Positions 1 to 64,000 of a stretch of 64,000 bases of DNA are shown here, one piece after another. Source of the DNA: Bacteroidales bacterium. Lineage in GTDB: Bacteria; Bacteroidota; Bacteroidia; Bacteroidales; WCHB1-69. The translations under genes and the position numbers were made by a program. The stretch's first letter is position 1, and the number at the start of each line of letters is the position of its first letter. The stretch covers positions 5,082-69,081 of the forward strand of contig JAKSMC010000008.1 of the NCBI GenBank assembly GCA_024400835.1, written 5' to 3'. The notes beneath the pieces were generated by a model. That model saw only the letters and a program-made list of their open reading frames with translations, searched no databases and was not told where the DNA came from.

Positions 1-811
1 TGGCCAGCTGCTGTTCCTCCTCAATGCGCTGCTGTTCGAGGTCGAAGACGCTCTGCTCGGATTGCAGGATGCTCATCTGCTGGTTGTCAACGCTCATCCG
101 CGATGATTCAAATGAGGACTGCTGCTGCAAGTAGCTGTTCTTGGAAGACTGGTACTCTGACAGTGAAAGCATTCCTTTGGCATACAGTGACGAGTCCATG
201 GAAAAGAGACTGTGTGCCGAAGCGAGCTGTTTTCTGCTGATCTGCAACTGGTTGACGGTCTTTTGCAGCAGACTCCTTTGCGATGAAATTTGTTTGCGGA
301 TGACCTTTATTTTGCGGTTGTGGTAGTCGGTTTCGATGAAATGCCGGTAATCCGTCAGGGCCTTGTCGAATGCGGTGTAGGCGGATTGGATGTCGCCCAA
401 TTGCAGGGACGAAAAATTTGTGGATTGGATGTCGCCCGTTTGTATGGACGAAAAATTTTTCGTCCGTACAATGTCGCGCAGCATCGTTTTCACCAGCATT
501 ACGTCCTCCAGACGGGCGGTATTGTGGATGACGGCCAGCAGGTCGCCCTCGCGCACCAGCTGTTTCTCGGCCACGGCGAGGGTGTCTATTTTGCCGGTGG
601 TCATCGCCATCACGCCGGCGGGCAGGTTCTCGGTGGTCACGGTGATGGTGGCGGGCAGGATGTCCGGGTACTTGAGGAAGTAGCTGCCCACGAATAGGCC
701 GGCCACCACGATGAAGATGACGCTGATGCCCGCACGCACTATCCAGCGCGGCGGCCTGCCGAGGATCTCTTGTACTTCCTCGCTGCGGAGATTTATGTTG
801 TCGGTTGGCAT
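1..811 (-). CDS. HlyD-family secretion adaptor (membrane-fusion) protein, N-terminal part; the gene runs off the window start
   Basis: It is absent from the ORF track because it leaves the window. The minus-strand ATG at 811..809 gives MPTDNINLRSEEVQEILGRPPRWIVRAGISVIFIVVAGLFVGSYFLKYPDILPATITVTTENLPAGVMAMTTGKIDTLAVAEKQLVREGDLLAVIHN..., followed by Q/S-rich coiled-coil. This is a TM anchor plus lipoyl-like hairpin, typical of bacteriocin-exporter HlyD partners. It lies downstream of the C39-ABC gene on the same strand. Confidence 0.8.
   Translation of the reverse strand, partial: MPTDNINLRSEEVQEILGRPPRWIVRAGISVIFIVVAGLFVGSYFLKYPDILPATITVTTENLPAGVMAMTTGKIDTLAVAEKQLVREGDLLAVIHNTARLEDVMLVKTMLRDIVRTKNFSSIQTGDIQSTNFSSLQLGDIQSAYTAFDKALTDYRHFIETDYHNRKIKVIRKQISSQRSLLQKTVNQLQISRKQLASAHSLFSMDSSLYAKGMLSLSEYQSSKNSYLQQQSSFESSRMSVDNQQMSILQSEQSVFDLEQQRIEEEQQLA
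383..460. repeat. In-frame 39-bp tandem duplication (2 units, 34/39 identical) inside hlyD, overlapping a perfect 20-nt palindrome at 446..465
   Basis: Unit 1 (383-421) is ggattggatgtcgcccaattgcagggacgaaaaatttgt. Unit 2 (422-460) is ggattggatgtcgcccgtttgtatggacgaaaaattttt. They encode NFSSLQLGDIQSA / NFSSIQTGDIQST. The palindrome is ggacgaaaaatttttcgtcc. Confidence 0.85.
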
Positions 812-818
812 TTTTTTA

Positions 819-881
819 GGGAATAGGTAATAGGGAATAGGGAATAGGGAATAGGTGATGGGGGTAGGGGTTAGGGATTGG
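819..881. repeat. Heptamer array A (GGGAATA/GGTAATA orientation on the + strand, degenerating to GGGGTAG/GGGTTAG)
   Basis: The sequence reads gggaata ggtaata gggaata gggaata gggaata ggtgatg ggggtag gggttag ggattgg. It fills the space between the hlyD start (811) and the four-helix-bundle gene and overlaps that gene's stop codon (871-873). Confidence 0.95.
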
Positions 882-1227
882 ATTTGGCGGTTTTTATGCG
901 TGAGGTGAGTAATTTTATCAGTTCGGAGCAGTCGTTGCTGATGCTTTCGAAGGCGATGTTGTCAATGTATTCTGATTCGTGTAGTAGTTCTAACCAATAT
1001 TCCGTTTCTGCAGCTTCCTTGAGCGCAATGGAAGATTTTGAAACGAAGTCCGCCTTAGATTGTGCGTAGGTGCTCTCAGTCAAATTGGCCCCGATGCTTG
1101 TTCCGCACCGCAGCACTTGCTTGGACATCACAAACTCCTTCCTCTCCTCAATCAGAAACTTATACAATCGTATAACCCTCAATGCAAAAGCCTTCGCTTT
1201 TTTCATAATAATTCCTTTATTTTCCAT
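871..1227 (-). CDS. Four-helix-bundle protein (23S rRNA intervening-sequence protein / S23-like family)
   Basis: The 118-aa ORF contains ...AFALRVIRLYKFL...VLRCGTSIGANLTESTYAQSKADFVSKSSIALKEAAETEYWLELL.... The GxSIGANxxE and EtxYWLxL motifs are characteristic of this family. An alternative start is M8 at 1206. Confidence 0.8.
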   Translation of the reverse strand: MENKGIIMKKAKAFALRVIRLYKFLIEERKEFVMSKQVLRCGTSIGANLTESTYAQSKADFVSKSSIALKEAAETEYWLELLHESEYIDNIAFESISNDCSELIKLLTSRIKTAKSNP

Positions 1228-1289
1228 GTTTTTTTCACAATAACGTGAAATAAAAGTTAATATTGTATTAAAAAATATTTTTTTAAAAA

Positions 1290-1353
1290 CTATTACCTAC
1301 CACTTATTACCTATTACTTATTACTTATTACCTATTCCCTATTACCTATTCCC
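1290..1353. repeat. Heptamer array B (CTATTAC/CTATTCC orientation), inverted relative to array A
   Basis: Nine heptamers read ctattac ctaccac ttattac ctattac ttattac ttattac ctattcc ctattac ctattcc. Positions 1331-1353 (cctattccctattacctattccc) are the exact reverse complement of 819-841. The last codons and stop of the ABC gene (LGNR*) are encoded by the array. Confidence 0.95.
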
Positions 1354-3675
1354 TAACTCCAGCTGGTTCCTCACCAACTCGAAGTACTCGCCTCGCAGGG
1401 CGGTGAGTTCCTCGTGTGTGCCCGTCTCCGTGATGCGGCCGTGGTTGATGACCACGATTTGGTCGGCGTTCTTCACCGTGCTCAGGCGGTGCGCCACCAC
1501 GACAACCGTCCTTCCCTTGAAGAACTGCTGGAGGTTCTCCATAATCACCTTCTCGTTGTTGGCATCCAAGGCGTTGGTTGCCTCATCGAAGAAGAGGTAG
1601 TCGGGATTCTTATAGACGGCGCGGGCGATGAGTATGCGCTGGCGCTGGCCCTGACTGATGCCTTTGCCCTCCTGTCCTATCTTGGTGTTGAAGCCTAACG
1701 GCAGCCCGTCTATCATCTCCTGGATGTTGGCCACGCGCACGGCGTTGAGCAGGCGCTGGGTGTCGATGTGCTCGTCACCCACGGCGATGTTGCGGGCGAT
1801 GGTGTCCGAGAAGATGAATCCGTCCTGCATCACCGCGCCGCAGCGGTCACGCCAGAAGCGGTGACTGATGTTCTGCAGCCCCGTCTCGCCCACGCGGATC
1901 TCACCCTTGTTGGGCGGGTAGAAGCCGAGCAGCAGTTTCACCAAAGTGGTCTTGCCGCTGCCGCTCATCCCCACAATGGCCGTCACCTTGCCCTCCGGAA
2001 TGTGCAGCGACAAATCGTGCAGCACATCCTCCCCCAACTCATCATACCGAAATGTTATATTATTGATGTCGAGAGACGCGGCACGCCACGTCCCCACAAA
2101 ATCCCTATTCCCTATTACCTGTTCCTTATTCCCTATTACCTGTTCCCTATTACCTATTACCTGTTCCCTATTACCTATTACCTGTTCCCTATTACCTATT
2201 ACCTGTTCCCTATTACCTATTCCCTCTTCCCTCTCCTCGTCCTCGCGATTATGAATCTCCCCCAGCCGTTCCAGACTGATTTTGGCATCCTGCGCCGACT
2301 GGATGAAGCCTATCATCTGGTTGATGGGGGCGTTGAGCTGGCCGATGATGTACTGAACGGCGGTCATCATACCCAGGGTCATGTCGCCCTTGATGACGGC
2401 GGCGGCGGAGACGAAGGAGATGAGGATGTTCTTGGTCTCGTTGATGAAGAACGCGCCCGACTGCTGGTACTGGCTGAGCGCCAGGCCCTTGATGCTTACG
2501 CGGAAGAGCTTGGCCTGTATGTTCTCCCATTCCCAGCGTTTCTGCTTCTCGCAGTTGTTGAGCTTGATTTCCTGCATTCCCGTGATGAGCTGGTAGAGGT
2601 TGCTCTGCTCGGCGGAGGCCTGCGCGAAACGCTTGTAGTCCAACTCTTTTCGTTTTTTCAGGAATATGGTAATCCACAGCACGTAGAGGATGGAGGCCAC
2701 TAAAAAGACGAGGAACAGCTTGAGGCTGTAAAGCGCCAGCACGATGCTGAACACGATGAGGTTGACGAACGAGAACAGCGTGTTGAGCGTGGTGGAGGTG
2801 AGGAAGGCCTCGATGCGGCTGTGGTCGCCGATGCGCTGCATAATGTCGCCGATCATCTTGGTGTCGAAGAAGCCGATGGGCAGCTTCATCAGCTTGATGA
2901 GGAAGTCGGAGATGATGGAGATGTTGATGCGGGTGCTGATGTGCAGCAAGATCCACGAGCGGATGAACTCAACGGCGGTCTGCGCTAAGTAGAGGGTGAG
3001 CTGGGCGATGAGGATGACGATGACGAAGCTGAGATTGTTGTTGCCGATACCGTAATCCACGATGCTCTGCGTGAGGAATGGGAAGAAGAGCTGCAGCAGC
3101 GTGCCGAGCAGCATTCCGAGGAAGAGCTGCACGATGAGTTTCTTGTAGGGTTTGAGGTATTGGAGTACGAAGCGCAGTTTGGTCTTGTCCTGTTTTTCGT
3201 CTTCCTGTTTGTAGAAATCCGGGGTGGGTTCCAACAGCAGGGCGATGCCCTCGTCTTGGCCGTCCGTTTTGGTGCTGAGCCATCCTGACAGGAATTCCTG
3301 CACAGTGAATTTGATGAGACCCTGTGCGGGGTCAGCCACATAGACCAGTGAACTGTGATCAGTGAGCTGTGAACTGTCTTTGGGAGGTTTGATGTCGTAA
3401 ACGACCACGAAGTGGTTCTGTTTCCAGTGTACGATGCAGGGTAGGGGTGCCTCGCAGAGCTGTTGGAACGAGATGTGCACACCGACGGTGCGGAAGCCGA
3501 TGCCCTCGGCGGCGGTGCTGATGCCGAGCATACTCACCCCCTCGCGCCCGATGAAGCACTTCTGCCGGAGCGTCTCCAACGAATAGTGCTTGCCGTAGTG
3601 CTTGGCAATCATCCGCAGGCACGTCGGCCCGCAGTCCATCGCATCGAGCTGCTGATAAAACGGAAACTTACCCAT
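1342..3675 (-). CDS. Peptidase-C39-domain bacteriocin/RiPP ABC exporter (peptide cleavage/export permease-ATPase)
   Basis: The 777-aa product has an N-terminal C39 domain (QLDAMDCGPTCLRMIAKHYG...HWKQNHFVVVY...VADPA). It then has a six-TM ABC membrane domain and an NBD with Walker A GMSGSGKTT, signature ISQGQRQR, Walker B LFFDEATNALD and H-loop VVVAHRLST. Confidence 0.95.
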   Translation of the reverse strand: MGKFPFYQQLDAMDCGPTCLRMIAKHYGKHYSLETLRQKCFIGREGVSMLGISTAAEGIGFRTVGVHISFQQLCEAPLPCIVHWKQNHFVVVYDIKPPKDSSQLTDHSSLVYVADPAQGLIKFTVQEFLSGWLSTKTDGQDEGIALLLEPTPDFYKQEDEKQDKTKLRFVLQYLKPYKKLIVQLFLGMLLGTLLQLFFPFLTQSIVDYGIGNNNLSFVIVILIAQLTLYLAQTAVEFIRSWILLHISTRINISIISDFLIKLMKLPIGFFDTKMIGDIMQRIGDHSRIEAFLTSTTLNTLFSFVNLIVFSIVLALYSLKLFLVFLVASILYVLWITIFLKKRKELDYKRFAQASAEQSNLYQLITGMQEIKLNNCEKQKRWEWENIQAKLFRVSIKGLALSQYQQSGAFFINETKNILISFVSAAAVIKGDMTLGMMTAVQYIIGQLNAPINQMIGFIQSAQDAKISLERLGEIHNREDEEREEGIGNREQVIGNREQVIGNREQVIGNREQVIGNKEQVIGNRDFVGTWRAASLDINNITFRYDELGEDVLHDLSLHIPEGKVTAIVGMSGSGKTTLVKLLLGFYPPNKGEIRVGETGLQNISHRFWRDRCGAVMQDGFIFSDTIARNIAVGDEHIDTQRLLNAVRVANIQEMIDGLPLGFNTKIGQEGKGISQGQRQRILIARAVYKNPDYLFFDEATNALDANNEKVIMENLQQFFKGRTVVVVAHRLSTVKNADQIVVINHGRITETGTHEELTALRGEYFELVRNQLELGNR
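2104..2229. repeat. Heptamer array C inside the ABC exporter ORF: six 21-nt units of three heptamers each
   Basis: The unit cctatta cctatta cctgttc occurs as three perfect copies (2146-2208) flanked by three variant units. It is translated on the minus strand as GIGNREQV IGNREQV IGNREQV IGNREQV IGNKEQV IGNRDFV, in the linker between the TM domain and the NBD. Confidence 0.95.
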
Positions 3676-3680
3676 ATCAC

Positions 3681-3785
3681 CTATTCCCTATTACTTATTC
3701 CCTATTACTTATTCCCTATTACTTATTACTTATTACCTATTACTTATTACCTATTACCTATTACCTATTACCTATTACCTGTTCC
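3681..3785. repeat. Heptamer array D: 15 tandem heptamers forming essentially the whole intergenic spacer
   Basis: The array reads ctattcc ctattac ttattcc ctattac ttattcc ctattac ttattac ttattac ctattac ttattac ctattac x4 ctgttcc. It is bounded by the ABC start codon (3675) and the SPASM-gene stop (3786). Confidence 0.95.
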
Positions 3786-4898
3786 CTAATCTTCCCCCAA
3801 AATCTCCTTATTCAGTTTGTCAATCCGTTCCTTGTCCGGCACAAATCCCGTTTCGCGGGAATACGTGCCGCACTCCTCTACAGGCACGTAGCCTTCCTGG
3901 CCTTCCCAGAGGCAGATGTAGGGGTTGTAGGTACACTTGGCGGGTTGGGAGTAGATGTTTTCGGGATCTTTGATGAAGGCGCGGCAGTCGGTACACATAT
4001 AGCGGAACTCGCAATCCTTGCAAACGTCAATCTTGTCCTTATTGATGAACCAGAGATCCTTGAATCCCGGCTTGTTGATAGCCTCCTCCAAAGTGGTATC
4101 CCTGATGTTGCCGTAGCTTTTGGCCATAGCCGGACAGTTCTTGATGTTGCCCTCGGCATCAATGCACACCTTGCGGTTGAGGCAGGTGTTGTGGCACTGG
4201 GCTTCGGTGAAACATTCAATTGTTCTACAAAAATAATAAGGATGAATATTGCCGCAACTTATTGAGTTATCTATTTTCTCTTTAGTAATAATTATAGTAT
4301 TTTCTCCTTCTTGAATTATTTTATTGTAGTCAGAATTTGTAACAACAATTTTGCTAATAGAGGAGTTGTTTCTCCTCCAAGTTAAAAGTTCAGCTTCAGA
4401 TGCTATATTTGAAGCATTTATGACATACTCGAAATATTTCATACCTACATTACTGGCATAGTGTTGAATTTCAGAGATTTTTTCCGATTCAAAACGGCTA
4501 AAAATCAAAAATTGTATATTAACACAATTCAAACGGAGAAGTTCACTAAGTATGTTTTTATAAAATTTATAATTGAAATTGTTTAATACCAATATTGCAT
4601 TGGTGACATGTGCTGGATACGCCCAGGTCAGATCCATTTTGGGGAAATTTTGCAACTCATTGTCTTCTATCTCAAATAGATACTCTTCTTTAATAAGGCT
4701 ATTAATAAAAGAAGAAATGTTTTTTTGAGAGAACTTATCATATAGACCTATTGTTAGGGAATCAATCACATTATTATCATTGAATAAGCCAGTAATACCA
4801 TTTGGTATAAATATATGTTTGTCTCGCTGTAGATCGTATATACAACTTCTTCCATAACCTACCACAAGTCTACAGCATTCGAATAATCTATACTTCAT
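3786..4898 (-). CDS. SPASM-domain peptide maturase of the 'grasp-with-spasm' type (no canonical radical-SAM CX3CX2C motif visible)
   Basis: The 370-aa product starts MKYRLFECCRLVVGYGRSCIYDLQRD.... Its C-terminal Cys-rich SPASM-like region is CHNTCLNRKVCIDAEGNIKNC...CKDCEFRYMCTDC...C. The N-terminal half has no CxxxCxxC. The gene is adjacent to an ATP-grasp gene. Its 3' ~430 nt are GC-rich and its 5' ~680 nt are AT-rich. Confidence 0.8.
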   Translation of the reverse strand: MKYRLFECCRLVVGYGRSCIYDLQRDKHIFIPNGITGLFNDNNVIDSLTIGLYDKFSQKNISSFINSLIKEEYLFEIEDNELQNFPKMDLTWAYPAHVTNAILVLNNFNYKFYKNILSELLRLNCVNIQFLIFSRFESEKISEIQHYASNVGMKYFEYVINASNIASEAELLTWRRNNSSISKIVVTNSDYNKIIQEGENTIIITKEKIDNSISCGNIHPYYFCRTIECFTEAQCHNTCLNRKVCIDAEGNIKNCPAMAKSYGNIRDTTLEEAINKPGFKDLWFINKDKIDVCKDCEFRYMCTDCRAFIKDPENIYSQPAKCTYNPYICLWEGQEGYVPVEECGTYSRETGFVPDKERIDKLNKEILGED

Positions 4899-5091
4899 AA
4901 TTAGACAGATTAAAATTTAGAATTTTTGAAATGGTTTTATAAAAAGTAAACACCTTTTCCACTTCATTTGAATATTGTTTGATTTGTTCTTCGTTTGAAC
5001 TAGTGCTTTGGTCGATTTCCCAAAAATGTGCTATTACAGGATAGCGTTCGGGATTGTCCATTATTTCTTTCGTTAAGGGGGTTTCTTTCAT
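4888..5091 (-). CDS. Small acidic hypothetical protein (67 aa), translationally coupled between the ATP-grasp and SPASM genes
   Basis: Its start shares an ATGA overlap with the ATP-grasp stop (5088-5091), and it overlaps the SPASM gene start by 11 nt. No recognisable motif and no GG leader are present. Confidence 0.5.
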   Translation of the reverse strand: MKETPLTKEIMDNPERYPVIAHFWEIDQSTSSNEEQIKQYSNEVEKVFTFYKTISKILNFNLSNYEV

Positions 5092-6047
5092 TTCAATAAA
5101 TAATCTGCGATTGTTTTTTCTAAATGATAATTACAATTCCTGCTAAGCCATCCAAATTGTCCAATGGGATTGACTTCAAGAAAAACATACTGGTAGTCGG
5201 GAGTGACGATGATATCGGCGGATCCAGAGGTTAGTTTTAGTTGTCGATAAAGTTTAAGAAGTTTTTTCTCGTACCATAAAGGTAGTTTGTATGGTACGTT
5301 TCTATTGGGATTATCACTATCATAGTTCCGGAAATCCACTTGTGTCTTTTTATTATTTTGACTGAAGATTGCCATACTATAGATTTTGTCATCAAGAAAA
5401 AAACTTCGAATCTCATATTTCTTTTCAATATATTCTTGAAAAAGAGAAGGAACGAATGAAGCTGGAAGTTTCGCAATCTTGTAGTCGTTTAGCAGGACAG
5501 TTGAGGACGAGAACCTGTATTCCTTCCCGTTAATAATAGCATTTCCTAATGGAGCGACAGTGGATTTCGTAATAATTTTCCCGAATTTTTTTGCAAACTC
5601 TTCCAAGTCAGATTTACTACTAGTTACTAAGGTTGCAGGTATATTAATTCCTAAATGTTTGCAATTGTACAAAACATTCATTTTTTCAAGAAAATTATCA
5701 GAAGCACAATTGATATTACTAGTGAAATTCAAACTTTCCAGAAAAGTTTTAACTGGCGCCACATGTTTGTTCCACAAATACGTATTTACGCTGGGGTATT
5801 CTGATTTGCATTGAGTAAAAAAATTCAGCATACCTCTTCTGTACCAATATTTATCTTTTTCTGACACAGTATGCTGGTTGAAATCGACTATCACGTCATT
5901 GTCTGACACCAAAAGTTTCACGGATTCGATATCATAAAAATCATTTATTTCTATCAAGCAATCAGTATGACCATAGTAATTAAGCCATCGTACAACCTCG
6001 CTTGAGGATTCATCATCACTAACAGTTTGTATATATATATTCCTCAT
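5088..6047 (-). CDS. ATP-grasp RiPP maturase ('grasp-with-spasm' / MvdD-like graspetide ligase)
   Basis: The C-terminal half contains ...KIITKSTV...YEIRSFFLDDKIYSMAIFSQNNKKTQVDFRNYD...ADIIVTPDYQYVFLEVNPIGQFGW..., an ATP-grasp fold signature as in microviridin-type ligases. The start is chosen at M19 (6047), which abuts the upstream stop (6049-6051); the longest ORF would start at 6101. Confidence 0.82.
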   Translation of the reverse strand: MRNIYIQTVSDDESSSEVVRWLNYYGHTDCLIEINDFYDIESVKLLVSDNDVIVDFNQHTVSEKDKYWYRRGMLNFFTQCKSEYPSVNTYLWNKHVAPVKTFLESLNFTSNINCASDNFLEKMNVLYNCKHLGINIPATLVTSSKSDLEEFAKKFGKIITKSTVAPLGNAIINGKEYRFSSSTVLLNDYKIAKLPASFVPSLFQEYIEKKYEIRSFFLDDKIYSMAIFSQNNKKTQVDFRNYDSDNPNRNVPYKLPLWYEKKLLKLYRQLKLTSGSADIIVTPDYQYVFLEVNPIGQFGWLSRNCNYHLEKTIADYLLK

Positions 6048-6048
6048 A

Positions 6049-7200
6049 TTATAAGTATTGCGTATGTCCCCACCTAAAGACACAGCCCTGGTCTTCAGCA
6101 AATCGAATCTTTGCTCTGTCTGCTTCTAAAGAACAAATACAAAACTTTTTTCGAAGACCGTTAATTCTATCGTCTGGAATGATGGAGGCTAACGATGAGA
6201 CACCTACGGAACGATCAACAAAGAAAATTGCCATATTTTTTTCTGAGCAAAATAAAGGATTTTTACTCAAATAAGTGTCATACATAAAAGCATACAATCT
6301 TGGATGGAGGTTCCCTTTCTCTATTTCTTCAATGGCATATTTTTCAATATAGGCATACATACTGTCTTGATGGACATAGAAAGATTCCAATAGACCTTGT
6401 GTGAGTCTGTTTGTGTTCATTTCGTATAATATCGTGTCGATATGGTCAAATTCGATGTAAATAGTGTCGCCATTGGGCATTACGGATGTCAAAGGCCTAT
6501 CCCCAATAATTCTGGTCAATGCCGCTGAATCCCTAAATACTTTTGATTTGAAATCCAAGCAAGAAATTCCTAATTCGTCAAACAGTTGATTGTCATCAAT
6601 GCCGAGAATCTTTTGGCCGGGGAATCCGTATTTTTGAACAAGTTGCTGATATTTCATATCCCATACAAGGAGGCTGTCTTTATACGGGTTGTTTTCACTG
6701 TTTTCATATTCCTCCAGCACCATTTTTTGATCTGCTATGCAAAGGTCATAAATTTGGCACAGGTAGTCCGTGCTGATTGAATGAAGATAATATCGGTGCC
6801 TTTGCTTTCCTTCTTCTAAATTTTCATAAACCTGAAAATCTTTTAGAACTTCTGATTCCGCCCACATTGGAATGAATGCGAGGTGTTTGGACCGAAGGCC
6901 GTACTTTACGCCTTTATGAAGGTAGTATTCATAATTGTGCTTCGGATAATATGGAAATCTGTCCTTTGAAGTGTAAAAAGAAATTTGTGCTGCATTAAGC
7001 AAGTCGTTTACATAATTGAATTCAAAGTTGTCAAAAGCAAGGTCGTAATAATATAAGCAGCTATCCGCATTGTTATCCACAAAGAATGCATTTTCGGCTT
7101 GAGCTATCCACTGATGATATTGCCAATAATTGTCCCCAGCATATGGCTGTGCCACAAGGTACAAAGGGAACAACAATACAGTAATAAGTTTTTTTAGCAT
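6049..7200 (-). CDS. Hypothetical exported protein (383 aa) encoded between the precursor and the ATP-grasp gene
   Basis: The N-terminus MLKKLITVLLFPLYLVAQP looks like a signal peptide. The protein is Tyr/Asp-rich with no motif I recognise. It is tightly packed in the operon. Confidence 0.65.
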   Translation of the reverse strand: MLKKLITVLLFPLYLVAQPYAGDNYWQYHQWIAQAENAFFVDNNADSCLYYYDLAFDNFEFNYVNDLLNAAQISFYTSKDRFPYYPKHNYEYYLHKGVKYGLRSKHLAFIPMWAESEVLKDFQVYENLEEGKQRHRYYLHSISTDYLCQIYDLCIADQKMVLEEYENSENNPYKDSLLVWDMKYQQLVQKYGFPGQKILGIDDNQLFDELGISCLDFKSKVFRDSAALTRIIGDRPLTSVMPNGDTIYIEFDHIDTILYEMNTNRLTQGLLESFYVHQDSMYAYIEKYAIEEIEKGNLHPRLYAFMYDTYLSKNPLFCSEKNMAIFFVDRSVGVSSLASIIPDDRINGLRKKFCICSLEADRAKIRFAEDQGCVFRWGHTQYL

Positions 7201-7220
7201 AAACTTTGATTTTAATTTGT

Positions 7221-7260
7221 CAAGTGAGAAATTGACCAGAAACGGTCAGTTTCCCACTTG
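7221..7260 (-). terminator. Stem-loop immediately downstream of precursor gene 1 (attenuator or stabiliser; no U-tract)
   Basis: The sequence caagtgagaaattgacc-agaaac-ggtcagtttcccacttg forms a ~17-bp interrupted stem. It sits between the precursor stop (7278) and the next start (7200). Confidence 0.45.
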
Positions 7261-7277
7261 ATTTAAATTTTCATAAT

Positions 7278-7511
7278 CTACTTTTTATCTTCGGGGCATG
7301 GGATAGTGTAAGTATCGGATAGAACTTGTCCAAAACCACTTAGAGAATCATCGTAAATGTCACATTCGGTTGATATTATATTACCATTTTGATCTTTGTT
7401 ATATATTGTCGTTTTTCTTTTCGACCCACCTCTGATTTTCAAAGGAGAATCAATTGATTGAGATTTATAGTCTTCTAATTTTTTATTGTTGATTGTTTGT
7501 ATTTTTTTCAT
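7278..7511 (-). CDS. RiPP precursor peptide 1 (double-glycine leader; candidate graspetide/SPASM substrate)
   Basis: The sequence is MKKIQTINNKKLEDYKSQSIDSPLKIRGG | SKRKTTIYNKDQNGNIISTECDIYDDSLSGFGQVLSDTYTIPCPEDKK. The 29-aa Lys-rich leader ends in GG, which fits a C39 cleavage site. The 48-aa core is rich in Ser/Thr (10), Asp/Glu (8) and Lys (5), with 2 Cys. The start is taken at MKK (7511); the ORF track starts 2 codons earlier. Confidence 0.7.
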   Translation of the reverse strand: MKKIQTINNKKLEDYKSQSIDSPLKIRGGSKRKTTIYNKDQNGNIISTECDIYDDSLSGFGQVLSDTYTIPCPEDKK

Positions 7512-7517
7512 AACCAA

Positions 7518-7740
7518 ATAGTTTAAATGGTAAAACTCCTCTTTCCCGCGGGTGTGTCGGCACTTTGCGCGGCACTTTCGGGTATGTCATCACAACGGGA
7601 AAAATGGTATCTTTGCCGCCTGATTTGCAGTGCCATCGCGTTACAAACATCACGATATATGCGACCTCGGTGCTTTTGAGCAGGGTACATCGTACTAAGA
7701 ATGCGACTTCCTTGGCGATGTCCCTGCGGGGGCACCTGTT
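7518..7740 (-). other. GC-rich non-ORF segment upstream of precursor 1, paralogous to 11899..12120 upstream of precursor 2
   Basis: Collinear similarity blocks have matching spacing and matching distance (about 71-75 nt) to each precursor ATG: 7586-7634 vs 11969-12016, 7678-7691 vs 12055-12068, and 7717-7733 vs 12097-12113. The segment also contains the direct repeat cggcacttt N3 cggcacttt at 7557-7580. Confidence 0.6.
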
Positions 7741-7743
7741 TTA

Positions 7744-7778
7744 GGGAATAAGTAATAGGTTATAGGTAGTATGTGATG
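7744..7778. repeat. Heptamer array E (GGGAATA orientation, degenerate, 5 units)
   Basis: The array reads gggaata agtaata ggttata ggtagta tgtgatg. Positions 7744-7759 are the exact reverse complement of cctattacttattccc, which is present twice in array D (3687-3702 and 3701-3716). Confidence 0.8.
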
Positions 7779-8088
7779 AGTTTACTTATTCACCTGTTTA
7801 CGTCCTGCCAACGGTCTTTACGCACCACGATGGCAGGACTTCAATCAAGGAAGTGATTCTTCCCCAACCAATAGAGGTCGGGCAGCAAATAAGGATTCAG
7901 GTTGTCATCTTTCATTCATTCGTCATTTTTAGTTAGCGGTTGTCTTATTCAGTGTGTTAACCTTTTACGGTCCTCTTCATCGGCCGCGCCCAGCCCGTAA
8001 AAAGCGAGTGCAATAATATTAAAAACTTTTGTATATAGGTCGTTTTTCTGTTTTTTACTTTAATGATTATCAAATAGTTAGCGATTGC

Positions 8089-8535
8089 TTAAGTAATAAA
8101 ACAGCCTATCGAGAAGCGGAATTTTCGGAGAAAATCCGATGGGGGATGGTGGGGATTTCGGAGAAATTTGATGAGGCCCTGCGCGGGGTCCGCCACATAG
8201 ACCAGTGAACTGTGATCAGTGAGCTGTGAACTGTCTTTGGGGCGTTTGATATCGTAAACGACCACGAAGTGGTTCTGTTTCCAATGCACGATGCAGGGCA
8301 ATGGTGCCTCGCAGAGCTGTTGGAACGAGATGTGCACGCCGATAGTGCGGAAGCCGATGCCCTCGGCGGCGGTGCTGATGCCGAGCAGGCTCACGCCCTC
8401 GCGGCCGATGAAGCACTTCTGCCGGAGCGTCTCCAACGAATAGTGCTTGCCGTAGTGCTTGGCAATCATCCGCAGGCAAGTGGGGCCGCAATCCATGGCA
8501 TCGAGTTGCTTGTAAAACGGGAATTTTTTACTCAT
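8089..8535 (-). CDS. Stand-alone peptidase C39 domain: a truncated paralog of the 5' end of the ABC exporter gene (functional status unknown)
   Basis: The 148-aa ORF has its first ~123 aa nearly identical to the exporter N-terminus (MSKKFPFYKQLDAMDCGPTCLRMIAKHYG...HWKQNHFVVVY...VADPAQGLIKF). The nucleotide homology 8166-8535 vs ~3318-3675 is roughly 90% by eye. It then diverges into an unrelated 24-aa tail. The catalytic Cys, His and Asp positions are retained. Confidence 0.55.
   Translation of the reverse strand: MSKKFPFYKQLDAMDCGPTCLRMIAKHYGKHYSLETLRQKCFIGREGVSLLGISTAAEGIGFRTIGVHISFQQLCEAPLPCIVHWKQNHFVVVYDIKRPKDSSQLTDHSSLVYVADPAQGLIKFLRNPHHPPSDFLRKFRFSIGCFIT
8138..8157. repeat. G-rich heptamer-like patch at the C39-paralog breakpoint, flanked by a 10-bp direct repeat
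   Basis: The patch gatgggg gatggtg gggatt resembles the degenerate end of array A. It is flanked by ttcggagaaa at 8124-8133 and 8157-8166. Homology to the full-length exporter gene ends here. Confidence 0.6.
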
Positions 8536-8577
8536 TGATAGTTACTCATTACTAAATCCTAATTGTTAATCCTCTCC
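8536..8577. repeat. Heptamer array F (degenerate, TATTACC orientation) directly upstream of the C39 paralog
   Basis: The sequence reads ..tagttac tcattac taaatcc taattgt taatcct... It occupies the same position relative to the C39 start codon as array D does for the full gene. Confidence 0.55.
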
Positions 8578-8583
8578 CCAAAT

Positions 8584-8660
8584 CTATTTGTTCAACTCAG
8601 CAATCCTCTTCTTGTCGGGCATTCCCTCAAGCCTGTCCGAGAACTCCAAATCATGTATTT
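8584..8660 (-). pseudogene. Remnant of the 3' end of a SPASM maturase gene (last ~20 codons plus stop)
   Basis: The minus-strand translation ...LEFSDRLEGMPDKKRIAELNK* aligns with the C-terminus of the 3786..4898 product (...TYSRETGFVPDKERIDKLNKEILGED*). It has the same order (SPASM end, heptamer spacer, C39 start) as 3786-3675. Confidence 0.5.
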
Positions 8661-8850
8661 TTATTCACAAGTTACATGTGAAAAAAAAACTCTTTTTTTC
8701 AATTTTGCGGAGAAGGGGATAAATGAGTTCTCGGACGAACTTATCTTTTCGTGGTAAGCTGCTTCGAACACCTCTACGGGTATCTATCCTATCAAGAGCT
8801 ACCTGTCTGTACAAAAAGAGTGAGCATGATTCGTTTTATTTTTTTTAAAT

Positions 8851-10275
8851 CTATTTCTTGTCATTCATCACCATTTTCACAATCTCTTCGACATCACTAT
8901 TCTCGAAATCCCTTTCCACATCAGGGGCAATCCCGTTCGAGCAGTCGCGGTTGCGGGTGTCAAAACTTCTGAACGAGTTGATCATGCAGATGATGCCTGA
9001 GGGGAGCGGTACCACAAGCGGCTGACCTGTAGCACCCGCAGTGGTTTTTCCCACCACACACACATTCGGACTTTGCACGAGCTGCATCACGAAACCCTCT
9101 GCGGCGGAGGCTGTGCGCGGACCGACCAAGACGTAAACTTTCCCATGATACCGTTGCGAGTTCGGATTCCCGTTCGCCACCGTAGTTGCTTGGATGGTAT
9201 CGAACGCATTATTGAATAAATGCGGACAATAGACCCGTTTGGTGTATTCATCCATGGATTCAGGATCTCCATACAGCATTCTCACAGCCGCCCAAGCCCG
9301 GTAGGCCGAATTGTTGACCCGCGACAACAGCACTCCCGACAACATAATCGAATCTTTATCAACAAGATAAGGCGTTATAGGAGAATAGGCTCTGCCGTCG
9401 CCCCCCAAATTGTTGCGCAAATCCAGAACGAAATGCATATTTTGGTTGATTGTGGGTAAATATTTCATGAAAGTGTCCACCGTGGCCGCATTGCAATCGT
9501 CGATACGCAGATATGCAGCATCTTGTGCCGGAAAAACCACAAACAGATTATTATTTCCAGCCAAGTTTTCACTTTCTATCGCCATCCAATGGTATTTCAA
9601 CTGTTCCTCTTCCTGTTCTTTTGATGGAGAAAAATGCCAGTCGTAACCTATTGACAGCTTCTTGAGCCCATTTCCCGATTTCACCTCCATTTCCAGCTTT
9701 GTGTTATAGCTTTTCGGTTGGAAAATCATGGGATGCAAGGCATTCGGCGTGAACATCGCGGCTTCAAGCAAGGTCTCTTGATTGGTGCAAGAAATCAGTG
9801 GCGCTACATTTTGCGTAAACCATTCCACTGCAGGAATCCCATCTATACGGACAATTTCATCCCCAACTGAAACCTTGTCGGCGTATTGAGAGCTGATATT
9901 GCGGATATAAATCCTGCCGTCTCTGTACTCCGTCTGCAGTCGAATCATCGCCAACGAAGGCATTAGCTGTTGCGGCATCATGCAGTAGGTGTGGCTGTTA
10001 TGAAAATGCGCCAAGAACTCCTGCATCGTCAGGTAGTGCTCGAAATCGTCCTTTGTCCGCTGAATCTTGGGGATATAGGCGGCATAGAGACTGTCCACGT
10101 TCAGTCCCTGACAATTATCCATATTGGCGAAGTTGTAGGACAACTCTTTCCAAACCACAGCGAGTTCGTATATTTTTTGAGATGATGTGAGCTGTTCTTT
10201 ACCGCCAACTTGTGCGATAAGGGTTGGCGTAATCAAGATTGTCACAAAAGCTAAAATAAAAGGAATTTTTTTCAT
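8851..10275 (-). CDS. Peptidase S41 family (tail-specific/C-terminal processing protease-like), with signal peptide
   Basis: The 474-aa product starts MKKIPFILAFVTILITPTLIAQ. It contains FVLDLRNNLGGDG and VYVLVGPRTASAAEGF, which match S41 DLRxNxGG and S-A-x-E type motifs. Its start lies 12 nt downstream of the rSAM gene. Confidence 0.8.
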   Translation of the reverse strand: MKKIPFILAFVTILITPTLIAQVGGKEQLTSSQKIYELAVVWKELSYNFANMDNCQGLNVDSLYAAYIPKIQRTKDDFEHYLTMQEFLAHFHNSHTYCMMPQQLMPSLAMIRLQTEYRDGRIYIRNISSQYADKVSVGDEIVRIDGIPAVEWFTQNVAPLISCTNQETLLEAAMFTPNALHPMIFQPKSYNTKLEMEVKSGNGLKKLSIGYDWHFSPSKEQEEEQLKYHWMAIESENLAGNNNLFVVFPAQDAAYLRIDDCNAATVDTFMKYLPTINQNMHFVLDLRNNLGGDGRAYSPITPYLVDKDSIMLSGVLLSRVNNSAYRAWAAVRMLYGDPESMDEYTKRVYCPHLFNNAFDTIQATTVANGNPNSQRYHGKVYVLVGPRTASAAEGFVMQLVQSPNVCVVGKTTAGATGQPLVVPLPSGIICMINSFRSFDTRNRDCSNGIAPDVERDFENSDVEEIVKMVMNDKK

Positions 10276-10287
10276 TTCAAATGTCTA

Positions 10288-11589
10288 TTACTTTTTTGCA
10301 ACTTTGCTTCTAATATATCTTTGGAATGATATTTCTGAATAATCATTGCGACATACAAAATCATGCTTACCTTTTTGTATTTCATAATGGTGTTGCACAC
10401 AGGGACCATAACACAATGGTAATATTTTACAATTCAAACATTTTTCATTGTCAAAAGTGGTTTTGCCAAAATAGGTGCTCATAACATTGTCATCGAGTAT
10501 CAAATCTCCATCAGAGCATAATCTTCCAATTACTAAACTGTCATCATAGTCCCGTGCTGCACATTTGTAGATTTTACCATCATAATTTATCACTCTGTGG
10601 TAATAGTTGTCTGAATAACACGCTGAAAAGCCACGATGCCTATACGCAAAATACTCTACTTGAAATCCAGCCTCCTCAAAATCACGTTTCCTTTGTAATA
10701 GAGTTTCGTTTTCACCAGAAATGGGATCTTTAGACAATCCAACCTGCCATATTCTTTGAAAATCAACAAAAATACTTTTTCTGTTCTTAACGGGGAAAAA
10801 GTCTATTATTTCTGAAATATCCGACAACGTGTCAGTGTCATAATTGATTCTCAGAACCACCATTGAGTTTTCAATACTTTCGCAGATATAATTTACATTA
10901 TCTATTATTTTTTTAAAATGCCCTTCCCCCTTGATATTTTTCACCATATTATGCCTTGTTTCGTTCCCGTCAATCGGAATTTGAAATTTATTCAAATTGA
11001 TGGTATTACAGGCTTTTATTATTTCCTCATTGAAATAATAACCATTGGTGGTGATTTGGTTAATAAACGGCAATCTGTGGCGTTTGCATAATTCAATAGC
11101 ATGTGTCGAAATCGGAAGTATTACTTCGTTAAAATACATTAATGGTTCTCCTCCAAACCAATCAATATGTAAAGAATTAACGCCGTTCTTCACTATCTTG
11201 AGTATGTGATTCTTTATTTTCTGAATGGTTGAGTTGTCCATTCGTCTCTTTTCATATTTAGTGTTCATTTCTTCTACACAACAATACCAACACCTATAAT
11301 TACATTGTAACGTTGGATTTATCGTTAAGTGGTAATTCCTTTCCGACAGGATTGTCTCTTTGTTTTTGAACAATAAATAATTTATTTCGTCGAATTTTTC
11401 GTCTACAATGAAATGACATTGAATAAAATACTGAAAGATATCCGGATAGTGTTCTTCAAATTCATTCAAGTTGGTTAAATAGTACTTGATGTCATTGGTT
11501 TCTTTAGAATCAAATTCGATTGCTATATCTGAAAAAGAGTTATAAAGAATGTTCTCTTGCCAAATATTAAATACGCTGTTTTTTTTCAT
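10288..11589 (-). CDS. Radical SAM/SPASM peptide maturase
   Basis: LTINPTLQCNYRCWYCCV provides the CX3CX2C motif. The C-terminal SPASM motif is CLNCKILPLCYGPC (CX2CX5CX3C) plus auxiliary Cys residues. The start is chosen at MKKNSVF (11589); the longest ORF starts at 11619 but would run through the hairpin/U-tract. Confidence 0.88.
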   Translation of the reverse strand: MKKNSVFNIWQENILYNSFSDIAIEFDSKETNDIKYYLTNLNEFEEHYPDIFQYFIQCHFIVDEKFDEINYLLFKNKETILSERNYHLTINPTLQCNYRCWYCCVEEMNTKYEKRRMDNSTIQKIKNHILKIVKNGVNSLHIDWFGGEPLMYFNEVILPISTHAIELCKRHRLPFINQITTNGYYFNEEIIKACNTINLNKFQIPIDGNETRHNMVKNIKGEGHFKKIIDNVNYICESIENSMVVLRINYDTDTLSDISEIIDFFPVKNRKSIFVDFQRIWQVGLSKDPISGENETLLQRKRDFEEAGFQVEYFAYRHRGFSACYSDNYYHRVINYDGKIYKCAARDYDDSLVIGRLCSDGDLILDDNVMSTYFGKTTFDNEKCLNCKILPLCYGPCVQHHYEIQKGKHDFVCRNDYSEISFQRYIRSKVAKK

Positions 11590-11606
11590 ATCAATTATTT
11601 TTACTG

Positions 11607-11671
11607 AAAAAATGCCCAAAAGGATCTTATCAAAACCTTATGCTCTTATTGTTTTAATGCCCTTTTGGGCA
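11607..11671 (-). terminator. Intrinsic-terminator-like attenuator between precursor 2 and its rSAM maturase
   Basis: An 11-bp perfect stem pairs 11661-11671 with 11613-11623 (gcccaaaagg/ccttttgggc core) around a 37-nt loop. It is followed on the minus strand by UUUUUU (11612-11607), 18 nt before the maturase ATG. Confidence 0.55.
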
Positions 11672-11694
11672 AGCTTGTTATGTTAGTTCATTCA

Positions 11695-11898
11695 TTAAGA
11701 TTTAGGGAGACAAGCAGGAATGCACAAAGAGAATGGCTTAATGCGACATGGATTGTCCAAAGGGAGACAATAAGGGTTTTGGATTGGGGGAAGCGGTGGA
11801 ATATCCCCTTCGCCTCCGATTATTTTTTGTGCATTTTTAAGTTGTCTAAGAGACTCTTTACAAAGAGACAACGATGGTTTGTTTTTTTTAACTTTCAT
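11695..11898 (-). CDS. RiPP precursor peptide 2 (double-glycine leader; Pro/Cys-rich core)
   Basis: The sequence is MKVKKNKPSLSLCKESLRQLKNAQKIIGG | EGDIPPLPPIQNPYCLPLDNPCRIKPFSLCIPACLPKS. The 29-aa leader ends in GG. The 38-aa core has 10 Pro and 4 Cys. It lies immediately upstream of the rSAM/SPASM gene. Confidence 0.7.
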   Translation of the reverse strand: MKVKKNKPSLSLCKESLRQLKNAQKIIGGEGDIPPLPPIQNPYCLPLDNPCRIKPFSLCIPACLPKS

Positions 11899-12304
11899 AT
11901 CATGTAATTTATTTGTTCAACTTTCCCCTTCTGCTTTTGCCGGCAGGAAAGAATCTCCGGTTGCTCCACACTCACAACAGAAAAAATGTTACTTTTGCCA
12001 TCGAATTTGGGTGCCAAGCAGTAGAGCCATACCCGACCGTTTTCGGATGCCGATAGCACAGGGACATCATCATATATCCGTTATAACATCAAGGGTGATG
12101 TTCCCTGTGGGGCATCCTTTTCTTCCGTGCCGTCCCGGTAATCGCAGAACAGGATTTCCTGCCTTACGACTGCGCCCCTCAGACGGCACGCGAGTCAGCC
12201 AAGTTATTTTTGCCCAACCATTGCAGATCAGGGGCATCGGTTTTTATGTGAATTGCTTTTTTCATGTTTCTCCTTTTCGTTCAGCCGCAAGGAAGCGGTA
12301 GCTC

Positions 12305-12805
12305 CTAATTGTTACTGTATGCAGCTGATTCGCTGAAGAACAGTCCCGTAAAGGTAAACTGCTGCGTGGTGCGGTTTCTGTACACCATCTGCTCCGGAAT
12401 GTTTAGAAAGATGTCGTTCCCCTTCTCGTCCTTGTAGCTCAACGAACGGTCTGGCATCAGAAAGAAGTCCTCCGAAGTCAAGTCAAACGTGTCAGTCGTA
12501 GTAGCAATTACGTCAGTTCCTATTTGCTGAAGTTGGACGGCAGCCATCTTCTGACAAAGATTTCCCTCCCCCACACAGTTCACGTGAACATACATGCCAT
12601 CCTCCCACACGCATCCTTTGCAAGTCTTGCCATCATGGCCAACACATAGGGCCAGTATCACCTCCGAGTTTCCGGTCTTACCTTCTTCGGGCAGTACTAT
12701 CACTCTGTTAAACCTGTGTTTCTGATCCGTAGCCTGGGTTCCATCCTTCTCACATGCGATGAGCACCATAGCAGTAAGCAGTACCATTGTCAATATTTTT
12801 TTCAT
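12305..12805 (-). CDS. Small Cys-containing lipoprotein (166 aa), function unknown
   Basis: MKKILTMVLLTAMVLIAC has a lipobox-like signal (LIAC). The mature part contains CVGHDGKTCKGCVWEDGMYVHVNCVGEGNLC. The start is chosen at M62 of the track ORF (12805). Confidence 0.65.
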   Translation of the reverse strand: MKKILTMVLLTAMVLIACEKDGTQATDQKHRFNRVIVLPEEGKTGNSEVILALCVGHDGKTCKGCVWEDGMYVHVNCVGEGNLCQKMAAVQLQQIGTDVIATTTDTFDLTSEDFFLMPDRSLSYKDEKGNDIFLNIPEQMVYRNRTTQQFTFTGLFFSESAAYSNN

Positions 12806-13105
12806 CGTGTTTGGTTTTATAAATACATTAAACAATTGATTTTCGACGGCAAAAATACTATTGATTTCAACATAATTTAAACCCTCACAGCAAAATGTGA
12901 ACCCCCTTATGGAAAAATATGCACCCATTGGCAGACAAGCTGATTTTAGGAGGTGTATCGTATTAACAATCAGTATGTTTAAAAACACCCTATTTTATCA
13001 ATTGCGTGAGGGGAAAAGTACTTGTTATGAGGGGATAGAGCTACTTCGCACAATAAGATATTTGAATATTATCTATCTTTGCCGCAGTATTCAAATCAGT
13101 TCACA

Positions 13106-14272
13106 ATGAAACCCCTAAACACAGTTGTAAGCATTGCTCTAAACGTACTGTTTTGCACAGTATTGCTTTGGTTTTTCACCCGTAACGCCTTCTTACGCCC
13201 CTACGCAGGGACACCCCTCAAAGAAATCCTGGCCGGACTCCTGCTTTTAGGGACAATCTATGCAAACTACTTTTTTCTCTATCCAAAACTCAATCAACAT
13301 TACCCGCACATCTTCTATTGGCTTGTACTGCTCTTTTTATCTTTGACGACAGGATTCTTGGACCTAGCTCTCGCCTATCGTAACATATCATCTTGCTGCG
13401 ATGATGTTATACAATCGATTGGTTTCTTTAGTTTCTTTTCAAAACGTTTGTTTTTCATCGCTTCGCGCAATTTCGCTTTCAACTTATTTCCCTTTTTGTT
13501 CAGGGAACGACAATATTATCAGCAATTACAGGAAAAAGAAGTCCACGTTGTTTGCAAAGACACCCGAAAACTTGATGTGATAGACAATGAAAGCAATGTT
13601 CTCCTCGTTTGCATCGATGACATTCTTTATTGTCAACAGCAAAGGAACTTCACGGACATATATATGGTGCAAAACAAGCATTTCACACGGACCGGTTCTA
13701 TGAAACATCTCGAACAACTGTTCGGAGAAGAGGATTTTATCCGCATCACTAATAATCTGTTAATACCATTCCGGCACATTAAGGCATGTAAAAACAACAC
13801 AGTGGTTATGAGGAAAATGCCATGGAAAGAAGAACCCATCTCGTTTGAGTTGGAGTCCAAGAACTCAAATAAAATTGAAGAAAAAATTATGGAGGGCCTT
13901 TTGCGATATCGGTCAAAGACAAACGGTGAGAGCATCCCCAAGAGCCCCAACCGTCCAAAGACCAGGCAGAAGCCAATAACACCTCCTGATGAGAAACTCA
14001 AAGCTGTACTTTCCCATATCAAAAGACACCCGAACTGCAATGCGAAAATGATTGTCACTGTGACAAAAATCCCCTTGAGCACAGTCGAGCGTTGCATCGC
14101 TGTGTTAAAAAAGCAGGGGCTTATAGAACATACGGGCAGCAAAAAATCCGGCGGATACCATTTGGCCAGCACCCCACAGGAGGGAGGCGTTAGCGAAGAA
14201 AATACTGCAGAGGAGAAGCCCAACCTGCCATCATCCGAGGAAACAAACAAAAGAGCCTTGTCCAGCGATTAG
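13106..14272 (+). CDS. Membrane-anchored LytTR-domain transcriptional regulator with an extra C-terminal winged-helix domain
   Basis: The N-terminal ~130 aa form several hydrophobic helices. The LytTR-like core is LVCIDDILYCQQQRNFTDIYMVQNKHFTRTGSMKHLEQLFGEEDFIRITNNLLIPFRHI. A Lys/Pro-rich linker follows. The C-terminus LKAVLSHIKRHPNCNAKMIVTVTKIPLSTVERCIAVLKKQGLIEHTGSKKSGGYHL is wHTH-like. The start is taken at MKPLNT. Confidence 0.75.
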   Translation: MKPLNTVVSIALNVLFCTVLLWFFTRNAFLRPYAGTPLKEILAGLLLLGTIYANYFFLYPKLNQHYPHIFYWLVLLFLSLTTGFLDLALAYRNISSCCDDVIQSIGFFSFFSKRLFFIASRNFAFNLFPFLFRERQYYQQLQEKEVHVVCKDTRKLDVIDNESNVLLVCIDDILYCQQQRNFTDIYMVQNKHFTRTGSMKHLEQLFGEEDFIRITNNLLIPFRHIKACKNNTVVMRKMPWKEEPISFELESKNSNKIEEKIMEGLLRYRSKTNGESIPKSPNRPKTRQKPITPPDEKLKAVLSHIKRHPNCNAKMIVTVTKIPLSTVERCIAVLKKQGLIEHTGSKKSGGYHLASTPQEGGVSEENTAEEKPNLPSSEETNKRALSSD

Positions 14273-14339
14273 GGTTTGTACCCCCGCACATCTACTGCTT
14301 ACTGCGCAATAAAAAAGCCCCGAGAATTCGGAGCTTTGG

Positions 14340-14423
14340 TGGTGCGGATAGGGAGACTCGAACTCCCACTCCAAAGGAACTAGATCCTAAGTCTAGCGCG
14401 GCTACCAATTACGCCATATCCGC
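14340..14423 (-). tRNA. tRNA-Leu (anticodon UAG), CCA encoded
   Basis: The reverse complement is GCGGATATGGCGTAATTGGTAGCCGCGCTAGACTTAGGATCTAGTTCCTTTGGAGTGGGAGTTCGAGTCTCCCTATCCGCACCA. It has a 7-bp acceptor stem GCGGATA/TATCCGC, anticodon stem CTAGA/TCTAG with loop CTTAGGA, and a long variable arm. Confidence 0.9.
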
Positions 14424-14502
14424 GTTTTTTTGGAGGGCGCAAAAATACACTTTTTTCTGAATCATTCGGGTTGTGACAATCACGAGTTCAAGTTTATTCT
14501 CT

Positions 14503-16818
14503 TCATTCTTTAACAAAGCTCTTCACTATCACTCGACCTTTCGTTTCTTTAACACCCAGATAATAGACACCAGCCTTCAGGTTGCTGACATTGACACTGT
14601 TGTCTCCAAGTTTCAATTTGAGTGTTTTCACCTTTCTACCTGTTGTGTCGTACAATACGGCCTGAGCGTTACCGCCAACGCCGTCCAGCCATACGTTCAG
14701 TTTGTCAACGACGGGATTCGGATATATATGCAAAGAGACATTTGAAGAGTACTCGGTCACACTGGCCGTGGGGTCTCCTACAGCCAAACAGTACTGTCCG
14801 GGCATCAGATTCTCGGTTTTGAGGTAACCCGCCACGGGACTGCCACTGCGCGTCACCGGGACAATCACCCACGGAGCAGAGGCCGTCGGGCGATAAAGCA
14901 GTTTGAGGTTGTCCTGGTTATATCCGGCCATCAGCTCATAATCGAGATTGGAAGGCGTGCCTGACTGGAAGCGGAACTGGAGATAACCTTGCGGGATAGT
15001 GTTCACCGCATTGTCGTAGGCCATCAAGACATTCCAATAGTGGTTGTCGGAGACACGGTAAATGCCGTCGGGCAGTTGCTGCGGCATATCGGCAGAAACC
15101 AAGTTGTGCTCCACGCGCACGAAAACGGAATCGGGGAAACTTTCCAAACGGACCGAGCAGTTCGCTTCACTGCAAGACAGATTAGTGGCTGGGGCCATCG
15201 TTTGGGTGTAGTCTATGGTGGCATCCGTCAGTTTCTCATAGAAATCCACCACACCGAAAGCCGGAACAAACGGCAGCGTCACATCCACGGTTCCGAACTC
15301 GCCGGAGAACATAGCATTTTCGACCGTGAAGAGTTCGCGATTGGGCGCGACGAACGTCAAATCCACCTTGTTGCTGTTGGCGAAGTGCGTGCCTCCCAAC
15401 AATTTCTGATGGAGATAGACACGATAATCGTTATTCTGCAACGGGACAATAGAATCAATGGAAAAATGCAGGAATCCGGGATTGTGGACCCAGCCTTCGT
15501 AAAAATCGTGCAAAGGCAAGCCCGTCACCTGAGCCAGGTACTCGAACATTTCTTCTGAAGAGACATTTTGGTAGGCGAAATGATTCAGCAGACTTTTAAT
15601 GCCGCCGAAGAAGAGGGAATCGCCCATATAGCTGCGCAAAGAATGCACTATCAGAGAACCTTTGTCGTAGGAATGCGTGCCGTATGTCACCTCTTGGGGC
15701 ACATTGTCCAAGGCATAATGGCCGCCATCGTATTTCACAATGCCTTTGAGGGTGGCGCGATGCACCTCGCGGATATGCTCCTTATAGGCATCTTCGCCGC
15801 CCATCAGGCCATCCACAAGAGCCTCCGAATAGGTGGCAAAGCCTTCATTTATCCACATCTCCTCTGCCCTATTGCAAGTTATCAGATCGCCGAACCAGTG
15901 ATGGAAGAGTTCGTGCGCATAAAGCGACTGGTTGGCCACCGTGCCCGTAATTGCCGCATTGGGATAAGCGATGTTAGTGGCGTGTTCCATCGCACCACTC
16001 GAGAAGTTGACCGCCACATAGCCGACCCGGCTCCAACGATACGGTCCGAAAAGTTGTTCGTACATCCGCAATATTTCCTTCAGATGCACAAATGAGCCGG
16101 CCACCTTGTTGATGGTGCTGGGCTGGGCATAGATATTTATGGGAATCGTTCTTTCCATTCCCTGGAAAGTGTCAGCATATAGGACGTACGGGCCGACTGC
16201 CATAGAAGCCAGGTAAGTGGGGATTGGTTCGTTCAGCTGCCACGTCCACACGCGCGTGCTGTCGGCCAGCGTCAGAGAATCGGTCAGCTCGCCGCCGCAG
16301 ACGGCCATCTTGCCGTTCTCCGTGCGGATGTGCATCGTATAGGAAGACTTGTCCGTAAAAACATCGAGGCAGGGGAACCAGCAACGGCCGAAGTTATGGG
16401 GCTGGTAGTCGAAAGCCGCCCCCATATTGTAACAGTATTGTCCTGAGAAATAGAAGCCGCCCCATCGCGTGTCCGAAATGGGCGTTCCGCGATAATAGAT
16501 GCGCACAACGGCCGTATCATTCTGACTGCTATTATGGTTGACGAACACCTTATAGTCATCTTGGCTAAAGGCCACAGGCTGCGTGCCCACAAGGACGGAG
16601 TCAACCGTAAGGCTTTGCAAGTCGAGCACATACTGTGACAAAGTCGGGACTTTGGTAACCACCGTCAAGTCGACGTAGCCGTCGATAGTTCTGTTCGCGA
16701 AATCCAGCACATTGAGATGAAGGTCATAGTGTGCTACGTGAAGGGTATCGCTTATGTTCTGCGCCAGGCAGAAAGTGCATGCGAACATTATGGGAATGAG
16801 GGCGAAAAGTTTTTTCAT
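14503..16818 (-). CDS. M1-family zinc aminopeptidase with T9SS C-terminal sorting domain
   Basis: It has a signal peptide MKKLFALIPIMFACTFCLAQ. It contains the GAMEH exopeptidase motif, the HELFHHWFGD zinc site (HEXXH) and a downstream NEGFATY. The C-terminal ~80 aa (LHIYPNPVVDKLNVWL...GVYYLGVKETKGRVIVKSFVKE) look like a Por-secretion tail. Confidence 0.9.
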   Translation of the reverse strand: MKKLFALIPIMFACTFCLAQNISDTLHVAHYDLHLNVLDFANRTIDGYVDLTVVTKVPTLSQYVLDLQSLTVDSVLVGTQPVAFSQDDYKVFVNHNSSQNDTAVVRIYYRGTPISDTRWGGFYFSGQYCYNMGAAFDYQPHNFGRCWFPCLDVFTDKSSYTMHIRTENGKMAVCGGELTDSLTLADSTRVWTWQLNEPIPTYLASMAVGPYVLYADTFQGMERTIPINIYAQPSTINKVAGSFVHLKEILRMYEQLFGPYRWSRVGYVAVNFSSGAMEHATNIAYPNAAITGTVANQSLYAHELFHHWFGDLITCNRAEEMWINEGFATYSEALVDGLMGGEDAYKEHIREVHRATLKGIVKYDGGHYALDNVPQEVTYGTHSYDKGSLIVHSLRSYMGDSLFFGGIKSLLNHFAYQNVSSEEMFEYLAQVTGLPLHDFYEGWVHNPGFLHFSIDSIVPLQNNDYRVYLHQKLLGGTHFANSNKVDLTFVAPNRELFTVENAMFSGEFGTVDVTLPFVPAFGVVDFYEKLTDATIDYTQTMAPATNLSCSEANCSVRLESFPDSVFVRVEHNLVSADMPQQLPDGIYRVSDNHYWNVLMAYDNAVNTIPQGYLQFRFQSGTPSNLDYELMAGYNQDNLKLLYRPTASAPWVIVPVTRSGSPVAGYLKTENLMPGQYCLAVGDPTASVTEYSSNVSLHIYPNPVVDKLNVWLDGVGGNAQAVLYDTTGRKVKTLKLKLGDNSVNVSNLKAGVYYLGVKETKGRVIVKSFVKE

Positions 16819-16966
16819 ACAGACATTTTTAAGGCTGCAAAGATACTAAATATAGTCTTGCGTCCAAAAACAGTTCATACCATCCAGTGAAAAATAGCGA
16901 CCAATATTGCCTATCATAAAACAAAGGATAAAAAAAATCAAATTATCTGATATAAAACATATTAAA

Positions 16967-17030
16967 GAATGAAAATTTGGAGTACCACTTCAAATTTTGA
17001 ATGAAATTTTGGAGTAGCGCTTCAGATTTT
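16967..17030. repeat. 32-bp tandem repeat (2 units) in a gene-free AT-rich region
   Basis: The two units are gaatgaaaatttggagtaccacttcaaatttt and gaatgaaattttggagtagcgcttcagatttt. Confidence 0.8.
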
Positions 17031-17205
17031 CATTCAAAAAAAGGAGCCTACTCGCCTATTGGCCCATAAATAAGGGTAACTATATACTTGTTGACCTAAT
17101 TGCTTTTTATAACATAATTTTGGGATTACTACTGATGCGATAAATTTCGAATGCCAATATATCTGTTCTATTCCCGTCGGGCCTGCCCGAACGGAGGCGC
17201 CCATT

Positions 17206-17354
17206 CCCCTTCTTTTAGAAGGGGTGGCTGAAAGCCGGGGTAGTGATATGGGTGTTTGCGAAGCAACCTTTATATAACGGATAATAATGTACGGCTTCGC
17301 CGTGATGTTTATGCCACTACCCTGCCCTACGGGCACCCCTTCTAAAAGAAGGGG
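17206..17354. repeat. 149-bp GC-rich MITE-like or structured element bounded by exact 19-nt inverted repeats that are themselves hairpins
   Basis: 17206-17224 (ccccttcttttagaagggg) is the exact reverse complement of 17336-17354 (ccccttctaaaagaagggg). The interior has nested complementary segments: gggtagtg/cactaccc and gcgaagc/gcttcgc. Confidence 0.6.
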
Positions 17355-18002
17355 AATTTATGATCGCGCAAAATTTGCTTTTGCGCTTAATGTGTGATGA
17401 TAATAACCTTGCGCCTTTGAGAAATGAACAAATAGTGTTTTTCAAATCAAAAAATCAAATAATGTTTGTATTTTATATTATATCAATAACTTATAAGATT
17501 TTTTCAAAATTTATCGCAACATTAGTATTTTGGGATATAGACATAGCCCTACGATTTTCACCAACGAACACGAATGTAGATCAACCTCTATATAATTCGT
17601 GTGTATTCGTGTTAATTCGTGGGAAAAATAAGCAGGGCAACAAATATGTGCCCCCCATTTATATGATTTTCAACACGATTTTTATTTGATTTTGAGCGCA
17701 GCGACCTTGTTTTTCCCAAACATTTTCGAGCAGATTCTTTTTTGATTTTAAAACATCCATTTAAAAAATTTCTGCCACAACGCAGTCACCTATGCAAGTT
17801 TCAAAATACCAATGAAAATCCCATCAAAAATAGCCAGGGAAAACTGGCTTAATATGGGGTCGTCGTCTTTCAGACTCCTTAAAATCATATTGAAAATCCA
17901 ATAAAAAATCTAATGAAAATATCGCAGACTTCTCAATAGCCCAAATATTGTCCAAAAATTGCTAAACAATCAATGTTTTCGGGCCAACAAGTATATGGTT
18001 GC

Positions 18003-18036
18003 AAAAAAAATCCGGCACCACGCAAATGGCACCGGA
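18003..18036 (-). terminator. Rho-independent terminator of the PLP-enzyme gene
   Basis: The minus-strand RNA is uccggugcca-uuugcg-uggugccgga, a 10-bp stem including two G-U pairs, followed by U8. Confidence 0.7.
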
Positions 18037-18060
18037 TTTCTATGATTGAACTATCTACAA

Positions 18061-19257
18061 TTAGCAAGTAGCGTCGATAGCTTGTTTAATCAATTGGAAT
18101 GTGCGTTCCGGATCGTTGTCGAGGCCGACGGAGAAGCGGATAAGGCCTTCGCTCATGCCCATTTCCTTTTGGATATCTTCAGGAACTTCGGAAGATGTAG
18201 ATTTACCGGAGTTGGAGAAGAGGGTCTTGAAGTAGCCCAAGCTGACGGCGAGGTAGCCAACGCCGAGTTCCTGCATTTTTTCCATAATAGCAGAAGCTCT
18301 GTCAGCCGTACCCATATCGATGGAAATCATACCGCCGAAGCCGTATTCTTCATTCATCATAGTCTTGAACAATTCGTGGTCAACGTGTTCAGGAAGGCCT
18401 GGGTAGTTGTATTTGATACCGGTTTCTTTGAAGCGTTTTGCCAAATACATAGCGTTTTCGCTGTGTTTCTTCATACGGATATGGAGGGTGTGCAGATTCT
18501 TTTGGATGCTGGAAGCGCGGAAAGAATCCAAGACAGGACCGAGCAACATAGCAGTACCGTCGTTAACATCGATCAAAGAGTTGATGTAAGCAGCAGAACC
18601 ACAGATAGCACCAGCCACACAGTCATTCATACCGTTGACATATTTGGTCATACTATAGATAACCACATCAGCGCCGAGACGATACGGAGAGAAGATCATC
18701 GGAGTGAAGGTGTTGTCAACCAACAATTTTGCGCCAGCAGCGTGAGCGATCTTAGAAAGTTCGGGAACATTAGCGATGCGGAGCAAAGGATTGTTCATTG
18801 TTTCGGTATAGAGGACCTTTGTGTTCGGGCGGATAGCAGCCTTAACAGCGTCCAGGTCTTGCATATTAACGAAAGTAACTTCAACACCGAATTTCTTGAT
18901 GTAGTTGTTCAAGAAGGCGAAAGTACCACCGTAGGTTGTCATACTGGAGACGATGTGATCGCCAGCTTTCACTTCGTGCATCAAAGCAACGGTGATGGCA
19001 GCCATACCGGAACCGGTAGCCCATGCGCATTCTGTACCTTCCATAGCAGCCAATGATTCGCAGAGAGCCATTGCGCTCGGATTCCAATGTCTGGAGTACA
19101 AATAGTAACCTTCGGTCTCACCGTGGAAAGTATCCGTCATAAGGTGAGCTTTTTCAAACATAAAGGTTGCGCTATCGTTGATAGCCGGGTTGACGCCACG
19201 GTAAGCATCTTTTTTGTCCAACTTTTCGATGTTGGTTGCGGGATCAAATTTTTCCAT
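18061..19257 (-). CDS. Cys/Met-metabolism PLP-dependent enzyme (trans-sulfuration family; methionine gamma-lyase / O-acetylhomoserine sulfhydrylase-like)
   Basis: The 398-aa product contains ...YSRHWNPS...GSGMAAI...DNTFTPMIFSPYRLGADVVIYSMTKYVNG..., with the PLP-lysine motif S-x-TKY. Substrate specificity cannot be read from the sequence. Confidence 0.8.
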   Translation of the reverse strand: MEKFDPATNIEKLDKKDAYRGVNPAINDSATFMFEKAHLMTDTFHGETEGYYLYSRHWNPSAMALCESLAAMEGTECAWATGSGMAAITVALMHEVKAGDHIVSSMTTYGGTFAFLNNYIKKFGVEVTFVNMQDLDAVKAAIRPNTKVLYTETMNNPLLRIANVPELSKIAHAAGAKLLVDNTFTPMIFSPYRLGADVVIYSMTKYVNGMNDCVAGAICGSAAYINSLIDVNDGTAMLLGPVLDSFRASSIQKNLHTLHIRMKKHSENAMYLAKRFKETGIKYNYPGLPEHVDHELFKTMMNEEYGFGGMISIDMGTADRASAIMEKMQELGVGYLAVSLGYFKTLFSNSGKSTSSEVPEDIQKEMGMSEGLIRFSVGLDNDPERTFQLIKQAIDATC

Positions 19258-19386
19258 ATTATTTGTGTTTAATTGTTGTTGAAATTTGGGAGCGCAAAGA
19301 TATGATTTTTTTTGTCACGTTGAACGAATTTCAGCATAATGAAAAGCATTGATTCCGAAGGCAAACAAAGGCAAGAATACCAGATT

Positions 19387-20523
19387 CTATGCTCTATCGG
19401 CAGATTTCCCGCCGCGCGCAAGCAGCACCATTCCGATAACAGCGGCGGCGGCAGAAGAGAGCAGAATGGCAATTTTGGCGGAGTCCACCATCATAGGACT
19501 GTCAAATGACAAAGCGGCAATGAAAATGGACATCGTGAAGCCAATGCCTCCGAGGCAGCCAGCGGCCAGGAGGTGGCGAGTGCTCATCTCCGGAGGCATT
19601 TCCGCCAGGCCTAAGGTGATCACCAGCCAAGACATCACGAAGATGCCCAAAGGCTTTCCGATGAGGAGGCCGGCCATAATGCCGAGTGCGTGGGGTCGGA
19701 ACAGTTCTGCCAGCATCGGTCCTTTCAACACTATAGCCGTATTGGAGAGCACAAACAGCGGGAGAATGACCCAATAGACGGGCAGGTGCAGCCAGCGTTC
19801 GGCGCGCACGGCGGGGCGCTTCTCGCCCCCGTCACGATACGGCATAGCCACGGCGGTCAGTACACCTGCTATAGTTGCGTGCACCCCAGAGGCCATAATC
19901 AGCGCCCATAGCACAATGCCAAGGGCCAAATAGAGCCACAGCGCGTCCACGTGCCGCGACTTGTTGAGCCAGAGCATCACCACGAAGAGCAGCAGTGCGG
20001 CAACAATGAAGACAACGTCAATGCCCGAAGTGTAGAAGATGGCAATGACCAATACGGCGCCGATGTCGTCAACAACGGCCAGCGTGAGCAAAAAGGTTTT
20101 CAGTGAGGCCGGCACGCGCGAGCCCAGAAGGGCCAGGATGCCAACCACAAAGGCAATGTCCGTGGACATCGGAATGCCGAAGCCCATAGAGGAGGGTTTC
20201 CCGTAATTGACGAGCAGGTAGATGGTGGCCGGCAGCAGCATACCGCCGAGCGCCGCAGCCAAAGGCAGTACCGAACGCCTCCACGTGCTCAAGGTGCCCA
20301 CCAGCATCTCACGTTTGATTTCCAAACCGACGAATAGGAAGAACACAGCCATGAGCCCGTCGTCTATCCAGTGCGACACGGGATGGCCGAGCAGCGAACG
20401 GTTCCAAAAATCCAAATATCTTTCGCCGAAGCCGACATTGGCCAGCACCAGCGAAGCAACGGCGCACAGCAGCAAAAGATAGCCGCCAATCGCATCTTTC
20501 TGTAATACAGCATACTTTTTCAT
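19387..20523 (-). CDS. nhaA: Na+/H+ antiporter NhaA
   Basis: The 378-aa polytopic membrane protein contains ...HWIDDGLMAVFFLFVGLEIKREML...AVVDDIGAVLVIAIFY..., which are NhaA family hallmarks. Confidence 0.88.
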   Translation of the reverse strand: MKKYAVLQKDAIGGYLLLLCAVASLVLANVGFGERYLDFWNRSLLGHPVSHWIDDGLMAVFFLFVGLEIKREMLVGTLSTWRRSVLPLAAALGGMLLPATIYLLVNYGKPSSMGFGIPMSTDIAFVVGILALLGSRVPASLKTFLLTLAVVDDIGAVLVIAIFYTSGIDVVFIVAALLLFVVMLWLNKSRHVDALWLYLALGIVLWALIMASGVHATIAGVLTAVAMPYRDGGEKRPAVRAERWLHLPVYWVILPLFVLSNTAIVLKGPMLAELFRPHALGIMAGLLIGKPLGIFVMSWLVITLGLAEMPPEMSTRHLLAAGCLGGIGFTMSIFIAALSFDSPMMVDSAKIAILLSSAAAAVIGMVLLARGGKSADRA

Positions 20524-20610
20524 AAGGCAATTGTTCTAATGTTGATGCCGCAAAAGAACAAAAATACCTTTTGAAAAAAAATTGATTTTATAGATAAGGA
20601 AATGGACGTA

Positions 20611-22533
20611 CTACTCACTAAGTTCCAGCCACTCCATCTCTTTTTCTTCGAGTTGCTGCTTAGTTTCTTCGTACTGCTTGTACAATTCGCCGGAGGCAAT
20701 CTCCGCCGCATATTTGTCCGGATCCGCCAACTTGGCTTCAATCTCTGCAACCTTTTGTTGAAGTGCCTCGACTTCATCCTCAAGTTTGCGAAGACGGTTC
20801 TTTTTCTTACGGTCGGCTGCTTCCTGCTCCTTGCGGCGTTCGTAGTTCTCCTTGTTGGATGACACCACCTTCTCTCCAGAGGCAACGGCAGCGGCCTGTT
20901 TGCGCTGCAACTCGTTCAAAGACTCCAGTTTGCGCTCGGCGAGGAAATCATACACGTCACCCGTGTAACCGCGGAGTTGCTTGTCCTTGAACTCGTAGGT
21001 CTTAGTAGAGAGGCCTTCCAAAAAGTCACGGTCGTGGGAAACGAGAATCAGGCTGCCCTCATATTGCAGCAGCGCGTTTTTCAGCACATCCTTTGAGGGC
21101 ATATCCAAGTGGTTGGTAGGTTCGTCCAGAATGAGGAGATTGAAGGGTGAAAGCAGTAACTTCGCCAAGGCGAGGCGGGCCTTCTCACCGCCGGACAGCA
21201 CTTTCACCTTCTTCTCCGTGGCCTCCGTGTCAAAGAGAAAACTGCCGAGAATGGTTCTGATTTTGGGACGGATGTCGCCCACCGCCACATCATCGATAGT
21301 CTCAAACACCGTTTTTTCAGGGTCCAGAAGTTTGGCTTGGTTTTGAGCATAATAGCCGATGACGACTTGGTAGCCGAGGTTGAGTTCGCCGCCTTGCGGG
21401 GCCAATTCGCCCACAATGGCTTTCACCATAGTGGACTTGCCTTCGCCATTTCTTCCCACAAAGGCCACACGTTCGCCGCGTTCCAGATGGAAATCGACCT
21501 TGTTCAGCACATTGAGGTCATCATAGCCGAGCGAGAGTTGCTTGGCCTCCACCACCATACGGCCGGAATGCGGGGCCGGTGGAAACTTGAAAGTGATAGA
21601 TGATGAATCGTACTCGTCAATCTCCACCCTATCCATTTTTTCCAGCATCTTCAACCTGCTCTGAACCTGTCTGGCCTTGGTGGCCTTGTAACGGAAACGT
21701 TCGATAAAACGTTCTATCTGGGCAATCTGCTGTTGTTGGTTTTCGTAAGCAGCCTGTTGATGTTCAATGCGTTCCAATCGTTGTTCAACATATTTGGAAT
21801 AACTGCATTTATAATCCTGAATAGTGCCGCAGGTAATTTCCACGGTGCGGTTCGTCACACGGTCAAGGAAAGCACGGTCGTGGGAAACCAGGATAACACA
21901 GCCGTCATAGTTGGCCAGGTAGTCCTCAAGCCACTGGATAGACTCAATATCCAAGTGGTTGGTAGGTTCGTCTAACAAGACGATTTCCGGTTTTTGGAGC
22001 AGGATTTTGGCCAGGCACACGCGCATTTGCCAGCCGTTGCTGAACTCTGCCATCGGGCGTGGGAAATCCGTGCGTTTGAAGCCCATGCCAGTGAGGACCT
22101 TCTCAGCCTCCCCTTCTATCATATTGCCTCCGAGATGAGCATAACGATCGTTAGCATCGGAAAGTTGCTGGGCAAGTTTGGCATACTCCTCAGATTCGTA
22201 ATCGGTGCGGTCGGAAAGTTCCGTCGTAAGGCGCTGCATCTTGCTTTCCAATTGCTTGACCTCAACAAACGCAGACATAGTCTCCTCCCAAACGGTTTTA
22301 TAGGAAGTTTCGGCCAGTTCCTGCGGCAGATAGCCGGTTTTGAAACCGGTAGTGATTACCATCGTTCCGGAAGTCGGTTCTTGATCCTTGTGGATGATTT
22401 TGAGCAAGGTGGACTTGCCCGCTCCATTATGTCCGACCAAACCGATGCGGTCTTTGTCGCCTGCCACAAAGGAGATGTCATGAAACAGAAAATCACCAGT
22501 GAAATTAACAGATAGTTTGTTGAGCTGAATCAT
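20611..22533 (-). CDS. ABC-F family ATPase (two ABC domains, no TM domain, C-terminal coiled coil)
   Basis: It has two Walker A sites (GHNGAGKST and GRNGEGKST), two signature motifs (FSNGWQMR and LSGGEKAR) and a Lys/Glu-rich C-terminal tail. Confidence 0.9.
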   Translation of the reverse strand: MIQLNKLSVNFTGDFLFHDISFVAGDKDRIGLVGHNGAGKSTLLKIIHKDQEPTSGTMVITTGFKTGYLPQELAETSYKTVWEETMSAFVEVKQLESKMQRLTTELSDRTDYESEEYAKLAQQLSDANDRYAHLGGNMIEGEAEKVLTGMGFKRTDFPRPMAEFSNGWQMRVCLAKILLQKPEIVLLDEPTNHLDIESIQWLEDYLANYDGCVILVSHDRAFLDRVTNRTVEITCGTIQDYKCSYSKYVEQRLERIEHQQAAYENQQQQIAQIERFIERFRYKATKARQVQSRLKMLEKMDRVEIDEYDSSSITFKFPPAPHSGRMVVEAKQLSLGYDDLNVLNKVDFHLERGERVAFVGRNGEGKSTMVKAIVGELAPQGGELNLGYQVVIGYYAQNQAKLLDPEKTVFETIDDVAVGDIRPKIRTILGSFLFDTEATEKKVKVLSGGEKARLALAKLLLSPFNLLILDEPTNHLDMPSKDVLKNALLQYEGSLILVSHDRDFLEGLSTKTYEFKDKQLRGYTGDVYDFLAERKLESLNELQRKQAAAVASGEKVVSSNKENYERRKEQEAADRKKKNRLRKLEDEVEALQQKVAEIEAKLADPDKYAAEIASGELYKQYEETKQQLEEKEMEWLELSE

Positions 22534-22579
22534 AGGATTAAGAGGATGATAGGGGTAAAGAAGCTTTGAAAATCAACTT

Positions 22580-22608
22580 AAAAAAGGGTGAAGTCGAAAC
22601 TTCACCCT
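22580..22608 (-). terminator. Rho-independent terminator downstream of the rpoBC-DUF3467 unit
   Basis: agggtgaagt-cgaa-acttcaccct forms a perfect 10-bp stem. It is followed on the minus strand by a U-run. Confidence 0.7.
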
Positions 22609-22656
22609 CCATAATAATTTATAGTATAAAGAATTTTGAACGTTTCTCAAATAAGA

Positions 22657-22962
22657 TTAAGCCAAGCCGCCGCCATTCATCATAGGAGGGAGGCCGCCTT
22701 GCTGGTTGTCAACAATAACGCCGTTTTGGTCTTCGAACTTAGCGACATTATCGGACAAAGCAGCTAAGAGGCGTTTGGCATTTTGCGGAGTCATGATGAC
22801 GCGGGAGCGGACGTTGCCCTTTTTCATACCCGGCAGCATGGCCACAAAATCAACGATAAATTCGCTGTTGGAATGAGAGATGATAGCCAAGTTGGAATAT
22901 ACGCCTTGAGCTACTTCTTCAGGAATGTTGATGTCTATTTTCTGTTCTTGCATAATATTCAA
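22657..22962 (-). CDS. DUF3467-like small protein, commonly found after rpoC in Bacteroidetes
   Basis: The 101-aa product contains ...GVYSNLAIISHSNSEFIVDFVAMLPG...VRSRVIMTPQNAKRLLAAL.... The family name is from memory and its placement after rpoC is consistent. Confidence 0.7.
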   Translation of the reverse strand: MNIMQEQKIDINIPEEVAQGVYSNLAIISHSNSEFIVDFVAMLPGMKKGNVRSRVIMTPQNAKRLLAALSDNVAKFEDQNGVIVDNQQGGLPPMMNGGGLA

Positions 22963-23006
22963 ATATAAGCCCAGAGGGTTGCTCTGGGCTTGGGATTAAC
23001 AATTTA

Positions 23007-26000
23007 TTATTCTTCTTTGGATGCCATAAGGGAAGCATATTCCTCTTGAGAGCCAACTTCCATGTGCTGGTAGGAGCGGATACCTGTACCTGCCGGAATC
23101 TTCTGGCCGACGATGACATTCTCCTTCATACCTTCCAAGTCGTCAGACTTAGCGTTGATAGCGGCCTCAGTAAGCACCTTCGTTGTTTCCTGGAAGGAAG
23201 CAGCGGAAATAAAGCTACGGGTCTGCAATGACGCACGTGTGATACCTTGGAGGATCGGCTTACCTGTTGCCGGGCGAGCATCGCGAGTTTCCACCAGACG
23301 CATATCCTTACGTTTGAGCAGAGAGTTGATATCACGCAATTTCTTAGCGGTGATAATCTGGCCCTTGCGCACTTCTTCGGAATCACCGGGTTCTTCAACA
23401 ACCTTCTTATCCCAAATCATATCGTTTTCTTCTTGGAAATCGATCTTGTTGATCAATTCGCCTTGGAGGAACTTGGTATCACCTGGGTCTTCGATTTCCA
23501 TCTTACGCATCATCTGGCGTACGATGACTTCGAAGTGTTTGTCGTTGATTTTTACACCCTGGAGACGGTAAACTTCCTGAATTTCATTGATAATATATTC
23601 CTGAACTTTCTGTGCACCCTTGATGTTCAAGATGTCAACAGGAGTAAGGGAACCTTCAGAAAGCGGAGTACCAGCCTTCACGAAGTCGTTTTCCTGAGCC
23701 AAAATCTGTTTGGACGTCGGGATGAGGTATGTCTTAGCGCCTTCGCCGTCATCGTTACGCGGAGTAATCTTGACGACACGGTTACCACGTTTCAGTTTCT
23801 TTTCGAAGGAAACAACACCATCGATTTCAGAGACAATAGCAGGATCTGACGGGTTACGAGCCTCAAAGAGTTCGGTTACTCGAGGAAGACCACCCGTGAT
23901 ATCGCCGGTCTTACCGAAGGAACGGAGGATCTTAACGAGGATTTCACCTGAATCGATTTCCTGACCATCTTCGACAGCCACACGAGCACCCACCGGGAAG
24001 TCAAAGCTCTTGATGACATTGCCGTCTTTGTCAACGATATTGACACCAGGGTTCTTAGTCTTCAAACGGGTTTCGATGATGACCTTGTCGTGGATATTGG
24101 TCTGTTCGTCGGTTTCAACACGATAGGTGACACCTTCGATGATATCATTATAGACAACCTTACCAGCGACATCGGAAAGGATGACAGCGTTGAACGGATC
24201 CCAATCGGCAATCAAATCACCCTTCTTAATGGCGTCGCCATGTTTGAAGTAGAGGTTAGAACCGTAAGGCACGTTAGCGGAAGCCAAAGCGATACCGGTT
24301 TTAACATCGATGATTTTGATTTCAGCGGTACGGCCGATAACCTTATAGTAAGTAGCGCCGAGAGCATCTTTCTTCTCCAAAGCACGGAGTTCGTCAACAC
24401 TCAGGATACCGTCATAGGAAGCTTGGATAGAACTGTTAGCAGCCACGTTACCAGCAACACCACCGACGTGGAACGTACGCAGTGTCAACTGTGTACCCGG
24501 CTCACCGATTGACTGAGCGGCAATCACACCAACAGCCTCACCGATTTGAACCAACTTACCTGTTGCCAAGTTTCTACCATAGCACTTTTGGCAGATACCA
24601 CGCTTGGATTCGCAAGTCGGGACTGAACGGATTTCAACTTCCTCAATTGGGGAATCTTCAATGATTTGGCAATATTCTTCTGTTAATTCCTCACCGGCTT
24701 TGATAATGAGTTCGCCAGTTTGAGGATGATAAACGTCATGCAAAGTGACACGGCCTAACAAGCGGTCGTAGAGGGTTTCTACCACTTCGTCGTTCTTCTT
24801 CAAAGCGCTAACTGTCATACCACGGAGGGTGCCACAGTCTTCTTCATGGATGATGACATCGTGGGAAACGTCAACCAAACGACGGGTCAGGTAACCAGCG
24901 TCAGCGGTCTTCAAAGCGGTATCTGCCAAACCCTTACGAGCACCGTGGGTAGAGATGAAGTACTCTTGCACGGACAGACCTTCCTTGAAGTTAGACAAAA
25001 TCGGGTTTTCAATAATCTCACCACCGGTAGAACCAGCCTTACTCGGCTTAGCCATCAAACCACGCATACCGGACAGCTGACGGATCTGCTCAGCAGAACC
25101 ACGAGCACCGGAGTCACGCATCATGTGTACCGGGTTGAAACCTTGACGGTCTTCTTCGATTTCTTTCATCAAAATCTTAGAAAGACGGGTGTTGCACTGT
25201 GACCAAACATCGACCACCTGGTTGTAACGCTCGGTGTTGGTAATGAAACCCATATTATAGTTCATGGTGATTTCATCGACCTGGGCGTTAGCTTCAGCGA
25301 TAAGTTTCGGTTTTTCAGCCGGGATGAGGACGTCACCCAAGTTAAATGAAAGACCGCCTTCGTAAGCCATACGGTAACCGAGGCTCATGATGTTGTCCAA
25401 GAAATCGGTACAAACCTTGTTGCCGCACTTATGAAGGACTTCGCCGATGATATCACGCAGAGCCTTCTTGGTAAGCAGCATATTGATAAAGCCGTATTCA
25501 TCAGGAACCACCTGGTTGAACATCACACGGCCGACTGTAGTGTCGATGATCTTCATCGTACCATTACCGTCAACGTTCACACGGCATTTGATCTTAGCAT
25601 TCAGATCAATCTTCTTTTCATTATAGGCAATCATAACCTCTTCCGGACCATAGAAGATGCTACCTTCGCCTCTGACATGATGATCAGGAGTTGACGGTCT
25701 CTCTTTGGTGATATAGTACAGACCCAAGACCATATCCTGAGAAGGCACAGTCACAGGGGCACCGTTAGCCGGATTCAAAATATTATGAGAAGCCATCATC
25801 AGCATTTGGGCTTCCATAATGGCAGCGTTTCCAAGGGGAACGTGTACAGCCATCTGGTCACCATCGAAGTCGGCGTTGAAAGCCGTACAGCACAACGGGT
25901 GCAGACGGATAGCCTTACCTTCGACCAAACGAGGTTGGAATGCCTGGATACCGAGACGGTGCAATGTAGGAGCACGGTTCAGCAATACAGGGTGACCCTT

Positions 26001-27290
26001 CAAAATATTTTCGAGGATTTCATATACAACGGGATCCTTACGGTCGACAATTTTCTTTGCAGACTTCACCGTCTTCACAATGCCTCTTTCGAGGATTTTG
26101 CGGATGACGAACGGTTTGAACAATTCAGCTGCCATATCTTTCGGCAGACCGCATTCGTTCAAATGCAAATCCGGACCGACGACGATAACGGAACGGCCAG
26201 AGTAGTCGACACGCTTACCCAACAAGTTCTGACGGAAACGACCTTGTTTACCTTTCAAACTGTCGGAGAGGGATTTCAGTGCGCGGTTGGACTCAGTCTT
26301 AACGGCACTGGACTTCTTTGAGTTGTCGAACAAGGAGTCAACAGCTTCCTGCAACATACGTTTTTCATTACGCATGATGACATCAGGAGCCTTGATTTCG
26401 ATGAGTCGTTTCAAACGATTGTTACGAATGATGACACGACGATAGAGTTCGTTCAAGTCAGATGTAGCGAAACGGCCGCCATCCAACGGTACCAACGGTC
26501 TGAGTTCCGGAGGGGTGACAGGGACGATTTTGATAACCATCCATTCCGGACGGTTTTCAGCGCGCTTACGGCTGTCGCGGAACGCTTCGAAAACATGCAG
26601 ACGTTTCAACAAGTCTTTCTTACGTTGTTGAGAAGTTTCCTTGTTGGCTTTGTCACGCAATTCGTATGATTCAGCATCCAGGTCAACTTGGCAGAGCAGG
26701 TCATAGACTGCTTCTGCACCCATCTTGGCCACGAATTTGTTAGGATCCGTATCTTCAAGATATTTGTTGTCTTCTGGCAGGTTGTCAACGATTTCGAAAT
26801 ATTCTTCCTGGGTAAGGAGAGTCTTGCGTTGAACATTATCGCTTTCAGCGACACCAGGTTGGATGACTACATATTTTTCATAATAGATGACTGCATCGAG
26901 GTCTTTGGAACCGATACCGAGCAAAGCACCTATCTTGTTAGGCAAAGATTTGAAAAACCAAATATGGGCAACGGGAACGACCAATTGGATGTGGCCCATT
27001 CTCTCACGACGCACCTTACGTTCAGTAACTTCAACACCACAGCGGTCGCAGATAACGCCTTTGTAACGGATTCTCTTATACTTTCCGCAATAGCATTCCC
27101 AGTCTTTGGTAGGTCCGAAAATCTTTTCGCAGAACAAACCATCACGTTCGGGCTTATAAGTCCTGTAGTTGATAGTTTCCGGCTTCTGTACCTCGCCATG
27201 GGATTGCTCCAAGATAGTCTCGGGGGAAGCCAGACTGATGGTGATCTTTTGAAATTCTTTTCTTGTATTATTGTCTTTTCTAAGAGCCAT
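23007..27290 (-). CDS. rpoC: DNA-directed RNA polymerase subunit beta'
   Basis: It contains the NADFDGDQM catalytic motif, zinc-finger cysteines ([20 protein letters not shown]) and full-length homology. The start is chosen at MALRKDNN (27290), 3 codons inside the track ORF. Confidence 0.97.
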
Positions 27291-27316
27291 AATGTACAAT
27301 ATGTTTATTTAATGAC

Positions 27317-30300
27317 TTATTCAAATTTAATATCCAATGCAAGTCCGCGAAGTTCGTTCACTAACACGTTGAAAGATTCAGGGATGCCTGCAATCGGCAT
27401 ATTATCACCCTTGACAATGGCTTCGTAGGCTTTGGCTCTTCCGATGACGTCATCGGACTTGACAGTCAGAATTTCTTGAAGCACGTTGGATGCGCCATAG
27501 GCTTCAATTGCCCAGACCTCCATTTCACCGAAACGCTGACCACCGAATTGGGCCTTACCGCCGAGCGGCTGTTGTGTAATCAAGGAGTACGGTCCGATGG
27601 AACGGGCGTGCATCTTATCATCAACCATGTGGTGCAGTTTCAGATAGTAGATGTAACCAACGGTGGCTTTCTGATGGAAAGGTTCACCGGTTTCACCATC
27701 GTACAACTGTGTGCTACCGTTTTCAGGAAGACCTGCTTCGCGCATGTATTCGTTGATTTGGTCGATGGAAGCGCCGTCGAAAATCGGTGTTGCGAATTTG
27801 CAGCCCATTTTCTTACCAGCCCATGCCAAGACGGTCTCGTAAATCTGACCCAAGTTCATACGGGAAGGCACACCCAGCGGGTTCAGGACTACGTCCACAG
27901 GACGGCCGTCTGCCAAGAACGGGAGGTCTTCTTGTCTTACAATCTTAGCCACACAACCCTTGTTACCGTGACGACCAGCCATCTTATCGCCGATGCGGAG
28001 TTTACGTGCATTTGCGATATAGACCTTAGCCATTTGTACGATACCGGATGGGAGGTCTGCGCCAATCGTTGCGTCAAATTCTTCACGAGTCTTACGAGCC
28101 GTAATATCGCGAACCTTGACAAGATAATTGCGGATGATTTCTGCAACTAAGCCGTTAATCTTTCCATCGCCTGTCCACTTCGTGACAGCAACGGTTGTAA
28201 AGTCAACAGTGTTGAGCAATTTCTGAGAGAACTTGGCACCCTTGGCAATGACGACATTCTTAGCATTGTCGTGGATGTTGTGAGCAATCTTGCCTTCCAA
28301 GATCTTGTACAACTTAGAAACTGCTGCGTCGTGCAGACGATTGTATTCAGCTTGGTACTTGTCTTCGATTTCCTTAACGATTTCCTTATCCTTAGCCTTG
28401 GACTTTCTGTCCTTGATCAGACGGGACATAGATTTAGCACCGATGACAACACCCTTCATGGATGGGGGTGCCTTGAGGGAAGCATCCTTCACATCACCGG
28501 CCTTGTCACCGAAGATAGCGCGGAGCAATTTCTCCTCAGGAGTAGGATAGGATTCGCCCTTCGGGGTAATCTTACCAATGAGGATGTCACCTTCGTTGAC
28601 TTCAGCGCCAACGCGGATCAAACCGTCTTCGTTCAAATCCTTAGTAGCCTCGGTAGAGACATTCGGGATATCATTGGTAAATTCTTCCACACCGCGTTTG
28701 GTGTCGCGGACTTCCTGGGTAAAAGTTTCAATATGGATAGAAGTGTACAAGTCGTCCGTAACGGCCTTTTCAGAAATCACGACAGCATCCTCGAAGTTGT
28801 AACCCTTCCAAGGCATGAAGGCGACCATCAAGTTGCGACCGAGGGCGAGTTCGCCGTTCTCAGTAGCATAGCCTTCCGTAAGAACATCGCCCTTCTTCAC
28901 TTTCTGGCCTTTCACCACGATAGGACGCATGTTGATACAGGAGTTCTGGTTGGTTCTTCTGAACTTGAGCAATTGGTAGTTCTTGACATTTGTGTCGAAG
29001 CTTACCAAGGCTTCCGTTTCGGTACGTTCGTACTCAATTTCGATATGTTGTGCATCCACAGTCTTCACGACACCGGTGCCTTCGGCAACCAGTACCACGC
29101 GGGAGTCAACAGCGACCTGGTGTTCCAGACCAGTACCGACGATAGGAGCTTCAGGGCGCAACAACGGCACAGCCTGACGCATCATGTTAGATCCCATCAA
29201 CGCACGGTTTGCGTCGTCGTTCTCCAAGAACGGAATCAAGGATGCAGCAATAGAAGCAATCTGGTTCGGTGCGACATCGATCATGTCAATTTCTTCACGA
29301 GGAAGGATCGGGTAGTCGGCCAAACGACGGGCCTTTACCTTTTCACCGAGCAGACCATTTTCATCCATCGGCGTATTAGCCTGAGCAATACGCAAGTTGT
29401 CTTCTTCTTCTGCGGTGAGGAAGACAGGCGGTTCGTTAAATTGGACCTGGCCGTTCACGACTCTACGATACGGAGTGGCGATGAAACCGAGGTTGTTGAT
29501 TTTAGCGAAAACGCACAAGGATGAAATCAAGCCGATGTTCGGACCTTCAGGGGTCTCGATGGTACACAGACGACCGTAGTGGGTGTAGTGTACGTCTCGA
29601 ACCTCGAAACCGGCACGTTCACGGGACAAACCGCCAGGACCCAAAGCAGAAATACGACGTTTGTGCGTGATTTCAGACAGCGGGTTGGTTTGGTCCATGA
29701 ACTGAGAAAGTTGGTTGGTGCCGAAGAATGAGTTCACCACGGATGACAACGTCTTAGCGTTAATCAAATCCACTGGTGCAAACAACTCATGGTCGCGTAC
29801 GCTCATCTTTTCACGGATGGTACGGGACATACGGTTCAAACCTAAACTGAATTGGTTATATAATTGTTCGCCGACGGTACGGATACGACGGTTGCTCAAG
29901 TGGTCGATATCATCCACTTCTGTCTTGGAGTTGATCAACTCGACAAGATAACGGATAATGGAGATAATGTCCTCGTTGGTCAACACACCGGTTTCCATCG
30001 GGATATTGAGATTCAATTTCTTGTTGATACGGTAGCGGCCCACTTCACCGAGGTCGTAACGTTTGTCGGAGAAGAACAATTTCTCGAGGGTGGCGCGAGC
30101 GGTTTCCTCGTCAGGAGCTGCCGTACTCTTAAGTTGCATGTAGATATACTCGATAGCCTGTTTGCCAGAATTTGTCGGGTCTTTCTGCAACGTATTGAAA
30201 ATCACAGAATAGTCAAGCTGTTTTTCGTCATTCTTATGGAAGAGGACGGTCTTGATATTAGCATCTGTGACGATGTTGATATGCTGTTTTTCGAAGATTG

Positions 30301-31117
30301 TTTCGCGGTCGATGAGGACTTCGGTACGTTCGATATTGACGACTTCACCGGTTTCATCATCCACAAAGTCTTCGTTCCAAGTTTTGGTGACAGCAGCGGC
30401 GACTTTTTCGCCGATAAATTTCTTAAGGTTAGCCTTCGTAGCCTTCACCTCATGAGCGATATCGAAAATGCTGAGGATATCCTTATCGGTTTCGTAGCCG
30501 ATAGCACGAAGCAAAGTGGTAACCGGTAATTTCTTCTTTCTATCGATATAAGCATACATCACGTTGCTGATATCGGTAGTGAATTCCATCCAAGAGCCCT
30601 TGAAGGGGATGATACGGGCGGAATACAACGGTGTTCCGTTAGTATGGTATGAAAAACCGAAGAATACGCCGGGGGAACGGTGAAGTTGGGAAACGACAAC
30701 GCGTTCAGCGCCATTGATGATGAAAGTACCGCTGGGGGTCATATAAGGGATCATGCCCAAATAGACATCTTGGATAACGGTTTCAAAATCTTCGTGTTCG
30801 ACATCCGTACAGGAGAGCTTAAGTTTAGCTTTCAAGGGAACACTGTATGTCAAACTTCTTTCAAGGCATTCGTCCATGGAGTAACGCGGAGCGTCGATAT
30901 AGTAGTCGAGGAATTCCAGGACAAATACGCCTCTTGCATCCGTAATGGGGAAATTCTCTGCAAAAGCACGATAAAGACCTTCATTATGGCGGCATTCTGC
31001 ATCAGTGTTGATTTGGCAGAATTCCTGGAAGGACTTCAGTTGGATATCCAAGAAGTCCGGATACGGGATCGGTCTTGTGGATGCAAAGCTTATTCTTTTA
31101 GTGATATTGGTTGCCAA
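27317..31117 (-). CDS. rpoB: DNA-directed RNA polymerase subunit beta
   Basis: The 1266-aa product contains conserved blocks such as ...[10 protein letters not shown]..., ...[12 protein letters not shown]... and ...[12 protein letters not shown].... Confidence 0.97.
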
Positions 31118-31190
31118 GGCTATTGATTTTTTGTTGTGAAAAATACTGATTTAAAGGAATACCAATCAGTGGGTATTAAATACAACAATA

Positions 31191-31226
31191 AGTACAATAC
31201 TTCCACCGAAGTGGAAGTGTTGTACT
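31191..31226 (-). promoter_or_regulatory. rplL-rpoB intergenic hairpin (attenuator-type stem-loop with UUCG tetraloop)
   Basis: The minus-strand RNA is aguacaacacuuccac-uucg-guggaaguauuguacu, a 16-bp stem with one C-A mismatch. It occupies the classical position of the L7/L12-rpoB attenuator. Confidence 0.6.
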
Positions 31227-31248
31227 ATTGAAAAGATTATGAAGAAAA

Positions 31249-31626
31249 TTATTTAATTTCTACTTCAGCGCCAGCTTCTTCGAGAGATTTCTTCAAAGAT
31301 TCAGCTTCGTCTTTAGAAACGCCTTCCTTAACTGCCTTAGGAGCACCATCAACTAATTCCTTAGCTTCTTTGAGGCCGAGGCTTGTGAGTTCCTTCACGA
31401 GTTTAACAACTTGAAGTTTTTGAGCGCCAGCGGCTTTCAAGATAACGTCGAATTCAGTTTTTTCTTCAGCTGCGGCTGCGCCACCTGCTGCAGGACCTGC
31501 TGCTACTGCTACTGCTGCAGCTGCGGGTTCGATACCGTATTCGTCTTTGAGGATTTGAGCTAATTCGTTAACTTCTTTAACGGTTAAGTTCACTAATTCT
31601 TCTGCAAATGCTTTTAAATCTGCCAT
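31249..31626 (-). CDS. rplL: 50S ribosomal protein L7/L12
   Basis: [34 protein letters not shown] is followed by an Ala-rich hinge and the C-terminal domain ...[13 protein letters not shown]. Confidence 0.95.
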
Positions 31627-31677
31627 AACTTTATTTTTTAAATGTTTGTTACTAAATTATTTTTTATAAAAATTGTT

Positions 31678-32199
31678 TTATTCTGCTCTTTCGGATAATG
31701 TTTTAACAATACCAGCCAGCTTGCCACCACCTGATTGCAATGCGGATACCACATTCTTGGCAGGTGATTGAAGTAATGCGACGATATCGCCAATCAATTC
31801 CTCGCGAGACTTGATGCTGCACAAAGCTTCCAGATTTTCGTCTCCGATATAAGCGGTTTCTTCGATGAACGCAGCCTTGATGATCGGTTTCGCATTCTTA
31901 GCGCGGAATTCCTTGATCAACTTAGCAGGTACGTTGCCTGTGTTACAGAGCATGATAGAAGTTGCACCGTTCAATGTCGGATAGAGTTCGGAATAATCTG
32001 CTTCGCACTGATCCATTGCGCGTTTGAGAAGGGTGTTTTTAACCACTTTCAATTTGACATCGCGCTTGTTGCACAATCTGCGCAACTGGTTGACCGTACT
32101 AACTGTGAAACCGGAGATATCGGTTACATATACATGTGAATAGTTAGTCAAGTCTTGTGCTATTTCTTCAATAATTTGACTTTTTTGTTCTTTTTTCAT
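31678..32199 (-). CDS. rplJ: 50S ribosomal protein L10
   Basis: The 173-aa product is placed by its position between rplA and rplL and by L10-like sequence. Confidence 0.9.
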   Translation of the reverse strand: MKKEQKSQIIEEIAQDLTNYSHVYVTDISGFTVSTVNQLRRLCNKRDVKLKVVKNTLLKRAMDQCEADYSELYPTLNGATSIMLCNTGNVPAKLIKEFRAKNAKPIIKAAFIEETAYIGDENLEALCSIKSREELIGDIVALLQSPAKNVVSALQSGGGKLAGIVKTLSERAE

Positions 32200-32217
32200 A
32201 CTAACTAAACTTTAAGA

Positions 32218-32913
32218 TTATAATGTAACGGATTTAGGATCCACTTGTACGCCAGGACTCATGGTCGTGGAGAGATAGATACTCTTGATGTAGGTACCCT
32301 TTGCGGAAGTCGGTTTCAACTTGATGATGGTTCCCATCATTTCGCGGGCGTTGTCTGTAAGTTCTTCTACGGAGAAACGATTCTTACCGATGGAGCTATG
32401 GATGATACCATATTTGTCCACCTTGAAGTCGATCTTACCGGCTTTAACTTCCTTGACGGCCTTACCGATTTCCATCGTTACAGTACCGGACTTAGGGTTC
32501 GGCATCAAACCGCGGGGACCCAGGACACGTCCGAGGGCACCGATTTTCGGCATCACGCTCGGCATGGTGATGATAACGTCAACGTCTGTCCAACCTTGTT
32601 TGATTTTGTCAACGTATTCTTCCAAACCAACGTAATCAGCTCCCGCAGCCTTTGCTTCTTCCTCCTTGTCGGGGGTACAGAGTGCAAGTACGCGAACCAC
32701 TTTACCTGTTCCGTGAGGAAGGGTAACGATACCACGAACCATTTGGTTTGCTTTTCGAGGGTCAACACCCAGACGGACGTCGATGTCGAAAGAAGCGTCA
32801 AACTTCGTATAGGTAAGGTCCTTCACCACTTGGATAGCTTCTGGCAAAGTGTATACTTTACTCTTATCAAATTTAGCAAAAGCTTCTTTGCGTTTTTTTG
32901 ATATTTTAGCCAT
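32218..32913 (-). CDS. rplA: 50S ribosomal protein L1
   Basis: The 231-aa product contains ...[19 protein letters not shown]...[10 protein letters not shown].... Confidence 0.95.
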
Positions 32914-32937
32914 GTGATTTTTTGATTTTACTTGTTA

Positions 32938-33387
32938 TTAATTCTGTTCAAAAGGATTCTGACCACCTTTCACTACGACACCCATGCTGCGAGCCGTACC
33001 TGCCACCATTGACATTGCTGATTCTACTGTGAAGCAGTTCAGGTCAGGTAACTTAAGTTCGGCAATACTGCGCACTTGGTCCCAAGTGATGGTACCGACT
33101 TTGTTACGGTTAGGTTCGCCGGAACCTTTTTGAAGTTTGGCTGCTTCCTTAACTTGTACAGCCACTGGCGGAGTCTTTGTGATAAAGTCAAAGGATTTAT
33201 CCTTGTAAACTGTGATCACAACAGGGATGATTTTACCAGCAAGGTCCTGTGTACGAGAATTGAACTGCTTGCAAAATTCCATGATGTTCACGCCCTTTGA
33301 ACCCAATGCAGGTCCTACTGGCGGTGACGGATTGGCGGCACCTCCCTTGATTTGTAACTTAATTAATCCAGCTACTTCTTTTGCCAT
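32938..33387 (-). CDS. rplK: 50S ribosomal protein L11
   Basis: It contains [43 protein letters not shown]. Confidence 0.95.
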
Positions 33388-33426
33388 TTTTTTGAATTGA
33401 TTTGATTGTTTGTAACTATGTTGGAA

Positions 33427-33981
33427 TTATATTTTTTCAACTTGCGCAAAGCCCAGCTCGAGCGGGGTCTTACGGCCGAAGATTTTCACCGTAATCTTCA
33501 GCTTCTTCTTCTCAGTGTCAATCTCTTCGATGACACCTTTGAATGTGTTGAAAGGTCCGTCCGTAACATTGACCTCTTCGCCCACTTTGTAAGGTTGCAG
33601 CAACGATTCGTCTTGAGAGAGCAACTCGTCAACCTTGCCTAACAGGCGGGAGACTTCTGCCTGACGCAGGGCCACAGGAAGGTCGCTTTTGTGTTTACAT
33701 CCTACAAAACCCAACACGCCCGGAATGTCCAAAATCATGCTGAACACTTTGTTCATCTCCGATACCTCTACAAAAATGTAGCTCGGAAAATAGTTGCGCT
33801 CAGTCACTACCTTCTTTCCACTCTTCGTCGTGTGGAACACCTTCTCTGTCGGTATCAGAACCTTGTGCACATGGTCCTTCAAAATGGAAAGCTCGACTTC
33901 GTTCTCGATGTTCTGCTTAACCTTTTTCTCAGTACCCGTGACGGCCTTGATCACATACCACTTGCGTTCGACTTCTGCCAT
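33427..33981 (-). CDS. nusG: Transcription termination/antitermination factor NusG
   Basis: It has an NGN domain (KWYVIKAVTGTEKKV) and a C-terminal KOW motif (YKVGEEVNVTDGPFNTFKGVIEEID). Confidence 0.93.
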   Translation of the reverse strand: MAEVERKWYVIKAVTGTEKKVKQNIENEVELSILKDHVHKVLIPTEKVFHTTKSGKKVVTERNYFPSYIFVEVSEMNKVFSMILDIPGVLGFVGCKHKSDLPVALRQAEVSRLLGKVDELLSQDESLLQPYKVGEEVNVTDGPFNTFKGVIEEIDTEKKKLKITVKIFGRKTPLELGFAQVEKI

Positions 33982-34020
33982 GATCTGTTATTTTCGATAT
34001 AACACCAACGTTTAAGAAAA

Positions 34021-34209
34021 CTAAATAGCCGGGAATAACAAATCCATTCCCAAGTTGAAAATAGCATCCATCAAAAACACGATTAACGCGATGATAAGGG
34101 AAGCAATAGATACTACTACAACACTATTCCCAAGTTCCTGCATAGTGGGCCAGCTTGTCTTATGAGCCAGCTCATCATACATCTCTTTAAAATAATTAAC
34201 TATCTTCAT
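34021..34209 (-). CDS. secE: Preprotein translocase subunit SecE
   Basis: The 62-aa product has a single C-terminal TM helix and lies directly upstream of nusG. Confidence 0.85.
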   Translation of the reverse strand: MKIVNYFKEMYDELAHKTSWPTMQELGNSVVVVSIASLIIALIVFLMDAIFNLGMDLLFPAI

Positions 34210-34520
34210 TTTCTTTGTATTTTTTTATTATTCGATATTTTTAGAAACTTTTTCTCTCGTTCTTGCGAATTTCATCACCTTATACCAACCGCTCATTGTT
34301 CAAAAACGCACATTATAACTGCTTGAAATTCAACAAGACACAATAAAATTCACTTGCTCTCCACAAGGCCTCATGCCGACTTTCGAACAAGTTGGCAAAT
34401 ATAGAAAAATTTTATTCCGATTCAGCTATAAAAAAATTTTTTTTATTCTATGGCATTATTTTTGCAAAAGCACCTTCCCGAAGCCTCGATTTCCATATTT
34501 GAAGTGCCCTGCCCTCACTG

Positions 34521-35183
34521 CTAAATCTTTATTTTCACAAAGGATATTCTCTTCCCCTGCGCCAGCCACATCTTCTCATAAAATGTCTGCACTTCCTTGA
34601 GTATGGGCGCGCACGGCTCATTATAGACATCGTCAACATGCTCGACGACAGGCCAGTTTTGTTCCGGCGCGACTTCCAAAACATACTCGTAAAGTTCCCG
34701 ACTGTCCGTCTTCAGATTCAGCAGTCCCCCACCCTCTTTCATGACTTGGCGGTAGTATCCGACAAAACGTGGCGAGACCAGCCTTCTGCGCTCATGCTGA
34801 AGCTGCGGGTCTGGGAACGTCACCCATATCTCATCAACTTCGCCTTCGGCAAAATAATATCCGATTCGGTCAATGGTAATGCGCAGGAAAGCGACATTGT
34901 CCATGCCGGACTCCAAGGCATCCTTACAACCGCGCCACAAGCGGGCTCCCTTTCTGTCAATGCCGATGAAGTTCTTATTCGGGTCACGCTGGGCCATAGC
35001 TATTGTGTACTCGCCCTTGCCGCAACCCAATTCCAATACGATAGGATTGTCATTGTGGAAATAATCCGTTCTCCACTTCCCTTTCAAAGGAAATTCCACC
35101 CCTTGGCAGTCGTAGTGGGAACGTTGGAAAAGATTGCCGAAAGTTTCATTCTCAGCGAAACGCTGTAATTTATGTTTAGCCAT
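34521..35183 (-). CDS. trmB: tRNA (guanine-N7)-methyltransferase
   Basis: It contains the VLELGCGKGEYTIAMAQRDPNKNFIGIDRKG SAM-binding motif and the ...VTFPDPQ... TrmB pattern. Confidence 0.88.
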   Translation of the reverse strand: MAKHKLQRFAENETFGNLFQRSHYDCQGVEFPLKGKWRTDYFHNDNPIVLELGCGKGEYTIAMAQRDPNKNFIGIDRKGARLWRGCKDALESGMDNVAFLRITIDRIGYYFAEGEVDEIWVTFPDPQLQHERRRLVSPRFVGYYRQVMKEGGGLLNLKTDSRELYEYVLEVAPEQNWPVVEHVDDVYNEPCAPILKEVQTFYEKMWLAQGKRISFVKIKI

Positions 35184-36976
35184 TAGTTGAAATTTTGAAT
35201 TTTAATCAGATTATTATAAATACCGCCCATATTGACCAGTTCCTCATGCGTGCCTTGCTCGACGACACGACCTGCGTCGAGGACGATAATCTTATCCGCA
35301 TTCTGGATAGTGGAAAGACGATGGGCAATGACCAGCACGGTTCTATCCTTGACGACATTGTCCAAAGCCTGCTGGACAAGATGCTCAGATTCAGTGTCCA
35401 TGGCAGAAGTGGCCTCATCCAGAATAATTATGGGGGTGTTGCGCAAAACCGCACGGGCTATGCTGATACGCTGCCGCTGGCCTCCGGACAAATTCAATCC
35501 GCGGTCGCTCAGCTGATGCTGCAAACCATCAGGCAACGATGTGACAAAGTCCAAAATGTTTGCGACTTTAACAGCCTGCAAAACATCGTCTTCAGTAGCA
35601 GACAAACCCATAGTTATATTATTATACAATGTATCATTAAACAATATGACATCTTGGGAAACAAGTGAAAACAAGGCACGATAATCGTTCAGGTCATAAT
35701 TTCGAATATCCACGCCATCGAATAGTACAGAGCCAGACGATGGATCATAGAAGCGCTCCAGCAAATCAGCTAACGTCGTCTTACCAGATCCAGACTGACC
35801 AACCAAAGCAACAGTCTGTCCTTTCATGATATCAAAAGAAACATCATGAAGAACGTCGGACTTGTCATAAGCAAAAGTAAGATGGTCGAACGAAATTGAA
35901 TCCTGGAAAGAAGAAATCGGAACAGGGTTAGCAGGATTCTTGATAGATTCATCAGCGTCAAGAATTTCATGAATACGATCCAGGGAAGCTTGTCCGCGCT
36001 TATAATTGGAAAAAGCCGTTGATAAATCTTTAATAGGTGTTATGATTTGTGTAAAGAGCGCGATATACGTAATGAAAAGCTCGGCAGTAAGATTCTGGTT
36101 GCCGGAAAGAACCATGAACCCGCCGATGATAAGGATAATCATGACAACTGCGACGCCCAAAAATTCGCTCAGCGGTGAAGCCAAATCAGTGCGACGATAT
36201 ATTTTGATTTGAGTGTTGGTAAAAGAATCATTCAAATCAAAAAACACCCGCTCGGCATTATCCTGAGCATTGAAGCCTTTGATAACACGTAAGCCAGACA
36301 GGGTTTCTTCAACATGAGAGATGAGAGAGCCCAGACGATTTTTGGCAGTTCTCGCATCCTTTTTCAAGGCAGCGGTAACATAACCAATAAGCAAAAAAGA
36401 AACAGGTATAAGCAGCAGTGCATAAAGAGTCAGCCGCGGCGATATGACAAACAGGAAAATGACAAAAAACAAGGCGGTAATGGGATCAGTCATAAAAGAC
36501 TTCAGAGCACTGAGTATAGTGTGTTCAATTTCCTGTGTGTCACTGATAGCACGGGAAATCACATCGCCATTTTTCTGTTTGGAAAAGAAGCCCAAAGGCA
36601 GAACGAGAATTTTATGGTACAGCTTATTCCGGTATTGGAAAAGAAGGTCGCTTCTGACGGAAGCCATTACCCACTGTGCCAAATAGGCAAAACCAGTTTT
36701 TAAGAAATAGACCACGATGGCAATAAGAACCAAAGTAGAGATACAAGAACCGAGACTGGCGACATCCAAATAGGGTTGCACAAAACCAAGGAAAAAAGAT
36801 GAGATAGGGCTCAAGTCTTGAAGAGAGCCGCGGAAGAGGAGTTTTGCGAACGGTTCTATCATCAGAAAAACCAAAAGCGTTAACAAGACGGATAGCAAGT
36901 TGAAAAAGAAAACAAGCAACAGGCGTCCTGAGTAACGACAGAATAATTTGAATAAGAAATGATTTTTCGATGTCAT
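35183..36976 (-). CDS. ABC transporter permease/ATPase (MsbA-like exporter)
   Basis: It has a six-TM domain plus an NBD with GQSGSGKTT, LSGGQRQR, ILDEATSAMD and VIAHRLST. The start is chosen at MTSKNHF (36976), because the 13 upstream codons of the track ORF are encoded by the adhesin-gene terminator. Confidence 0.88.
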   Translation of the reverse strand: MTSKNHFLFKLFCRYSGRLLLVFFFNLLSVLLTLLVFLMIEPFAKLLFRGSLQDLSPISSFFLGFVQPYLDVASLGSCISTLVLIAIVVYFLKTGFAYLAQWVMASVRSDLLFQYRNKLYHKILVLPLGFFSKQKNGDVISRAISDTQEIEHTILSALKSFMTDPITALFFVIFLFVISPRLTLYALLLIPVSFLLIGYVTAALKKDARTAKNRLGSLISHVEETLSGLRVIKGFNAQDNAERVFFDLNDSFTNTQIKIYRRTDLASPLSEFLGVAVVMIILIIGGFMVLSGNQNLTAELFITYIALFTQIITPIKDLSTAFSNYKRGQASLDRIHEILDADESIKNPANPVPISSFQDSISFDHLTFAYDKSDVLHDVSFDIMKGQTVALVGQSGSGKTTLADLLERFYDPSSGSVLFDGVDIRNYDLNDYRALFSLVSQDVILFNDTLYNNITMGLSATEDDVLQAVKVANILDFVTSLPDGLQHQLSDRGLNLSGGQRQRISIARAVLRNTPIIILDEATSAMDTESEHLVQQALDNVVKDRTVLVIAHRLSTIQNADKIIVLDAGRVVEQGTHEELVNMGGIYNNLIKIQNFN

Positions 36977-37024
36977 AAAAAAAGAATAAAAAAGGGAGTT
37001 GTGTGATTGAGGCACAACTCCCTT
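36977..37024 (-). terminator. Rho-independent terminator of the giant adhesin gene
   Basis: A perfect 12-bp stem aagggagttgtg / cacaactccctt (36992-37003 / 37013-37024) has a 9-nt loop. It is followed on the minus strand by UUUUUUAUUCUUUUUUU. Confidence 0.8.
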
Positions 37025-37044
37025 GAATATGTTATAAAACTTGA

Positions 37045-40000
37045 TTACTTCGTAACAACAAGTTTTCTAGATACAGTAGCGTTTTCGCCCTTAACGTAGA
37101 TGAAGTAAACACCAGGAGCGAGGTTGCTGATTTCGCGGCTGTAAACATAGTCAGCAGCAGCAGGGATGTTGATAGCATCTTCAGCGAGAACCTTACCAGC
37201 AAGGTTGACAACTTGAACCTTAGTGTCACCAGCGATACCCTTGATATGAGCCTTAACAGTGTTAGCAGAAGTAGCCGGGTTCGGATAGAGAGTCATTGTA
37301 GGACCATCAACTTCAGCAACAACAGGAGCAGGAGTCATAGAAGGAGTAGCAGCGAGGTTATCTTCACCTTCAACATTGATAGTGAGTACGTCGTAAGCGA
37401 GAGTATCATAATGAGCACTTGCAACAACTGCATCGTAACCACCGATAACAGCAGGAGTAGATGTACCATTGTTGTATTGGTGACCATTAGGATGAGAGTT
37501 AGAAGTAGACATCAAAGTGTAGACAATCTTGTATTCACCAGCTCTTCTGAACTTGTTGACAGTCTTGTAAACAGGTCTTTCAGCGAGGAAGTGGAGATAA
37601 AGATCATCATAGTTAGCTGCAGGTAAATTAAAAGTACCAGCAGGATAGTGGTTAGATTGATAATAACCAGATGTCATGTTAGATTGAGCGTAGTTATAAT
37701 AACAGGTAGCATTCATAGGAGTTCCATGAGCTGAGTACCAATTGATACTGTCACGAGTAACGTATCTGTTGGTCATTGTACCAGCTTCTGTGATATACAA
37801 ACCAATGCTGTCATCATCGATGAGCTCGCCGTTGAAGTAGATATCGAAGTTAACGAATACCAATTCATCAGGATTGTATTCACAAGGATTAGAAACCATC
37901 CAAGTGTAATTTGTCTGAGCATCAGCAGTGTTAGCGTCGAATTCGTGAGTTTCAGCGCCTTCGTGAGTGAAGATGAAGTGAGGTTTGCCAGTAACTTCTA
38001 CGGTAACAGCGTCATCAACAGAGAATGTACGAGCATCAACAGTAGCGTTAACGTTAGCTACGGAAGTACAACCGTTAGCATCTGTAACTTCTACATTGAA
38101 TTTATAAGTACCTTCACCATCAACTGCGTTGTAAGTATAAGTTTGAGCAGTAGCACCATCAATAGCTTCATCATTCATGTACCATTGATAAGATTCGAAC
38201 TCTTCAGTAACGGAGAGTTGAGCAGTAGCGCCGTTACAAATGATTGTATCAGATAAGATTTGAGGAACAGGAAGTTCGTGAACCTTAAGAGTATCAGCAA
38301 CAGTGTCAGTACCACAAGCGTTAGTTGCGATGAAGTAGAGAACCTGACCATTGAGAGCCATTGTAGAAGCGGAATCCCAAGCCATGGTATCAGCACCAAT
38401 CATCCAAGCAGTAGTAGTAGCAAGACCGTTAGAGTCAATATCGTTGATTGTAGGAGCTGTAGGCATGATGAAGAGATCACCAACACAGACTTCGAGGTCA
38501 CCACCAGAGATAGGAGCATTAATCTCAGGAGCACCGTTAACCTTAATAGAAAGGGTTACAGACTTAGGATCACATTCTGGTACAGCAGTGCTGGTAGCAG
38601 TAACGACGAATTTGAAAGTATCTTCTGTCATAACTGTAGGAGCACCAGCAAGAGTACCATTTTCAGCGTCAAATACAAGACCAGGAAGTACACTGTCAAC
38701 GGAGAGAGTAGCATTAGCAAATTCAAATGTGATTGTATCGATTTCAGTGTTCATACAAACAACTTGGTTGATATTTGTAGCATTCAACTTAACAGTGTCG
38801 TTAACAACGATAGTGTCATTGATAACCTTTTCTGTACAACCATTAACGCTTGTAGCTTTGATTACATAAGCGTATGTACCAGCAGCGGTAGGAGTACCGG
38901 AAATTGTCATAGTAGTATCGTTAAATGTAACACCAGCAGGAAGAGTATCAACTGTAACAGTAGCGTTAGTAGCTTCGATTGCGATGTCAGCGATAGGTTG
39001 ACCGAGGCAAATAGCTGTTTGATCAAGACCTGTAGCAGACAATGTAACAGTGTCGCTAATCATAATAACACCGGTGAGAGTCTTAACGCCGCAAGAAGGA
39101 GTAGCATTGCTTGTAGCTGTAATTGTATAGGTAACAGTGTCAGCTGCAACAGGAGTACCGGAAATAGTATCATTTGCAAATGTAACACCATCAGGAAGAC
39201 CTTCGACTTTGACCGTAGCATTTTCATAAGAAACAACTACTGGAACCATGGCATTGCCGAGGCAGAATGCAGCTTGGTCGAGATTTGTAGCGGAAACCTT
39301 AACAGTATCATTAACGATGATAGTACCGAAAATAGTGTCGTTTGATGAAGGACAATCCGTATTGGAAATTGCAGCGATAGTATAACGAATAGTATCTGCA
39401 GCAATAGGAGTACCGGAAATAGTCTTATTCAAAGTGTCATACACAAGACCAACAGGGAATTCAGTTACTTCAATCGTAGCATTAGCAGAAGTGAATGCGA
39501 TAGGAGCAATAGCTTCACCTAAACAGATAGTTTGATCAGCTTGTGCATCAGCAGCGAGTTCGAGTTTAACTGTATCTCTAACGATAATAGTAACAGTATC
39601 AAATACAGCAGGACATGCAGATAAATTTCTATATACTGTAAAACGCTCAATAAGAGTATCGGCTACAGTAGGAGTACCTTCAAGGAAAATGATGCCAGGC
39701 ATCCCCTGTTTATGTTGTAAACCAGGTGAAGCAGTACTAGTGAAATAATCACGGTCAGATGATCTAATAATAACTTGTTCTATTGACTGACCCAAACAAA
39801 TAGTTTGGTTTTTATTAGAAACAGTATAAGTAACAGGTTCTTCAACTGTGATAGTAGCAACGACAGTCTTTTCACGGCAGTAACCTTCAGCCTTAATATT
39901 CATAGTATATGTTCCAGCAACCGTTGGAATACCAACAATTGTATCATTTACTAAGGAAAGACCAGGACAAAGGGTGTCAACAGAAATTGTAGAGAATGCA

Positions 40001-43000
40001 TAATTAAGAGCAATAGGAGCGATTTCAGAACCTAAACAGATCTTCTGTACAAGATTTGTAGCAGCCAACTTAACAGTGTCATTAACAGTGATAGTAACAG
40101 GACCGTCAACAACGATAGTGTCACAAGCATTAGCAGCAACAACGCGGATTTGGAATGTATCAGTCAAAGTAGGAAGAAGTGCAGTTGTAGGATCAACAAC
40201 TTGCCATGTTCTACCACCATTAACAGTGTATTCTACAGAAGTAGTACCATTTGAACCATTCCAAACAATAGCGTCGATACATTCAACATTAAATTCAGCA
40301 ACTTCGCCAAGGCAGATAGTGTCATTAGCAAGAGTCTTATCAGTGTCAGCCAACATAGGAATGTCGGTAACGTTAAGAGTGTAAACGCGTGAAATCAATG
40401 TATCGCAGCCATTAGCAACATAAGCGTAAACTTGCTTACCATTCATGTCGTATGTAAGGGCAGCTGTAGGAACGAATTCAACACCGGCAGTCTTATATGT
40501 AGAAACAGCAGGAACATCATTTGCGCCAATCATACGCCAGCCAGCTTCAACAGCATTAGTAACAGTATAACCAATACCTGTTTCGATAACAGGAGTACCA
40601 GCGCAATAAGAAGTACCGAGTTCTGTTTCAATATCAACAGTCAGAGTAGGATCAACGCTGAGAATGATAGTATAAGTAACGATGCTATCGCAACCGTTAA
40701 CTGCATTCAAAGTATCAATGATAGTGTAAACATTAGCGCTATCAGCATCATAGTTGAATGTAGTGTCAGCAACCTTGTTACCATCGAAGAAGTAAGAGTT
40801 GCAAGCGTAGATAGTTTCAGCGCCGGTAGCGATAGGCAGTGTAGTTACATTAACAGCTTGAGGACCGGAAGCACAACCGTTGAAGTCAACAACTCTTACA
40901 CAGTAAGAAGTGCTACCAGGAGTCAAAGTATTAGCATCAATTGTGAAGCAAGCTTCAGAACCTGTGTAACCGTTGGTCCATTCAATAGATTTGAAACCAG
41001 GATCAGCAACACACATTGTGAATGCATTGTTTTCGCAATTTGAATAAGTAGCGTTAGGATTCATAGAAACCAAACTGATGGATTCGCCAGTAGCATTGAA
41101 TCGGATAACAGGCAATGTATCGATGCAAACCTTAACATCCATTTGGTTTTCACAACCTGTGATTAAGCTCTTAACAAATACTGTGTAAGTACAGCAGTAG
41201 TTTTGTTGAGTGTAAACATCAACTCTAGCATGAGTGCTGTCAGTGATATGGTCACAGGAAGATCTCCACAAGTAAGAGAAGTTGTCACCAGCGAGATCAG
41301 TAGTAGCTTCAGCAACTAAGTAAGCATTGTTCTGACCGAAGCAGAAGTGATAATCTTCAGTATTGAGGTTGCGGTTGTAAGCAGAAACTACGATTTCAGG
41401 AGTGTATTCAGCATTGTTAGGAACAATAGCTGTATCAGTATAAGTACAACCAGTAAGGCTATCCATTACATTGATAACATATTTACCACCATTCAAACCA
41501 GTGAAAGAACCGTTTTGAATTTCAACTTGGAAATGACCCTCACCGAGAGTGGCGTCAGCATAAGTAACAGTAGCGTGAACTTCACCATTGTAAAGAGTAG
41601 GATCACAAGCGGTGTTAGCAACATTATTGTATTCAACAGCGATCTTGTATTGACCTTGTTCAACAGTGATATCAGCATCAGCGAGTGCGTCATAGATACA
41701 ACGAGTAACAGTATCCATAACTACGATATGGTATTCACCGTCTTTTACATTTGTGAAAGAACCCGTGGTGTTGTAAGTAATACCACCGTCAATAGAGTAA
41801 GCAAGAACAGAAGCCTGGCTTGCAGAAACTGCATGAACATTGATAGTACCATTGCCAGCATTTTCATTGCAAATGTAATCAGGAGTAGAAGTCAAAGCGT
41901 CGATAGTTACAGCGATAGGTTGATAAGGAACGTAAACAGAGTCTTTAGAAACACAACCTGTTCTTGTATCAGTAATTTGAACAAGATACCAACCATCTTC
42001 TAATGTGTACTTAGTATAATCGATAGGTTCGAAATGATCAACATCATAATGATGAGAAGGAGTAAGATCTGTGAAGATATAGTCACAAAGTTCGCTTTGC
42101 GGAGTGAGAACTCTGATTTGACCATTACCAGGTTTACTTGCAGTAGGATTACAAACGCTGTTAGGAACAACTGCGAATTCAGTAATGACAAATGCACTGT
42201 CTTCAACTTCAATCATAAGAGAAGCTGCAGTACAATGATAATCTGTAACAGCATTAATAGTATAGAGACCATCATTAAGAGCAGTCATCGGGCTGGTTAC
42301 AACTTCATTGTCAACTGTATAAGTAACAGCATTGTAATTAACATTAGTATTAACATCATTAAATGTGATAGTACCATTCTTAACTACGTTACACATGTAG
42401 TTAGCAGTAGCTGTAGCGTTGATGATAGGATAAGTATAATCAGAAGCAACGCGAACTGTATCTGTATAAGAACAACCAGTAGCAGTTACAGTAGCAGTTA
42501 CGGTATAAAGATCAGGATTGAGGCCTGTCATAGCAACAGCTTCATTTTCTGAGTTCATAACTGTAAATGTAGCAGGAGTAGTGCACAAAACAGTAATTGC
42601 ACCAGTACCGATTTCATCAGAACAATCTTTATCCTTAGAAGCAGAAACTGACCAATTCAATTCAGGTTGTTCATAGCCAACGTGAACTTCTTCAGAAGCA
42701 ACGCAACCAGTTACAACGTTTGTCTTGTAAACTACATAAACACCACTATCAAGAGTAGAGAGGTTAGCAACGACTTCGTCTGCGCTATTCTTAACTACAT
42801 AGGCGTAACCGTTAGCTTCAGTAATATTAATTTCACCATCAGCGAGGGTTACGTCACAAGATGTACGAGGAGAAGTTTCAACTTCTGTTGCGGTAAAGAT
42901 AGGCATAACAGGAGCATCATTGATAGTATAAGTACCATTGCTAGCACAACCAGTAGCAGGATCAAATACAGTAAGAGTATAAATACCTGCAGCGAGGCCG

Positions 43001-46000
43001 GTAGAAGCAACAACATTTTCAGATGCATCTGTCAATGTATATTGCAAAGAGGGAACAGAAAGGAACTCGATAGAACCATTGCTACCAACGCAATAAGTAT
43101 TAGGATTAACAGTAACCTTAGGCATTGCAGGAGCATTAGAACTGTCAGGAACTGCAATAACCATTGTGTTAGAGCAACGAGTATATTTATTAGCCACTGT
43201 CAATGTATATTCACCAGCGGAAAGATTTTCGAAGAAAATGCTTCCGTTGTTACCACGGATTTCGAGGCCATTGATAGTGTACCAATAATCAGTATTAGTA
43301 TTGTTAAGAGTAATCGTACCATTAGGGTTAACACAATTTGTGTTAGCTACTACAGTATTAGTAGGAAGTTCAGGAGTATGACGATGATCCTCAACAGTAA
43401 TTTCAGCATTGCTACGGCAATTGAACGGAGAAACAACAGTTACAGTATAGTCACCTTGATACAAGAAGTTGAAACGTACAGAATTCAACATTGCAGTGTT
43501 GTAAATAATGGTTTCGTCACCAGAATTTTCAAGACCAGCAGAAACGTGATATTCATAGCCAACTGCAGGGTTGGTAACTTCGATTGTACCACTCCAAGGA
43601 GCTGTACAGTTAGCATTGTCAGTAATGATAGCTAAGTTGAGTGCGAGGTTAGCGTCAACTGTATCTTTAGCTACAGTAACTTCAGCAATAGCTTCAGAAA
43701 CACAACCATGAATAGTATGTAAGTCGAATTTATAAGTACCATCAGCAACAGTCTCCGTGTAAGGAAGAGTATGCCATTCAGTTTCACCATTAAGTCTTAC
43801 ACCATCAATTTCATTGTTAGCAGAAGTAACGGTAAATGTACCATCAAAATGTTCAGCATCGCAATAGTGATTAGGTGTAGAAGCAAGAGTAACATCAGTA
43901 GCAACAGGAGTATGGTAAACAACCAATGTATAAGAAGCAGTAGCTTCACAACCATTAGCGTCAACAACTCTTACGTGGTGTGCAAGACCAGCGGTTTCAG
44001 ATGTAGTAGTGAATTCTTTATTTTCAGCAGAAACAGCAGCACCATCCCAATAAATATTAAGAGGAGCAGTGAAGTTAACAGTATTAGCTGTGAAATTAGT
44101 AGTGTAAGGGAAGCAAGAGCTATCAACAGAAGCAACGATTTCAGTAGCGATACGAGGTTCTGGGAAGCAAGCCTTGATTGTATAAGAAGCGGTAGGACCA
44201 CACTTAGGAGCAACAGTGATAACAACATCAGTGTTTTCAGCAAGTTGGGTACCAGCAGCAATACTTTGAGTAACTTTAATGCTATCCATTGTCCAGCATT
44301 CGTCAGAAACAGTAGAAGCATTGAAGAGAGTAGTATAGTCAGGAACGATAATCTTACAATTTTCCATATTTGTAATCGTATCGGTCGGCATATCAAGAGT
44401 GATAACAGGAGCAACAGTATCCTTCACATTAATTGAGTAAGAAGCAGTAGCTTTACAGCCCTTAGCATTAGTTACTTCAACATAAGCAGTATATTCACGA
44501 TCGCAAATATTTTCATTTACAGCGATGAAGGAGTTCTTAGTTGTAGAAGTATAGTCAATAGCTTCACCAGACCAAACGTATGTAAGATTTTGATTTTCGG
44601 CGATAGGAAGATTGCTGTGATCAACAGTAGTCAGCAAATAGTGACCGAATGTCGGGCAAACAACAACCGGAGCAGCGTGTGCATAATCATCATTATTGTA
44701 AGCTTCGATGATGGTAACATCAGGAATACCGAACCATCTGATAGCGTTGGATGTATCAGTTGTAACACAACCGTAAGCATCTTCGACAGTCATAATGAAT
44801 TGTGCAGAAGTATTGTAAGCACCACCATTGAGAGCCCAGACGTCGATTTCAACGCCGTTATCAGCAACAGTCATACCGCATTCTGCAGGAACAGGAGTTT
44901 GAGACCAAGTATAAACATAAGGAGCCAAACCATTGTGGATCATAAGAGGATCGAAAACAACGTGAGCAGTTTCAGTATTACAGAATTCGTAATCAGGAGT
45001 ATAAATAGCGCCGTGTGCGATTTCGAGATCAGCAGGTTTGTTCAAAACGAAAACAGGAACCTTAGCAGAAAGATTACCGCAAGCATCTGTGATTTGAGCA
45101 TAAACAGTAACTTGAGCTGTTTCAGCAAAGATATCAGTATTGCCATCAGCAACAACAGTAGTGTTACCCATGAAGAAATGAATATCGTCATCAGCAACAG
45201 CAGCGTCGCAACCTGTAGTTGTTGTGAAATTATCGTGGAAAGCAGCTAACAAAGCAGCACGTACAGGGAGGTTGGATTTACAATCATTATGAAGCGGGCG
45301 AACCGGTTCCATAGTGTAAAGAGCACCATTGATTGCAGGCTTTTGATTGTTAACTATAGTAACAACTTGAGAAATGGTATTGGATTCATTACCACATTCA
45401 TCAACGAGTTTGTAATTTCTCGTAACAACGGTGGTACAAGGAGCAGCTGTAGTATTTACATCTACAGTGTAGATAGCTTTAACTGCATTGCTACAATGAT
45501 CAGCAACGATTTTGATAGCGCTTGTAGAGGTAGTACCTTCTTCAGCATCAGCAATAGTATAAGGAGCAGCCCAAGCAAAACCTTCAAAAAGGTTAGCAGT
45601 GTCACAACCATTGATTGTCATTTGAGCAGTAGCGTTGTTTCTCCAAGCAATGCTGAGAGCGTCAACATCAGAGCCTTCAACTGTGAAACGGCGAGTGATA
45701 GTTTCTCTACAGCCGTGTTCGGATTCTGCAACAGCAGTAACCTCATAAACGTCTTTTTGACCACAGCCAGGAGCAACAACAGTATAATTAGCTGCATCAG
45801 CACCAGCGATGCGAGCGCCGTTCTTTGTCCAAGAATAATTCCAAGTGAGATCAGCAGCATTGAAATTAGTGCTGTTGAAGTTGCTGTTCAAAGCAATATT
45901 TTCAGTGTTCGGACATTTGACGATGCTGTCGCCGCCAACATTTGGTTTAGCAACGAGAACCGGGTTCTTCCATACATTGATAGTAACAGTAACACCAGTT

Positions 46001-47571
46001 GTGGAATACGTTTCAGTGCTTTCATCAATAGAGAAAGCCGTGTATTTAATAACACGGTCAACGTTATTGCCAGCAGGAACTGTAGCTTCAAAAGTAGAAG
46101 ATGTAGCAACAGGAGTACCTGTAGCTGTCAGACCTTCAAACCAATGAATGTTATCTGCGCAATCATTATCAGAAGTGTTGTTCAATTTAGCTTCTAAAGT
46201 GATGTTTTCAGGAAGTTCACTATAGCAGTATTCGAAAGCATCAGCAGTATTATGAAGAACAGGAGGAAGAACATCACGAACAGTCATTGTGAAAGCAGCG
46301 ACTTCACCGCAGCATTCAAATTCCTCACCTGTTACAGCGTCATATTGATTACATTGTTGTACTTCAAAATTATAAACACCAGGAACGTTGGTGGCATGAG
46401 CAGGAATGTTTTCACTCCACTCAGTCCAAGTGCCATTAGCTTTTTGAGCTCTCCACTTAATAGTGTTGCTAACATAACCCTGGGCATCTGTGTTAACTGC
46501 GGGAGCTAATTCTGCAAATTGAGCGTTAGTAACGAGTTCGTTTTTACAAACAATCAAATTGCGAGCAACGATGTTAGGATTGGTACGGGTATAGAAAGAG
46601 AACAAGTCAATGCTGTCAACTTCCCAGTGGTCGCAAGTATAAGTACCGAAGAGAACGTTGTAATTACCTTGTACAGAATAGTCAGCAGCGGGATTACCAT
46701 AAGTAAACACATCACCAGCACAAACAGCTTTTTGAGAAGTAGTGTTGGTAAGATAAGAAAGGGAGTCAGTAGCAATAACGGGACCGCAGCAGGTACCATT
46801 AGAACCGATATTCTGGAAACCTTCACCTACACCGGCACCGCCTTGTGTACGTTGACGAAGTCTAACAACTAAAGAATAGTTACCGAATTGTTTCCACGTA
46901 ATAGCCATACGGGTTTCGGTCTGAGAGAAGAAAGAATAACGGAAGGCATCAAAATTATAATAAGAGAGAGGAGTATATCCAGCGGAGATAAAACTAGCAA
47001 AGCCATAAGGATGTGTATTATCTACATCAGCCAAGGCGCCAGGGTAACCACCATCACAATTGTTATGGACTTCTTCGCAAACACCAGGTTTGTAAACATG
47101 GCCACCTAACCATTGCATGTGTCCGCAAGTAGCATCAACCACACCATTGTTTGCGATTTGGTCATACTTGGTGTAGATGTAGATATCTGCGAAATTATGC
47201 AATTGTTCTGTTGGGATGGCAACACCATCTTTGTAGAGGATCCATTCCAAAGAAACAAGATCATCAGGATTTGCGCAATTACCACTCATATGAACGCGGA
47301 ACCAATCGGTACGGTCAAATACGATCTGACCTTGTTCCCCGTAATGGAACGGGACATTGTCCACACGATTCAATGTGTTGTTCAACACAAGGGCATTGCC
47401 GTGTCCTGGAAGAAGTGCGGCCGTTCCGGGCATGCCCAGATTGGACACATCTTGCACAGTATCTGGCTGCAAGTTCTCCAGCCAGAAACAGCAATTTGTT
47501 TGCGCTTTCGCGGTGAACCCCGCCAGCACAAGCAACATGCTTAAAAAGCAAATTGATAATAGTTTTTTCAT
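37045..47571 (-). CDS. Giant (3508 aa) SprB-like cell-surface repeat protein/adhesin with T9SS C-terminal sorting domain
   Basis: It has a signal peptide MKKLLSICFLSMLLVLAGFTAKAQ. It carries dozens of ~75-90-aa Cys-bracketed Ig-like modules with C-x3-(N/D)G-x-I motifs (for example NCVNPNGTITL, YCVGSNGSIEF) resembling SprB repeats. Six He_PIG-like modules follow (see the repeat feature). The C-terminus LYPNPATSANTVKAHIKG...GVYFIYVKGENATVSRKLVVTK is a Por secretion tail. Confidence 0.9.
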   Translation of the reverse strand: MKKLLSICFLSMLLVLAGFTAKAQTNCCFWLENLQPDTVQDVSNLGMPGTAALLPGHGNALVLNNTLNRVDNVPFHYGEQGQIVFDRTDWFRVHMSGNCANPDDLVSLEWILYKDGVAIPTEQLHNFADIYIYTKYDQIANNGVVDATCGHMQWLGGHVYKPGVCEEVHNNCDGGYPGALADVDNTHPYGFASFISAGYTPLSYYNFDAFRYSFFSQTETRMAITWKQFGNYSLVVRLRQRTQGGAGVGEGFQNIGSNGTCCGPVIATDSLSYLTNTTSQKAVCAGDVFTYGNPAADYSVQGNYNVLFGTYTCDHWEVDSIDLFSFYTRTNPNIVARNLIVCKNELVTNAQFAELAPAVNTDAQGYVSNTIKWRAQKANGTWTEWSENIPAHATNVPGVYNFEVQQCNQYDAVTGEEFECCGEVAAFTMTVRDVLPPVLHNTADAFEYCYSELPENITLEAKLNNTSDNDCADNIHWFEGLTATGTPVATSSTFEATVPAGNNVDRVIKYTAFSIDESTETYSTTGVTVTINVWKNPVLVAKPNVGGDSIVKCPNTENIALNSNFNSTNFNAADLTWNYSWTKNGARIAGADAANYTVVAPGCGQKDVYEVTAVAESEHGCRETITRRFTVEGSDVDALSIAWRNNATAQMTINGCDTANLFEGFAWAAPYTIADAEEGTTSTSAIKIVADHCSNAVKAIYTVDVNTTAAPCTTVVTRNYKLVDECGNESNTISQVVTIVNNQKPAINGALYTMEPVRPLHNDCKSNLPVRAALLAAFHDNFTTTTGCDAAVADDDIHFFMGNTTVVADGNTDIFAETAQVTVYAQITDACGNLSAKVPVFVLNKPADLEIAHGAIYTPDYEFCNTETAHVVFDPLMIHNGLAPYVYTWSQTPVPAECGMTVADNGVEIDVWALNGGAYNTSAQFIMTVEDAYGCVTTDTSNAIRWFGIPDVTIIEAYNNDDYAHAAPVVVCPTFGHYLLTTVDHSNLPIAENQNLTYVWSGEAIDYTSTTKNSFIAVNENICDREYTAYVEVTNAKGCKATASYSINVKDTVAPVITLDMPTDTITNMENCKIIVPDYTTLFNASTVSDECWTMDSIKVTQSIAAGTQLAENTDVVITVAPKCGPTASYTIKACFPEPRIATEIVASVDSSCFPYTTNFTANTVNFTAPLNIYWDGAAVSAENKEFTTTSETAGLAHHVRVVDANGCEATASYTLVVYHTPVATDVTLASTPNHYCDAEHFDGTFTVTSANNEIDGVRLNGETEWHTLPYTETVADGTYKFDLHTIHGCVSEAIAEVTVAKDTVDANLALNLAIITDNANCTAPWSGTIEVTNPAVGYEYHVSAGLENSGDETIIYNTAMLNSVRFNFLYQGDYTVTVVSPFNCRSNAEITVEDHRHTPELPTNTVVANTNCVNPNGTITLNNTNTDYWYTINGLEIRGNNGSIFFENLSAGEYTLTVANKYTRCSNTMVIAVPDSSNAPAMPKVTVNPNTYCVGSNGSIEFLSVPSLQYTLTDASENVVASTGLAAGIYTLTVFDPATGCASNGTYTINDAPVMPIFTATEVETSPRTSCDVTLADGEINITEANGYAYVVKNSADEVVANLSTLDSGVYVVYKTNVVTGCVASEEVHVGYEQPELNWSVSASKDKDCSDEIGTGAITVLCTTPATFTVMNSENEAVAMTGLNPDLYTVTATVTATGCSYTDTVRVASDYTYPIINATATANYMCNVVKNGTITFNDVNTNVNYNAVTYTVDNEVVTSPMTALNDGLYTINAVTDYHCTAASLMIEVEDSAFVITEFAVVPNSVCNPTASKPGNGQIRVLTPQSELCDYIFTDLTPSHHYDVDHFEPIDYTKYTLEDGWYLVQITDTRTGCVSKDSVYVPYQPIAVTIDALTSTPDYICNENAGNGTINVHAVSASQASVLAYSIDGGITYNTTGSFTNVKDGEYHIVVMDTVTRCIYDALADADITVEQGQYKIAVEYNNVANTACDPTLYNGEVHATVTYADATLGEGHFQVEIQNGSFTGLNGGKYVINVMDSLTGCTYTDTAIVPNNAEYTPEIVVSAYNRNLNTEDYHFCFGQNNAYLVAEATTDLAGDNFSYLWRSSCDHITDSTHARVDVYTQQNYCCTYTVFVKSLITGCENQMDVKVCIDTLPVIRFNATGESISLVSMNPNATYSNCENNAFTMCVADPGFKSIEWTNGYTGSEACFTIDANTLTPGSTSYCVRVVDFNGCASGPQAVNVTTLPIATGAETIYACNSYFFDGNKVADTTFNYDADSANVYTIIDTLNAVNGCDSIVTYTIILSVDPTLTVDIETELGTSYCAGTPVIETGIGYTVTNAVEAGWRMIGANDVPAVSTYKTAGVEFVPTAALTYDMNGKQVYAYVANGCDTLISRVYTLNVTDIPMLADTDKTLANDTICLGEVAEFNVECIDAIVWNGSNGTTSVEYTVNGGRTWQVVDPTTALLPTLTDTFQIRVVAANACDTIVVDGPVTITVNDTVKLAATNLVQKICLGSEIAPIALNYAFSTISVDTLCPGLSLVNDTIVGIPTVAGTYTMNIKAEGYCREKTVVATITVEEPVTYTVSNKNQTICLGQSIEQVIIRSSDRDYFTSTASPGLQHKQGMPGIIFLEGTPTVADTLIERFTVYRNLSACPAVFDTVTIIVRDTVKLELAADAQADQTICLGEAIAPIAFTSANATIEVTEFPVGLVYDTLNKTISGTPIAADTIRYTIAAISNTDCPSSNDTIFGTIIVNDTVKVSATNLDQAAFCLGNAMVPVVVSYENATVKVEGLPDGVTFANDTISGTPVAADTVTYTITATSNATPSCGVKTLTGVIMISDTVTLSATGLDQTAICLGQPIADIAIEATNATVTVDTLPAGVTFNDTTMTISGTPTAAGTYAYVIKATSVNGCTEKVINDTIVVNDTVKLNATNINQVVCMNTEIDTITFEFANATLSVDSVLPGLVFDAENGTLAGAPTVMTEDTFKFVVTATSTAVPECDPKSVTLSIKVNGAPEINAPISGGDLEVCVGDLFIMPTAPTINDIDSNGLATTTAWMIGADTMAWDSASTMALNGQVLYFIATNACGTDTVADTLKVHELPVPQILSDTIICNGATAQLSVTEEFESYQWYMNDEAIDGATAQTYTYNAVDGEGTYKFNVEVTDANGCTSVANVNATVDARTFSVDDAVTVEVTGKPHFIFTHEGAETHEFDANTADAQTNYTWMVSNPCEYNPDELVFVNFDIYFNGELIDDDSIGLYITEAGTMTNRYVTRDSINWYSAHGTPMNATCYYNYAQSNMTSGYYQSNHYPAGTFNLPAANYDDLYLHFLAERPVYKTVNKFRRAGEYKIVYTLMSTSNSHPNGHQYNNGTSTPAVIGGYDAVVASAHYDTLAYDVLTINVEGEDNLAATPSMTPAPVVAEVDGPTMTLYPNPATSANTVKAHIKGIAGDTKVQVVNLAGKVLAEDAINIPAAADYVYSREISNLAPGVYFIYVKGENATVSRKLVVTK
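38530..40100 (-). repeat. Six tandem ~255-270-nt coding modules (putative-Ig/He_PIG-like) within the adhesin gene
   Basis: The recurrent pattern is (V/I)(N/R/S)DTVKL.ATNL.Q..CLG..I.PI......NATV.V..LP.G..F......ISGTP...GTY.Y.I.A. Module starts lie near 40090, 39840, 39590, 39320, 39065 and 38815. Confidence 0.75.
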
Positions 47572-47683
47572 ACTGTTTTTTTTTGATTGTTATTAATTAT
47601 ATATTTTTTTTACTTTTTTTCTCGTTATTTCATTGTTTTAGAAGATTATACACTATATTACACTTCACTAAAAATTCAACTTG

Positions 47684-47691
47684 CAAAAATA
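47684..47691 (-). promoter_or_regulatory. Candidate Bacteroidetes -7 promoter box (TAnnTTTG) for the adhesin gene
   Basis: The minus strand reads TATTTTTG about 113 nt upstream of the ATG. The A10/T10 homopolymer tract 47694-47703 lies immediately upstream of it, in the spacer region. Confidence 0.3.
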
Positions 47692-47943
47692 CATTTTTTT
47701 TTTACACTTATACAATTTCTATCTTTTTTTTATTTTTTTTTCGGGAAAGACTCCTAAAAAAAAGCAATTTAAGTGTGAAAAACGTAGCCACTAATTGAAC
47801 AAAATCCTAATAATAGTCTCATTGTCAACAATTTACACGCTCTTTATATCTAATCATTATAAACATTTTATCATTGAAATTTTTACCTATTCCCATCAAA
47901 TAAGTTACAAGCACGACAAACCGACTTTTTTTAATAGTTTATT

Positions 47944-47978
47944 CAAAAAAAAGAGACCCGCCATAACAGCGGGTCTCT
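47944..47978 (-). terminator. Rho-independent terminator of the OmpA-family gene
   Basis: A perfect 10-bp stem agagacccgc / gcgggtctct has a 7-nt loop. It is followed on the minus strand by U8. Confidence 0.8.
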
Positions 47979-47999
47979 TTATATATACTATATACATTA

Positions 48000-49934
48000 T
48001 TATTGTACAATCTTGAATTCCGTCCTTCGGTTGGCAGCTCTGCCCTCTTCAGTATTGTTGTCAGCAATCGGCTGGCGCTTTCCATAGCCGCGGTAACTCA
48101 ATCTGTCCGCTGTGATCCCATGAGAAAGCAAATATTCGTATACAGCCTTGGCACGTTCCTCAGACAATCTGTCATTATACTCATCAGTACCCTGATTGTC
48201 CGTATGGCCACCGATTTCAATATTCACCTTGTTATGAGTCAAATAATCAACCAGCACGTCCAACTCAACAAACGACGCAGGCTGGAGGTCACTCTTATCA
48301 AAATCAAAGAAGATGTTTTTCAGAACCACAACCGTTCCGACATCAGCTTTCTGCAATGCAATGTCCTTCAAATACGGAGACAAGACGGTATAGCTCTTCT
48401 CGATCTGGAAATTTTCAGAGTAGAAAGGATATCCGGGATTGGAGACATTGAGCATTACGTTGCTGCCCGTCTGGATACAAGCTAAATATTCACCCGTTTG
48501 AATATCTGATTTAACTGAAGTGAGCGTCTGTTTGCTATTCAAATCCACCATTTCGACAAGAGCTTCCAACGGAGCACCTGTTTCAGCATCCTTTACGACA
48601 CCTTTGATATAGGTGACGGGATTGGGGCGAAGATTGTCATCCAACTCAAAGCTGTATAGGTCAAGTCCGCCATAGCCGCCGACCTTGTCAGACGCCATAT
48701 AGGCAGTTGTACCAGCCGCATTGATAAAGATATTAATTTCATCAGCCCACGTATTAATGGGATAACCTAAGTTTTTCGGTTCGCTCCAAGTGCCATCATC
48801 CTGAAGTGTGGAATAATACAAGTCATATCCACCCATGCCGACACGGCCATTTGATGCAAAATACAAAGTCTTGCCGTCGCTATGGATAAAGGGAGCGGCG
48901 TCATCTCCAGGCGTGTTGATTGTAGAGCCAAGATTTTCCGGGGCGGTGAAGGCACCTTCAGCGGTCATAGTCGTTTTCCATATATCCATGCCTCCGAAAC
49001 CACCGGGGCGGGAAGAGACAAAATATATGGTTTTGCCATCAGAAGCCATAGAAGGTTGGGACTCCCAGACATTCGTATTCACCGGAGCGCCGAAATTTCT
49101 GGGGCGAGACCACTTATTGCCAATCTTCTTTGACCAATAGAGGTCGCAACTGCCCATACCGAAATCGGCATCACACATGGTATAAAGCAAATAGACACCA
49201 TCGGGAGAAATGCACTGAGCCCCCTCGTTGTAACTTGTGCGGATCGGCTGTCCAAAGGCTTCACGATTTCGCCATCCCTGGGAATCGCCTTTCGCAAAAT
49301 AGAGATCTTCCTCAAAGAGACAGAAAGCGCAAATAGTCTTATCATCTTTCGGCCTATTTACCGTATAGACAATGGTGCCATTATCAGCAGTCAAAGATGC
49401 CAATGATTCATCCCAAGAGGAATTCACATTCGGTCCCAAATTGACAGGCTGAAATTTGACGGGATTTTTCATAGCTTCAATTGCAAACTGGCAATTGGCA
49501 ATACCCTTTTGAGCATCAGACAGGACATCCGTATATTGAAGGCCCTTCGCCATAAAAAGTTCGTAATTATGCAGAGCATTTTCATATTGCCCGCACTTTG
49601 AACCTTCATTAGCAGCAATATAATACAACAACGGATCGGGTTCACCAATCAAATCGATTGCTTTATTATAACAATTCATTGCCGAATCGGACTTCAGCGT
49701 GAAATTATAGATGTCACCCATCAAAATATAGGTGTCTGGGAATGAGGGATCTTTCGACTTAGCCTGGGCCAACAGGCTTAACGCCTTGTCGAAGTTGCGC
49801 TCATTAATCATCTGCTCAGCCTTCTGACAAAGTGAAGCAGCTCTTGAATTCTTCTGAGCCGAAACCACATTTGGCCTAAAAAAACAAGCAGTTAATGACA
49901 ATAATATTATATATACTATTTTTATATTATGCAT
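48000..49934 (-). CDS. OmpA-family outer-membrane protein with TPR, PD40 (TolB-like beta-propeller) repeats and C-terminal OmpA/MotB peptidoglycan-binding domain
   Basis: PD40-like repeats include SPDGVYLLYT, ASDGKTIYFVSSRPGGFGGMDIW and HSDGKTLYFASNGRVGMGGYDLY. The C-terminus is GHTDNQGTDEYNDRLSEERAKAVYEYL...NRRTEFKIV. Confidence 0.88.
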   Translation of the reverse strand: MHNIKIVYIILLSLTACFFRPNVVSAQKNSRAASLCQKAEQMINERNFDKALSLLAQAKSKDPSFPDTYILMGDIYNFTLKSDSAMNCYNKAIDLIGEPDPLLYYIAANEGSKCGQYENALHNYELFMAKGLQYTDVLSDAQKGIANCQFAIEAMKNPVKFQPVNLGPNVNSSWDESLASLTADNGTIVYTVNRPKDDKTICAFCLFEEDLYFAKGDSQGWRNREAFGQPIRTSYNEGAQCISPDGVYLLYTMCDADFGMGSCDLYWSKKIGNKWSRPRNFGAPVNTNVWESQPSMASDGKTIYFVSSRPGGFGGMDIWKTTMTAEGAFTAPENLGSTINTPGDDAAPFIHSDGKTLYFASNGRVGMGGYDLYYSTLQDDGTWSEPKNLGYPINTWADEINIFINAAGTTAYMASDKVGGYGGLDLYSFELDDNLRPNPVTYIKGVVKDAETGAPLEALVEMVDLNSKQTLTSVKSDIQTGEYLACIQTGSNVMLNVSNPGYPFYSENFQIEKSYTVLSPYLKDIALQKADVGTVVVLKNIFFDFDKSDLQPASFVELDVLVDYLTHNKVNIEIGGHTDNQGTDEYNDRLSEERAKAVYEYLLSHGITADRLSYRGYGKRQPIADNNTEEGRAANRRTEFKIVQ

Positions 49935-50702
49935 CTATTCGAGTTGTTTAGATTGCTGCCAATAGGTTTCCATTTGTTCCAAAGACATATCATACATACT
50001 TTGACCAGCAAGTTTAGCCTGCTCTTCAATATATTGGAATCTGCGAATAAACTTTTTATTAGTTTTTTCCAAAGCATCGTCCGGATTGATATGCAAGAAT
50101 CTTGCATAATTAATCAAAGCGAACAAGACATCACCAAACTCATCTTCAATTTTGTCGGATTGCTTGTCGACTTCGTCTTTAAACTCACCAAGTTCCTCTT
50201 GAACTTTTGCCCAGACGTCATCGACATTTTCCCAGTCAAAGCCAACACCGTTAGCTTTTTCCTGAATTCTATAGGCTTTGACAATAGATGGAGCACTTTT
50301 AGGTACGCCGCCAAGCACAGAGCGGTTCCCTTCTTTCTTCAACTTGATTTTTTCCCAATTTTCATGGACTTCCTGTGCATTCTGAGCTTGTCCGTCCCCA
50401 TATATGTGAGGATGGCGTCGAATCAACTTTTCGCACAATTGATTGATAACCTGCGTGATATCAAATAACTTTTCTTCAGAAGCAATCTTAGAGTAGAAGA
50501 CCAGATGCAACATAAGGTCTCCTAATTCCTTACACATATCGCTGTAATTTTTATCGACAATTGCTTCTGAAAGTTCGTAAGTTTCCTCAATAGTGAGACA
50601 GCGCAAAGTGTCAAATGTCTGAACACTATCCCAAGGACACTTTGCACGTAATTCGTCCATAATATCCAACAAACGTTGGAAGGCAACAAGTCTCTCGTCC
50701 AT
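49935..50702 (-). CDS. mazG: Nucleoside triphosphate pyrophosphohydrolase MazG
   Basis: It contains LLDIMDELRAKCPWDSVQTFDTLRCLTIEETYELSEAI and a second EExGExxD-type MazG repeat (VQEELGEFKDEV...EFGDVLFAL). Confidence 0.88.
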   Translation of the reverse strand: MDERLVAFQRLLDIMDELRAKCPWDSVQTFDTLRCLTIEETYELSEAIVDKNYSDMCKELGDLMLHLVFYSKIASEEKLFDITQVINQLCEKLIRRHPHIYGDGQAQNAQEVHENWEKIKLKKEGNRSVLGGVPKSAPSIVKAYRIQEKANGVGFDWENVDDVWAKVQEELGEFKDEVDKQSDKIEDEFGDVLFALINYARFLHINPDDALEKTNKKFIRRFQYIEEQAKLAGQSMYDMSLEQMETYWQQSKQLE

Positions 50703-50726
50703 AGAACCTAAAATAAATTAAAGTTT

Positions 50727-52202
50727 CTAATAAGATCTAGCAAAAAGAACACGTTGTTTAGAAGGTTTGCCTGTCAATATGCATTTTCCTTCTTCCAGCG
50801 GGTTATTGAAAGGAATGCATCGAATGGTAGCCTTCGTCAGTTCCTTAATTTTATCTTCCGTTTCCGGAGTACCATCCCAATGCGCATAAATGAATCCAGG
50901 ATGATTATCCAAGAGGTCAACGAATTCTTCCCAGGTATCGGCCTTTCTAGTATTTTCCTCTCTAAACTTCAATGCTTTATCAAACAGATTCTGTTGAATA
51001 TCCTTAAGTAACTGTTGGATATGCTCAACTAAATTATCGAACGGTACAACTTCTTTCTCAAGTGTGTCACGACGAGCGACTTCAGCATCGTTGTTTTCCA
51101 AATCACGAGGTCCGATTGCAATTCTAACAGGAACACCCTTAAGTTCGTATTCGTTGAATTTCCAGCCAGAACGTTTAGAGTCATCATTATCAAATTTGAC
51201 GGAGATATTCAAAGACTTTAATTTTTCAATCAGCGGTTGGACCTTATCGGCAATGGCCTGTCTTTGTTCTTCATTCTTATAAATAGGAACGATAACAACT
51301 TGAATAGGAGCAAGATTCGGAGGAAGGACAAGACCGTTGTCATCAGAATGCGTCATGATAAGCGCACCAATCAAACGAGTGGAAACGCCCCAGGAGGTAG
51401 CCCAAACATAATCCAGTTGATTGTCTTTGTTCAAGAATTTCACATCAAAAGCCTTAGCGAAATTTTGTCCGAGGAAGTGAGACGTACCTGCCTGCAAAGC
51501 CTTACCATCCTGCATCAGAGCTTCGATACAATAGGTATCCAATGCACCGCCGAAGCGTTCATTCGGAGATTTAACACCTTGGATCACAGGTATAGCCATG
51601 AAATTTTCAACAAAATCAGCATAAACATGCAACATACGCTCTGTTTCTTCAATAGCTTCCTGCTTTGTAGCGTGAGCGGTGTGTCCTTCCTGCCACAAAA
51701 ATTCTGCTGTACGAAGGAAGAGTCTCGTACGCATTTCCCAACGGACGACATTTGCCCACTGATTACATAAAATAGGAAGATCCCTATAAGAATGTATCCA
51801 ATTCTTATATGTATCCCAAATGATAGTTTCGGATGTAGGTCTTACAATAAGTTCCTCTTCCAATTTGGCTTCAGGGTCAACAACAACTCCAGCACCATCA
51901 GGATCGTTTTTGAGACGATAATGCGTTACGACCGCACACTCTTTAGCAAATCCCTCTACGTGACTTGCTTCACGGCTGAAGAAGGATTTCGGAATAAATA
52001 TCGGAAAATATGCATTGACGTGACCAGTATCCTTGAACATTTGGTCCAATGTGCGTTGTAATTTTTCCCAAATAGCATAGCCGTATGGTTTGATTACCAT
52101 ACATCCTCTAACTGATGAATTTTCAGCAAGATCTGCTTGTTTTACAATGTCATTATACCATTGAGAATAGTTCTCTGCTCTAGTTGAAATATTTTTTGCC
52201 AT
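50727..52202 (-). CDS. proS: Proline--tRNA ligase (archaeal/eukaryote-like type)
   Basis: The 491-aa product contains ...[35 protein letters not shown]...[16 protein letters not shown]..., which are class II aaRS motifs. The C-terminal ...ARSY ending is typical of this ProRS type. Confidence 0.9.
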
Positions 52203-52306
52203 TAAAAAATTATTTAGGTGTGTTAACTTTTTAGTATTTTTGCCGTCTTAAAGACGTTATTATTGACTTGCAAAAGTACGAAATTTAAAGATATAAGGAG
52301 GAAATT

Positions 52307-53986
52307 ATGAAAAAACTATTTTCAATTGCTTTAATTTCAGCGGCTTGCCTGCTCGCAGCATGTTCCACAAGCTCTTTTACCTACTACGACGACATCTACT
52401 CTTCAACGCAGGATGCTCAATATGCTCCCAAGAGAACTGCAAGAACAGAATCATCGCAAACTGCTAGTACAAAAGAACTTCAGGCAGACTCCATCGTATA
52501 TGAATACGATGAGGCCGGAAACCTGCTGGACACCAAAACTTACTATCCCGGTTACAGCGAACCTGTCATCGAGTACGCAGAAACTGCAGAAAACGGCACT
52601 GGCAGTTCCTACGTGATCAACAACTACAATTATTATGACGAAGACGACTATTATGATTATTACTATACGTCTCGTCTCCGCCGTTTCCACACCAACGTAT
52701 ATTGCGGCTGGGGCTACTACGATCCGTTCTACACCAACCTCTATTGGTATGACTACTGTCCATCTTCTTGGGGCGTAAGTATTTACATGGGGTACAATTG
52801 GTGCTGGCCAAGTTACTACTATCGTCCATATTACTATGGTTACGGCTTTTATGACTACGGCTTCACCTATGGTTGGGGATGGGCATACCACCACCCATAC
52901 TATTACGGATATAACAGCTACTGGAATGGCTATCATGACGGATATCTGGCCGCCAACTACTATCACAACAATTTCGACAGCAACAATTCCTTCTATTACG
53001 GACATCGCAACAATGTAGGACCTGCTGTAGGAAACAATATCGATCGAGGAGGAAGACCTACAGGTTATTCTCACCCCAGCGACTACGGCAACAATGACAA
53101 TGCCAACCACTATTCCATGACCAGCTCATCAGCTGCGACTTTCAATCAGTCCTACCCTACTTTAGCTGCTCAATATTCTGGTACATCTAGTAACAGCTCA
53201 TCATCCAGCATAACCTCCAATACTTCTTCTATCCCAACAACTCCCGTTACAAAACCGACAACTACAAGCAGTACTGTTGCTAAGCCAAACACTTTGAATT
53301 CCGGTGTGACCACCTCTACAGTCAACAATCCTGCAAACACCTCTGCATCCAGAGTTTCAACCAACACTCAATCAAATACGGTTTCCACCTATGGAAACAA
53401 GCCGGCAACCACTTCCAGTAGTTCTAGAACAAATACGACGACAATTGTTTCCAAACCGGCTGCAAACACTTCCTCCAGCACATCTACGGTTAGCAAACCG
53501 ACGACAATTTCCAGAACTGTGACAACGCCATCCAGCACAACTCGTCCGGCCACCACAACCAGTCGTCCTGCAACCAGCACGTCTACAAGAACAATTACAA
53601 ATCCTACACAGTCAAGACCTTCCTCCTCATATTCGGCGCCTTCCTCATCAAGTTCTAGAAACAGCTCATCCTATTCTCGCCCAAGCACTTCCTCCACATC
53701 CACCACAACTTCTCGTTCAAGTTCATCCTATTCAAGACCAGCTTCTAGTTCTTCATCTTATTCAAGACCTTCCTCAAATTCATCTTCTTACTCTAGACCA
53801 TCATCCTCAAGTTCATCTTCATATTCAAGATCATCATCAACCAGTTCCTCTTCATATTCAAGACCGAGTTCATCATCCAGTTCTCACTCCTCATCATCCT
53901 ATTCTCGTTCCGGTTCTTCCTCATTCAGCAGCAGTTCTTCGCGTAGCAGTAGTTCTTCATCACACAGTTCTAGCAGCAGAAGATAG
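52307..53986 (+). CDS. Lipoprotein with a Tyr/Trp/Gly-rich central region and a long Ser/Thr-rich low-complexity tail
   Basis: It has the lipobox signal MKKLFSIALISAACLLAAC. The Tyr-rich block is (YYDPFYTNLYWYDY...YYYRPYYYGYGFYDYGF...). The last ~250 aa are almost only S/T/P/R, with SSSYSRP(S/A)S repeats. Confidence 0.75.
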   Translation: MKKLFSIALISAACLLAACSTSSFTYYDDIYSSTQDAQYAPKRTARTESSQTASTKELQADSIVYEYDEAGNLLDTKTYYPGYSEPVIEYAETAENGTGSSYVINNYNYYDEDDYYDYYYTSRLRRFHTNVYCGWGYYDPFYTNLYWYDYCPSSWGVSIYMGYNWCWPSYYYRPYYYGYGFYDYGFTYGWGWAYHHPYYYGYNSYWNGYHDGYLAANYYHNNFDSNNSFYYGHRNNVGPAVGNNIDRGGRPTGYSHPSDYGNNDNANHYSMTSSSAATFNQSYPTLAAQYSGTSSNSSSSSITSNTSSIPTTPVTKPTTTSSTVAKPNTLNSGVTTSTVNNPANTSASRVSTNTQSNTVSTYGNKPATTSSSSRTNTTTIVSKPAANTSSSTSTVSKPTTISRTVTTPSSTTRPATTTSRPATSTSTRTITNPTQSRPSSSYSAPSSSSSRNSSSYSRPSTSSTSTTTSRSSSSYSRPASSSSSYSRPSSNSSSYSRPSSSSSSSYSRSSSTSSSSYSRPSSSSSSHSSSSYSRSGSSSFSSSSSRSSSSSSHSSSSRR

Positions 53987-54026
53987 TTATAAACCAAATA
54001 TTTAGAGGATATAAAACTCAACGGCA

Positions 54027-55475
54027 ATGAAAAAACTTATCATAATCACACTGATGTTAAGCGCAATAACATTCACATTTGCGCAAGGATCCTATGAAGC
54101 ATTCCGCTTCTCACAAATAGATTACATGGGTACAGCCAGATATATGGGTGCCGGCGGTGCATTCAGCGCAACAGGCGGTGATTTCTCAGCACTCAGCACA
54201 AACCCTGCCGCCATAGGCATTTTCAAACGCAATGAGGTTTCATTTACCCCCATGACACTCTCTTTTTTCAAGGACAACACCTTATATAACGGAATGTCCT
54301 CATTCACACAGAATCCTAAATACACCGTTCCTCAATGTGGTCTGGTTATTTCCAGCCCTATTGCAAATTCCGCATGGAAAAGATGGCAATTCGGCTTCGG
54401 ATACAATAGAATCATGGATTTCAACAATACGTTCCGTATCCAAGGTCCTAACCACTCATCTTTCATTGATCCTGTTCTCAACCTCGCCAATGGCACAATA
54501 TACAACAATTTGACTGGCGATGCCCAAATCGCATGGGACACATACCTGATAGACACCATTCCGGGCTCCATCAACAGATATCGCAGCGCATTCCATGACC
54601 AAGATGTCGATCAAACAGCTGTTGTCTCTCAATACGGGGGCCTTGATGAAATGACCATCACTTTTGGTGGCAACTACAATGACAAATTGTATTTAGGCGC
54701 AAGTATCGGCATTCCAATTTTGGACTATACCGAACAAACGACTTTCACAGAAGAGCTCTCTAATGATAGCCAAGGCACCTATAAGTACAAAGTATCTACA
54801 AGGCAAAACGACAGAGGCGCCGGCATCAACGCAAAAATAGGCGTCATCTACCAACCCGTCAACTTCTTACGTTTAAGTGCCGCCATTCAGACCCCGACTT
54901 ATTTTGCTAATATCAAGGATACATATACAAGAGATATGGCGAATATCAATTACCATTCCGAATACACAAATCGTTATGACTATGCCCTTGCATCACCATT
55001 TAGATTTAATGTCGGCACGTCGTTCATCATAAACAAACGCGCTTTCATTTCCGCAGAATATGAGTTCAACGACTATGGAATGGCTACGCTTTTTGCCAAT
55101 GACTATAGCTTCGATTTTGAAAATGAAGATATAAGAAACAACTTTGGCACAAGCCACACACTTAGAATCGGCGGCGAAGTCAATCTGACATCCAAATTCA
55201 TGCTCCGCGCCGGATACAATCTTAAGACATCCCCATATCTTAAGAGCATCGACGATGCCAATCTTACCGCAGTTACATCACCTGCACACTACGGTTCCAT
55301 CGGTTTTGGCTTTCATACCAACTTCGTATTTTTCGACATAGCTTATGTCCTTCGCTATTCAAAAGACAACTACACACTGTACACAACCAACTATCTTATA
55401 AATGATTATAGCACAACTGCTTTAGTCAAAAACACCACTCATAGAATTGTAGCAACTATCGGTTGTAAGTTCTAA
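54027..55475 (+). CDS. Outer-membrane beta-barrel protein (FadL/OmpP1-like; family assignment tentative)
   Basis: It has the signal peptide MKKLIIITLMLSAITFTFAQ. The N-terminal ...ARYMGAGGAFSATGGDFSALSTNPAAIG motif, alternating beta-strand pattern and terminal aromatic (...ATIGCKF) fit this class. Confidence 0.55.
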   Translation: MKKLIIITLMLSAITFTFAQGSYEAFRFSQIDYMGTARYMGAGGAFSATGGDFSALSTNPAAIGIFKRNEVSFTPMTLSFFKDNTLYNGMSSFTQNPKYTVPQCGLVISSPIANSAWKRWQFGFGYNRIMDFNNTFRIQGPNHSSFIDPVLNLANGTIYNNLTGDAQIAWDTYLIDTIPGSINRYRSAFHDQDVDQTAVVSQYGGLDEMTITFGGNYNDKLYLGASIGIPILDYTEQTTFTEELSNDSQGTYKYKVSTRQNDRGAGINAKIGVIYQPVNFLRLSAAIQTPTYFANIKDTYTRDMANINYHSEYTNRYDYALASPFRFNVGTSFIINKRAFISAEYEFNDYGMATLFANDYSFDFENEDIRNNFGTSHTLRIGGEVNLTSKFMLRAGYNLKTSPYLKSIDDANLTAVTSPAHYGSIGFGFHTNFVFFDIAYVLRYSKDNYTLYTTNYLINDYSTTALVKNTTHRIVATIGCKF

Positions 55476-55482
55476 TTCTTCA

Positions 55483-56268
55483 ATGAAAAGACAAATTTCC
55501 CTCCTTATATTTATTGTCGCTCTTGGCAGTTGCTTTGCCCAAGAGCGACCTTCTTTTATCGATACTCGGTGCGAAAATTTCACAACCGACATCCAAGACA
55601 ACATATATATTTGGAGGGAGTCTACCTTGGAAAAATATTCTTCAGAAGGAGAATTCCTATGTGCATTCAGCAGCCCAGCCTTTGGCGACATCGCTGATGT
55701 AGATGCATCAACGCCTTCAAAAGTCCTTGTTTTTTACAAAGAGGGAGGAATAATCCTATTTCTTGACAACAAGCTCAATTCTATCGGCAACGAACTAAAC
55801 CTTTTTGAACACGACCTATTTTCCATATCCTTAACGGCGCTATGCAACACCAATCACATTGTGCTGTATGATGAAAGCGCTCATGATTTAATCATCACTG
55901 ATTTAAATTTAAATGTCAAAAGTACAACACACTGCCGTTTCGAAAAAACATTTTCTCCTTTTTCCATCGAGGTCAATTTCGACAAAGAAATTATGCTTGT
56001 CGATTCCACATCGGGCATTTATCTGTTTGATAAATTTGGAACTTTTGAAAAGAGCCTTCCCTTTCATGGAATCACATCCGCCCAACTTTTCGGAAACGAC
56101 ATTATCTACTATAAAAATTCTTCCATATACAGATACGACAAATTCGCTTTGGACAATATTCTAATATTATCAGGCGTTTCGAACATCAAAAAGTTTGAAA
56201 AGACAAAGTACTATATATATACATTAGTTAATAAAGGATATCTCTACAGAACCCCCATTACTAGATAA
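55483..56268 (+). CDS. Hypothetical exported protein (261 aa)
   Basis: It has the signal peptide MKRQISLLIFIVALGSCFAQ and starts 7 nt after the preceding gene. It has no recognisable motif. Confidence 0.6.
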   Translation: MKRQISLLIFIVALGSCFAQERPSFIDTRCENFTTDIQDNIYIWRESTLEKYSSEGEFLCAFSSPAFGDIADVDASTPSKVLVFYKEGGIILFLDNKLNSIGNELNLFEHDLFSISLTALCNTNHIVLYDESAHDLIITDLNLNVKSTTHCRFEKTFSPFSIEVNFDKEIMLVDSTSGIYLFDKFGTFEKSLPFHGITSAQLFGNDIIYYKNSSIYRYDKFALDNILILSGVSNIKKFEKTKYYIYTLVNKGYLYRTPITR

Positions 56269-56269
56269 A

Positions 56270-57541
56270 ATGAAAGCATCCAGAAGAATTATTTTCAGCC
56301 TTATCATCATTCTTGCGTGCGCGACTCGAGGAATGGCAACATATATTCTCATTCCAATGGACATGGAGCAATCCAACCATCTAAAAGCGTATGGTATCGC
56401 CTATTATGCTGTATCGCATCAAATAGATATGAGTTGGCTGCTCAACTACCGTGGAGGCAGTTTCATGTGCCAATACAATTCCAATATTGAAAACGAGTGC
56501 ACGGTGCGTGGAGTTTCTTATCAAGTTATCGCTGACCTCCAGGCCCAAGGCATTTTGTCCGAGATTGCCGCAGTAGAGAACAACATGAATGAAATCCGGC
56601 TCACCAAAGAACCGAAAATTGCTGTGTACTCCCCAAAAAACAAGTTGCCGTGGGATGATGCAGTGACTTTGGTACTTACTTACGCTGAGATACCATATAC
56701 TGTCATTTATGATGATGAAGTCATAAATGGGGAACTTCCCAAATATGATTGGTTGCACTTACACCATGAAGATTTCACTGGACAATACGGGAAATTCTGG
56801 GCGAACTACCGCAATGCCAAATGGTATCAAGACGATGTCAAAGAGCAGGAAGAACGTGCTGCCCGTCTTGGATTTTCCAAAGTCTCAGAAATGAAATTAG
56901 CCGTAGCCAAAGGCATTCGCGACTTCGTCGCAGGCGGAGGTTATCTTTTTGCCATGTGCTCAGGACCTGACAGTTATGACATCGCATTGGCAGCTGAAAA
57001 TGTTGACATCTGCGACGTAATGTTCGATGGCGACCCCATGGACCCGCAGGCCCAGAGCAAATTGAACTACGACAACTGCTTCGCTTTCACAGATTTCAAA
57101 ATAGAGACCAATCCTTACGAATACGAAGTCTCCAGCATTGATGTCAGCCCTACACAGCACATGACGAACAAAAGCAATGACTACTTCACATTGTTTGATT
57201 TTTCTGCGAAATGGGACCCTGTTCCAACCATGCTATGCCAAAATCATTTGAAAGTCATTCCTGGCTTTATGGGGCAGACGACAGCTTTCCGCAAAGAATT
57301 CATCAAACCGACCGTTACAATTATGGGAGAAGCCCAGTTATTCAATGAAGCGAAATATATTCATGGCGAATATGGCAAAGGAACCTGGACTTTTTATGGA
57401 GGACACGATCCTGAAGATTACCAGCATTTGGTAAATGACCCGCCAACAGATTTGAATCTGTTTCCGAACTCTGCAGGATACAGGCTCATCCTCAACAACG
57501 TTCTCTTCCCTGCTGCTAAGAAGCAACAACAAAAGACCTAA
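56270..57541 (+). CDS. Hypothetical exported protein (423 aa), possibly with a glutamine-amidotransferase-like/ThuA-like fold
   Basis: It has an N-terminal hydrophobic signal. It starts 1 nt after the preceding stop. The central GGGYLFAMCSGP segment resembles a nucleophile-elbow region of class I GATase-like folds. This call is weak. Confidence 0.5.
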   Translation: MKASRRIIFSLIIILACATRGMATYILIPMDMEQSNHLKAYGIAYYAVSHQIDMSWLLNYRGGSFMCQYNSNIENECTVRGVSYQVIADLQAQGILSEIAAVENNMNEIRLTKEPKIAVYSPKNKLPWDDAVTLVLTYAEIPYTVIYDDEVINGELPKYDWLHLHHEDFTGQYGKFWANYRNAKWYQDDVKEQEERAARLGFSKVSEMKLAVAKGIRDFVAGGGYLFAMCSGPDSYDIALAAENVDICDVMFDGDPMDPQAQSKLNYDNCFAFTDFKIETNPYEYEVSSIDVSPTQHMTNKSNDYFTLFDFSAKWDPVPTMLCQNHLKVIPGFMGQTTAFRKEFIKPTVTIMGEAQLFNEAKYIHGEYGKGTWTFYGGHDPEDYQHLVNDPPTDLNLFPNSAGYRLILNNVLFPAAKKQQQKT

Positions 57542-57548
57542 AATAAAA

Positions 57549-57574
57549 AGGGCAATGACTTACATCATTGCCCT
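57549..57574. terminator. Bidirectional stem-loop between convergent genes
   Basis: agggcaatga-cttaca-tcattgccct forms a perfect 10-bp stem with A/T-rich flanks. Confidence 0.6.
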
Positions 57575-57592
57575 AATTTATATCTTCATTTC

Positions 57593-58204
57593 TTACAAGC
57601 CTAAGGTCTGCTTTATCTTTGAGGTCAGGATGTCAATGCCCTTTTCATTTTGCCCTCCAATAGGGATAATGATATCAGCAAGTCTTTTCGATGGTTCGAT
57701 AAAAAGTTCATGCATCGGCTTGACGAAGTTCTGATAATGCACTATAGATTTGTCCAGTCCGCGACCGCGTTCGATGACATCGCGCTGAATGATTCGAATC
57801 AGTCGTTCATCGGCATCAGTATCCACAAAAACTTTTAAATCGAGGATATCGCACAAATCCGAATCAGTGAATATCAGAATACCTTCAACGATTAGAACGT
57901 CACAAGGTTTAACAGGAATAGTATCCTTGCCTCTACCGCAGGTTACATAGGAGTAGGTCGGCATTTCGACCACTTCCCCTCTTTTCAAAAGATTGATATG
58001 GTGAATCAACAATGGCCATTCAATAGCATTTGGATGGTCGAAATTGATCTTTTCCTTTTCCTCTTGAGGAAGATGGCCATTATCTTTATAATACGCATCC
58101 TGAGACAGCACACTCACATGTTCTCCTGGAATGCTTTGGATGATTTTCTTAACGACAGAGGTCTTACCGGAACCAGAGCCTCCTGCTATACCTATAACAA
58201 GCAT
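57593..58204 (-). CDS. udk: Uridine kinase
   Basis: It contains the MLVIGIAGGSGSGKTS P-loop, has the typical length of 203 aa and carries ...DHPNAIEW...VEGIL... motifs. Confidence 0.88.
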   Translation of the reverse strand: MLVIGIAGGSGSGKTSVVKKIIQSIPGEHVSVLSQDAYYKDNGHLPQEEKEKINFDHPNAIEWPLLIHHINLLKRGEVVEMPTYSYVTCGRGKDTIPVKPCDVLIVEGILIFTDSDLCDILDLKVFVDTDADERLIRIIQRDVIERGRGLDKSIVHYQNFVKPMHELFIEPSKRLADIIIPIGGQNEKGIDILTSKIKQTLGL

Positions 58205-58269
58205 GACAATAAAATTTAGATTAGGAATGCAAAAATAGTAATTTTATAAAGGGCGTTGCGAGACAAAGC

Positions 58270-58296
58270 AAAAAAAAATCACGCGAAATGCGTGAT
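58270..58296 (-). terminator. Rho-independent terminator after tRNA-Gln
   Basis: atcacgc-gaaat-gcgtgat forms a 7-bp stem. It is followed on the minus strand by U8. Confidence 0.6.
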
Positions 58297-58303
58297 TTTA
58301 AAG

Positions 58304-58374
58304 TTGCCCCGATAGGACTCGAACCCATACAAACAGAACCAGAATCTGCTGTGCTACCATTACACCACAGGGCA
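58304..58374 (-). tRNA. tRNA-Gln (anticodon CUG)
   Basis: The reverse complement is TGCCCTGTGGTGTAATGGTAGCACAGCAGATTCTGGTTCTGTTTGTATGGGTTCGAGTCCTATCGGGGCAA. It has a U1-A72 acceptor stem, anticodon loop TTCTGGT and a T-arm GGTTCGAGTCC. CCA is not encoded. Confidence 0.88.
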
Positions 58375-58428
58375 ATTGATTGAGCGCGCAAAAATAAGAT
58401 TTTTTTTGAATAAACGCGCTCAATCAAT
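58375..58428. other. Perfect 14-bp inverted repeat (hairpin, 26-nt loop) abutting the tRNA-Gln 5' end
   Basis: The arms attgattgagcgcg (58375-58388) and cgcgctcaatcaat (58415-58428) are followed by T9 on the + strand. It lies between the stop of the 58438..59559 gene and the tRNA. Confidence 0.6.
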
Positions 58429-58437
58429 TATTTTTTT

Positions 58438-59559
58438 TTATGCGACGAAGAGCACTTTGTACCAGTAGTATCCGTTTACGACAACTTCCTTATAGTAAAC
58501 ATTATCCACTTTGTAGTACACGCGGCCTTCCAGAATTATCGTTTGATAGTTGCAAGGCAATTCAGCTACAAGAGCGCCAACCGGAGGAGCAACCACAACA
58601 TAATCTCTATTTCTTGGGAGGTAGAAAGTACCATCATCGTAATAATATCTGATATTGTTGTGGACGACAATCACAGGATTCCAAGTGTGGAAGATTGAGT
58701 AGGCGATGACAGCTCCCAATGGAGGACGGCAAATCACATAGTAACCATTCATCATAGTGCAGAAGACACTGTTGTAGAAATAGTAGGGAATGCCACCATA
58801 GTAAACCGGCTGTACGCGTGGAGGTACATTCATGTGACCGCCAAAGTTGTGGTGATTGGGGTGCATATAAGGATCAGGGCCATAGCCTTTTTTGGGATCA
58901 TTAGGCACCGCATTGCCACGTCCGCCGACAGGTGCGGGTTGAGGACTTGCCGAACCACGATCATCGTAGCCACGCTTGATTTCCGTATTGGCAACCGTGC
59001 CTGCAGTTGTCACCTTATTTCCGCTCACAGTAGTTGACACTGAAGAAGAAGTACTGGCATTGTTCACTGCAGTTCCAGACGTATTGGGCTTAGACGTTGT
59101 TGTCGATACCGTTGCAGGTTTGGTTGTAGAAGTAGACGTTGCAGAAGTACGATTCGCATTGGAAGAAGTACTTGTACTTGACGTCGGTTTCGCCGTCGTT
59201 GATACACTTGAAGAAGTGTTGGGTTTCACAACAGTCGTAGAAGACGCCGGTCTGCTATTGGAAGATGTTGTAGTTGTAGATGGTCTGTTCGTATAGGAAG
59301 ACGTTGTTGTACGACTGGCATTAGTAGCTGGTCTGGCAACTGATGAAGCGCTTGCAGACTGAGCTCGCTGATAGCTGTTGTTAGCTTTACTCAGCTGCGC
59401 ATCTCCTTTCTTAATTTGACGGTCAGCAGCATTGACAGTTGTTGTCGGAGTTTTACTGCCTGAAGAGACTGTAGATCTAGAAGCAGGATTTTGCCCGGCA
59501 GCATTCATGGAGAGACCTACAATGCACAAAATGCTAAACAAAACAATCAACTTTTTCAT
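58438..59559 (-). CDS. Secreted protein with a Ser/Thr-rich low-complexity region and a Tyr-rich C-terminal domain
   Basis: It has the signal peptide MKKLIVLFSILCIVGLSMNAAGQ. About 190 aa are S/T/A/N-rich. The C-terminal ~140 aa are ...YYGGIPYYFYNSVFC...VYYKVDNVYYKEVVVNGYYWYKVLFVA. Confidence 0.7.
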   Translation of the reverse strand: MKKLIVLFSILCIVGLSMNAAGQNPASRSTVSSGSKTPTTTVNAADRQIKKGDAQLSKANNSYQRAQSASASSVARPATNASRTTTSSYTNRPSTTTTSSNSRPASSTTVVKPNTSSSVSTTAKPTSSTSTSSNANRTSATSTSTTKPATVSTTTSKPNTSGTAVNNASTSSSVSTTVSGNKVTTAGTVANTEIKRGYDDRGSASPQPAPVGGRGNAVPNDPKKGYGPDPYMHPNHHNFGGHMNVPPRVQPVYYGGIPYYFYNSVFCTMMNGYYVICRPPLGAVIAYSIFHTWNPVIVVHNNIRYYYDDGTFYLPRNRDYVVVAPPVGALVAELPCNYQTIILEGRVYYKVDNVYYKEVVVNGYYWYKVLFVA

Positions 59560-59619
59560 AATATTAATTTTTAAAGGTTATTAAAAACGATTTGTAAGAC
59601 GTAAAAATATATGAGATGT

Positions 59620-61719
59620 TTAATGAGCTACAACAAACTTCTTTTTCAACACTTTTCCATTCCCCTTACAGACCAAAAAGTAGATGCCACTGTTAAATCC
59701 AGCTACTGTAATCTCAGCTCTATCACCTTTTGCTATAATATTTTGCACACCAATCTGTCTACCGCTGAAATCCATAATCTCCAAATCCCATGAATCTGCA
59801 TCCGGAAGTATCACATTTACCACATCCGCAGATGGATTCGGATATATTATCATAGATTCCTCTGTAAAATCTTTCACAGAAGAGGCTGTGTCCGTAGTCC
59901 AATGCATCGTAAATCCTTCACCATTCAAGTAATTATCCGTTATGAAGGTAATCATTATCACATTTGAATTAAATGTCACTTGCTGTGGCAAATCGCAGCC
60001 AGAATAAGAAGCCAGCAGTTCCTTGGGACTGGTTTTAAGATTATAGAAATTCAATTGATCCTCAGGGCTCAAGCAGAACTCAGAAAAAGAAAATGTAATA
60101 CTCGGCCTATTTTCGACACGTATTCTCCAAAAGCAGTTCATGTTATTTCCATAATTATCCGGTCCGCTGCCATCTGTGATATCTCCAGAATATTGATAGT
60201 TTATCTGCCCGGAATTGCACGGAAGCACATCTCGGCCCACATTGTATTTCAGTTTCCACCCGCTTGCTGTCAAGGAATCATCTGTATCGAAAATGATATA
60301 GAGACTATCAGTATTGAAAGTATACGAGCCTTGGGGCATTGAACCCGAAATAGCCAAAAGTCGATTGCCGTTTTGAGGATTTCCATCCCAAAAAGACAAG
60401 GAGTCTCCTGGTTCGGTTTCAAACTTGACAAGTTCAACTGTGACGCTATAAGTTCTATCTTCAGTAATAACATACTCGCAGTGCATATTGTTCTGATAAT
60501 CCAAAGGGCCACTGCCATCCTCCAAAGTTCCATTTGAGCATGTAATAACTCTTGAATCACAGGAATAAGGATATTGTTCGTCGGCAGGATAGCAGTTCAC
60601 AATAGCACCTTGTCCGCTGCTAAATCCACCCACCGGATTTGAAGCGCCACCGTTGGAACTCAGAGCATAATAGCCATTTGAAGAGCCTCCCCAGCCAAAA
60701 TTAAAATGGAAAAGATTATCTGAATTGTATCCGTCGCAGATAAACGCATGCCCACCGTCGTCAGAATATCCGGAATAATACAGGGGCCTATTAGCATCCA
60801 ACTCAGAAGCGAGCAACTGTCTCCAAGAGCTACCGCTGTATTGGTATTTATGTTCGAAAGAACAATTCGGGGCATAACCGAAATACTGCACTAAAGCATC
60901 AGGAACATTCTCTGAATAGGCACCGGAGCCTTCCGGAGAATACATCATATCTACAGAGGTTGCACAATGAAAGATCAACTTCGCGACTTCCTCATTATAA
61001 AATGAGAGTTCGTCTTCCATAGCATCGTAATAATAGGTTTGTTCCGCGAAATTAACATGAAAATTTCCATATTCGGTATAATTGGTATGAGAGCCCCAGC
61101 CATGTGAAGGGTAGCGATAGTAGTACAAAAGCGAAGACATTGCTACAGCCACACAACCATTGGGGACACGATTGTCGTATCCGGCCGGCGACTCGGAATC
61201 CATCGGAGAATATTTGTTATAGTACTTATTCTGGTTCCACATAGAAGTAATCAAGGGAGATACGACAACGGAACGGGATTGCTTAGTGCTCGGTCTTTCC
61301 AACATTGCCCATTCGGCCGCAACCTCATCCGTTTGATCGAAGTTATTGTCCCTCATAAATTGGATTTCTTTCTGATACAAATCTATCCAATATCTCGCGC
61401 CTGGGGCAGCCTGGTCCATAACAAGATTGCTTGTGAACGAATAAGCCAGGACCGGCATAGCCACGTCATCAGCAGCCAGAAGAAGGAATCCCTTGTTGAA
61501 ATTGAACAATGCGAGGAGAGGCGCATCAGAAGTTCCTCCAAGATATTGAACATCTTTCAACTCGATATCATTGGTGCTAACACTAAGAATTTCAGCTTTT
61601 TGTTTAAAGGCACGCTGGCCAAAAGCAGTTAATTTCGATTTAGAAACGGGATTAGCGCCTGCTGCTAATGACAGGAAGCCAAAAACCAAAAACAAGGTAA
61701 TGTAACGATATACTTTCAT
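59620..61719 (-). CDS. Peptidase C10 (streptopain/SpeB-like cysteine protease) with Spi-type propeptide, two CUB-like domains and a T9SS C-terminal sorting domain
   Basis: The propeptide-like region is ...LLALFNFNKGFLLLAADDVAMPVLAYS. The catalytic Cys context is NGCVAVAMSSLLYYYRYP and the His context is GGHAFICDGY. The two CUB-like segments are CSNGTLEDGSGPLDYQNNMHCEYVI and CNSGQINYQYSGDITDGSGPDNYGNNMNCFWRI. The C-terminal tail is IIYPNPSADVVNVIL...GIYFLVCKGNGKVLKKKFVVAH. The start is chosen at MKVYRY (61719). Confidence 0.85.
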   Translation of the reverse strand: MKVYRYITLFLVFGFLSLAAGANPVSKSKLTAFGQRAFKQKAEILSVSTNDIELKDVQYLGGTSDAPLLALFNFNKGFLLLAADDVAMPVLAYSFTSNLVMDQAAPGARYWIDLYQKEIQFMRDNNFDQTDEVAAEWAMLERPSTKQSRSVVVSPLITSMWNQNKYYNKYSPMDSESPAGYDNRVPNGCVAVAMSSLLYYYRYPSHGWGSHTNYTEYGNFHVNFAEQTYYYDAMEDELSFYNEEVAKLIFHCATSVDMMYSPEGSGAYSENVPDALVQYFGYAPNCSFEHKYQYSGSSWRQLLASELDANRPLYYSGYSDDGGHAFICDGYNSDNLFHFNFGWGGSSNGYYALSSNGGASNPVGGFSSGQGAIVNCYPADEQYPYSCDSRVITCSNGTLEDGSGPLDYQNNMHCEYVITEDRTYSVTVELVKFETEPGDSLSFWDGNPQNGNRLLAISGSMPQGSYTFNTDSLYIIFDTDDSLTASGWKLKYNVGRDVLPCNSGQINYQYSGDITDGSGPDNYGNNMNCFWRIRVENRPSITFSFSEFCLSPEDQLNFYNLKTSPKELLASYSGCDLPQQVTFNSNVIMITFITDNYLNGEGFTMHWTTDTASSVKDFTEESMIIYPNPSADVVNVILPDADSWDLEIMDFSGRQIGVQNIIAKGDRAEITVAGFNSGIYFLVCKGNGKVLKKKFVVAH

Positions 61720-61807
61720 AAAGAGAAAAAATGCTGGCAAAAGTACAAAAAAAGGGGAACGCATCAAAACGCCCCCCAACTTCAGTAAAATTTTGTTTTA
61801 CAATATA

Positions 61808-62269
61808 TTACAAACTGTCAATATCAGAGATAGGATCCAACAAGTCATCATCTCTGTCACTATGGGTAGAAACTCCCGCACTTCTTTGCAAAGACGCGAT
61901 AAGAGAGCCTATCATTTTAGTCAGTTCCATAAGTTGTGTCCTGGAATAAACTTTAGCATCGTCGTCCAGCAATTGCATACGGTAAGCCAGCTCCGTATAT
62001 ACGACACATTCTCTGACAGAACTTTTTGCCATTTTCAAATAATATAAAAACTGGGTTTTGCTCCTTGAAGAGCCTTCCGCCGTATTCAATGCAATATTAT
62101 TTGCAGATTTCTGGAATGATTCTTTTAAAAAAATAAGATTTTTTTCATCACACATTGGAGATGAAGTGGAAATTCTTTCATAAAGCCACGTGATATAATC
62201 CATAGCTTTTGCGTATATACGCAGGTCTTCAAACCGAAAGAAGCTTACATTAATATCTTGCTCATTCAT
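61808..62269 (-). CDS. Four-helix-bundle protein (23S rRNA IVS protein family), second copy
   Basis: It contains ...FRFEDLRIYAKAMDYITWLYE...NNIALNTAEGSSRSKTQFLYYLKMAKSSVRECVVYTELAYRMQLL.... The start is chosen at MNEQDIN (62269). Unlike the first copy, it is not flanked by heptamer arrays. Confidence 0.7.
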   Translation of the reverse strand: MNEQDINVSFFRFEDLRIYAKAMDYITWLYERISTSSPMCDEKNLIFLKESFQKSANNIALNTAEGSSRSKTQFLYYLKMAKSSVRECVVYTELAYRMQLLDDDAKVYSRTQLMELTKMIGSLIASLQRSAGVSTHSDRDDDLLDPISDIDSL

Positions 62270-62436
62270 AATAATAGTGTTTAGAGTTTTAAAATGGCAA
62301 AGATACTTTTTTTTCATATACGGAGATGTCGTTAACATTTTTTAACAATTATTTTTTTCAAACTGCAGAAGAGAGAGTGTGAAGGTGCGATTACTACAGC
62401 ATTTTTTGTATTTTTGCCTTCCAAATTTTACAAGTC

Positions 62437-63702
62437 TTGCAAAAGCCATTAGCAGAGATATTACGTCCTCGGACTTTGGAATCCTACGTCGGTCAGGAGC
62501 ACCTGATGGGCGAAGGGGCCGTTTTGCGCACAGCCATAGAGAACAACAACATACAATCCATGATTTTCTGGGGTCCTCCAGGTGTAGGCAAGACAACACT
62601 GGCGCTTCTGATCGCCGAACTCACCGGATCGGAATTCTTCATGCTAAGTGCTATCAGCAGCGGTGTGAAAGACATCCGCGACGTCATCGAAAAGGCGAAA
62701 AAGGCCGAACATCGCTCTTTGCTATTCATCGATGAAATACATCGTTTTTCGAAAGCACAGCAGGATTCGCTCTTGGGAGCCGTAGAGCAAGGCATTGTCA
62801 CGTTGATAGGCGCCACTACGGAAAATCCTTCTTTTGAAGTGATATCCCCACTGCTCTCCAGATGCCAGGTTTACGTTTTGAAACATCTTTCCAAAGAAAA
62901 CCTGGAAACCATTCTGGCCACAGCCACAGCTCATTTGGAATCCCAAATGGGCTGCAAAATAGTCTTGGAAGACACAGAGGCTCTGCTTAGGATTTCCGGA
63001 GGAGATGCCCGGAAACTAATAAATGCCATAGAGCTCGTCACCTGGATGACAAAGCCGGTGGATGGCGTTATTACAGTAACTCGGGATTCGGTCGTTCAAG
63101 TAATCCAACAGAATCTGGCCATATACGACAAAAAGGGAGAACAGCATTACGACATCATCTCAGCATTTATCAAATCCATGCGAGGAAGCGACCCCAATGC
63201 CGCCGTGTACTGGATGGCGCGCATGTTAGTCGCTGGCGAAGACCCGTTGTTCATTGCACGCCGAATGATAATTTTAGCATCAGAAGACATCGGCAATGCC
63301 AACCCCAACGCACTTTTGCTGGCCAACAACTGTTTCCAGGCCGTCAATGTGATAGGCATGCCGGAAGCACGGATACCGCTCACGCAGACAGCCGTCTACC
63401 TGGCCTCGTCACCGAAAAGCAATGCCGCAGTCATGGCCATCGACACCGCCTATTCCATCATCAAGCAAACAGGAGACTTACCGGTACCATTGCACATCCG
63501 GAATGCGCCCACCAATTTGATGAAGGAACTGGGATACAGCAAAGGCTATCAGTATGCGCACAATTACGAGCACAATTTTGTCAATCAAGAATTCATGCCG
63601 CAGCAAATAAGCGGCGTGAAAATATACGAGCCTCAAAACAACCCCAGGGAAAACGAGTTACGCAAATATCTAAGAAGTTGTTGGAACGGCAAATACAAAT
63701 AC
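62437..63702 (+). CDS. rarA: Replication-associated recombination protein A (RarA/MgsA AAA+ ATPase); TTG start inferred and no stop codon at the expected end
   Basis: It is not in the ORF track. The frame opens after TGA at 62380-62382. (TTG)QKPLAEILRPRTLESYVGQEHLMGEGAVLRTAIENNNIQSMIFWGPPGVGKTTLA...LFIDEIHRFSKAQQD...GATTENPSFEV...YDIISAFIKSMRGSDPNAAVYWMARML...YEPQNNPRENELRKYLRSCWNGKYKY gives 422 codons of RarA homology. The first in-frame ATG would delete the conserved N-terminus. Confidence 0.8.
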
Positions 63703-64000
63703 GTCATCCTGCTCCTTGTGGCGCTCAGCTGTTTTTTTTTACCCTGTAAGGCACAAAACTACCACTTCTCACAGTTTTACACCCAGCCTGTCAGTCTCAA
63801 TCCCGCCTTATCAGGAGCCTACGATGGGATAATCAGGGCCACTACTGCCTACCGGTCACAATGGCATTCCGTCACGGTGCCATTTCAGACCTTCGGTATC
63901 GGCGTTGACGGAGCAGTGTACCGGAACAACCGAAGGCAGGAACTCATCGGCCTTGGTGCGTCATTCAATGCAGACAATGCCGGAGACGTCAACTACACAT
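63703..64000 (+). CDS. PorP/SprF-family T9SS membrane protein, N-terminal part (runs off the window), in-frame with rarA and without its own ATG
   Basis: VILLLVALSCFFLPCKAQ is a signal-peptide hydrophobic core. It is followed by NYHFSQFYTQPVSLNPALSGAYDGIIRATTAYRSQWHSVTVPFQTFGIGVDGAVY...GLGASFNADNAGD, which matches the PorP/SprF N-terminal pattern (FSQY...NPA..G......YR.QW). Confidence 0.75.

What the first reader, a model, noticed from the sequence alone, without database searches (positions are those of the whole stretch)
1..12805. Composite RiPP locus: two unrelated GG-leader precursor/maturase sets apparently served by one C39-ABC/HlyD exporter
All genes from 12.8 kb down to position 1 are on the minus strand.

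Set 1 (3786-7511) contains precursor 1 and an exported 383-aa protein. It also contains an ATP-grasp ligase, a coupled 67-aa ORF and a SPASM-domain protein that visibly lacks the CX3CX2C radical-SAM motif.

Set 2 (8851-11898) contains precursor 2, a canonical rSAM/SPASM enzyme (CNYRCWYC; CLNCKILPLCYGPC) and a signal-peptide S41 protease.

Both precursors have 29-aa Lys-rich leaders ending in GG. GG is the cleavage signature for C39 peptidase-exporters. Only one complete exporter (1342-3675) plus a HlyD gene (1-811) is present.

The ATP-grasp + SPASM pairing is catalogued in NCBIfam/TIGRFAMs as the 'grasp-with-spasm' system. As far as I know, no product has been chemically characterised. Its physical fusion with a second Cys/Pro-core pathway and a shared exporter is not something I know to be described.
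Basis: partly seen in the sequence, partly recalled or inferred. Interest (0 to 1): 0.78.

Follow-up and report, generated by a model that had tools for sequence, protein, structure and literature searches.

The report
Stacked peptide-antibiotic cassettes sharing one exporter
Two unrelated modified-peptide gene sets sit in front of one complete export pump in a Bacteroidales metagenome genome because recombination stacked one set behind the other and cut off the first set's own pump gene; similar stacks recur in related bacteria, so this is a modular variant of known systems, not a new kind.

Summary

The locus is a recombination mosaic, not a designed fusion. Between the sets lies a 123-codon stump of a second C39-ABC gene (8165-8535).
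- Related assemblies (L125, L130) carry the same set 2 (99-100% nt) directly followed by an intact exporter.
- The stump is chimeric. Its first ~21 codons match that set-2 allele; codons ~22-123 match the exporter allele downstream of set 1.
- The same stump|spacer junction occurs in five other assemblies.

Best explanation: homologous recombination in the conserved exporter 5' end stacked [stump-spacer-set 1-exporter] behind set 2. Both GG-leader precursors must now use the one remaining exporter. That step is inferred, not shown.

Stacked arrays with exporter stumps recur: gws then rSAM in L022, rSAM then lanthipeptide in L006-L009, and three linkers in L027. The pairing is therefore not unique.

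Both precursors are preceded by a conserved structured ~230-nt element that has no Rfam match.

Set 1 matches the published "branch 5" graspetide cluster. I found no report of a characterised product. Verdict: new variant of a known kind, moderate interest.

The parts
1..811 (-). HlyD/AprE-type membrane-fusion gene of the exporter module (N-terminal 270 aa; runs off the window)
   Evidence: Only weak Pfam HlyD_3 and Biotin_lipoyl_2 hits. However, it is 85% aa identical to the gene after the ABC in L002, 75% in L012, and 54% to the L011 gene that carries PF26002 Beta-barrel_AprE.
871..1227 (-). 23S_rRNA_IVP-family four-helix-bundle gene, flanked by inverted heptamer arrays (817-866 and 1290-1356)
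   Evidence: PF05635 96.7 bits. Inverted repeats I1 and I2. A gene of the same family sits between ABC and HlyD in L011.
1342..3675 (-). Intact C39-peptidase ABC exporter (PCAT), allele 'ABC_A', 777 aa. It has an in-frame 21-nt x6 heptamer-derived insert (2102-2232, GNREQVI x6) in the TMD-NBD linker.
   Evidence: PF03412, PF00664 and PF00005. Below the NCBIfam equivalog cut-offs. Tandem repeat found. TMD is 94-97% aa identical in L012-L014, where the maturases are only 46-50% identical.
3675..3788 (.). Heptamer minisatellite (TAGGTAA / TAAGTAA / TAGGGAA on the minus strand) between the SPASM gene and the exporter
   Evidence: It is an expansion of a short seed that is present in the same intergenic region of L002, L012 and L125.
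3786..4898 (-). Grasp-with-spasm SPASM-domain maturase without a radical-SAM cluster motif
   Evidence: TIGR04193 268.4 bits against a cut-off of 175. No CX3CX2C. The family alignment has invariant Cys only in the C-terminal half.
4888..5091 (-). 67-aa accessory protein in the 'LPL-family' position (overlaps the grasp stop and the SPASM start)
   Evidence: No HMM hit. It shares a C-terminal FYKxISK(I/L) motif with the small ORFs directly upstream of the SPASM gene in about 40 loci. Its position matches the description in PMC8939145.
5088..6047 (-). Grasp-with-spasm ATP-grasp peptide ligase (319 aa)
   Evidence: TIGR04192 247.3 bits against a cut-off of 230. Called as 319 aa in the independent contigs L135 and L136.
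6049..7200 (-). 383-aa protein with a signal-like N-terminus, all-alpha, function unknown. It is a conserved accessory of grasp-with-spasm loci, probably the 'cluster 23'-type protein of Makarova et al.
   Evidence: No Pfam or NCBIfam hit. 504 representative clusters at E<=1e-3. Homologues lie next to grasp genes in L002, L042, L046, L054, L063 and L082. AF2 model pLDDT 65.5, all helical. No PDB fold match.
7278..7511 (-). Precursor 1: 29-aa leader ending KIRGG, and a 48-aa Ser/Thr/Asp/Glu-rich core with 2 Cys
   Evidence: Sequence. 59% identical homologue in the same position in L002 and L003. The exact protein occurs in 4 other contigs.
7512..7741 (-). Conserved structured leader element, copy 1, immediately upstream of precursor 1
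   Evidence: CM R1 scores 167.6 bits at 7585-7741. Alignments A2 and A4. Covariation. No Rfam match.
7742..8164 (-). Inter-cassette spacer. It holds a heptamer array (7739-7783, flanked by a duplicated AAACAGGTG) and about 380 nt of non-coding sequence whose left end abuts the exporter stump.
   Evidence: Window 8167->7538 is 89.7% identical to L001 2319-2963, and 88% to L137, where it links other cassettes.
8165..8535 (-). Exporter stump: codons 1-123 of a C39-ABC gene, chimeric (codons 1-~21 set-2-locus allele, ~22-123 ABC_A-like). The ORF reads on into the spacer to 8089.
   Evidence: 92.3% identity to 3308-3669. Pfam C39 model positions 2-111 of 133 only. Site-by-site mosaic. Identity profile. 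Same junction in P0252, P0255, P0256, P0258 and P0259.
8536..8650 (-). Relic of the 3' end of a grasp-with-spasm SPASM gene (...PDKKRIAELNK*) plus the SPASM-ABC intergenic region
   Evidence: 79% identical to the SPASM-ABC junction of L002 and L003. Repeat family D4. The same S41-SPASM tail-stump order occurs in L027.
8851..10275 (-). S41-family peptidase with a signal-like N-terminus, part of set 2
   Evidence: PF03572 69.8 bits. It follows the rSAM gene in L006-L011, L094-L097 and L118.
10288..11589 (-). Radical SAM/SPASM peptide maturase of set 2 (433 aa)
   Evidence: CNYRCWYC at residue 96. PF04055 and TIGR04085. Best equivalog is TIGR04463 at 145.7 bits against a cut-off of 525, so it is not a member. 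587 relatives, mostly Bacteroidales.
11695..11898 (-). Precursor 2: 29-aa leader ending KIIGG, and a 38-aa Cys/Pro-rich core with 5 Cys
   Evidence: Sequence. The leader motif K-L-x-L-x-E-x-L-x-Q-L...GG and Cys-rich cores are shared by the small ORFs upstream of homologous rSAM genes in L007, L010, L011 and L022.
11899..12121 (-). Conserved structured leader element, copy 2, upstream of precursor 2
   Evidence: CM R1 scores 99.1 bits at 11967-12121. Compensatory changes relative to copy 1 in the long hairpin.
12305..12805 (-). 166-aa lipoprotein-like gene on the conserved left flank of the locus
   Evidence: 52% identical in L005 and 41% in L013, in the same position next to a LytTR gene. The left edge of the 99-100% identical set-2 block lies at about 12299, just after this gene's stop codon.
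13106..14272 (+). Divergent membrane-anchored LytTR + winged-helix regulator, a candidate locus regulator
   Evidence: PF04397 33.9 bits and PF12802. The same gene sits on the left flank in L005, L013 and L126-L132.

Best explanation
The region is an array of two self-contained RiPP cassettes parked upstream of one conserved export platform (PCAT, an IVP-family gene, HlyD).

Cassette 2 (leader element, precursor 2, rSAM/SPASM, S41) originally sat directly in front of its own PCAT. A donor segment with the structure [PCAT stump codons 1-123 | spacer | leader element | precursor 1, 383-aa protein, ATP-grasp, 67-aa protein, SPASM | PCAT ABC_A, IVP, HlyD] then recombined into it. The left crossover fell at about codon 21 of the resident PCAT gene. 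This stacked cassette 1 behind cassette 2 and left a chimeric stump. These points are shown by sequence comparison.

The following function is inferred.
- Precursor 1 is cross-linked by the ATP-grasp ligase (side-chain esters or amides). It is further processed by the cluster-binding SPASM protein, with the 67-aa protein as a helper.
- Precursor 2 receives Cys-derived cross-links from the rSAM/SPASM enzyme.
- Both are exported by the single remaining PCAT, whose C39 domain removes the leaders after GG. HlyD and an outer-membrane factor outside the window would complete the export route.
- The periplasmic S41 peptidase probably trims or activates product 2.

Each cassette has its own copy of a conserved structured ~230-nt upstream element. 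The two cassettes are therefore probably regulated in parallel.
For: Family assignments.

Pre-insertion allele:
- L125 and L130 carry pre2, rSAM and S41 at 99-100% nt identity, followed directly by an intact 758-aa PCAT.
- The identical block runs from window ~12299 to ~8470 and ends inside the PCAT 5' end.
- Diagnostic sites switch from L125-like to ABC_A-like at about codon 21.

The junction is real:
- The same stump|spacer junction ('GLIKF|L(R/L)N') occurs in five proteins from other assemblies, with two kinds of N-terminus.
- The spacer also links other cassettes in L001 and L137.

Canonical single-cassette operons exist for both sets:
- Set 1-PCAT-HlyD in L002, L003 and L012.
- Set 2-PCAT(-IVP)-HlyD(-OEP) in L011, L094, L095 and a JGI contig.

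The platform is conserved while the cargo varies. PCAT TMD is 94-97% aa identical where SPASM is 46-50%. PCAT is 84-87% identical in L002/L003 where the maturases are 53-64%. GC is 0.52-0.56 against 0.32-0.37.

Stacked arrays with stumps recur in L022, L027, L006-L009, L011 and L016.

Expression and integrity:
- No intrinsic-terminator-like site was found on the coding strand between set 2 and the exporter.
- All set-2 ORFs are intact.
- The same sample, SRR17543908, yields contigs 100.000% identical to window 14371-8449 and to 7612-3902.

GG leaders of very different sequence precede near-identical exporters in related loci.
Against: - No expression, product or cleavage data exist. Sharing of the exporter is inferred only.
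- No independent contig spans set 2, the stump, the spacer and set 1 in one piece. Independent assemblies break inside the stump and inside the leader repeat.
- The right-hand crossover lies outside the window.
- Related assemblies show set 2 decaying: an rSAM cut to 317 aa in L131 and L132, and a 163-aa rSAM remnant in L089. Set 2 may therefore be dispensable.
- How the first stump|spacer junction arose is unexplained. A short palindrome at the left end of the linker in three different linkers hints at something other than plain homologous recombination.
- The stump retains Cys16, a His and an Asp, so residual peptidase activity cannot be excluded.
Confidence: 0.62

Rival explanations
1. Set 2 is an orphaned cassette on its way to loss. 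When its exporter was truncated it lost its export route, the downstream PCAT does not serve it, and only set 1 is productive.
For: - Set 2's own PCAT is reduced to a stump lacking the last ~22 positions of the C39 model and all of the TMD and NBD.
- Related assemblies carry degraded versions: a deletion of window 12831-11305 in L131 and L132, and an rSAM 3' remnant in L089. Truncated 146-163-aa rSAM members are seen on more contigs than the 433-aa form.
Against: - Precursor 2, rSAM and S41 are full length. They differ by only 0-6 codons per gene from the copies in L125 and L130, which have an intact exporter.
- The GG leader is of the ordinary kind.
- Stacked arrays ending in a single intact PCAT recur in several lineages. 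This is hard to explain if every upstream cassette were dead.
- The stacking event may be too recent for decay to be visible either way.
Confidence: 0.2
2. The adjacency of the two sets is an assembly chimera. The metagenome assembler joined two strains or loci inside the shared PCAT 5' sequence, so no real genome carries set 2, the stump and set 1 contiguously.
For: - The source is a MAG contig.
- The switch of allele type at codon ~21 lies in a stretch identical among alleles.
- Independent Logan contigs all end inside the stump or the leader.
- No other contig with the exact 148-aa stump protein was found.
Against: - L131 carries set 2 joined to the ABC_A-like part of the stump about 95 nt beyond the switch point, in an independent assembly.
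- The stump|spacer junction itself is not inside any repeat, and it is seen in five other assemblies.
- One sample yields both halves at 100.000% identity.
- Analogous stacks occur on long contigs of other genomes: L006-L009 on 60-118-kb contigs, and L022 on an 85.7-kb contig.
Confidence: 0.08
3. The stack was made by a non-autonomous mobile unit with a defined left end (the palindrome ATTTC-TCC-GAAAT). This unit inserts into the 5' part of PCAT genes. Homologous recombination was not the cause.
For: Three different exporter-side breakpoints (codon ~6 in L001 and L137, 23 in L027, 123 in the window) are all joined to a linker that starts with the same 11-13-nt palindromic motif. This holds even though the L027 linker is otherwise unrelated.
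Against: - No transposase or integrase lies in or next to the cassettes in the window.
- There is no target-site duplication and no second end.
- The chimeric stump with a clean allele switch is what a homologous crossover gives.
- The L001 junction can be derived from the 123-codon stump by an internal deletion.
- The motif also occurs by chance elsewhere.
Confidence: 0.12
4. The locus is a true hybrid pathway. Both maturase sets act on the same peptide or peptides, for example with the cluster-only SPASM protein of set 1 working with the rSAM enzyme of set 2.
For: - Pseudo-rSAM/SPASM proteins are proposed to partner rSAM enzymes in other Bacteroidales clusters (PMC10352776).
- The two sets lie on the same strand with no terminator predicted between them.
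Against: - Each set occurs alone with its own precursor and exporter in other genomes: L002, L003 and L012 for set 1, and L125, L130 and L011 for set 2.
- The two cores have different compositions.
- The adjacency is explained by a recent recombination event.
Confidence: 0.04

Closest known systems
Grasp-with-spasm system (NCBIfam TIGR04192/TIGR04193). It corresponds to the 'branch 5' Bacteroidetes graspetide clusters of Makarova et al. 2022 (PMC8939145) and the gwsG/gwsS loci on Porphyromonas gingivalis ICEs (bioRxiv 10.64898/2026.08.04.741601).
   Same: Set 1 has every listed component in the published order. These are a GG-leader precursor, a secreted accessory protein, the ATP-grasp, a small protein directly upstream of the SPASM gene, and a SPASM protein, followed by C39-ABC and HlyD.
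   Different: - Here it is stacked behind an unrelated rSAM/S41 cassette and separated from it by an exporter stump.
- The precursor matches none of the curated NCBIfam or Pfam models in these libraries.
- No ICE genes were noticed in the window, and the surrounding genes include an RNA polymerase beta-subunit gene.
rSAM/SPASM Cys-rich-peptide maturase systems (ranthipeptide/sactipeptide-type; NCBIfam TIGR04463, Clo7bot TIGR04334, CefB NF038107)
   Same: Set 2 has a GG-leader Cys-rich precursor. Its enzyme has the CX3CX2C motif and a SPASM domain, and aligns over nearly its full length to these models.
   Different: - Scores are far below every equivalog cut-off (best 145.7 against 525).
- The enzyme is consistently paired with a periplasmic S41 peptidase and a PCAT in Bacteroidales.
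- The chemistry is untested.
Hybrid or multi-enzyme RiPP regions reported in Bacteroidales (rSAM + LanC 'areas of interest', PMC10352776)
   Same: More than one class-defining maturase lies in one neighbourhood, together with PCAT export and GG leaders.
   Different: That survey does not contain the term 'grasp', and I found no mention in it of exporter stumps, linkers or a shared upstream element. In the window the two sets are separable cassettes, not one hybrid pathway.
One PCAT serving many or foreign double-glycine peptides. Examples are the prochlorosin and NHLP/Nif11 systems with LahT-type exporters, and pneumococcal ComAB exporting Blp peptides when blpA is disrupted (recalled from my own knowledge, not checked here).
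   Same: A single C39-ABC processes several GG-leader substrates. A disrupted paralogous exporter gene is tolerated because another PCAT can substitute.
   Different: In the window the substrates come from two different maturation chemistries in one array. The disrupted exporter is a recombination scar that is copied along with the cassettes.
Variable cassette regions between conserved flanks that are exchanged by homologous recombination. Examples are the pneumococcal blp bacteriocin-immunity region and capsule loci (own knowledge).
   Same: Conserved flanks (the lipoprotein/LytTR side and the PCAT side) lie on either side of highly variable, low-GC cargo. A 99-100% identical cargo block sits in flanks that are only 75-84% identical.
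   Different: Cassettes are added in series as well as replaced. Each addition leaves an exporter stump. No integrase or attC-type machinery was found, so the locus is not an integron.

Membership tests
Grasp-with-spasm system (TIGR04192 + TIGR04193) | ATP-grasp ligase scoring above the TIGR04192 cut-off | tested here: met
   247.3 bits against 230 for window 5088-6101
Grasp-with-spasm system (TIGR04192 + TIGR04193) | SPASM-domain partner scoring above the TIGR04193 cut-off, encoded next to the ligase | tested here: met
   268.4 bits against 175. The genes are separated only by the overlapping 67-aa ORF.
Grasp-with-spasm system (TIGR04192 + TIGR04193) | SPASM partner lacks the radical-SAM CX3CX2C cluster motif | tested here: met
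   No C...C..C anywhere in the 370 aa. The invariant Cys of 26 family members all lie at or after residue 215.
Grasp-with-spasm system (TIGR04192 + TIGR04193) | Adjacent precursor peptide recognised by a curated precursor model (TIGR04139, TIGR04149 or PF14406) | tested here: not met
   No NCBIfam or Pfam hit for 7278-7517 at E<=0.01. By position, GG leader and a 59% identical homologue in L002 it is still the evident precursor.
Branch 5 graspetide cluster (Makarova et al. 2022) | Small 'LPL-family' protein always directly upstream of the SPASM gene | tested here: inconclusive
   Position met (4888-5091 overlaps the SPASM start). It shares a C-terminal FYKxISK motif with about 40 equivalents. 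The eponymous LPL motif is not evident (YPV instead).
Branch 5 graspetide cluster (Makarova et al. 2022) | Secreted 'cluster 23' accessory protein | tested here: inconclusive
   The 383-aa protein has a signal-like N-terminus, and homologues lie next to grasp genes in several loci. I had no cluster 23 sequence to compare with.
Graspetide (RiPP class) | Side-chain ester or amide macrocycles installed by the ATP-grasp enzyme | not testable with these tools
   Needs mass spectrometry or NMR of the product.
Peptidase-containing ABC transporter (PCAT) | N-terminal C39 domain with catalytic Cys and His, a six-helix TMD, and an NBD with Walker A/B and signature motifs | tested here: met
   PF03412 at residues 4-132, PF00664 at 185-450 and PF00005 at 552-701. 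DCGP, GMSGSGKTT, ISQGQRQR and LFFDEA are visible in the translation.
NHLP-type / bacteriocin ABC equivalogs (TIGR03796, TIGR01193) | Score above the curated cut-off | tested here: not met
   470.3 against 853.3, and 405.8 against 523.85
Radical SAM/SPASM RiPP maturase | CX3CX2C motif plus a C-terminal SPASM domain | tested here: met
   C96NYRCWYC. PF04055 61.6 bits. TIGR04085 38.0 bits against 27.
TIGR04463, Clo7bot, CefB and other named rSAM maturase equivalogs | Score above the curated cut-off | tested here: not met
   Best scores 145.7 against 525, 142.4 against 600, and 121.8 against 600
Peptidase S41 | S41 catalytic domain | tested here: met
   PF03572 69.8 bits against 24, at residues 253-454. 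The Prc/Ctp subfamily cut-offs are not reached.
Integron / site-specific cassette system | Integrase gene and attC-type sites bounding the cassettes | tested here: not met
   No recombinase among the ORFs of 1-14500. The junctions are exporter stumps, and the stump shows a homologous crossover signature.

The most novel reading that the evidence does not exclude
A clade of Bacteroidales known so far only from metagenome assemblies (including yak-rumen and horse-faeces MAGs) runs a recombination-driven, integron-like 'plug-in' system for secreted RiPPs.
- Unrelated maturase cassettes are stacked in series upstream of one highly conserved PCAT platform.
- Propagating exporter stumps plus linkers serve as portable homology arms.
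- Every cassette brings its own copy of a previously undescribed structured ~230-nt regulatory element (an RNA leader or a divergent small RNA). This element would place all cassettes under one control circuit, perhaps involving the flanking LytTR regulator.
Probability: 0.4. Interest if true: 0.65.

Novelty: new variant of a known kind. Interest (0 to 1): 0.45.

Why it matters
If the model holds, these bacteria diversify their secreted peptide arsenal by swapping and stacking low-GC maturase cassettes onto a fixed exporter. One PCAT would then accept products of quite different chemistries.

This would give a natural design rule for multi-product RiPP expression: GG leader, generic PCAT and a shared upstream control element. 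It would also give a ready list of paired cassettes to test.

The locus offers an intact example of the still uncharacterised grasp-with-spasm chemistry next to a second uncharacterised Cys-rich rSAM product. It also flags a candidate cis-regulatory element that has no Rfam match.

The grasp-with-spasm cluster itself is already catalogued, and multi-enzyme RiPP regions are already reported in Bacteroidales.

Tried and rejected
- Campbell-type integration of a circle carrying one exporter arm. Rejected: the intact exporter is a different allele (82-84% nt) from the one that follows set 2 in L125 and L130.
- 'The stump is simply the 5' end of set 2's own exporter.' Revised: only codons 1-~21 are of that allele, and the rest is ABC_A-like.
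- A single site-specific breakpoint in the C39 domain. Rejected: the stumps end at codons ~6, 23, 29, ~57-107, ~75-87 and 123 in different loci.
- The stump as a functional stand-alone leader peptidase. Considered unlikely: the last ~22 positions of the C39 model are missing, and stumps in other loci lack the His and Asp. Not excluded for this one.
- Plasmid origin: no megablast hit in PLSDB.
- Rfam: nothing in the locus at gathering scores, and nothing meaningful at E<=1 in 7200-12400.
- 383-aa protein: the AF2 model is only moderately confident (pLDDT 65.5), and Foldseek against the PDB gave no match with E<0.2.
- Exact-protein look-ups for the stump and for the long-start rSAM ORF gave no independent context.
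- The strand of the leader element could not be settled. G·U pairs in helices 3 and 4 favour the sense strand. A conserved TAnnTTTG box and a hairpin followed by a T-run favour an antisense ~125-nt RNA.
- Sigma-70-type promoter scan: not informative for Bacteroidota.

Full report
**1. Observation**

The window comes from a 94-kb contig of a Bacteroidales MAG (GCA_024500545.1). NCBI's own names for four of the genes are 'peptidase domain-containing ABC transporter', 'grasp-with-spasm system SPASM domain peptide maturase', 'cysteine peptidase family C39 domain-containing protein' and 'radical SAM protein'.

Every ORF from 12805 down to 1 is on the minus strand.

| Gene | Coordinates | Result |
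|---|---|---|
| ATP-grasp | 5088-6047 | TIGR04192 247.3 bits (cut-off 230) |
| SPASM protein | 3786-4898 | TIGR04193 268.4 bits (cut-off 175) |
| rSAM/SPASM | 10288-11589 | PF04055 and TIGR04085; no named equivalog reached (best TIGR04463, 145.7 against 525) |
| S41 peptidase | 8851-10275 | PF03572 69.8 bits |
| Exporter | 1342-3675 | C39 + ABC_membrane + ABC_tran |

- The SPASM protein has no CX3CX2C motif. The rSAM enzyme has C96NYRCWYC.
- Both precursors have 29-residue leaders ending in GG.

**2.

- Between the sets lies ORF 8089-8535. Its first 123 codons copy the exporter's C39 domain: 8165-8526 against 3308-3669, 334 of 362 nt identical, no gaps. The Pfam match covers C39 model positions 2-111 of 133.
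- Just upstream of it (about 8536-8650) is a relic of the 3' end of a grasp-with-spasm SPASM gene plus the SPASM-ABC intergenic region. It is 79% identical to that junction in L002.
- GC content is 0.52-0.56 in the exporter, 0.32-0.37 in set 1 and 0.33-0.36 in the rSAM gene.

**3. Each set exists alone elsewhere, with its own exporter**

Set 1:
- In L002, L003 and L012 the order is precursor, 383-aa homologue, grasp, small ORF, SPASM, PCAT, HlyD.
- This is the published 'branch 5' Bacteroidetes graspetide cluster. That cluster includes a small protein always encoded upstream of the SPASM gene and a secreted accessory protein (PMC8939145).
- It also matches the gwsG/gwsS loci on P. gingivalis ICEs.

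Set 2:
- In L011 the order is precursor, rSAM, S41, PCAT, IVP-family gene, HlyD.
- L094, L095 and a JGI contig carry rSAM, S41, PCAT and HlyD. The JGI contig also has an OEP gene.
- Small ORFs upstream of these rSAM genes share the leader motif K-L-x-L-x-E-x-L-x-Q-L...GG and have Cys-rich cores.

**4. The decisive comparison**

- L125 (GCA_020625415.1) and L130 carry the lipoprotein-like gene, precursor 2, rSAM and S41, followed directly by a PCAT gene. In L125 that gene is intact at 758 aa; the L130 contig ends 210 codons into it.
- Against the window these genes differ by 0-6 codons each.
- The 99-100% identical block runs from window ~12299, just after the lipoprotein gene's stop, to ~8470, about 21 codons into the PCAT gene. 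Identity then falls to 89%, 80% and 63%.
- A site-by-site alignment shows the stump switching from the L125 allele to an ABC_A-like allele at '...CTGCGGATG|ATT...'.
- The window's intact exporter is only 82-84% nt identical to L125's exporter.
- The stump and ABC_A differ at 22 synonymous and 5 non-synonymous codons. They therefore diverged as working genes before the truncation.
- The junction with the spacer ('GLIKF|L(R/L)N...') recurs in five proteins from other assemblies. Some have MSKK- and some have MGKF- N-termini.
- The spacer (8167->7538) is 88-90% identical to sequence that links other cassettes in L001 and L137.

Together these fit a double crossover between two loci:
- a resident locus of the form [set 2-PCAT];
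- a donor of the form [stump | spacer | leader element | set 1 | PCAT_A...].

The left exchange would lie inside the conserved PCAT 5' end.

**5. Generality**

I took 77 grasp-with-spasm loci from species-representative genomes.
- 44 show a PCAT within the flanks.
- At least 14 carry two or more maturase sets.
- At least six combine a gws set with a set-2-type rSAM and/or S41 gene (L014, L019, L022, L027, L040, L074).

Individual examples:
- L022 has the reverse order: gws, a 107-codon stump, rSAM, then an intact PCAT.
- L027 has three identical linkers with 23-codon stumps.
- The Candidatus Limimorpha loci L006-L009 have rSAM, S41 and a ~75-87-codon stump, then a class I lanthipeptide cassette, then another C39 copy with a similar tail that runs off the locus in most of them.

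The PCAT transmembrane domain is 94-97% identical in L012-L014, where the SPASM proteins are 46-50% identical. The general picture is a conserved export platform carrying exchangeable and stackable cargo. The particular pairing in the window is one instance of it.

**6. How it most likely works**

Shown:
- Two intact, self-contained cassettes.
- One intact PCAT with all catalytic and ATPase motifs.
- The same strand throughout.
- No terminator-like site on that strand between S41 and the exporter.

Inferred from family knowledge:
- The ATP-grasp forms side-chain ester or amide rings in the Ser/Thr/Asp/Glu-rich core of precursor 1.
- The cluster-only SPASM protein, with the 67-aa helper, adds or supports a further step.
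- The rSAM/SPASM enzyme makes Cys-derived cross-links in precursor 2.
- The C39 domain cuts both leaders after GG during export.
- HlyD and an outer-membrane factor beyond the window complete the channel.
- The S41 peptidase, which has a signal-like N-terminus, trims or activates product 2 outside the cytoplasm.

Promiscuity of the exporter is plausible. Closely related exporters sit behind precursors with quite different leaders...KIRGG...KIIGG...LVGG and ...VVGG.

**7. Caveats**

- No single independent contig spans both sets.
- Logan contigs from SRR17543908 are 100.000% identical to window 14371-8449 and to 7612-3902, but they break inside the stump and inside the leader repeat.
- L131 does carry set 2 joined to the ABC_A-like part of the stump beyond the switch point. 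I therefore rate an assembly chimera as unlikely (about 0.08), but it is not excluded.
- Related assemblies show set 2 decaying (L131, L132, L089). The cassette may be dispensable.

**8. Seen in passing: the upstream element**

- Both precursor genes are preceded by a conserved ~230-nt element (7512-7741 and 11899-12121).
- A covariance model built from seven copies finds it upstream of GG-leader precursors of different cassette types in L001, L002/L003, L005, L013, L027 and L057, plus a 5'-truncated copy at the start of L012. It finds the element nowhere else in the 64-kb window.
- 92.8% of cells are paired, against 44-52% in the slid controls. 22 of 37 pairs have changes on both sides (on a model-fitted alignment).
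- Rfam has no match.
- The strand is unresolved.

**9. Seen in passing: other features**

- Heptamer minisatellites mark most module borders. One lies in frame inside the exporter's linker.
- The left ends of different linkers share a short palindrome. This is unexplained.

**10. Verdict**

- Set 1 is a new member of a catalogued but chemically uncharacterised system.
- Set 2 belongs to a widespread family with no curated model.
- The stacked architecture, with exporter stumps and a shared upstream element, is a new variant of known RiPP/PCAT organisation.
- Interest is moderate (0.45).

Noticed in passing
window 7512-7741 and 11899-12121 (minus strand); also L001 2760-2916, L002 118-275, L005 1947-2102, L013 6371-6526, L027 7038-7198, L057 195-348: A conserved ~230-nt element sits directly upstream of GG-leader precursor genes of different cassette types. 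It has a long hairpin with compensatory changes and two further helices. It has no Rfam match. The opposite strand carries a conserved TAnnTTTG box and a hairpin followed by a T-run, so the transcribed strand is undecided.
   Followed up: yes
window 817-866, 1290-1356, 2102-2232, 3675-3788, 7739-7783: Arrays of 7-nt units (TAGGTAA / TAGGGAA / TAAGTAA and their complements) lie at most module borders. One is in frame inside the exporter gene and adds GNREQVI x6 between the TMD and NBD. The array at 7739-7783 is flanked by a duplicated AAACAGGTG. Array length differs between alleles (L002, L125).
   Followed up: partly
window 871-1227: A 23S_rRNA_IVP-family (four-helix-bundle) gene lies between the ABC and HlyD genes, bracketed by inverted heptamer arrays. 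A distant homologue occupies the same position in L011, but L012 has none there. It may be a small inserted element.
   Followed up: partly
window 8166 and 8133; L001 2319; L137 ~56; L027 3675, 6476, 10896: The sequence joined to truncated exporter genes begins with a short palindrome (ATTTC-TCC-GAAAT or TTTTC-TTCC-GAAA) in three otherwise different linkers. The exporter-side breakpoints are at codons ~6, 23 and 123.
   Followed up: partly
window 8536-8650 and 11906-11943: Relics of the 3' end of a grasp-with-spasm SPASM gene. One is clear and lies between S41 and the stump; the same order occurs in L027. The other is a weaker 38-nt match (71%) just upstream of precursor 2. Both suggest earlier rounds of cassette replacement.
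   Followed up: partly
window 12305-12805, 13106-14272, 14340-14423: The conserved left flank of the locus holds a lipoprotein-like gene, a divergent membrane-anchored LytTR + winged-helix regulator, and tRNA-Leu. The same lipoprotein/LytTR pair flanks RiPP cassettes in L005 and L013. It is a possible regulator of the array.
   Followed up: partly
L131/L132 (deletion of window 12831-11305); L089 (window 10714-8555 only, next to a GroEL-like chaperonin gene): Related assemblies carry degraded versions of set 2: an rSAM cut to 317 aa, or a 163-aa remnant fused behind a different C39 fragment. In the 90% identity cluster, truncated 146-163-aa rSAM products are seen on more contigs than the full 433-aa form.
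   Followed up: partly
L013 (JAGBPS010000026.1) 15399-17294: A second grasp/SPASM set is inserted between the ABC and HlyD genes of the exporter. Cassettes can therefore also lodge inside the export operon.
   Followed up: no
window 383-458: A 39-nt tandem duplication (1.9 copies, 89% identity) lies inside the HlyD coding region. Its length is a multiple of three.
   Followed up: no
window 37045-47571: A 3508-aa ORF on the minus strand. Its neighbours include a gene that NCBI names RNA polymerase beta subunit (27317-31117). Not examined.
   Followed up: no

Follow-up and report, generated by a model that had tools for sequence, protein, structure and literature searches.

The classical STRR units of heterocystous cyanobacteria are the heptamers CCCCAGT, TTGGTCA and CAACAGT. 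Like the arrays that we describe here, the STRR of these cyanobacteria and long simple-sequence repeats are intergenic, copy-variable tandem heptanucleotides (Mazel 1990; Mrazek 2007), but our arrays fall outside the classical STRR1-3 class, their unit being GGKAATA (TATTMCC on the opposite strand) and their host a member of the Bacteroidales. The GGGNATC repeats of Xanthomonas and Nostoc (Rehm et al. 2015, PMC4692102) include GGGAATC, which is one base from our GGGAATA. They too are largely intergenic (~90%), lie tens of nucleotides from the upstream stop codon and mostly between co-oriented genes, often form convergent inverted pairs, and vary in length between related species while their position is conserved. 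Our arrays are, however, poorer in G and fail the G-quadruplex motif, and the Xanthomonas pairs given in the first part of Table A of the S2 Table lie 21-67 nt apart with no enclosed gene, unlike arrays A and B below. One GGGAATC array (repeat #15) overlaps the start of Xanthomonas XCC0516, which corresponds to the four-helix-bundle (4HB) structure 2GSC, though Rehm et al. drew no link between the repeats and 4HB genes (PMC4692102). Direct TAACTGA repeats, in arrays of up to 43 copies, have been reported from Beggiatoaceae, Cyanobacteria and five Bacteroidetes including Paludibacter, of the Bacteroidales (MacGregor 2015, PMC4679880). They resemble our arrays in standing close before start codons or after stop codons, and in that the spacers of relatives are shorter and repeat-free, but they have another unit, are almost all direct rather than inverted, and were not noted to be linked to any gene family. 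Although searches of the literature on heptanucleotide repeats in Bacteroides, and on STRR plus heptamer, returned nothing direct, heptamer arrays in Bacteroidetes are therefore already described and not new here (PMC4679880), and an earlier interpretation of this DNA made from its letters alone (the sequence-only reading), which was aware of none in Bacteroidales, had missed them.

Also among the closest known systems is the intervening sequence (IVS) of 23S rRNA. In Coxiella, 2-3 strain-variable GACAGAT heptamers precede the S23p ORF within a 28-bp terminal stem that is cut by RNase III (PMC4990558). The S23p IVS elements of Coxiella, Leptospira and Brucella and the locus studied here have in common a PF05635 ORF of ~120 aa inside terminal inverted repeats forming a long stem, and for Coxiella the likeness embraces ORF family, inverted arms, heptamers and copy-number variation. 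In contrast to the S23p IVS, our cassette resides not in helix 45 or 25 of 23S rRNA but between protein genes of an export operon (ABC and HlyD), its arms consist wholly of tandem heptamers (5-9 units), and cleavage of its stem is only presumed by analogy. In the literature library available for searching, a link between PF05635 genes at large and heptamer arrays was drawn in no paper, Coxiella being the single case that joins the two.

The stretch of DNA analysed here, 64 kb long, is called the window throughout; the features of its peptide-export locus are as follows.

2-809, minus strand: HlyD-family adaptor gene, running off the window; its start codon (807-809) lies 7 nt after array A
817-881, plus (G-rich) strand: array A, the 3' inverted bracket of the putative 4HB cassette
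871-1227, minus strand: 4HB protein gene of the TIGR02436/PF05635 ('23S rRNA intervening sequence protein' or S23p) family
1290-1355, minus strand: array B, 9 units, the 5' inverted bracket of the putative 4HB cassette
1342-3675, minus strand: C39-peptidase ABC exporter gene, which hosts array C
2102-2232, minus strand: array C, 18 units, in frame in the TMD-NBD linker of the ABC exporter
3675-3788, minus strand: array D, ~16 units, the whole spacer from the SPASM maturase stop to the ABC start
3786-4898, minus strand: grasp-with-SPASM maturase gene, inside which, at ~4211, GC content breaks and homology to relatives stops
7742-7790, plus strand: array E, degenerate, 6 units, a 49-bp insertion relative to the related locus L181
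8089-8535, minus strand: truncated C39 paralog, of which 8165-8526 is 92% identical to 3308-3669
8138-8157, plus strand: former 'G-rich patch', without heptamer periodicity, 8 nt beyond the end of C39 paralogy (8165)
8536-8577, minus strand: former 'F', not an array but an ancestral-type SPASM-to-ABC spacer, CAATTAGGATTTAGTAATGAGTAACTATCA, beside the C39 fragment, with proto-units (AGTAATG)

Five genuine arrays (A-E) with the coding-strand unit GGKAATA are thus present, confined within the window to ~8 kb. Their head-to-tail 7-nt units, in at least three copies, are far above chance, and four of the five arrays are non-coding and abut stops or starts, both of which are STRR-like features. TRF reported period-7 arrays at 817-855, 1290-1355, 2102-2232 and 3675-3788, and the 44 matches to TATTMCCx3 with up to three mismatches, where 0.01 would be expected in the 64 kb, all fall within 819-7771. 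A period-7 scan of the whole window returned A-D as the only strong arrays, with E weaker and degenerate. The sequence-only reading had counted seven arrays of one family; the five, and their absence elsewhere in the window, hold, whereas 'F' is no array and the patch at 8138-8157 gave no period-7 signal. A resemblance of the degenerate tail of array A to that patch was considered and discarded as too weak to count.

Array A, consisting of five GGGAATA/GGTAATA units followed by the degenerate GGTGATG GGGGTAG GGGTTAG, accounts for 54 of the 61 nt of the 4HB-to-HlyD spacer (817-870) and overlaps the 4HB stop codon (871-873). Array B (GGGAATA/GGTAATA/AGTAATA on the coding strand) overlaps the ABC stop and supplies, together with it, the final three codons (GNR), not four as first proposed. 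Array D extends, as had been recognised, from the SPASM stop (3786-3788) all the way to the ABC start (3673-3675). Array C, which TRF describes by period 7 at 79% matches and by period 21 at 95%, is built of the 21-bp super-unit GGTAATA-GGGAACA-GGTAATA and is read in frame as (GNREQVI)x6; the C of GGGAACA abolishes the TAG that GGGAATA would make in that frame. Array E (GGGAATA AGTAATA GGTTATA GGTAGTA TGTGATG and so on) is flanked by a 9-bp direct repeat, CACCTGTTT, at 7733-7741 and 7791-7799. The exact inverted repeats announced by the sequence-only reading are real: 23 nt between A (819-841) and B (1331-1353), and 16 nt between E (7744-7759) and D (3687-3702).

That the G-rich strands regulate transcription or translation by forming G-quadruplexes, a role put forward for the GGGAATC and GGGGAYT repeats, is suggested by the single-base distance of GGGAATA from the Xanthomonas GGGAATC unit, which forms quadruplexes in vitro (PMC4692102), and by the seven GGG runs of array A. 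We nevertheless consider this idea very improbable, and the quadruplex pattern claimed by the sequence-only reading falls short of the standard motif. A regular-expression search for the canonical motif (four G3 tracts with N1-7 loops) on both strands of the 64-kb window gave 0 matches; only three GGG tracts of array A are consecutive with 4-nt loops, B has two runs, and the four of D are widely spaced. The units are mostly GGTAATA or AGTAATA, with GG or G only, and most units found around other 4HB genes (AATTGAC, AAAAGTG, AATGCAT and others) cannot form a quadruplex.

What A and B enclose is the 4HB gene, placed between the exporter and HlyD genes and with a GC content of 34-45% as against 56-60% in the flanking genes. 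Its product matches TIGR02436 (E 5.6e-30), its homologs carry PF05635, and its relatives in the PDB, 2RLD and 2GSC, have five chains each. Exact look-up of the protein sequence retrieved no record, and PADLOC gave no match for three 4HB proteins. The inverted bracketing of this gene by A and B had been overlooked previously. The two arms are complementary over 23 nt exactly and over 47 nt at 87%, and in the RNA fold of 800-1370 (minus strand) the B:A stem is closed, with an MFE of -154.5 against -122 +/- 6 kcal/mol for shuffled sequences (z = -5.4). Judged by its sequence, the locus thus joins three hallmarks of S23p-type IVS elements, namely the PF05635/TIGR02436 ORF, complementary termini with a predicted stable stem, and strain-variable heptamers upstream, and we take A and B to be the inverted end-repeats of a 4HB cassette wedged into a peptide-export operon. 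Rfam had no match at E <= 0.1 in window positions 1-14000.

Foldback-type elements and MITEs have inverted arms of variable-number short tandem repeats around a short cargo. The arms and cargo of our cassette recall this design, and array E has a 9-bp target-like duplication; unlike such elements, however, the locus encodes no transposase, around the 4HB cassette we identified no target-site duplication (the one at array E being the only one), and arm sequences differ from locus to locus.

To place these observations in a wider context, 80 metagenomic 4HB loci were collected by a metagenome scan with a narrow 4HB alignment. Period-7 arrays occur there at 2.11 per kb within 200 bp of the gene as compared with 0.042 per kb beyond 400 bp, a ~50-fold difference, while no arrays of period 5, 6 or 9 were found near the 4HB genes of the 80 loci. 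Upstream arrays are present in 31 of the 80. Both flanks were available for 64 loci: arrays stand on either side of the gene in 12, upstream alone in 11 and downstream alone in 13, and 28 (~44%) show no detectable array. In all 12 two-sided loci the array after the gene reads as the reverse complement of that before it. The median gap is 16 nt from array end to start codon and 3 nt from stop codon to array. Forty-five 4HB loci display 32 different units, with sharing limited to close proteins. Cyanobacterial loci (L113, L053) show the inverted bracket too, as do six from IMG/VR, and in 41 of 54 loci the 4HB gene is co-oriented with both neighbours, as in MFP-4HB-OEP or asd-4HB-dapA. When RNA duplex energies of the flanks were compared, 25 of the 65 own pairs did better than the 5th percentile of mismatched ones, a result that is supportive but carries little weight given that energies are large even for mismatched controls. 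The inverted heptamer bracket is, as far as sequence comparison goes, a general context of arrays around this 4HB family in many bacteria. The closest non-orthologous 4HB loci (L164-L179, including L164 and L170) have no arrays, so that arrays are not obligatory for 4HB genes; the second 4HB copy of the window (61808-62269) likewise has no detectable array.

These data bear directly on the most economical alternative, in which the arrays would be ordinary neutral microsatellites of a repeat-rich genome whose place around the 4HB gene is a coincidence of permissive intergenic space. Heptamers are indeed the commonest long simple-sequence-repeat class in many bacteria, as Mrazek 2007 is quoted in PMC4679880 and PMC4692102, and the present unit family is scattered beside unrelated genes in several phyla. 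We nonetheless hold such a coincidence to be distinctly unlikely, as it would have to yield the ~50-fold enrichment, the inverted match in every two-sided locus, and five arrays of one unit in 7 kb of the window with zero in the other 56 kb.

The same loci invite a second alternative, namely that the arrays are cis-acting RNA or DNA binding sites for a putative repeat-reading protein serving auto-regulation or translation control of the flanking operon genes. The most attractive candidate would be the 4HB protein itself, a ring-shaped pentamer to which ~5 units per array might correspond, with S1 or cold-shock-type proteins as further candidates. In favour of this are the abutment of arrays on 4HB start and stop codons, their median length of ~5 units (34-37 nt), their strict period of 7, and a unit that is common to close 4HB proteins and unlike between distant ones; moreover, PMC4990558 describes S23p as a toroidal homopentamer, 2RLD and 2GSC have five chains each, and MacGregor proposed protein binding for the TAACTGA repeats upstream of start codons (PMC4679880). 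Yet common descent explains just as well why unit and protein vary together, 44% of the sampled 4HB genes have no detectable array, and the inverted arrangement with its strong predicted stem favours pairing over single-strand binding. We know of no binding data in the 4HB family outside the DGR Avd proteins, and we regard the proposal as unlikely.

Viewed from the side of the repeats, the association looks different. (TATTMCC)n arrays with n of at least 4 are abundant in cyanobacterial genomes, and the unit family lies next to unrelated genes in cyanobacteria, Gemmatimonadota, Acidobacteriota, Bacteroidota and Clostridia. In 120 loci of other genomes, 85% of the 136 arrays fall outside long ORFs as compared with 35% for random placement, with a median distance of 42 nt to an ORF end, which bears out the resemblance to STRR seen by the sequence-only reading. 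Neighbours are diverse, and a 4HB gene adjoins only two of the 120 loci. We considered that arrays of this unit family might usually stand beside 4HB genes and rejected it, HMM and Pfam searches finding a 4HB gene in just 3 of 162 array-selected loci (L113, L053 and L011). In other words, 4HB genes predict arrays, but arrays do not predict 4HB genes; and since most arrays in other genomes have no 4HB neighbour, arrays can exist and spread without the gene.

Comparison with relatives, among which exporter homologs 74-85% identical to ours (P0142, P0166, P0173, P0193 and P0232) have sources named as Bacteroidales, shows that arrays at the four sites A-D recur in related strains with unlike copy numbers, as is typical of STRR. 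Array C has 18 units in the window, 6 in L180 (exporter P0121) and ~4 in L163, the differences of 84 and 105 bp being, as for all its length variants, multiples of 21 bp that leave the frame intact. Array D has ~16 units in the window, 10 (68 bp) in L180 and 3 in L267, while B and A, with 9 and ~8 units in the window, have ~3 each in L163. On this evidence the arrays are real microsatellites, prone to slippage, whose copy number varies at the same sites. They do not behave as phase-variation (contingency) repeats, as coding array C stays in frame and changes in B affect nothing past the stop. The linker that accommodates C is hypervariable among 120 exporter homologs, and other 7-aa repeats occur in it.

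In relatives further removed, these sites have short spacers that are not repetitive, and the 4HB gene is missing. In L182/L184 the SPASM-ABC spacer is 23 bp and the ABC-HlyD spacer 2 bp, with neither arrays nor 4HB gene; non-repeat SPASM-ABC spacers of 20-30 bp are found in L182, L181 and window 'F'. L266 also misses the 4HB gene at its ABC-HlyD junction, where it has a GAGTTAA-type array. Ancestral sequences contain proto-units, with GGGAAATAG where the ABC gene stops and AGTAATGAGTA ahead of its start, and sites C and D of L182 show a degenerate heptamer periodicity, which suggests that arrays at these two sites may predate the present cassette.

The remaining alternative is the one advanced by the sequence-only reading, in which the arrays mark every module boundary and act as recombination substrates, or cassette junctions, for swapping maturase modules against a constant exporter. 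Its premise is sound in so far as the upstream maturase sets differ among relatives of the exporter at 84-89% aa identity. In L267, moreover, the same ABC gene has another gene as its upstream neighbour, similarity to the window sets in within array D, and the inverted arrays E and D flank the AT-rich maturase block. However, the L267 break is the sole such case and is expected because the array is the entire spacer, and the other mapped breakpoints lie outside arrays. Inside the SPASM gene lie the major GC break (~55% to 30%, near 4200) and the left-hand limit, at ~4211, of both the AT-rich block and the L181/L182 homology. The end of the C39 paralogy, at 3308/8165, coincides with no array, and the 8138 patch, claimed as the breakpoint, stops 8 nt short of it. 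The junction of SPASM end, C39 fragment, non-coding stretch and precursor is common to the window and to L181, which has no arrays; it follows that the junction predates array E. L181, L182 and L268 are module-diverse without strong arrays, and the ABC-4HB-HlyD order is identical in the window and L163 (the L180 contig, which stops inside array B, covers only SPASM-D-ABC(C)-B). We consequently find a role in recombination quite improbable: slippage, the other half of the original proposal, is borne out by the copy numbers of L180, L163 and L267, whereas the arrays are not supported as junctions and seem to mark the cassette and its surroundings rather than the machinery of maturase-module exchange.

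The explanation that we favour, with moderate confidence, is that of heptanucleotide microsatellites tied to a small, selfish-looking 4HB cassette. The 4HB gene would have inserted between the ABC exporter and HlyD genes with B and A as its inverted terminal repeats, and in the operon transcript these are predicted to pair into a stem of ~45 bp enclosing the ORF. This anatomy would be that of the S23p-encoding IVS elements, in which the stem is cut by RNase III, and a similar cleavage may be presumed here. C, D and E would represent the unit at permissive places of the operon, namely a linker of a protein that tolerates it, the spacer between two genes and non-coding DNA further upstream, where they may have grown from proto-units of ancestral spacers. 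Copying between arrays probably contributed as well: the unusual terminal unit GGTGAT(G/A) is found in A, D and E alike, and E is inserted sequence with a duplication of 9 bp. We infer that C, D and E arose from the cassette rather than the reverse. Every array would then grow and shrink by replication slippage, survivors in coding arrays being limited to 21-bp steps and stop-free unit variants.

Far more tentatively, PF05635 4HB genes and inverted heptamer arrays might constitute one widespread IVS-like cassette class that inserts, across bacterial phyla, into 23S rRNA genes as well as between genes transcribed together. Solitary arrays and gene-less inverted pairs, which make up much of the heptamer load of cyanobacteria, Xanthomonas and Bacteroidota, could then be footprints or non-autonomous derivatives, with the repeats perhaps read or maintained by the pentameric 4HB protein. 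We think this possible, but doubtful.

For RiPP genome mining, our findings imply that such arrays break short-read assemblies, that they add in-frame repeat peptides to exporter linkers, and that they should not be taken as recombination hot spots without population evidence. Taken together, the data connect statistically two loose ends of bacterial genomics, the nature of heptamer repeats of the STRR and GGGAATC type and the role of the common 4HB or '23S rRNA IVS' genes, and the picture that emerges is one of a small gene carried in a predicted repeat-built RNA stem within operons. If RNase III cuts this stem, such cassettes would split polycistronic mRNAs, here the exporter message from that of its HlyD partner, and would represent an unrecognised layer of operon regulation or parasitism.

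The genes of 1-11.6 kb are all carried by the minus strand and run as follows along the transcript:

11619-10288 (-), radical-SAM gene, first along the transcript
10275-8851 (-), S41 peptidase
8535-8089 (-), truncated C39 fragment
between the C39 fragment and the 79-aa ORF, non-coding DNA of ~570 nt
7517-7278 (-), 79-aa ORF
between the 79-aa ORF and the ATP-grasp maturase (-), 383-aa ORF
6101-5088 (-), grasp-with-SPASM ATP-grasp maturase
between the ATP-grasp and SPASM maturases (-), 67-aa ORF
4898-3786 (-), SPASM maturase
3675-1342 (-), C39-ABC exporter
1227-871 (-), four-helix-bundle (4HB) gene (TIGR02436, E 5.6e-30)
809 to the window edge (-), HlyD adaptor

The GC content of the 4HB gene is below that of the adjoining genes. 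A second PF05635-like 4HB gene (~153 aa, 61808-62269, minus strand) stands alone, without heptamer arrays at its flanks. The non-coding segment 5' of the 79-aa ORF (7526-7741) is conserved in the related loci L181 (484-646 and 5963-6168) and L182 (5582-5799); it has no Rfam match and may be a promoter or leader common to these RiPP modules.

Tandem Repeats Finder places period-7 arrays (TATTMCC units) at 817-855 (A), 1290-1355 (B), 2102-2232 (C) and 3675-3788 (D), and a search for three consecutive TATTMCC units with up to three mismatches returned 44 matches against 0.01 expected, all within 819-7771; scanning the full window for period 7 revealed no further arrays of this kind. Of the arrays called in the sequence-only reading, A-D are well supported and E (7742-7790) is a fifth, degenerate one, but "F" (8536-8577) and a G-rich patch (8138-8157) have no periodicity, "F" being the ancestral-type SPASM-to-ABC spacer, near-identical in the relatives L182 and L181. 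The exact inverted repeats it described are correct on re-checking the sequence; its proposed G-quadruplexes fail, with zero G3N1-7 x4 motifs on either strand, since the units are mostly GGTAATA or AGTAATA. Missing from its list is a second, different period-7 repeat inside both C39 paralogs (3346-3377 and 8203-8234; ~4.3 units, ACAGTTC-type on the coding strand), which encodes DSSQLTDHSSL. The HlyD gene also contains, at 383-458, a ~30-bp palindromic hairpin GTACGGACGAAAAATTTTTCGTCCATAC inside a 39-bp x1.9 repeat, and relatives carry a ~30-bp palindromic hairpin GTAGAGACGCAAAATTTTGCGTCTCTAC in the C39 domain and HlyD (L267, 397-427; L182, 12692-12722). Such hairpins in coding genes resemble REP/RPE-type elements that the proteins tolerate, and the VGTYRIRP duplications of exporter linkers may be related to them.

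Three related assemblies (L180, L163 and L267) carry arrays at the window's sites, and the lengths differ there, as the suggestion that the arrays are slippage substrates had anticipated. In L180, whose exporter has 96% protein identity to the window's, the array D spacer measures 68 bp versus 110 bp and array C encodes two GNREQVI repeats versus six; its contig stops within array B. L163 (~80-86% DNA identity, 4HB gene in place) has ~4 units at C (105 bp fewer), ~3 at B and ~3 at A, and L267 (exporter 89% protein identity) has 3 units at D. Array C, which lies in the exporter gene, is constrained in frame: it has a super-period of 21 bp (95% matches versus 79% for period 7, Tandem Repeats Finder), every third unit is GGGAACA, which avoids the TAG that GGGAATA would make in this frame, and all strain differences are multiples of 21. 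This is the pattern that selection for an open frame should produce on a slipping array. The TMD-NBD linker is hypervariable across 120 exporter homologs, and other exporter lineages carry other 7-residue repeats there at the protein level (QCTMYNE, LGIRNEE, SEQLIVN), presumably in-frame triplets of other heptamers. More distant relatives (L182/L184, exporter identity 85%) have a 23-bp SPASM-ABC spacer, a 2-bp ABC-HlyD spacer and no 4HB gene, and already contain proto-units at the ABC stop (GGGAAATAG) and start (TAGTAATGAGTA).

Maturase sets differ among the exporter relatives L181, L182, L266, L267 and L268, and the arrays had been proposed as the recombination junctions at which such modules are shuffled. 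In L267, and only there, homology to the window starts inside an array (D), beside a different upstream gene, which fits this idea; it is also to be expected of any gene-preserving swap where the array is the entire spacer. The other mapped breakpoints lie away from arrays: the GC content drops from 55% to 30%, and homology to L181/L182 ceases, at ~4211 within the SPASM gene; the C39 duplication pairs 3308-3669 with 8165-8526; and the same SPASM-end/C39-fragment/non-coding/precursor junction is present in L181 (86-95% identity), where it is array-free. Array E, a 49-bp insertion with a 9-bp duplication at its flanks in a non-coding stretch conserved with L181, is therefore younger than the junction. 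The observation of the arrays was largely right, their interpretation as cassette junctions mostly not. A SPASM 3' remnant, spacer and truncated C39 domain occur as a second copy upstream of the maturase block (window 8089-8621 versus 3308-4211), with the same junction in L181 (4785-5971); the arrangement resembles a scar left by an old module insertion through recombination in the SPASM/C39 region. Downstream of the exporter, L181 (~12220-12560) and L267 (~2400-2800) have a GC-rich non-coding stretch of structured appearance (GCCGGTGGCGGGGACG...GGTGCGGG...); in L267 the next feature is a small ORF, in L181 two small ORFs plus a radical-SAM gene. The stretch could be a riboswitch-like leader.

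Arrays A and B are inverted and directly flank the 4HB gene on its two sides, and the predicted RNA fold of 800-1370 (minus strand) is a long B:A stem enclosing the 4HB ORF (MFE -154.5 kcal/mol versus -122 +/- 6 for shuffles, z = -5.4). This bracket is general. Among array-selected loci of other genomes, the cyanobacterial loci L113 (Umezakia) and L053 share one layout, in L113 (GGGAATA/GGGAACG)n, a PF05635 gene and (CCCTGTT)n. A metagenome scan for the gene family gave 80 loci encoding 4HB proteins of 51-66% identity, where the density of period-7 arrays is 2.11 per kb up to 200 bp from the 4HB gene versus 0.042 per kb beyond 400 bp, and arrays of periods 5, 6 and 9 are absent. Of 64 loci with both flanks, 12 have arrays on two sides, 11 upstream only, 13 downstream only and 28 none; in 12/12 two-sided loci the upstream array recurs downstream as its reverse complement, with 7-14 heptamers common in inverted and 0 in direct orientation. 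The arrays are ~5 units long; the median gap to the start codon is 16 nt for those upstream, and the median gap from the stop is 3 nt for those downstream. The unit itself varies (32 consensus units in 45 loci) and is common only to closely related proteins; six further loci, found with cyanobacterial 4HB proteins, have such brackets with units GGGAGTA, AGTGNNC and AGGGTGT. The 4HB gene is co-oriented with both neighbours in 41/54 loci and occurs within operons (e.g. MFP|4HB|OEP, asd|4HB|dapA). The association of period-7 arrays with PF05635 genes is strong, period-specific and inverted.

Loci of other phyla show inverted pairs of heptamer arrays around non-coding segments or ordinary genes (L111, 4620-4935, MITE-like with 44-nt perfect arms including unique sequence; L153, 462-823; L130, 96-1027, around a 283-aa ORF; L006, 3286-4080), so the bracket can hold cargo other than 4HB genes. 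Rumen Ruminococcus and Clostridia MAGs encode 4HB proteins 63-66% identical to the window's (P0012, P0043, P0046, P0083) and also carry TATTMCC arrays (L070, L088, L099), which suggests cross-phylum exchange in the rumen community.

The window arrays themselves belong to an already known kind of repeat. Heptamers are the commonest long simple-sequence repeats of many bacteria, according to Mrazek (2007) as cited in PMC4679880. The arrays of Xanthomonas (GGGAATC) and Nostoc (GGGGAYT) are ~90% intergenic, near the upstream stop, often in convergent inverted pairs, with lengths that vary by species at stable positions, and array #15 in the table of Rehm et al. covers the XCC0516 start codon (PMC4692102). 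XCC0516 is the 4HB crystal structure 2GSC. TAACTGA arrays are described in five Bacteroidetes, including Paludibacter of the Bacteroidales (MacGregor, PMC4679880); heptamer arrays are therefore not new in the phylum.

The closest anatomy to the window's 4HB cassette is that of the S23p-encoding intervening sequences (IVS) of 23S rRNA, and our literature search returned no paper extending it to 4HB genes outside rRNA or noting matched inverted arrays. We propose that the B:A stem would be processed in the manner of an IVS stem, that the inverted arms would stay matched through copying between them, and that C, D and E would be satellites of the cassette, because their unit is that of the cassette, the end variant GGTGAT(G/A) is common to A, D and E, and E is an insertion. 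Against a simple story stand the 44% of sampled 4HB genes without an array, the lack of a 4HB neighbour at most cyanobacterial arrays, and the ABC-HlyD junction of L266, which has an array but no 4HB gene. Also against it, sites C and D of L182 show weak heptamer periodicity, a hint that the arrays are possibly older than the present cassette. Solitary arrays may be footprints of lost cassettes. What is of interest is this association with PF05635 genes, strong, period-specific and inverted: because of it the locus is an IVS-like cassette set in an mRNA, and two little-understood features of bacterial genomes are tied together.

Follow-up and report, generated by a model that had tools for sequence, protein, structure and literature searches.

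A four-helix-bundle gene between inverted heptamer arrays in a peptide export operon resembles a small cassette of the intervening-sequence type

The genes for C39-peptidase ABC exporters and HlyD-type adaptors are normally adjacent. In the window (the whole 64-kb stretch of DNA analysed here) a small gene bracketed by inverted repeats lies between them, and the question is what this unit is and what it would do to the transcript that contains it. The original prediction described it as an insertion with the topology of the intervening sequences (IVSs) of 23S rRNA. The locus bears on three puzzles that have so far been treated separately. These are the open reading frames (ORFs) of rRNA IVSs, a large four-helix-bundle (4HB) protein family without assigned function, and the heptamer arrays of several phyla.

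An insertion between the ABC and HlyD genes

Every gene at the left end of the window is carried by the minus strand, and the features are given here in sense order. A SPASM peptide maturase gene (3786-4898) is followed by the C39-peptidase ABC exporter gene (1342-3675), the host gene on the upstream side of the cassette. The stop codon of ABC (1342-1344) sits within the 5' arm (1290-1356), a heptamer array that reads TTAGGGAATAGGTAATAGGGAATAGGTAATAAG... on the sense strand. An AT-rich leader of 62 bp (1228-1289; 13% G+C) leads from this arm to the start codon of the 4HB protein gene (871-1227; 118 aa). The 3' arm (816-870) reads CCCCTACCCCCATCACCTATTCCCTATTCCC...CCTAA on the sense strand and complements the heptamers of the 5' arm. 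The start codon of the HlyD-type adaptor gene (809-811; 5' part of the gene at 1-811) lies 4 nt past the end of the 3' arm, and the product gives a hit to the type I HlyD adaptor model that falls short of the curated cut-off. The 4HB, ABC and HlyD genes thus share one strand, with the S23p-family ORF in the sense of the host transcript. The host operon is a grasp-with-spasm peptide cluster, the neighbours of the ABC and HlyD genes including SPASM and ATP-grasp genes.

The coordinates listed in the original prediction hold, but the inverted repeat is longer than originally described. The 23-bp repeat reported at 819-841 and 1331-1353 is exact, and the perfect repeat in fact comprises 26 bp, the outer 26 nt of one arm (816-841) being the exact reverse complement of those of the other (1331-1356). 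Allowing mismatches, the repeat can be followed over 47 nt (87% complementarity). Identity between the arms holds for the outer 26 bp, and the inner parts have diverged. Both arms are period-7 arrays (GGGAATA/GGTAATA; TRF rows 817-855 and 1290-1355) of the heptamer GGKAATA in opposite orientations, as had been noted. Inverted 16-mer seeds within 700 bp number 24 in the whole window versus 0.2 in block-shuffled windows. Near-matches to the array motif number 29 in the 64 kb, and all fall between 819 and 7759, where 0.04 are expected. No Rfam family covers the arms, and there is no rRNA or other Rfam match within positions 1-9000.

Four arrays and one degenerate array of GGKAATA lie within 8 kb, several of them intergenic, as in tandem heptamer arrays of the STRR/TAACTGA type. 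Three of the five were missing from the original prediction. A solo array (3675-3788, minus strand; about 16 copies of the same heptamers in 114 bp) has the polarity of the 5' arm and occupies the entire spacer from the SPASM maturase stop to the ABC start. A second array (2102-2232, minus strand; same heptamers, 21-bp unit, 6.2 copies) lies in frame inside the ABC gene and encodes (IGNREQV)n at residues ~485-530, in the linker that joins the membrane domain to the ATPase domain. The third is degenerate (~7743-7775, plus strand; TTTAGGGAATAAGTAATAGGTTATAGG...), belongs to the same heptamer family and adjoins a duplicated 5' fragment of the ABC gene. A search beside this array for a decayed 4HB gene found none.

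To place the junction in context we used 80 ABC ortholog loci fetched from metagenomes. Where a HlyD homolog follows, the gap is mostly 8-60 bp, in agreement with the normal adjacency of the two genes. The closest orthologs include occupied and empty sites. The same cassette, with much shorter arms, is present in locus L001 (ABC 89% identical). In L082 (ABC 86% identical) the junction is 87 bp and holds a solo array of a different heptamer and no 4HB gene; in L084 (ABC 84% identical) it is 45 bp with neither array nor gene. In the alignment the insertion follows the conserved C-terminus of ABC (...LELGN) and precedes a segment conserved in HlyD. HlyD has a new start after the 3' arm and lacks about 12 N-terminal codons that are present in L084, an empty-site ortholog. 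The segment 816-1356 is therefore an insertion into a normally tight ABC-HlyD junction, common to L001 and absent from the next closest orthologs, as the original prediction had proposed and as its suggested search for empty sites has borne out.

A small gene occupies the ABC-HlyD junction at seven other loci. Six are TIGR02436 genes (L087, L093, L107, L109, L142, L151); the seventh (L101) encodes a GxxExxY protein and has flanking inverted repeats of another kind. Together with those of the window and L001, the six junction 4HB genes form five groups with 20-30% identity between groups. Each of the six is flanked by inverted short-period arrays of its own sequence, for example GCGGAAG/CTTTCTG in L087 and GTGACNN/NNGTCAC in L142 and L151. 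The ABC proteins are 60-72% identical but the small proteins belong to unrelated sub-branches, so the events are independent insertions or replacements.

The small gene encodes a member of a well-defined family. The 118-aa protein matches PF05635 (E 1.2e-27, 96.7 bits, cut-off 33.8), in agreement with the original assignment, and TIGR02436 (E 5.6e-30, 103.8 bits, cut-off 24). The gene is AT-rich, as had been noted, with 43% G+C versus 55-56% in the flanking ABC and HlyD genes. The conserved RxxxSxxxNxxE motif of the family (Zhang et al. 2013, PMC3936711) is present; an alignment of 26 sequences shows no variation at S44, N48 and E51 and at least 90% conservation of R40. A profile of the window protein and 25 homologs finds PDB 2RLD over its full length (E 2e-53), and by this homology the protein is predicted to adopt the four-helix-bundle fold. 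The 2RLD entry, BT_0352 of Bacteroides thetaiotaomicron, is a close sequence relative and a four-helix bundle, but a structure without assigned function. The solved relatives 2RLD and 2GSC were both deposited with five chains, and the Xanthomonas protein is described as a homopentamer (PMC4990558). Against L001 the 4HB gene has a dN/dS of 0.175 and is under purifying selection. An exact-sequence look-up of the protein found no record, and libraries of defence-system and phage families gave zero matches.

Inverted heptamer arrays around relatives in many phyla

Is the layout peculiar to this operon? The original prediction had called for a survey of related genes for flanking inverted heptamer arrays. 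We examined 80 loci from reference genomes encoding homologs of 50-68% identity, 72 of which have evaluable flanks; the taxa include Bacteroidales, Clostridia, Myxococcota, Acidobacteriota, Treponema, Fibrobacter, Lentisphaerota, Neisseriaceae and Flavobacterium. A tandem array lies within 250 bp upstream of the gene in 69 of the 72 loci and downstream in 61, and every locus has at least one. Upstream, 65 of the arrays have a period of 7 or 14, and downstream 59 (approximately 85% of the flanks). Among 1505 control windows taken from the same loci, 5.8% contain a period 7/14 array, so that arrays are about 15-fold enriched beside 4HB genes.

Where period-7 arrays occur on both flanks they are inverted in all 34 loci. 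The inverted heptamer units are identical in 22 of these loci, differ by one mismatch in 10 and by two in 2. Compared as direct repeats, the units differ at three or more positions in 28 of the 34. Best inverted repeats measure 33 bp in the median (IQR 29-36). The upstream array stops 17 nt short of the start codon and the downstream one begins 6 nt past the stop codon (median gaps). The gene-plus-inverted-array layout thus spans 4HB relatives in many phyla. These counts bear on the simplest alternative, that heptamer arrays merely fill spacers in this genome and that the 4HB gene lies between two of them by chance. Arrays without a 4HB gene do occur in the window and in related loci, as such a chance arrangement would have it. 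The enrichment, the uniform inversion and the way the arrays abut the gene ends contradict it, and we reject coincidence as highly improbable.

The heptamer varies by genome yet fits a common pattern. Rotation-aligned units of the 5' arm conform to AATTNAK (A 85%, A 79%, T 95%, T 74%), with an information content of 6.0 bits versus 4.4 +/- 0.13 for shuffled units. Heptamer similarity correlates with protein similarity (Mantel r -0.21, p<0.0005), a correlation that host phylogeny may confound. Complete genomes of cultured Nostoc have the same layout. In that of N. punctiforme, AAGTCGG x4.6 and ACTTCCG x5.7 surround the 4HB gene NPUN_RS34315, and in that of N. flagelliforme the flanking arrays are AATTCAA x4.4 and AATTTTG x4.6. 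The pattern is therefore not an artefact of metagenome assembly. The same genomes also contain gene-less inverted array pairs with loops of 30-100 nt. Solo arrays show no bias in orientation relative to local genes (22 versus 29).

The layout has a polarity. Between co-directional neighbours the 4HB gene is co-oriented in 45 cases and anti-oriented in 7. Purines predominate on the sense strand of the 5' arm in 46 loci, pyrimidines in 13. A stop trinucleotide is present in 36 of 45 5' arm units and in 26 of 51 3' arm units, and a period of 7 brings one into all three frames within three repeats. The gene upstream terminates inside or immediately at the array, both in the window and at several other junctions. 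These orientation counts decide against an invertible DNA switch, which had been offered as one possibility and in which recombination between the inverted arms would flip the 4HB gene. Perfect 26-bp inverted repeats around a small gene are what such a switch would use. The 45 to 7 ratio is not what it would produce, identical proteins occur in a single orientation and a single context in all sampled contigs, and the neighbouring genes scanned include no invertase or recombinase. We reject inversion, which we regard as very unlikely.

Transcript folding, mobility and the nature of the arms

Our preferred reading is that 816-1356 is an IVS-type small-gene cassette (S23p/TIGR02436, Avd-like fold) lodged in an mRNA operon, and we consider this probable. 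The cassette would be read through with the operon, given that co-orientation is the rule and that a sigma-70 promoter/terminator scan, whose models do not cover Bacteroidetes promoters, found no terminator-like site between ABC and HlyD. Translation of the upstream ORF would stop in the 5' arm. In the transcript the arms are then predicted to form a duplex of 26 bp or more, with the ORF in the enclosed loop of about 490 nt. By analogy with the 23S rRNA IVSs of Coxiella and Leptospira, RNase III might cut this duplex, which would free the 4HB message and separate the message of ABC from that of HlyD. Cutting the exporter message in two may alter the ABC:HlyD ratio in the host operon. Read-through, arm pairing and RNase III cleavage in that order is the most economical reading of the locus, the cleavage step being drawn from analogy only. 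The AT-rich leader, about 91% identical in L001 (hand count on the alignment), may in addition hold an internal promoter, from which a transcript would lack the 5' arm.

The predicted fold agrees with this reading in the window. The cassette has a minimum free energy (MFE) of -154.5 kcal/mol versus -122 +/- 6 for shuffles (z -5.4), and in both the MFE and the centroid folds a terminal stem of 26 perfect pairs plus extensions encloses the ORF. Predictions for other loci give a stem in L162 and a weak one in L001. In L001 it is short and interrupted, and the whole cassette folds like its shuffles (z 0.1). With its short arms and unremarkable fold, L001 indicates that even this lineage has not strictly kept the long stem. 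Across arms, mismatches of the G.U type number 37 versus 47 of the A.C type. There is no G.U excess and therefore no direct signature of selection on a sense RNA duplex; the complementarity could be preserved at the level of DNA. Nor does stem formation alone explain why the heptamers have a conserved AAT core. The original proposal that the arms pair into a long stem thus holds as a prediction for the window, and in L001 for a much weaker stem only. These three results (no G.U excess, the weak stem of L001, a core that a stem does not need) temper the RNase III step. Upkeep of the arms as DNA is therefore to be taken seriously, whether as a rival or as a complement. Such upkeep might involve conversion between the arms or recombination with the genome's other arrays.

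Stated in full, the DNA-level alternative holds that the inverted arrays are terminal repeats or recombination substrates, that the gene is exchanged between sites bearing the genome's own heptamer arrays, and that the RNA stem is incidental. It accounts for solo arrays both near the cassette (3675-3788, 2102-2232) and at empty ortholog junctions (L082; gut Bacteroides-like loci), and for the gene-less inverted array pairs of related genomes. The identity of the outer 26 bp beside divergent inner parts, the missing G.U excess, the different 4HB genes at the same junction and the covariation of heptamer and protein also argue for it. However, neither the cassette nor the adjacent genes that were scanned include a transposase or recombinase. 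The ends of the window cassette, L162 and L182 show no visible target-site duplication, and we found no case of one identical cassette in two contexts. A symmetric DNA element would also leave the strand polarity unexplained, both the purine-rich, stop-bearing 5' arm and the co-orientation. We regard this alternative as possible, though clearly less probable than the IVS-type cassette.

The suggestion that the unit is a mobile or excisable cassette is upheld only on an evolutionary scale, by the empty sites and the independent insertions, and not as ongoing excision. The identical proteins P0043 and P0036 each occupy one fixed context and orientation across the sampled contigs, with no recent movement seen. 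The window holds one copy of the cassette. Three identical copies in N. flagelliforme were considered as a case of recent transposition and rejected, because they lie within one larger duplicated segment and so do not define the ends of the element. For the IVS-type cassette, a candidate route to new sites is recombination with pre-existing heptamer arrays.

Could the arms instead be read by the protein? The arrays may be putative binding sites, in RNA or DNA, of a pentameric 4HB protein that regulates its own expression or protects its own message, so that five subunits rather than a nuclease set the length of the arms. The five chains of 2RLD and 2GSC and the Xanthomonas homopentamer (PMC4990558) suggest this, and the arms cluster around 33 bp, or about 4.7 heptamers, a purely numerical match. 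It would also make sense of the AATTNAK core common to heptamers across phyla and of the conserved polar stripe R-x3-S-x3-N-x2-E. Relatives of the Avd type bind nucleic acid. Solo arrays, on the other hand, are far more numerous than one regulator needs, and we think a binding-site role for the arms rather unlikely.

A bolder proposal, to which we give equally little credence, joins the 4HB proteins and the heptamer arrays in one self-propagating system. An Avd-like pentamer would recognise AATTNAK-type arrays, its five subunits corresponding to arms of about 4.7 repeats, and with a host polymerase, reverse transcriptase or recombination function would spread cassettes and solo arrays, including the in-frame ones. 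If true, this would explain the heptamer arrays of Cyanobacteria, Beggiatoaceae and Bacteroidetes as well as the origin of ORF-bearing rRNA IVSs.

Relation to known elements

The closest known relatives are the IVSs of 23S rRNA. That of Coxiella burnetii is a 428-nt element with an S23p ORF, terminal inverted repeats and a 28-bp stem (PMC4990558). Directly upstream of its ORF are 2-3 tandem GACAGAT heptamers whose copy number varies among strains, and RNase III cleaves its stem at the first repeat, as seen in vitro and by RACE (PMC4990558). Earlier authors proposed that IVSs are mobile elements or remnants thereof (PMC4990558). The window cassette shares with the Coxiella and Leptospira IVSs a gene of the same protein family, running in the sense of the host transcript, and the terminal inverted repeats that would close the element in a stem. 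With that of Coxiella it also shares tandem heptamers of variable copy number just upstream of the ORF (PMC4990558), so that the IVS-like topology claimed for the unit is well founded. The window cassette lies in a protein-coding operon, between ABC and HlyD, whereas the Coxiella IVS lies in helix 45. The Coxiella ORF is decaying and probably untranslated, in contrast to the selected ORF of the window. Being outside 23S rRNA, the cassette is not filed as an rRNA IVS, though it is IVS-like in anatomy. Helices 9 and 25 are other known IVS sites in 23S rRNA.

Members of the family are known from further settings. Genes of the 23S_rRNA_IVP family occur in rRNA insertions of CPR bacteria, and inside cas operons, for example between cmr3 and cmr2 (PMC3936711). 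Our literature search found no description of inverted heptamer arrays around this 4HB family outside rRNA.

The arrays themselves resemble two described kinds of repeat. The STRR sequences of cyanobacteria are intergenic tandem heptamer arrays, to which we liken the arrays of the window. The TAACTGA repeats of Beggiatoaceae, Cyanobacteria and Bacteroidetes are also mostly intergenic tandem 7-nt arrays, often abut start codons, carry stops in the forward orientation and have a patchy phyletic spread (PMC4679880). They were reported without a mechanism or a link to 4HB genes, whereas the arrays described here form inverted pairs around one gene family (PMC4679880).

Two classes of mobile element were also compared. 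The Avd protein of diversity-generating retroelements has a homologous four-helix-bundle fold (PMC10053308), but the window protein does not match the Avd model NF033474 at E<=1e-3; the junction cassettes L109 and L142 match it weakly. Neither a reverse transcriptase nor a template/variable repeat pair was found among the neighbours, scanned up to HlyD at the window edge. Like MITEs and REPIN-type elements, the cassette is short, intergenic and bounded by terminal inverted repeats, and gene-less hairpin versions exist in the same genomes. Unlike those elements, its arms are heptamer arrays rather than unique terminal repeats, and it shows neither a target duplication nor a partner transposase.

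The layout looks like a widespread, poorly described small cassette. The locus and the survey suggest that ORF-bearing IVSs of 23S rRNA, the orphan 4HB family (S23p/TIGR02436, Avd-like) and intergenic heptamer arrays are faces of one kind of element. As pictured, this would be a small cassette that fits into any transcript, stops the translation arriving from upstream and is closed by a long stem of its own. In that case rRNA IVSs would be a special case of a much commoner operon-invading cassette, with a biology that is testable in cultivable Bacteroides or Nostoc.

The window holds a second member of the family at 61808-62338, which had been reported to lack comparable flanks. As stated, no heptamer arrays were detected around it. 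It is nonetheless bracketed by a 17-nt inverted repeat of 94% complementarity, at 61736-61752 and 62402-62418.

Inverted array pairs and cassettes within operons in other genomes

Genomes with four-helix-bundle (4HB) cassettes also contain pairs of inverted heptamer arrays that enclose no gene. The loops of these pairs are 30-100 nt in length and the heptamers are identical to those of the cassettes. They were identified in several of the relative loci (L006 788-1228, L013 2660-2910, L027 4810-5030, L061 432-652 and L062 1638-1888). It is possible that these gene-less pairs are the ORF-less counterparts of the 4HB cassettes. Cassettes also fit snugly within housekeeping operons, as in asd-4HB-dapA-dapB (L162 2960-3420) and dNK-4HB-kdsB (L172 2920-3390), where the intergenic spacers are essentially all array sequence.

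The second 4HB gene of the window (61808-62338) is very divergent and has no heptamer arrays. An A/T-rich inverted repeat of 17 nt (61736-61752 and 62402-62418, 94% complementary) encloses this gene, and may be due to chance.

Heptamer arrays in the host operon

The host operon of the cassette is a grasp-with-spasm peptide cluster (window 3786-6101) that encodes a SPASM maturase (TIGR04193) and an ATP-grasp maturase (TIGR04192). The maturase genes have a G+C content of 34-38% versus 55-56% for the exporter genes. The whole spacer from the SPASM maturase stop to the ABC start is a solo array of approximately 16 heptamers (3675-3788). Its polarity is that of the cassette 5' arm and it is therefore complementary also to the 3' arm (816-870).

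Another array lies in frame within the ABC gene (2102-2232). It consists of 6.2 copies of a 21-bp unit, with the same heptamers as the cassette arms, and encodes (IGNREQV)n in the linker that joins the membrane domain to the ATPase domain. ABC orthologs carry arrays at a comparable position (locus coordinates about 4470-4600), but the heptamers differ from those of the window (AATTAGG in L083, GAGATAT in L088, GCAGAAG in L096 and AGAAAGG in L097). In L001, the closest ortholog locus, the array has only 3.7 heptamers.

The 5' end of the ABC gene, with the C39 domain, recurs as a truncated copy at 8164-8526 that has 92.7% DNA identity to 3308-3663. Degenerate heptamer-like sequence flanks this fragment on both sides (including 7743-7775). 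No decayed 4HB gene was found around the fragment or the degenerate array.

Other inserts and features

The ABC-HlyD junction of one relative (L101 5226-5932) is occupied by a GxxExxY gene, flanked by an inverted repeat (GGAACACGGAT.../...ATCCGTGTCATCTGTGTTCC) of a kind unlike the 4HB cassette arms. In L106, L114 and L127 this gap holds inserts of 220-270 bp that contain no gene and are rich in ACGCAGAT and AATCAGCGT motifs.

Within the HlyD coding region of the window there is a 39-bp tandem duplication (383-458, 1.9 copies, 89%), which includes an 18-nt palindrome at 440-471. An AT-rich intergenic stretch contains a 43-nt inverted repeat pair (17203-17357, 86% complementary, 69 nt apart) that looks MITE-like. 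A single ORF of 3508 aa spans 37045-47571 on the reverse strand.
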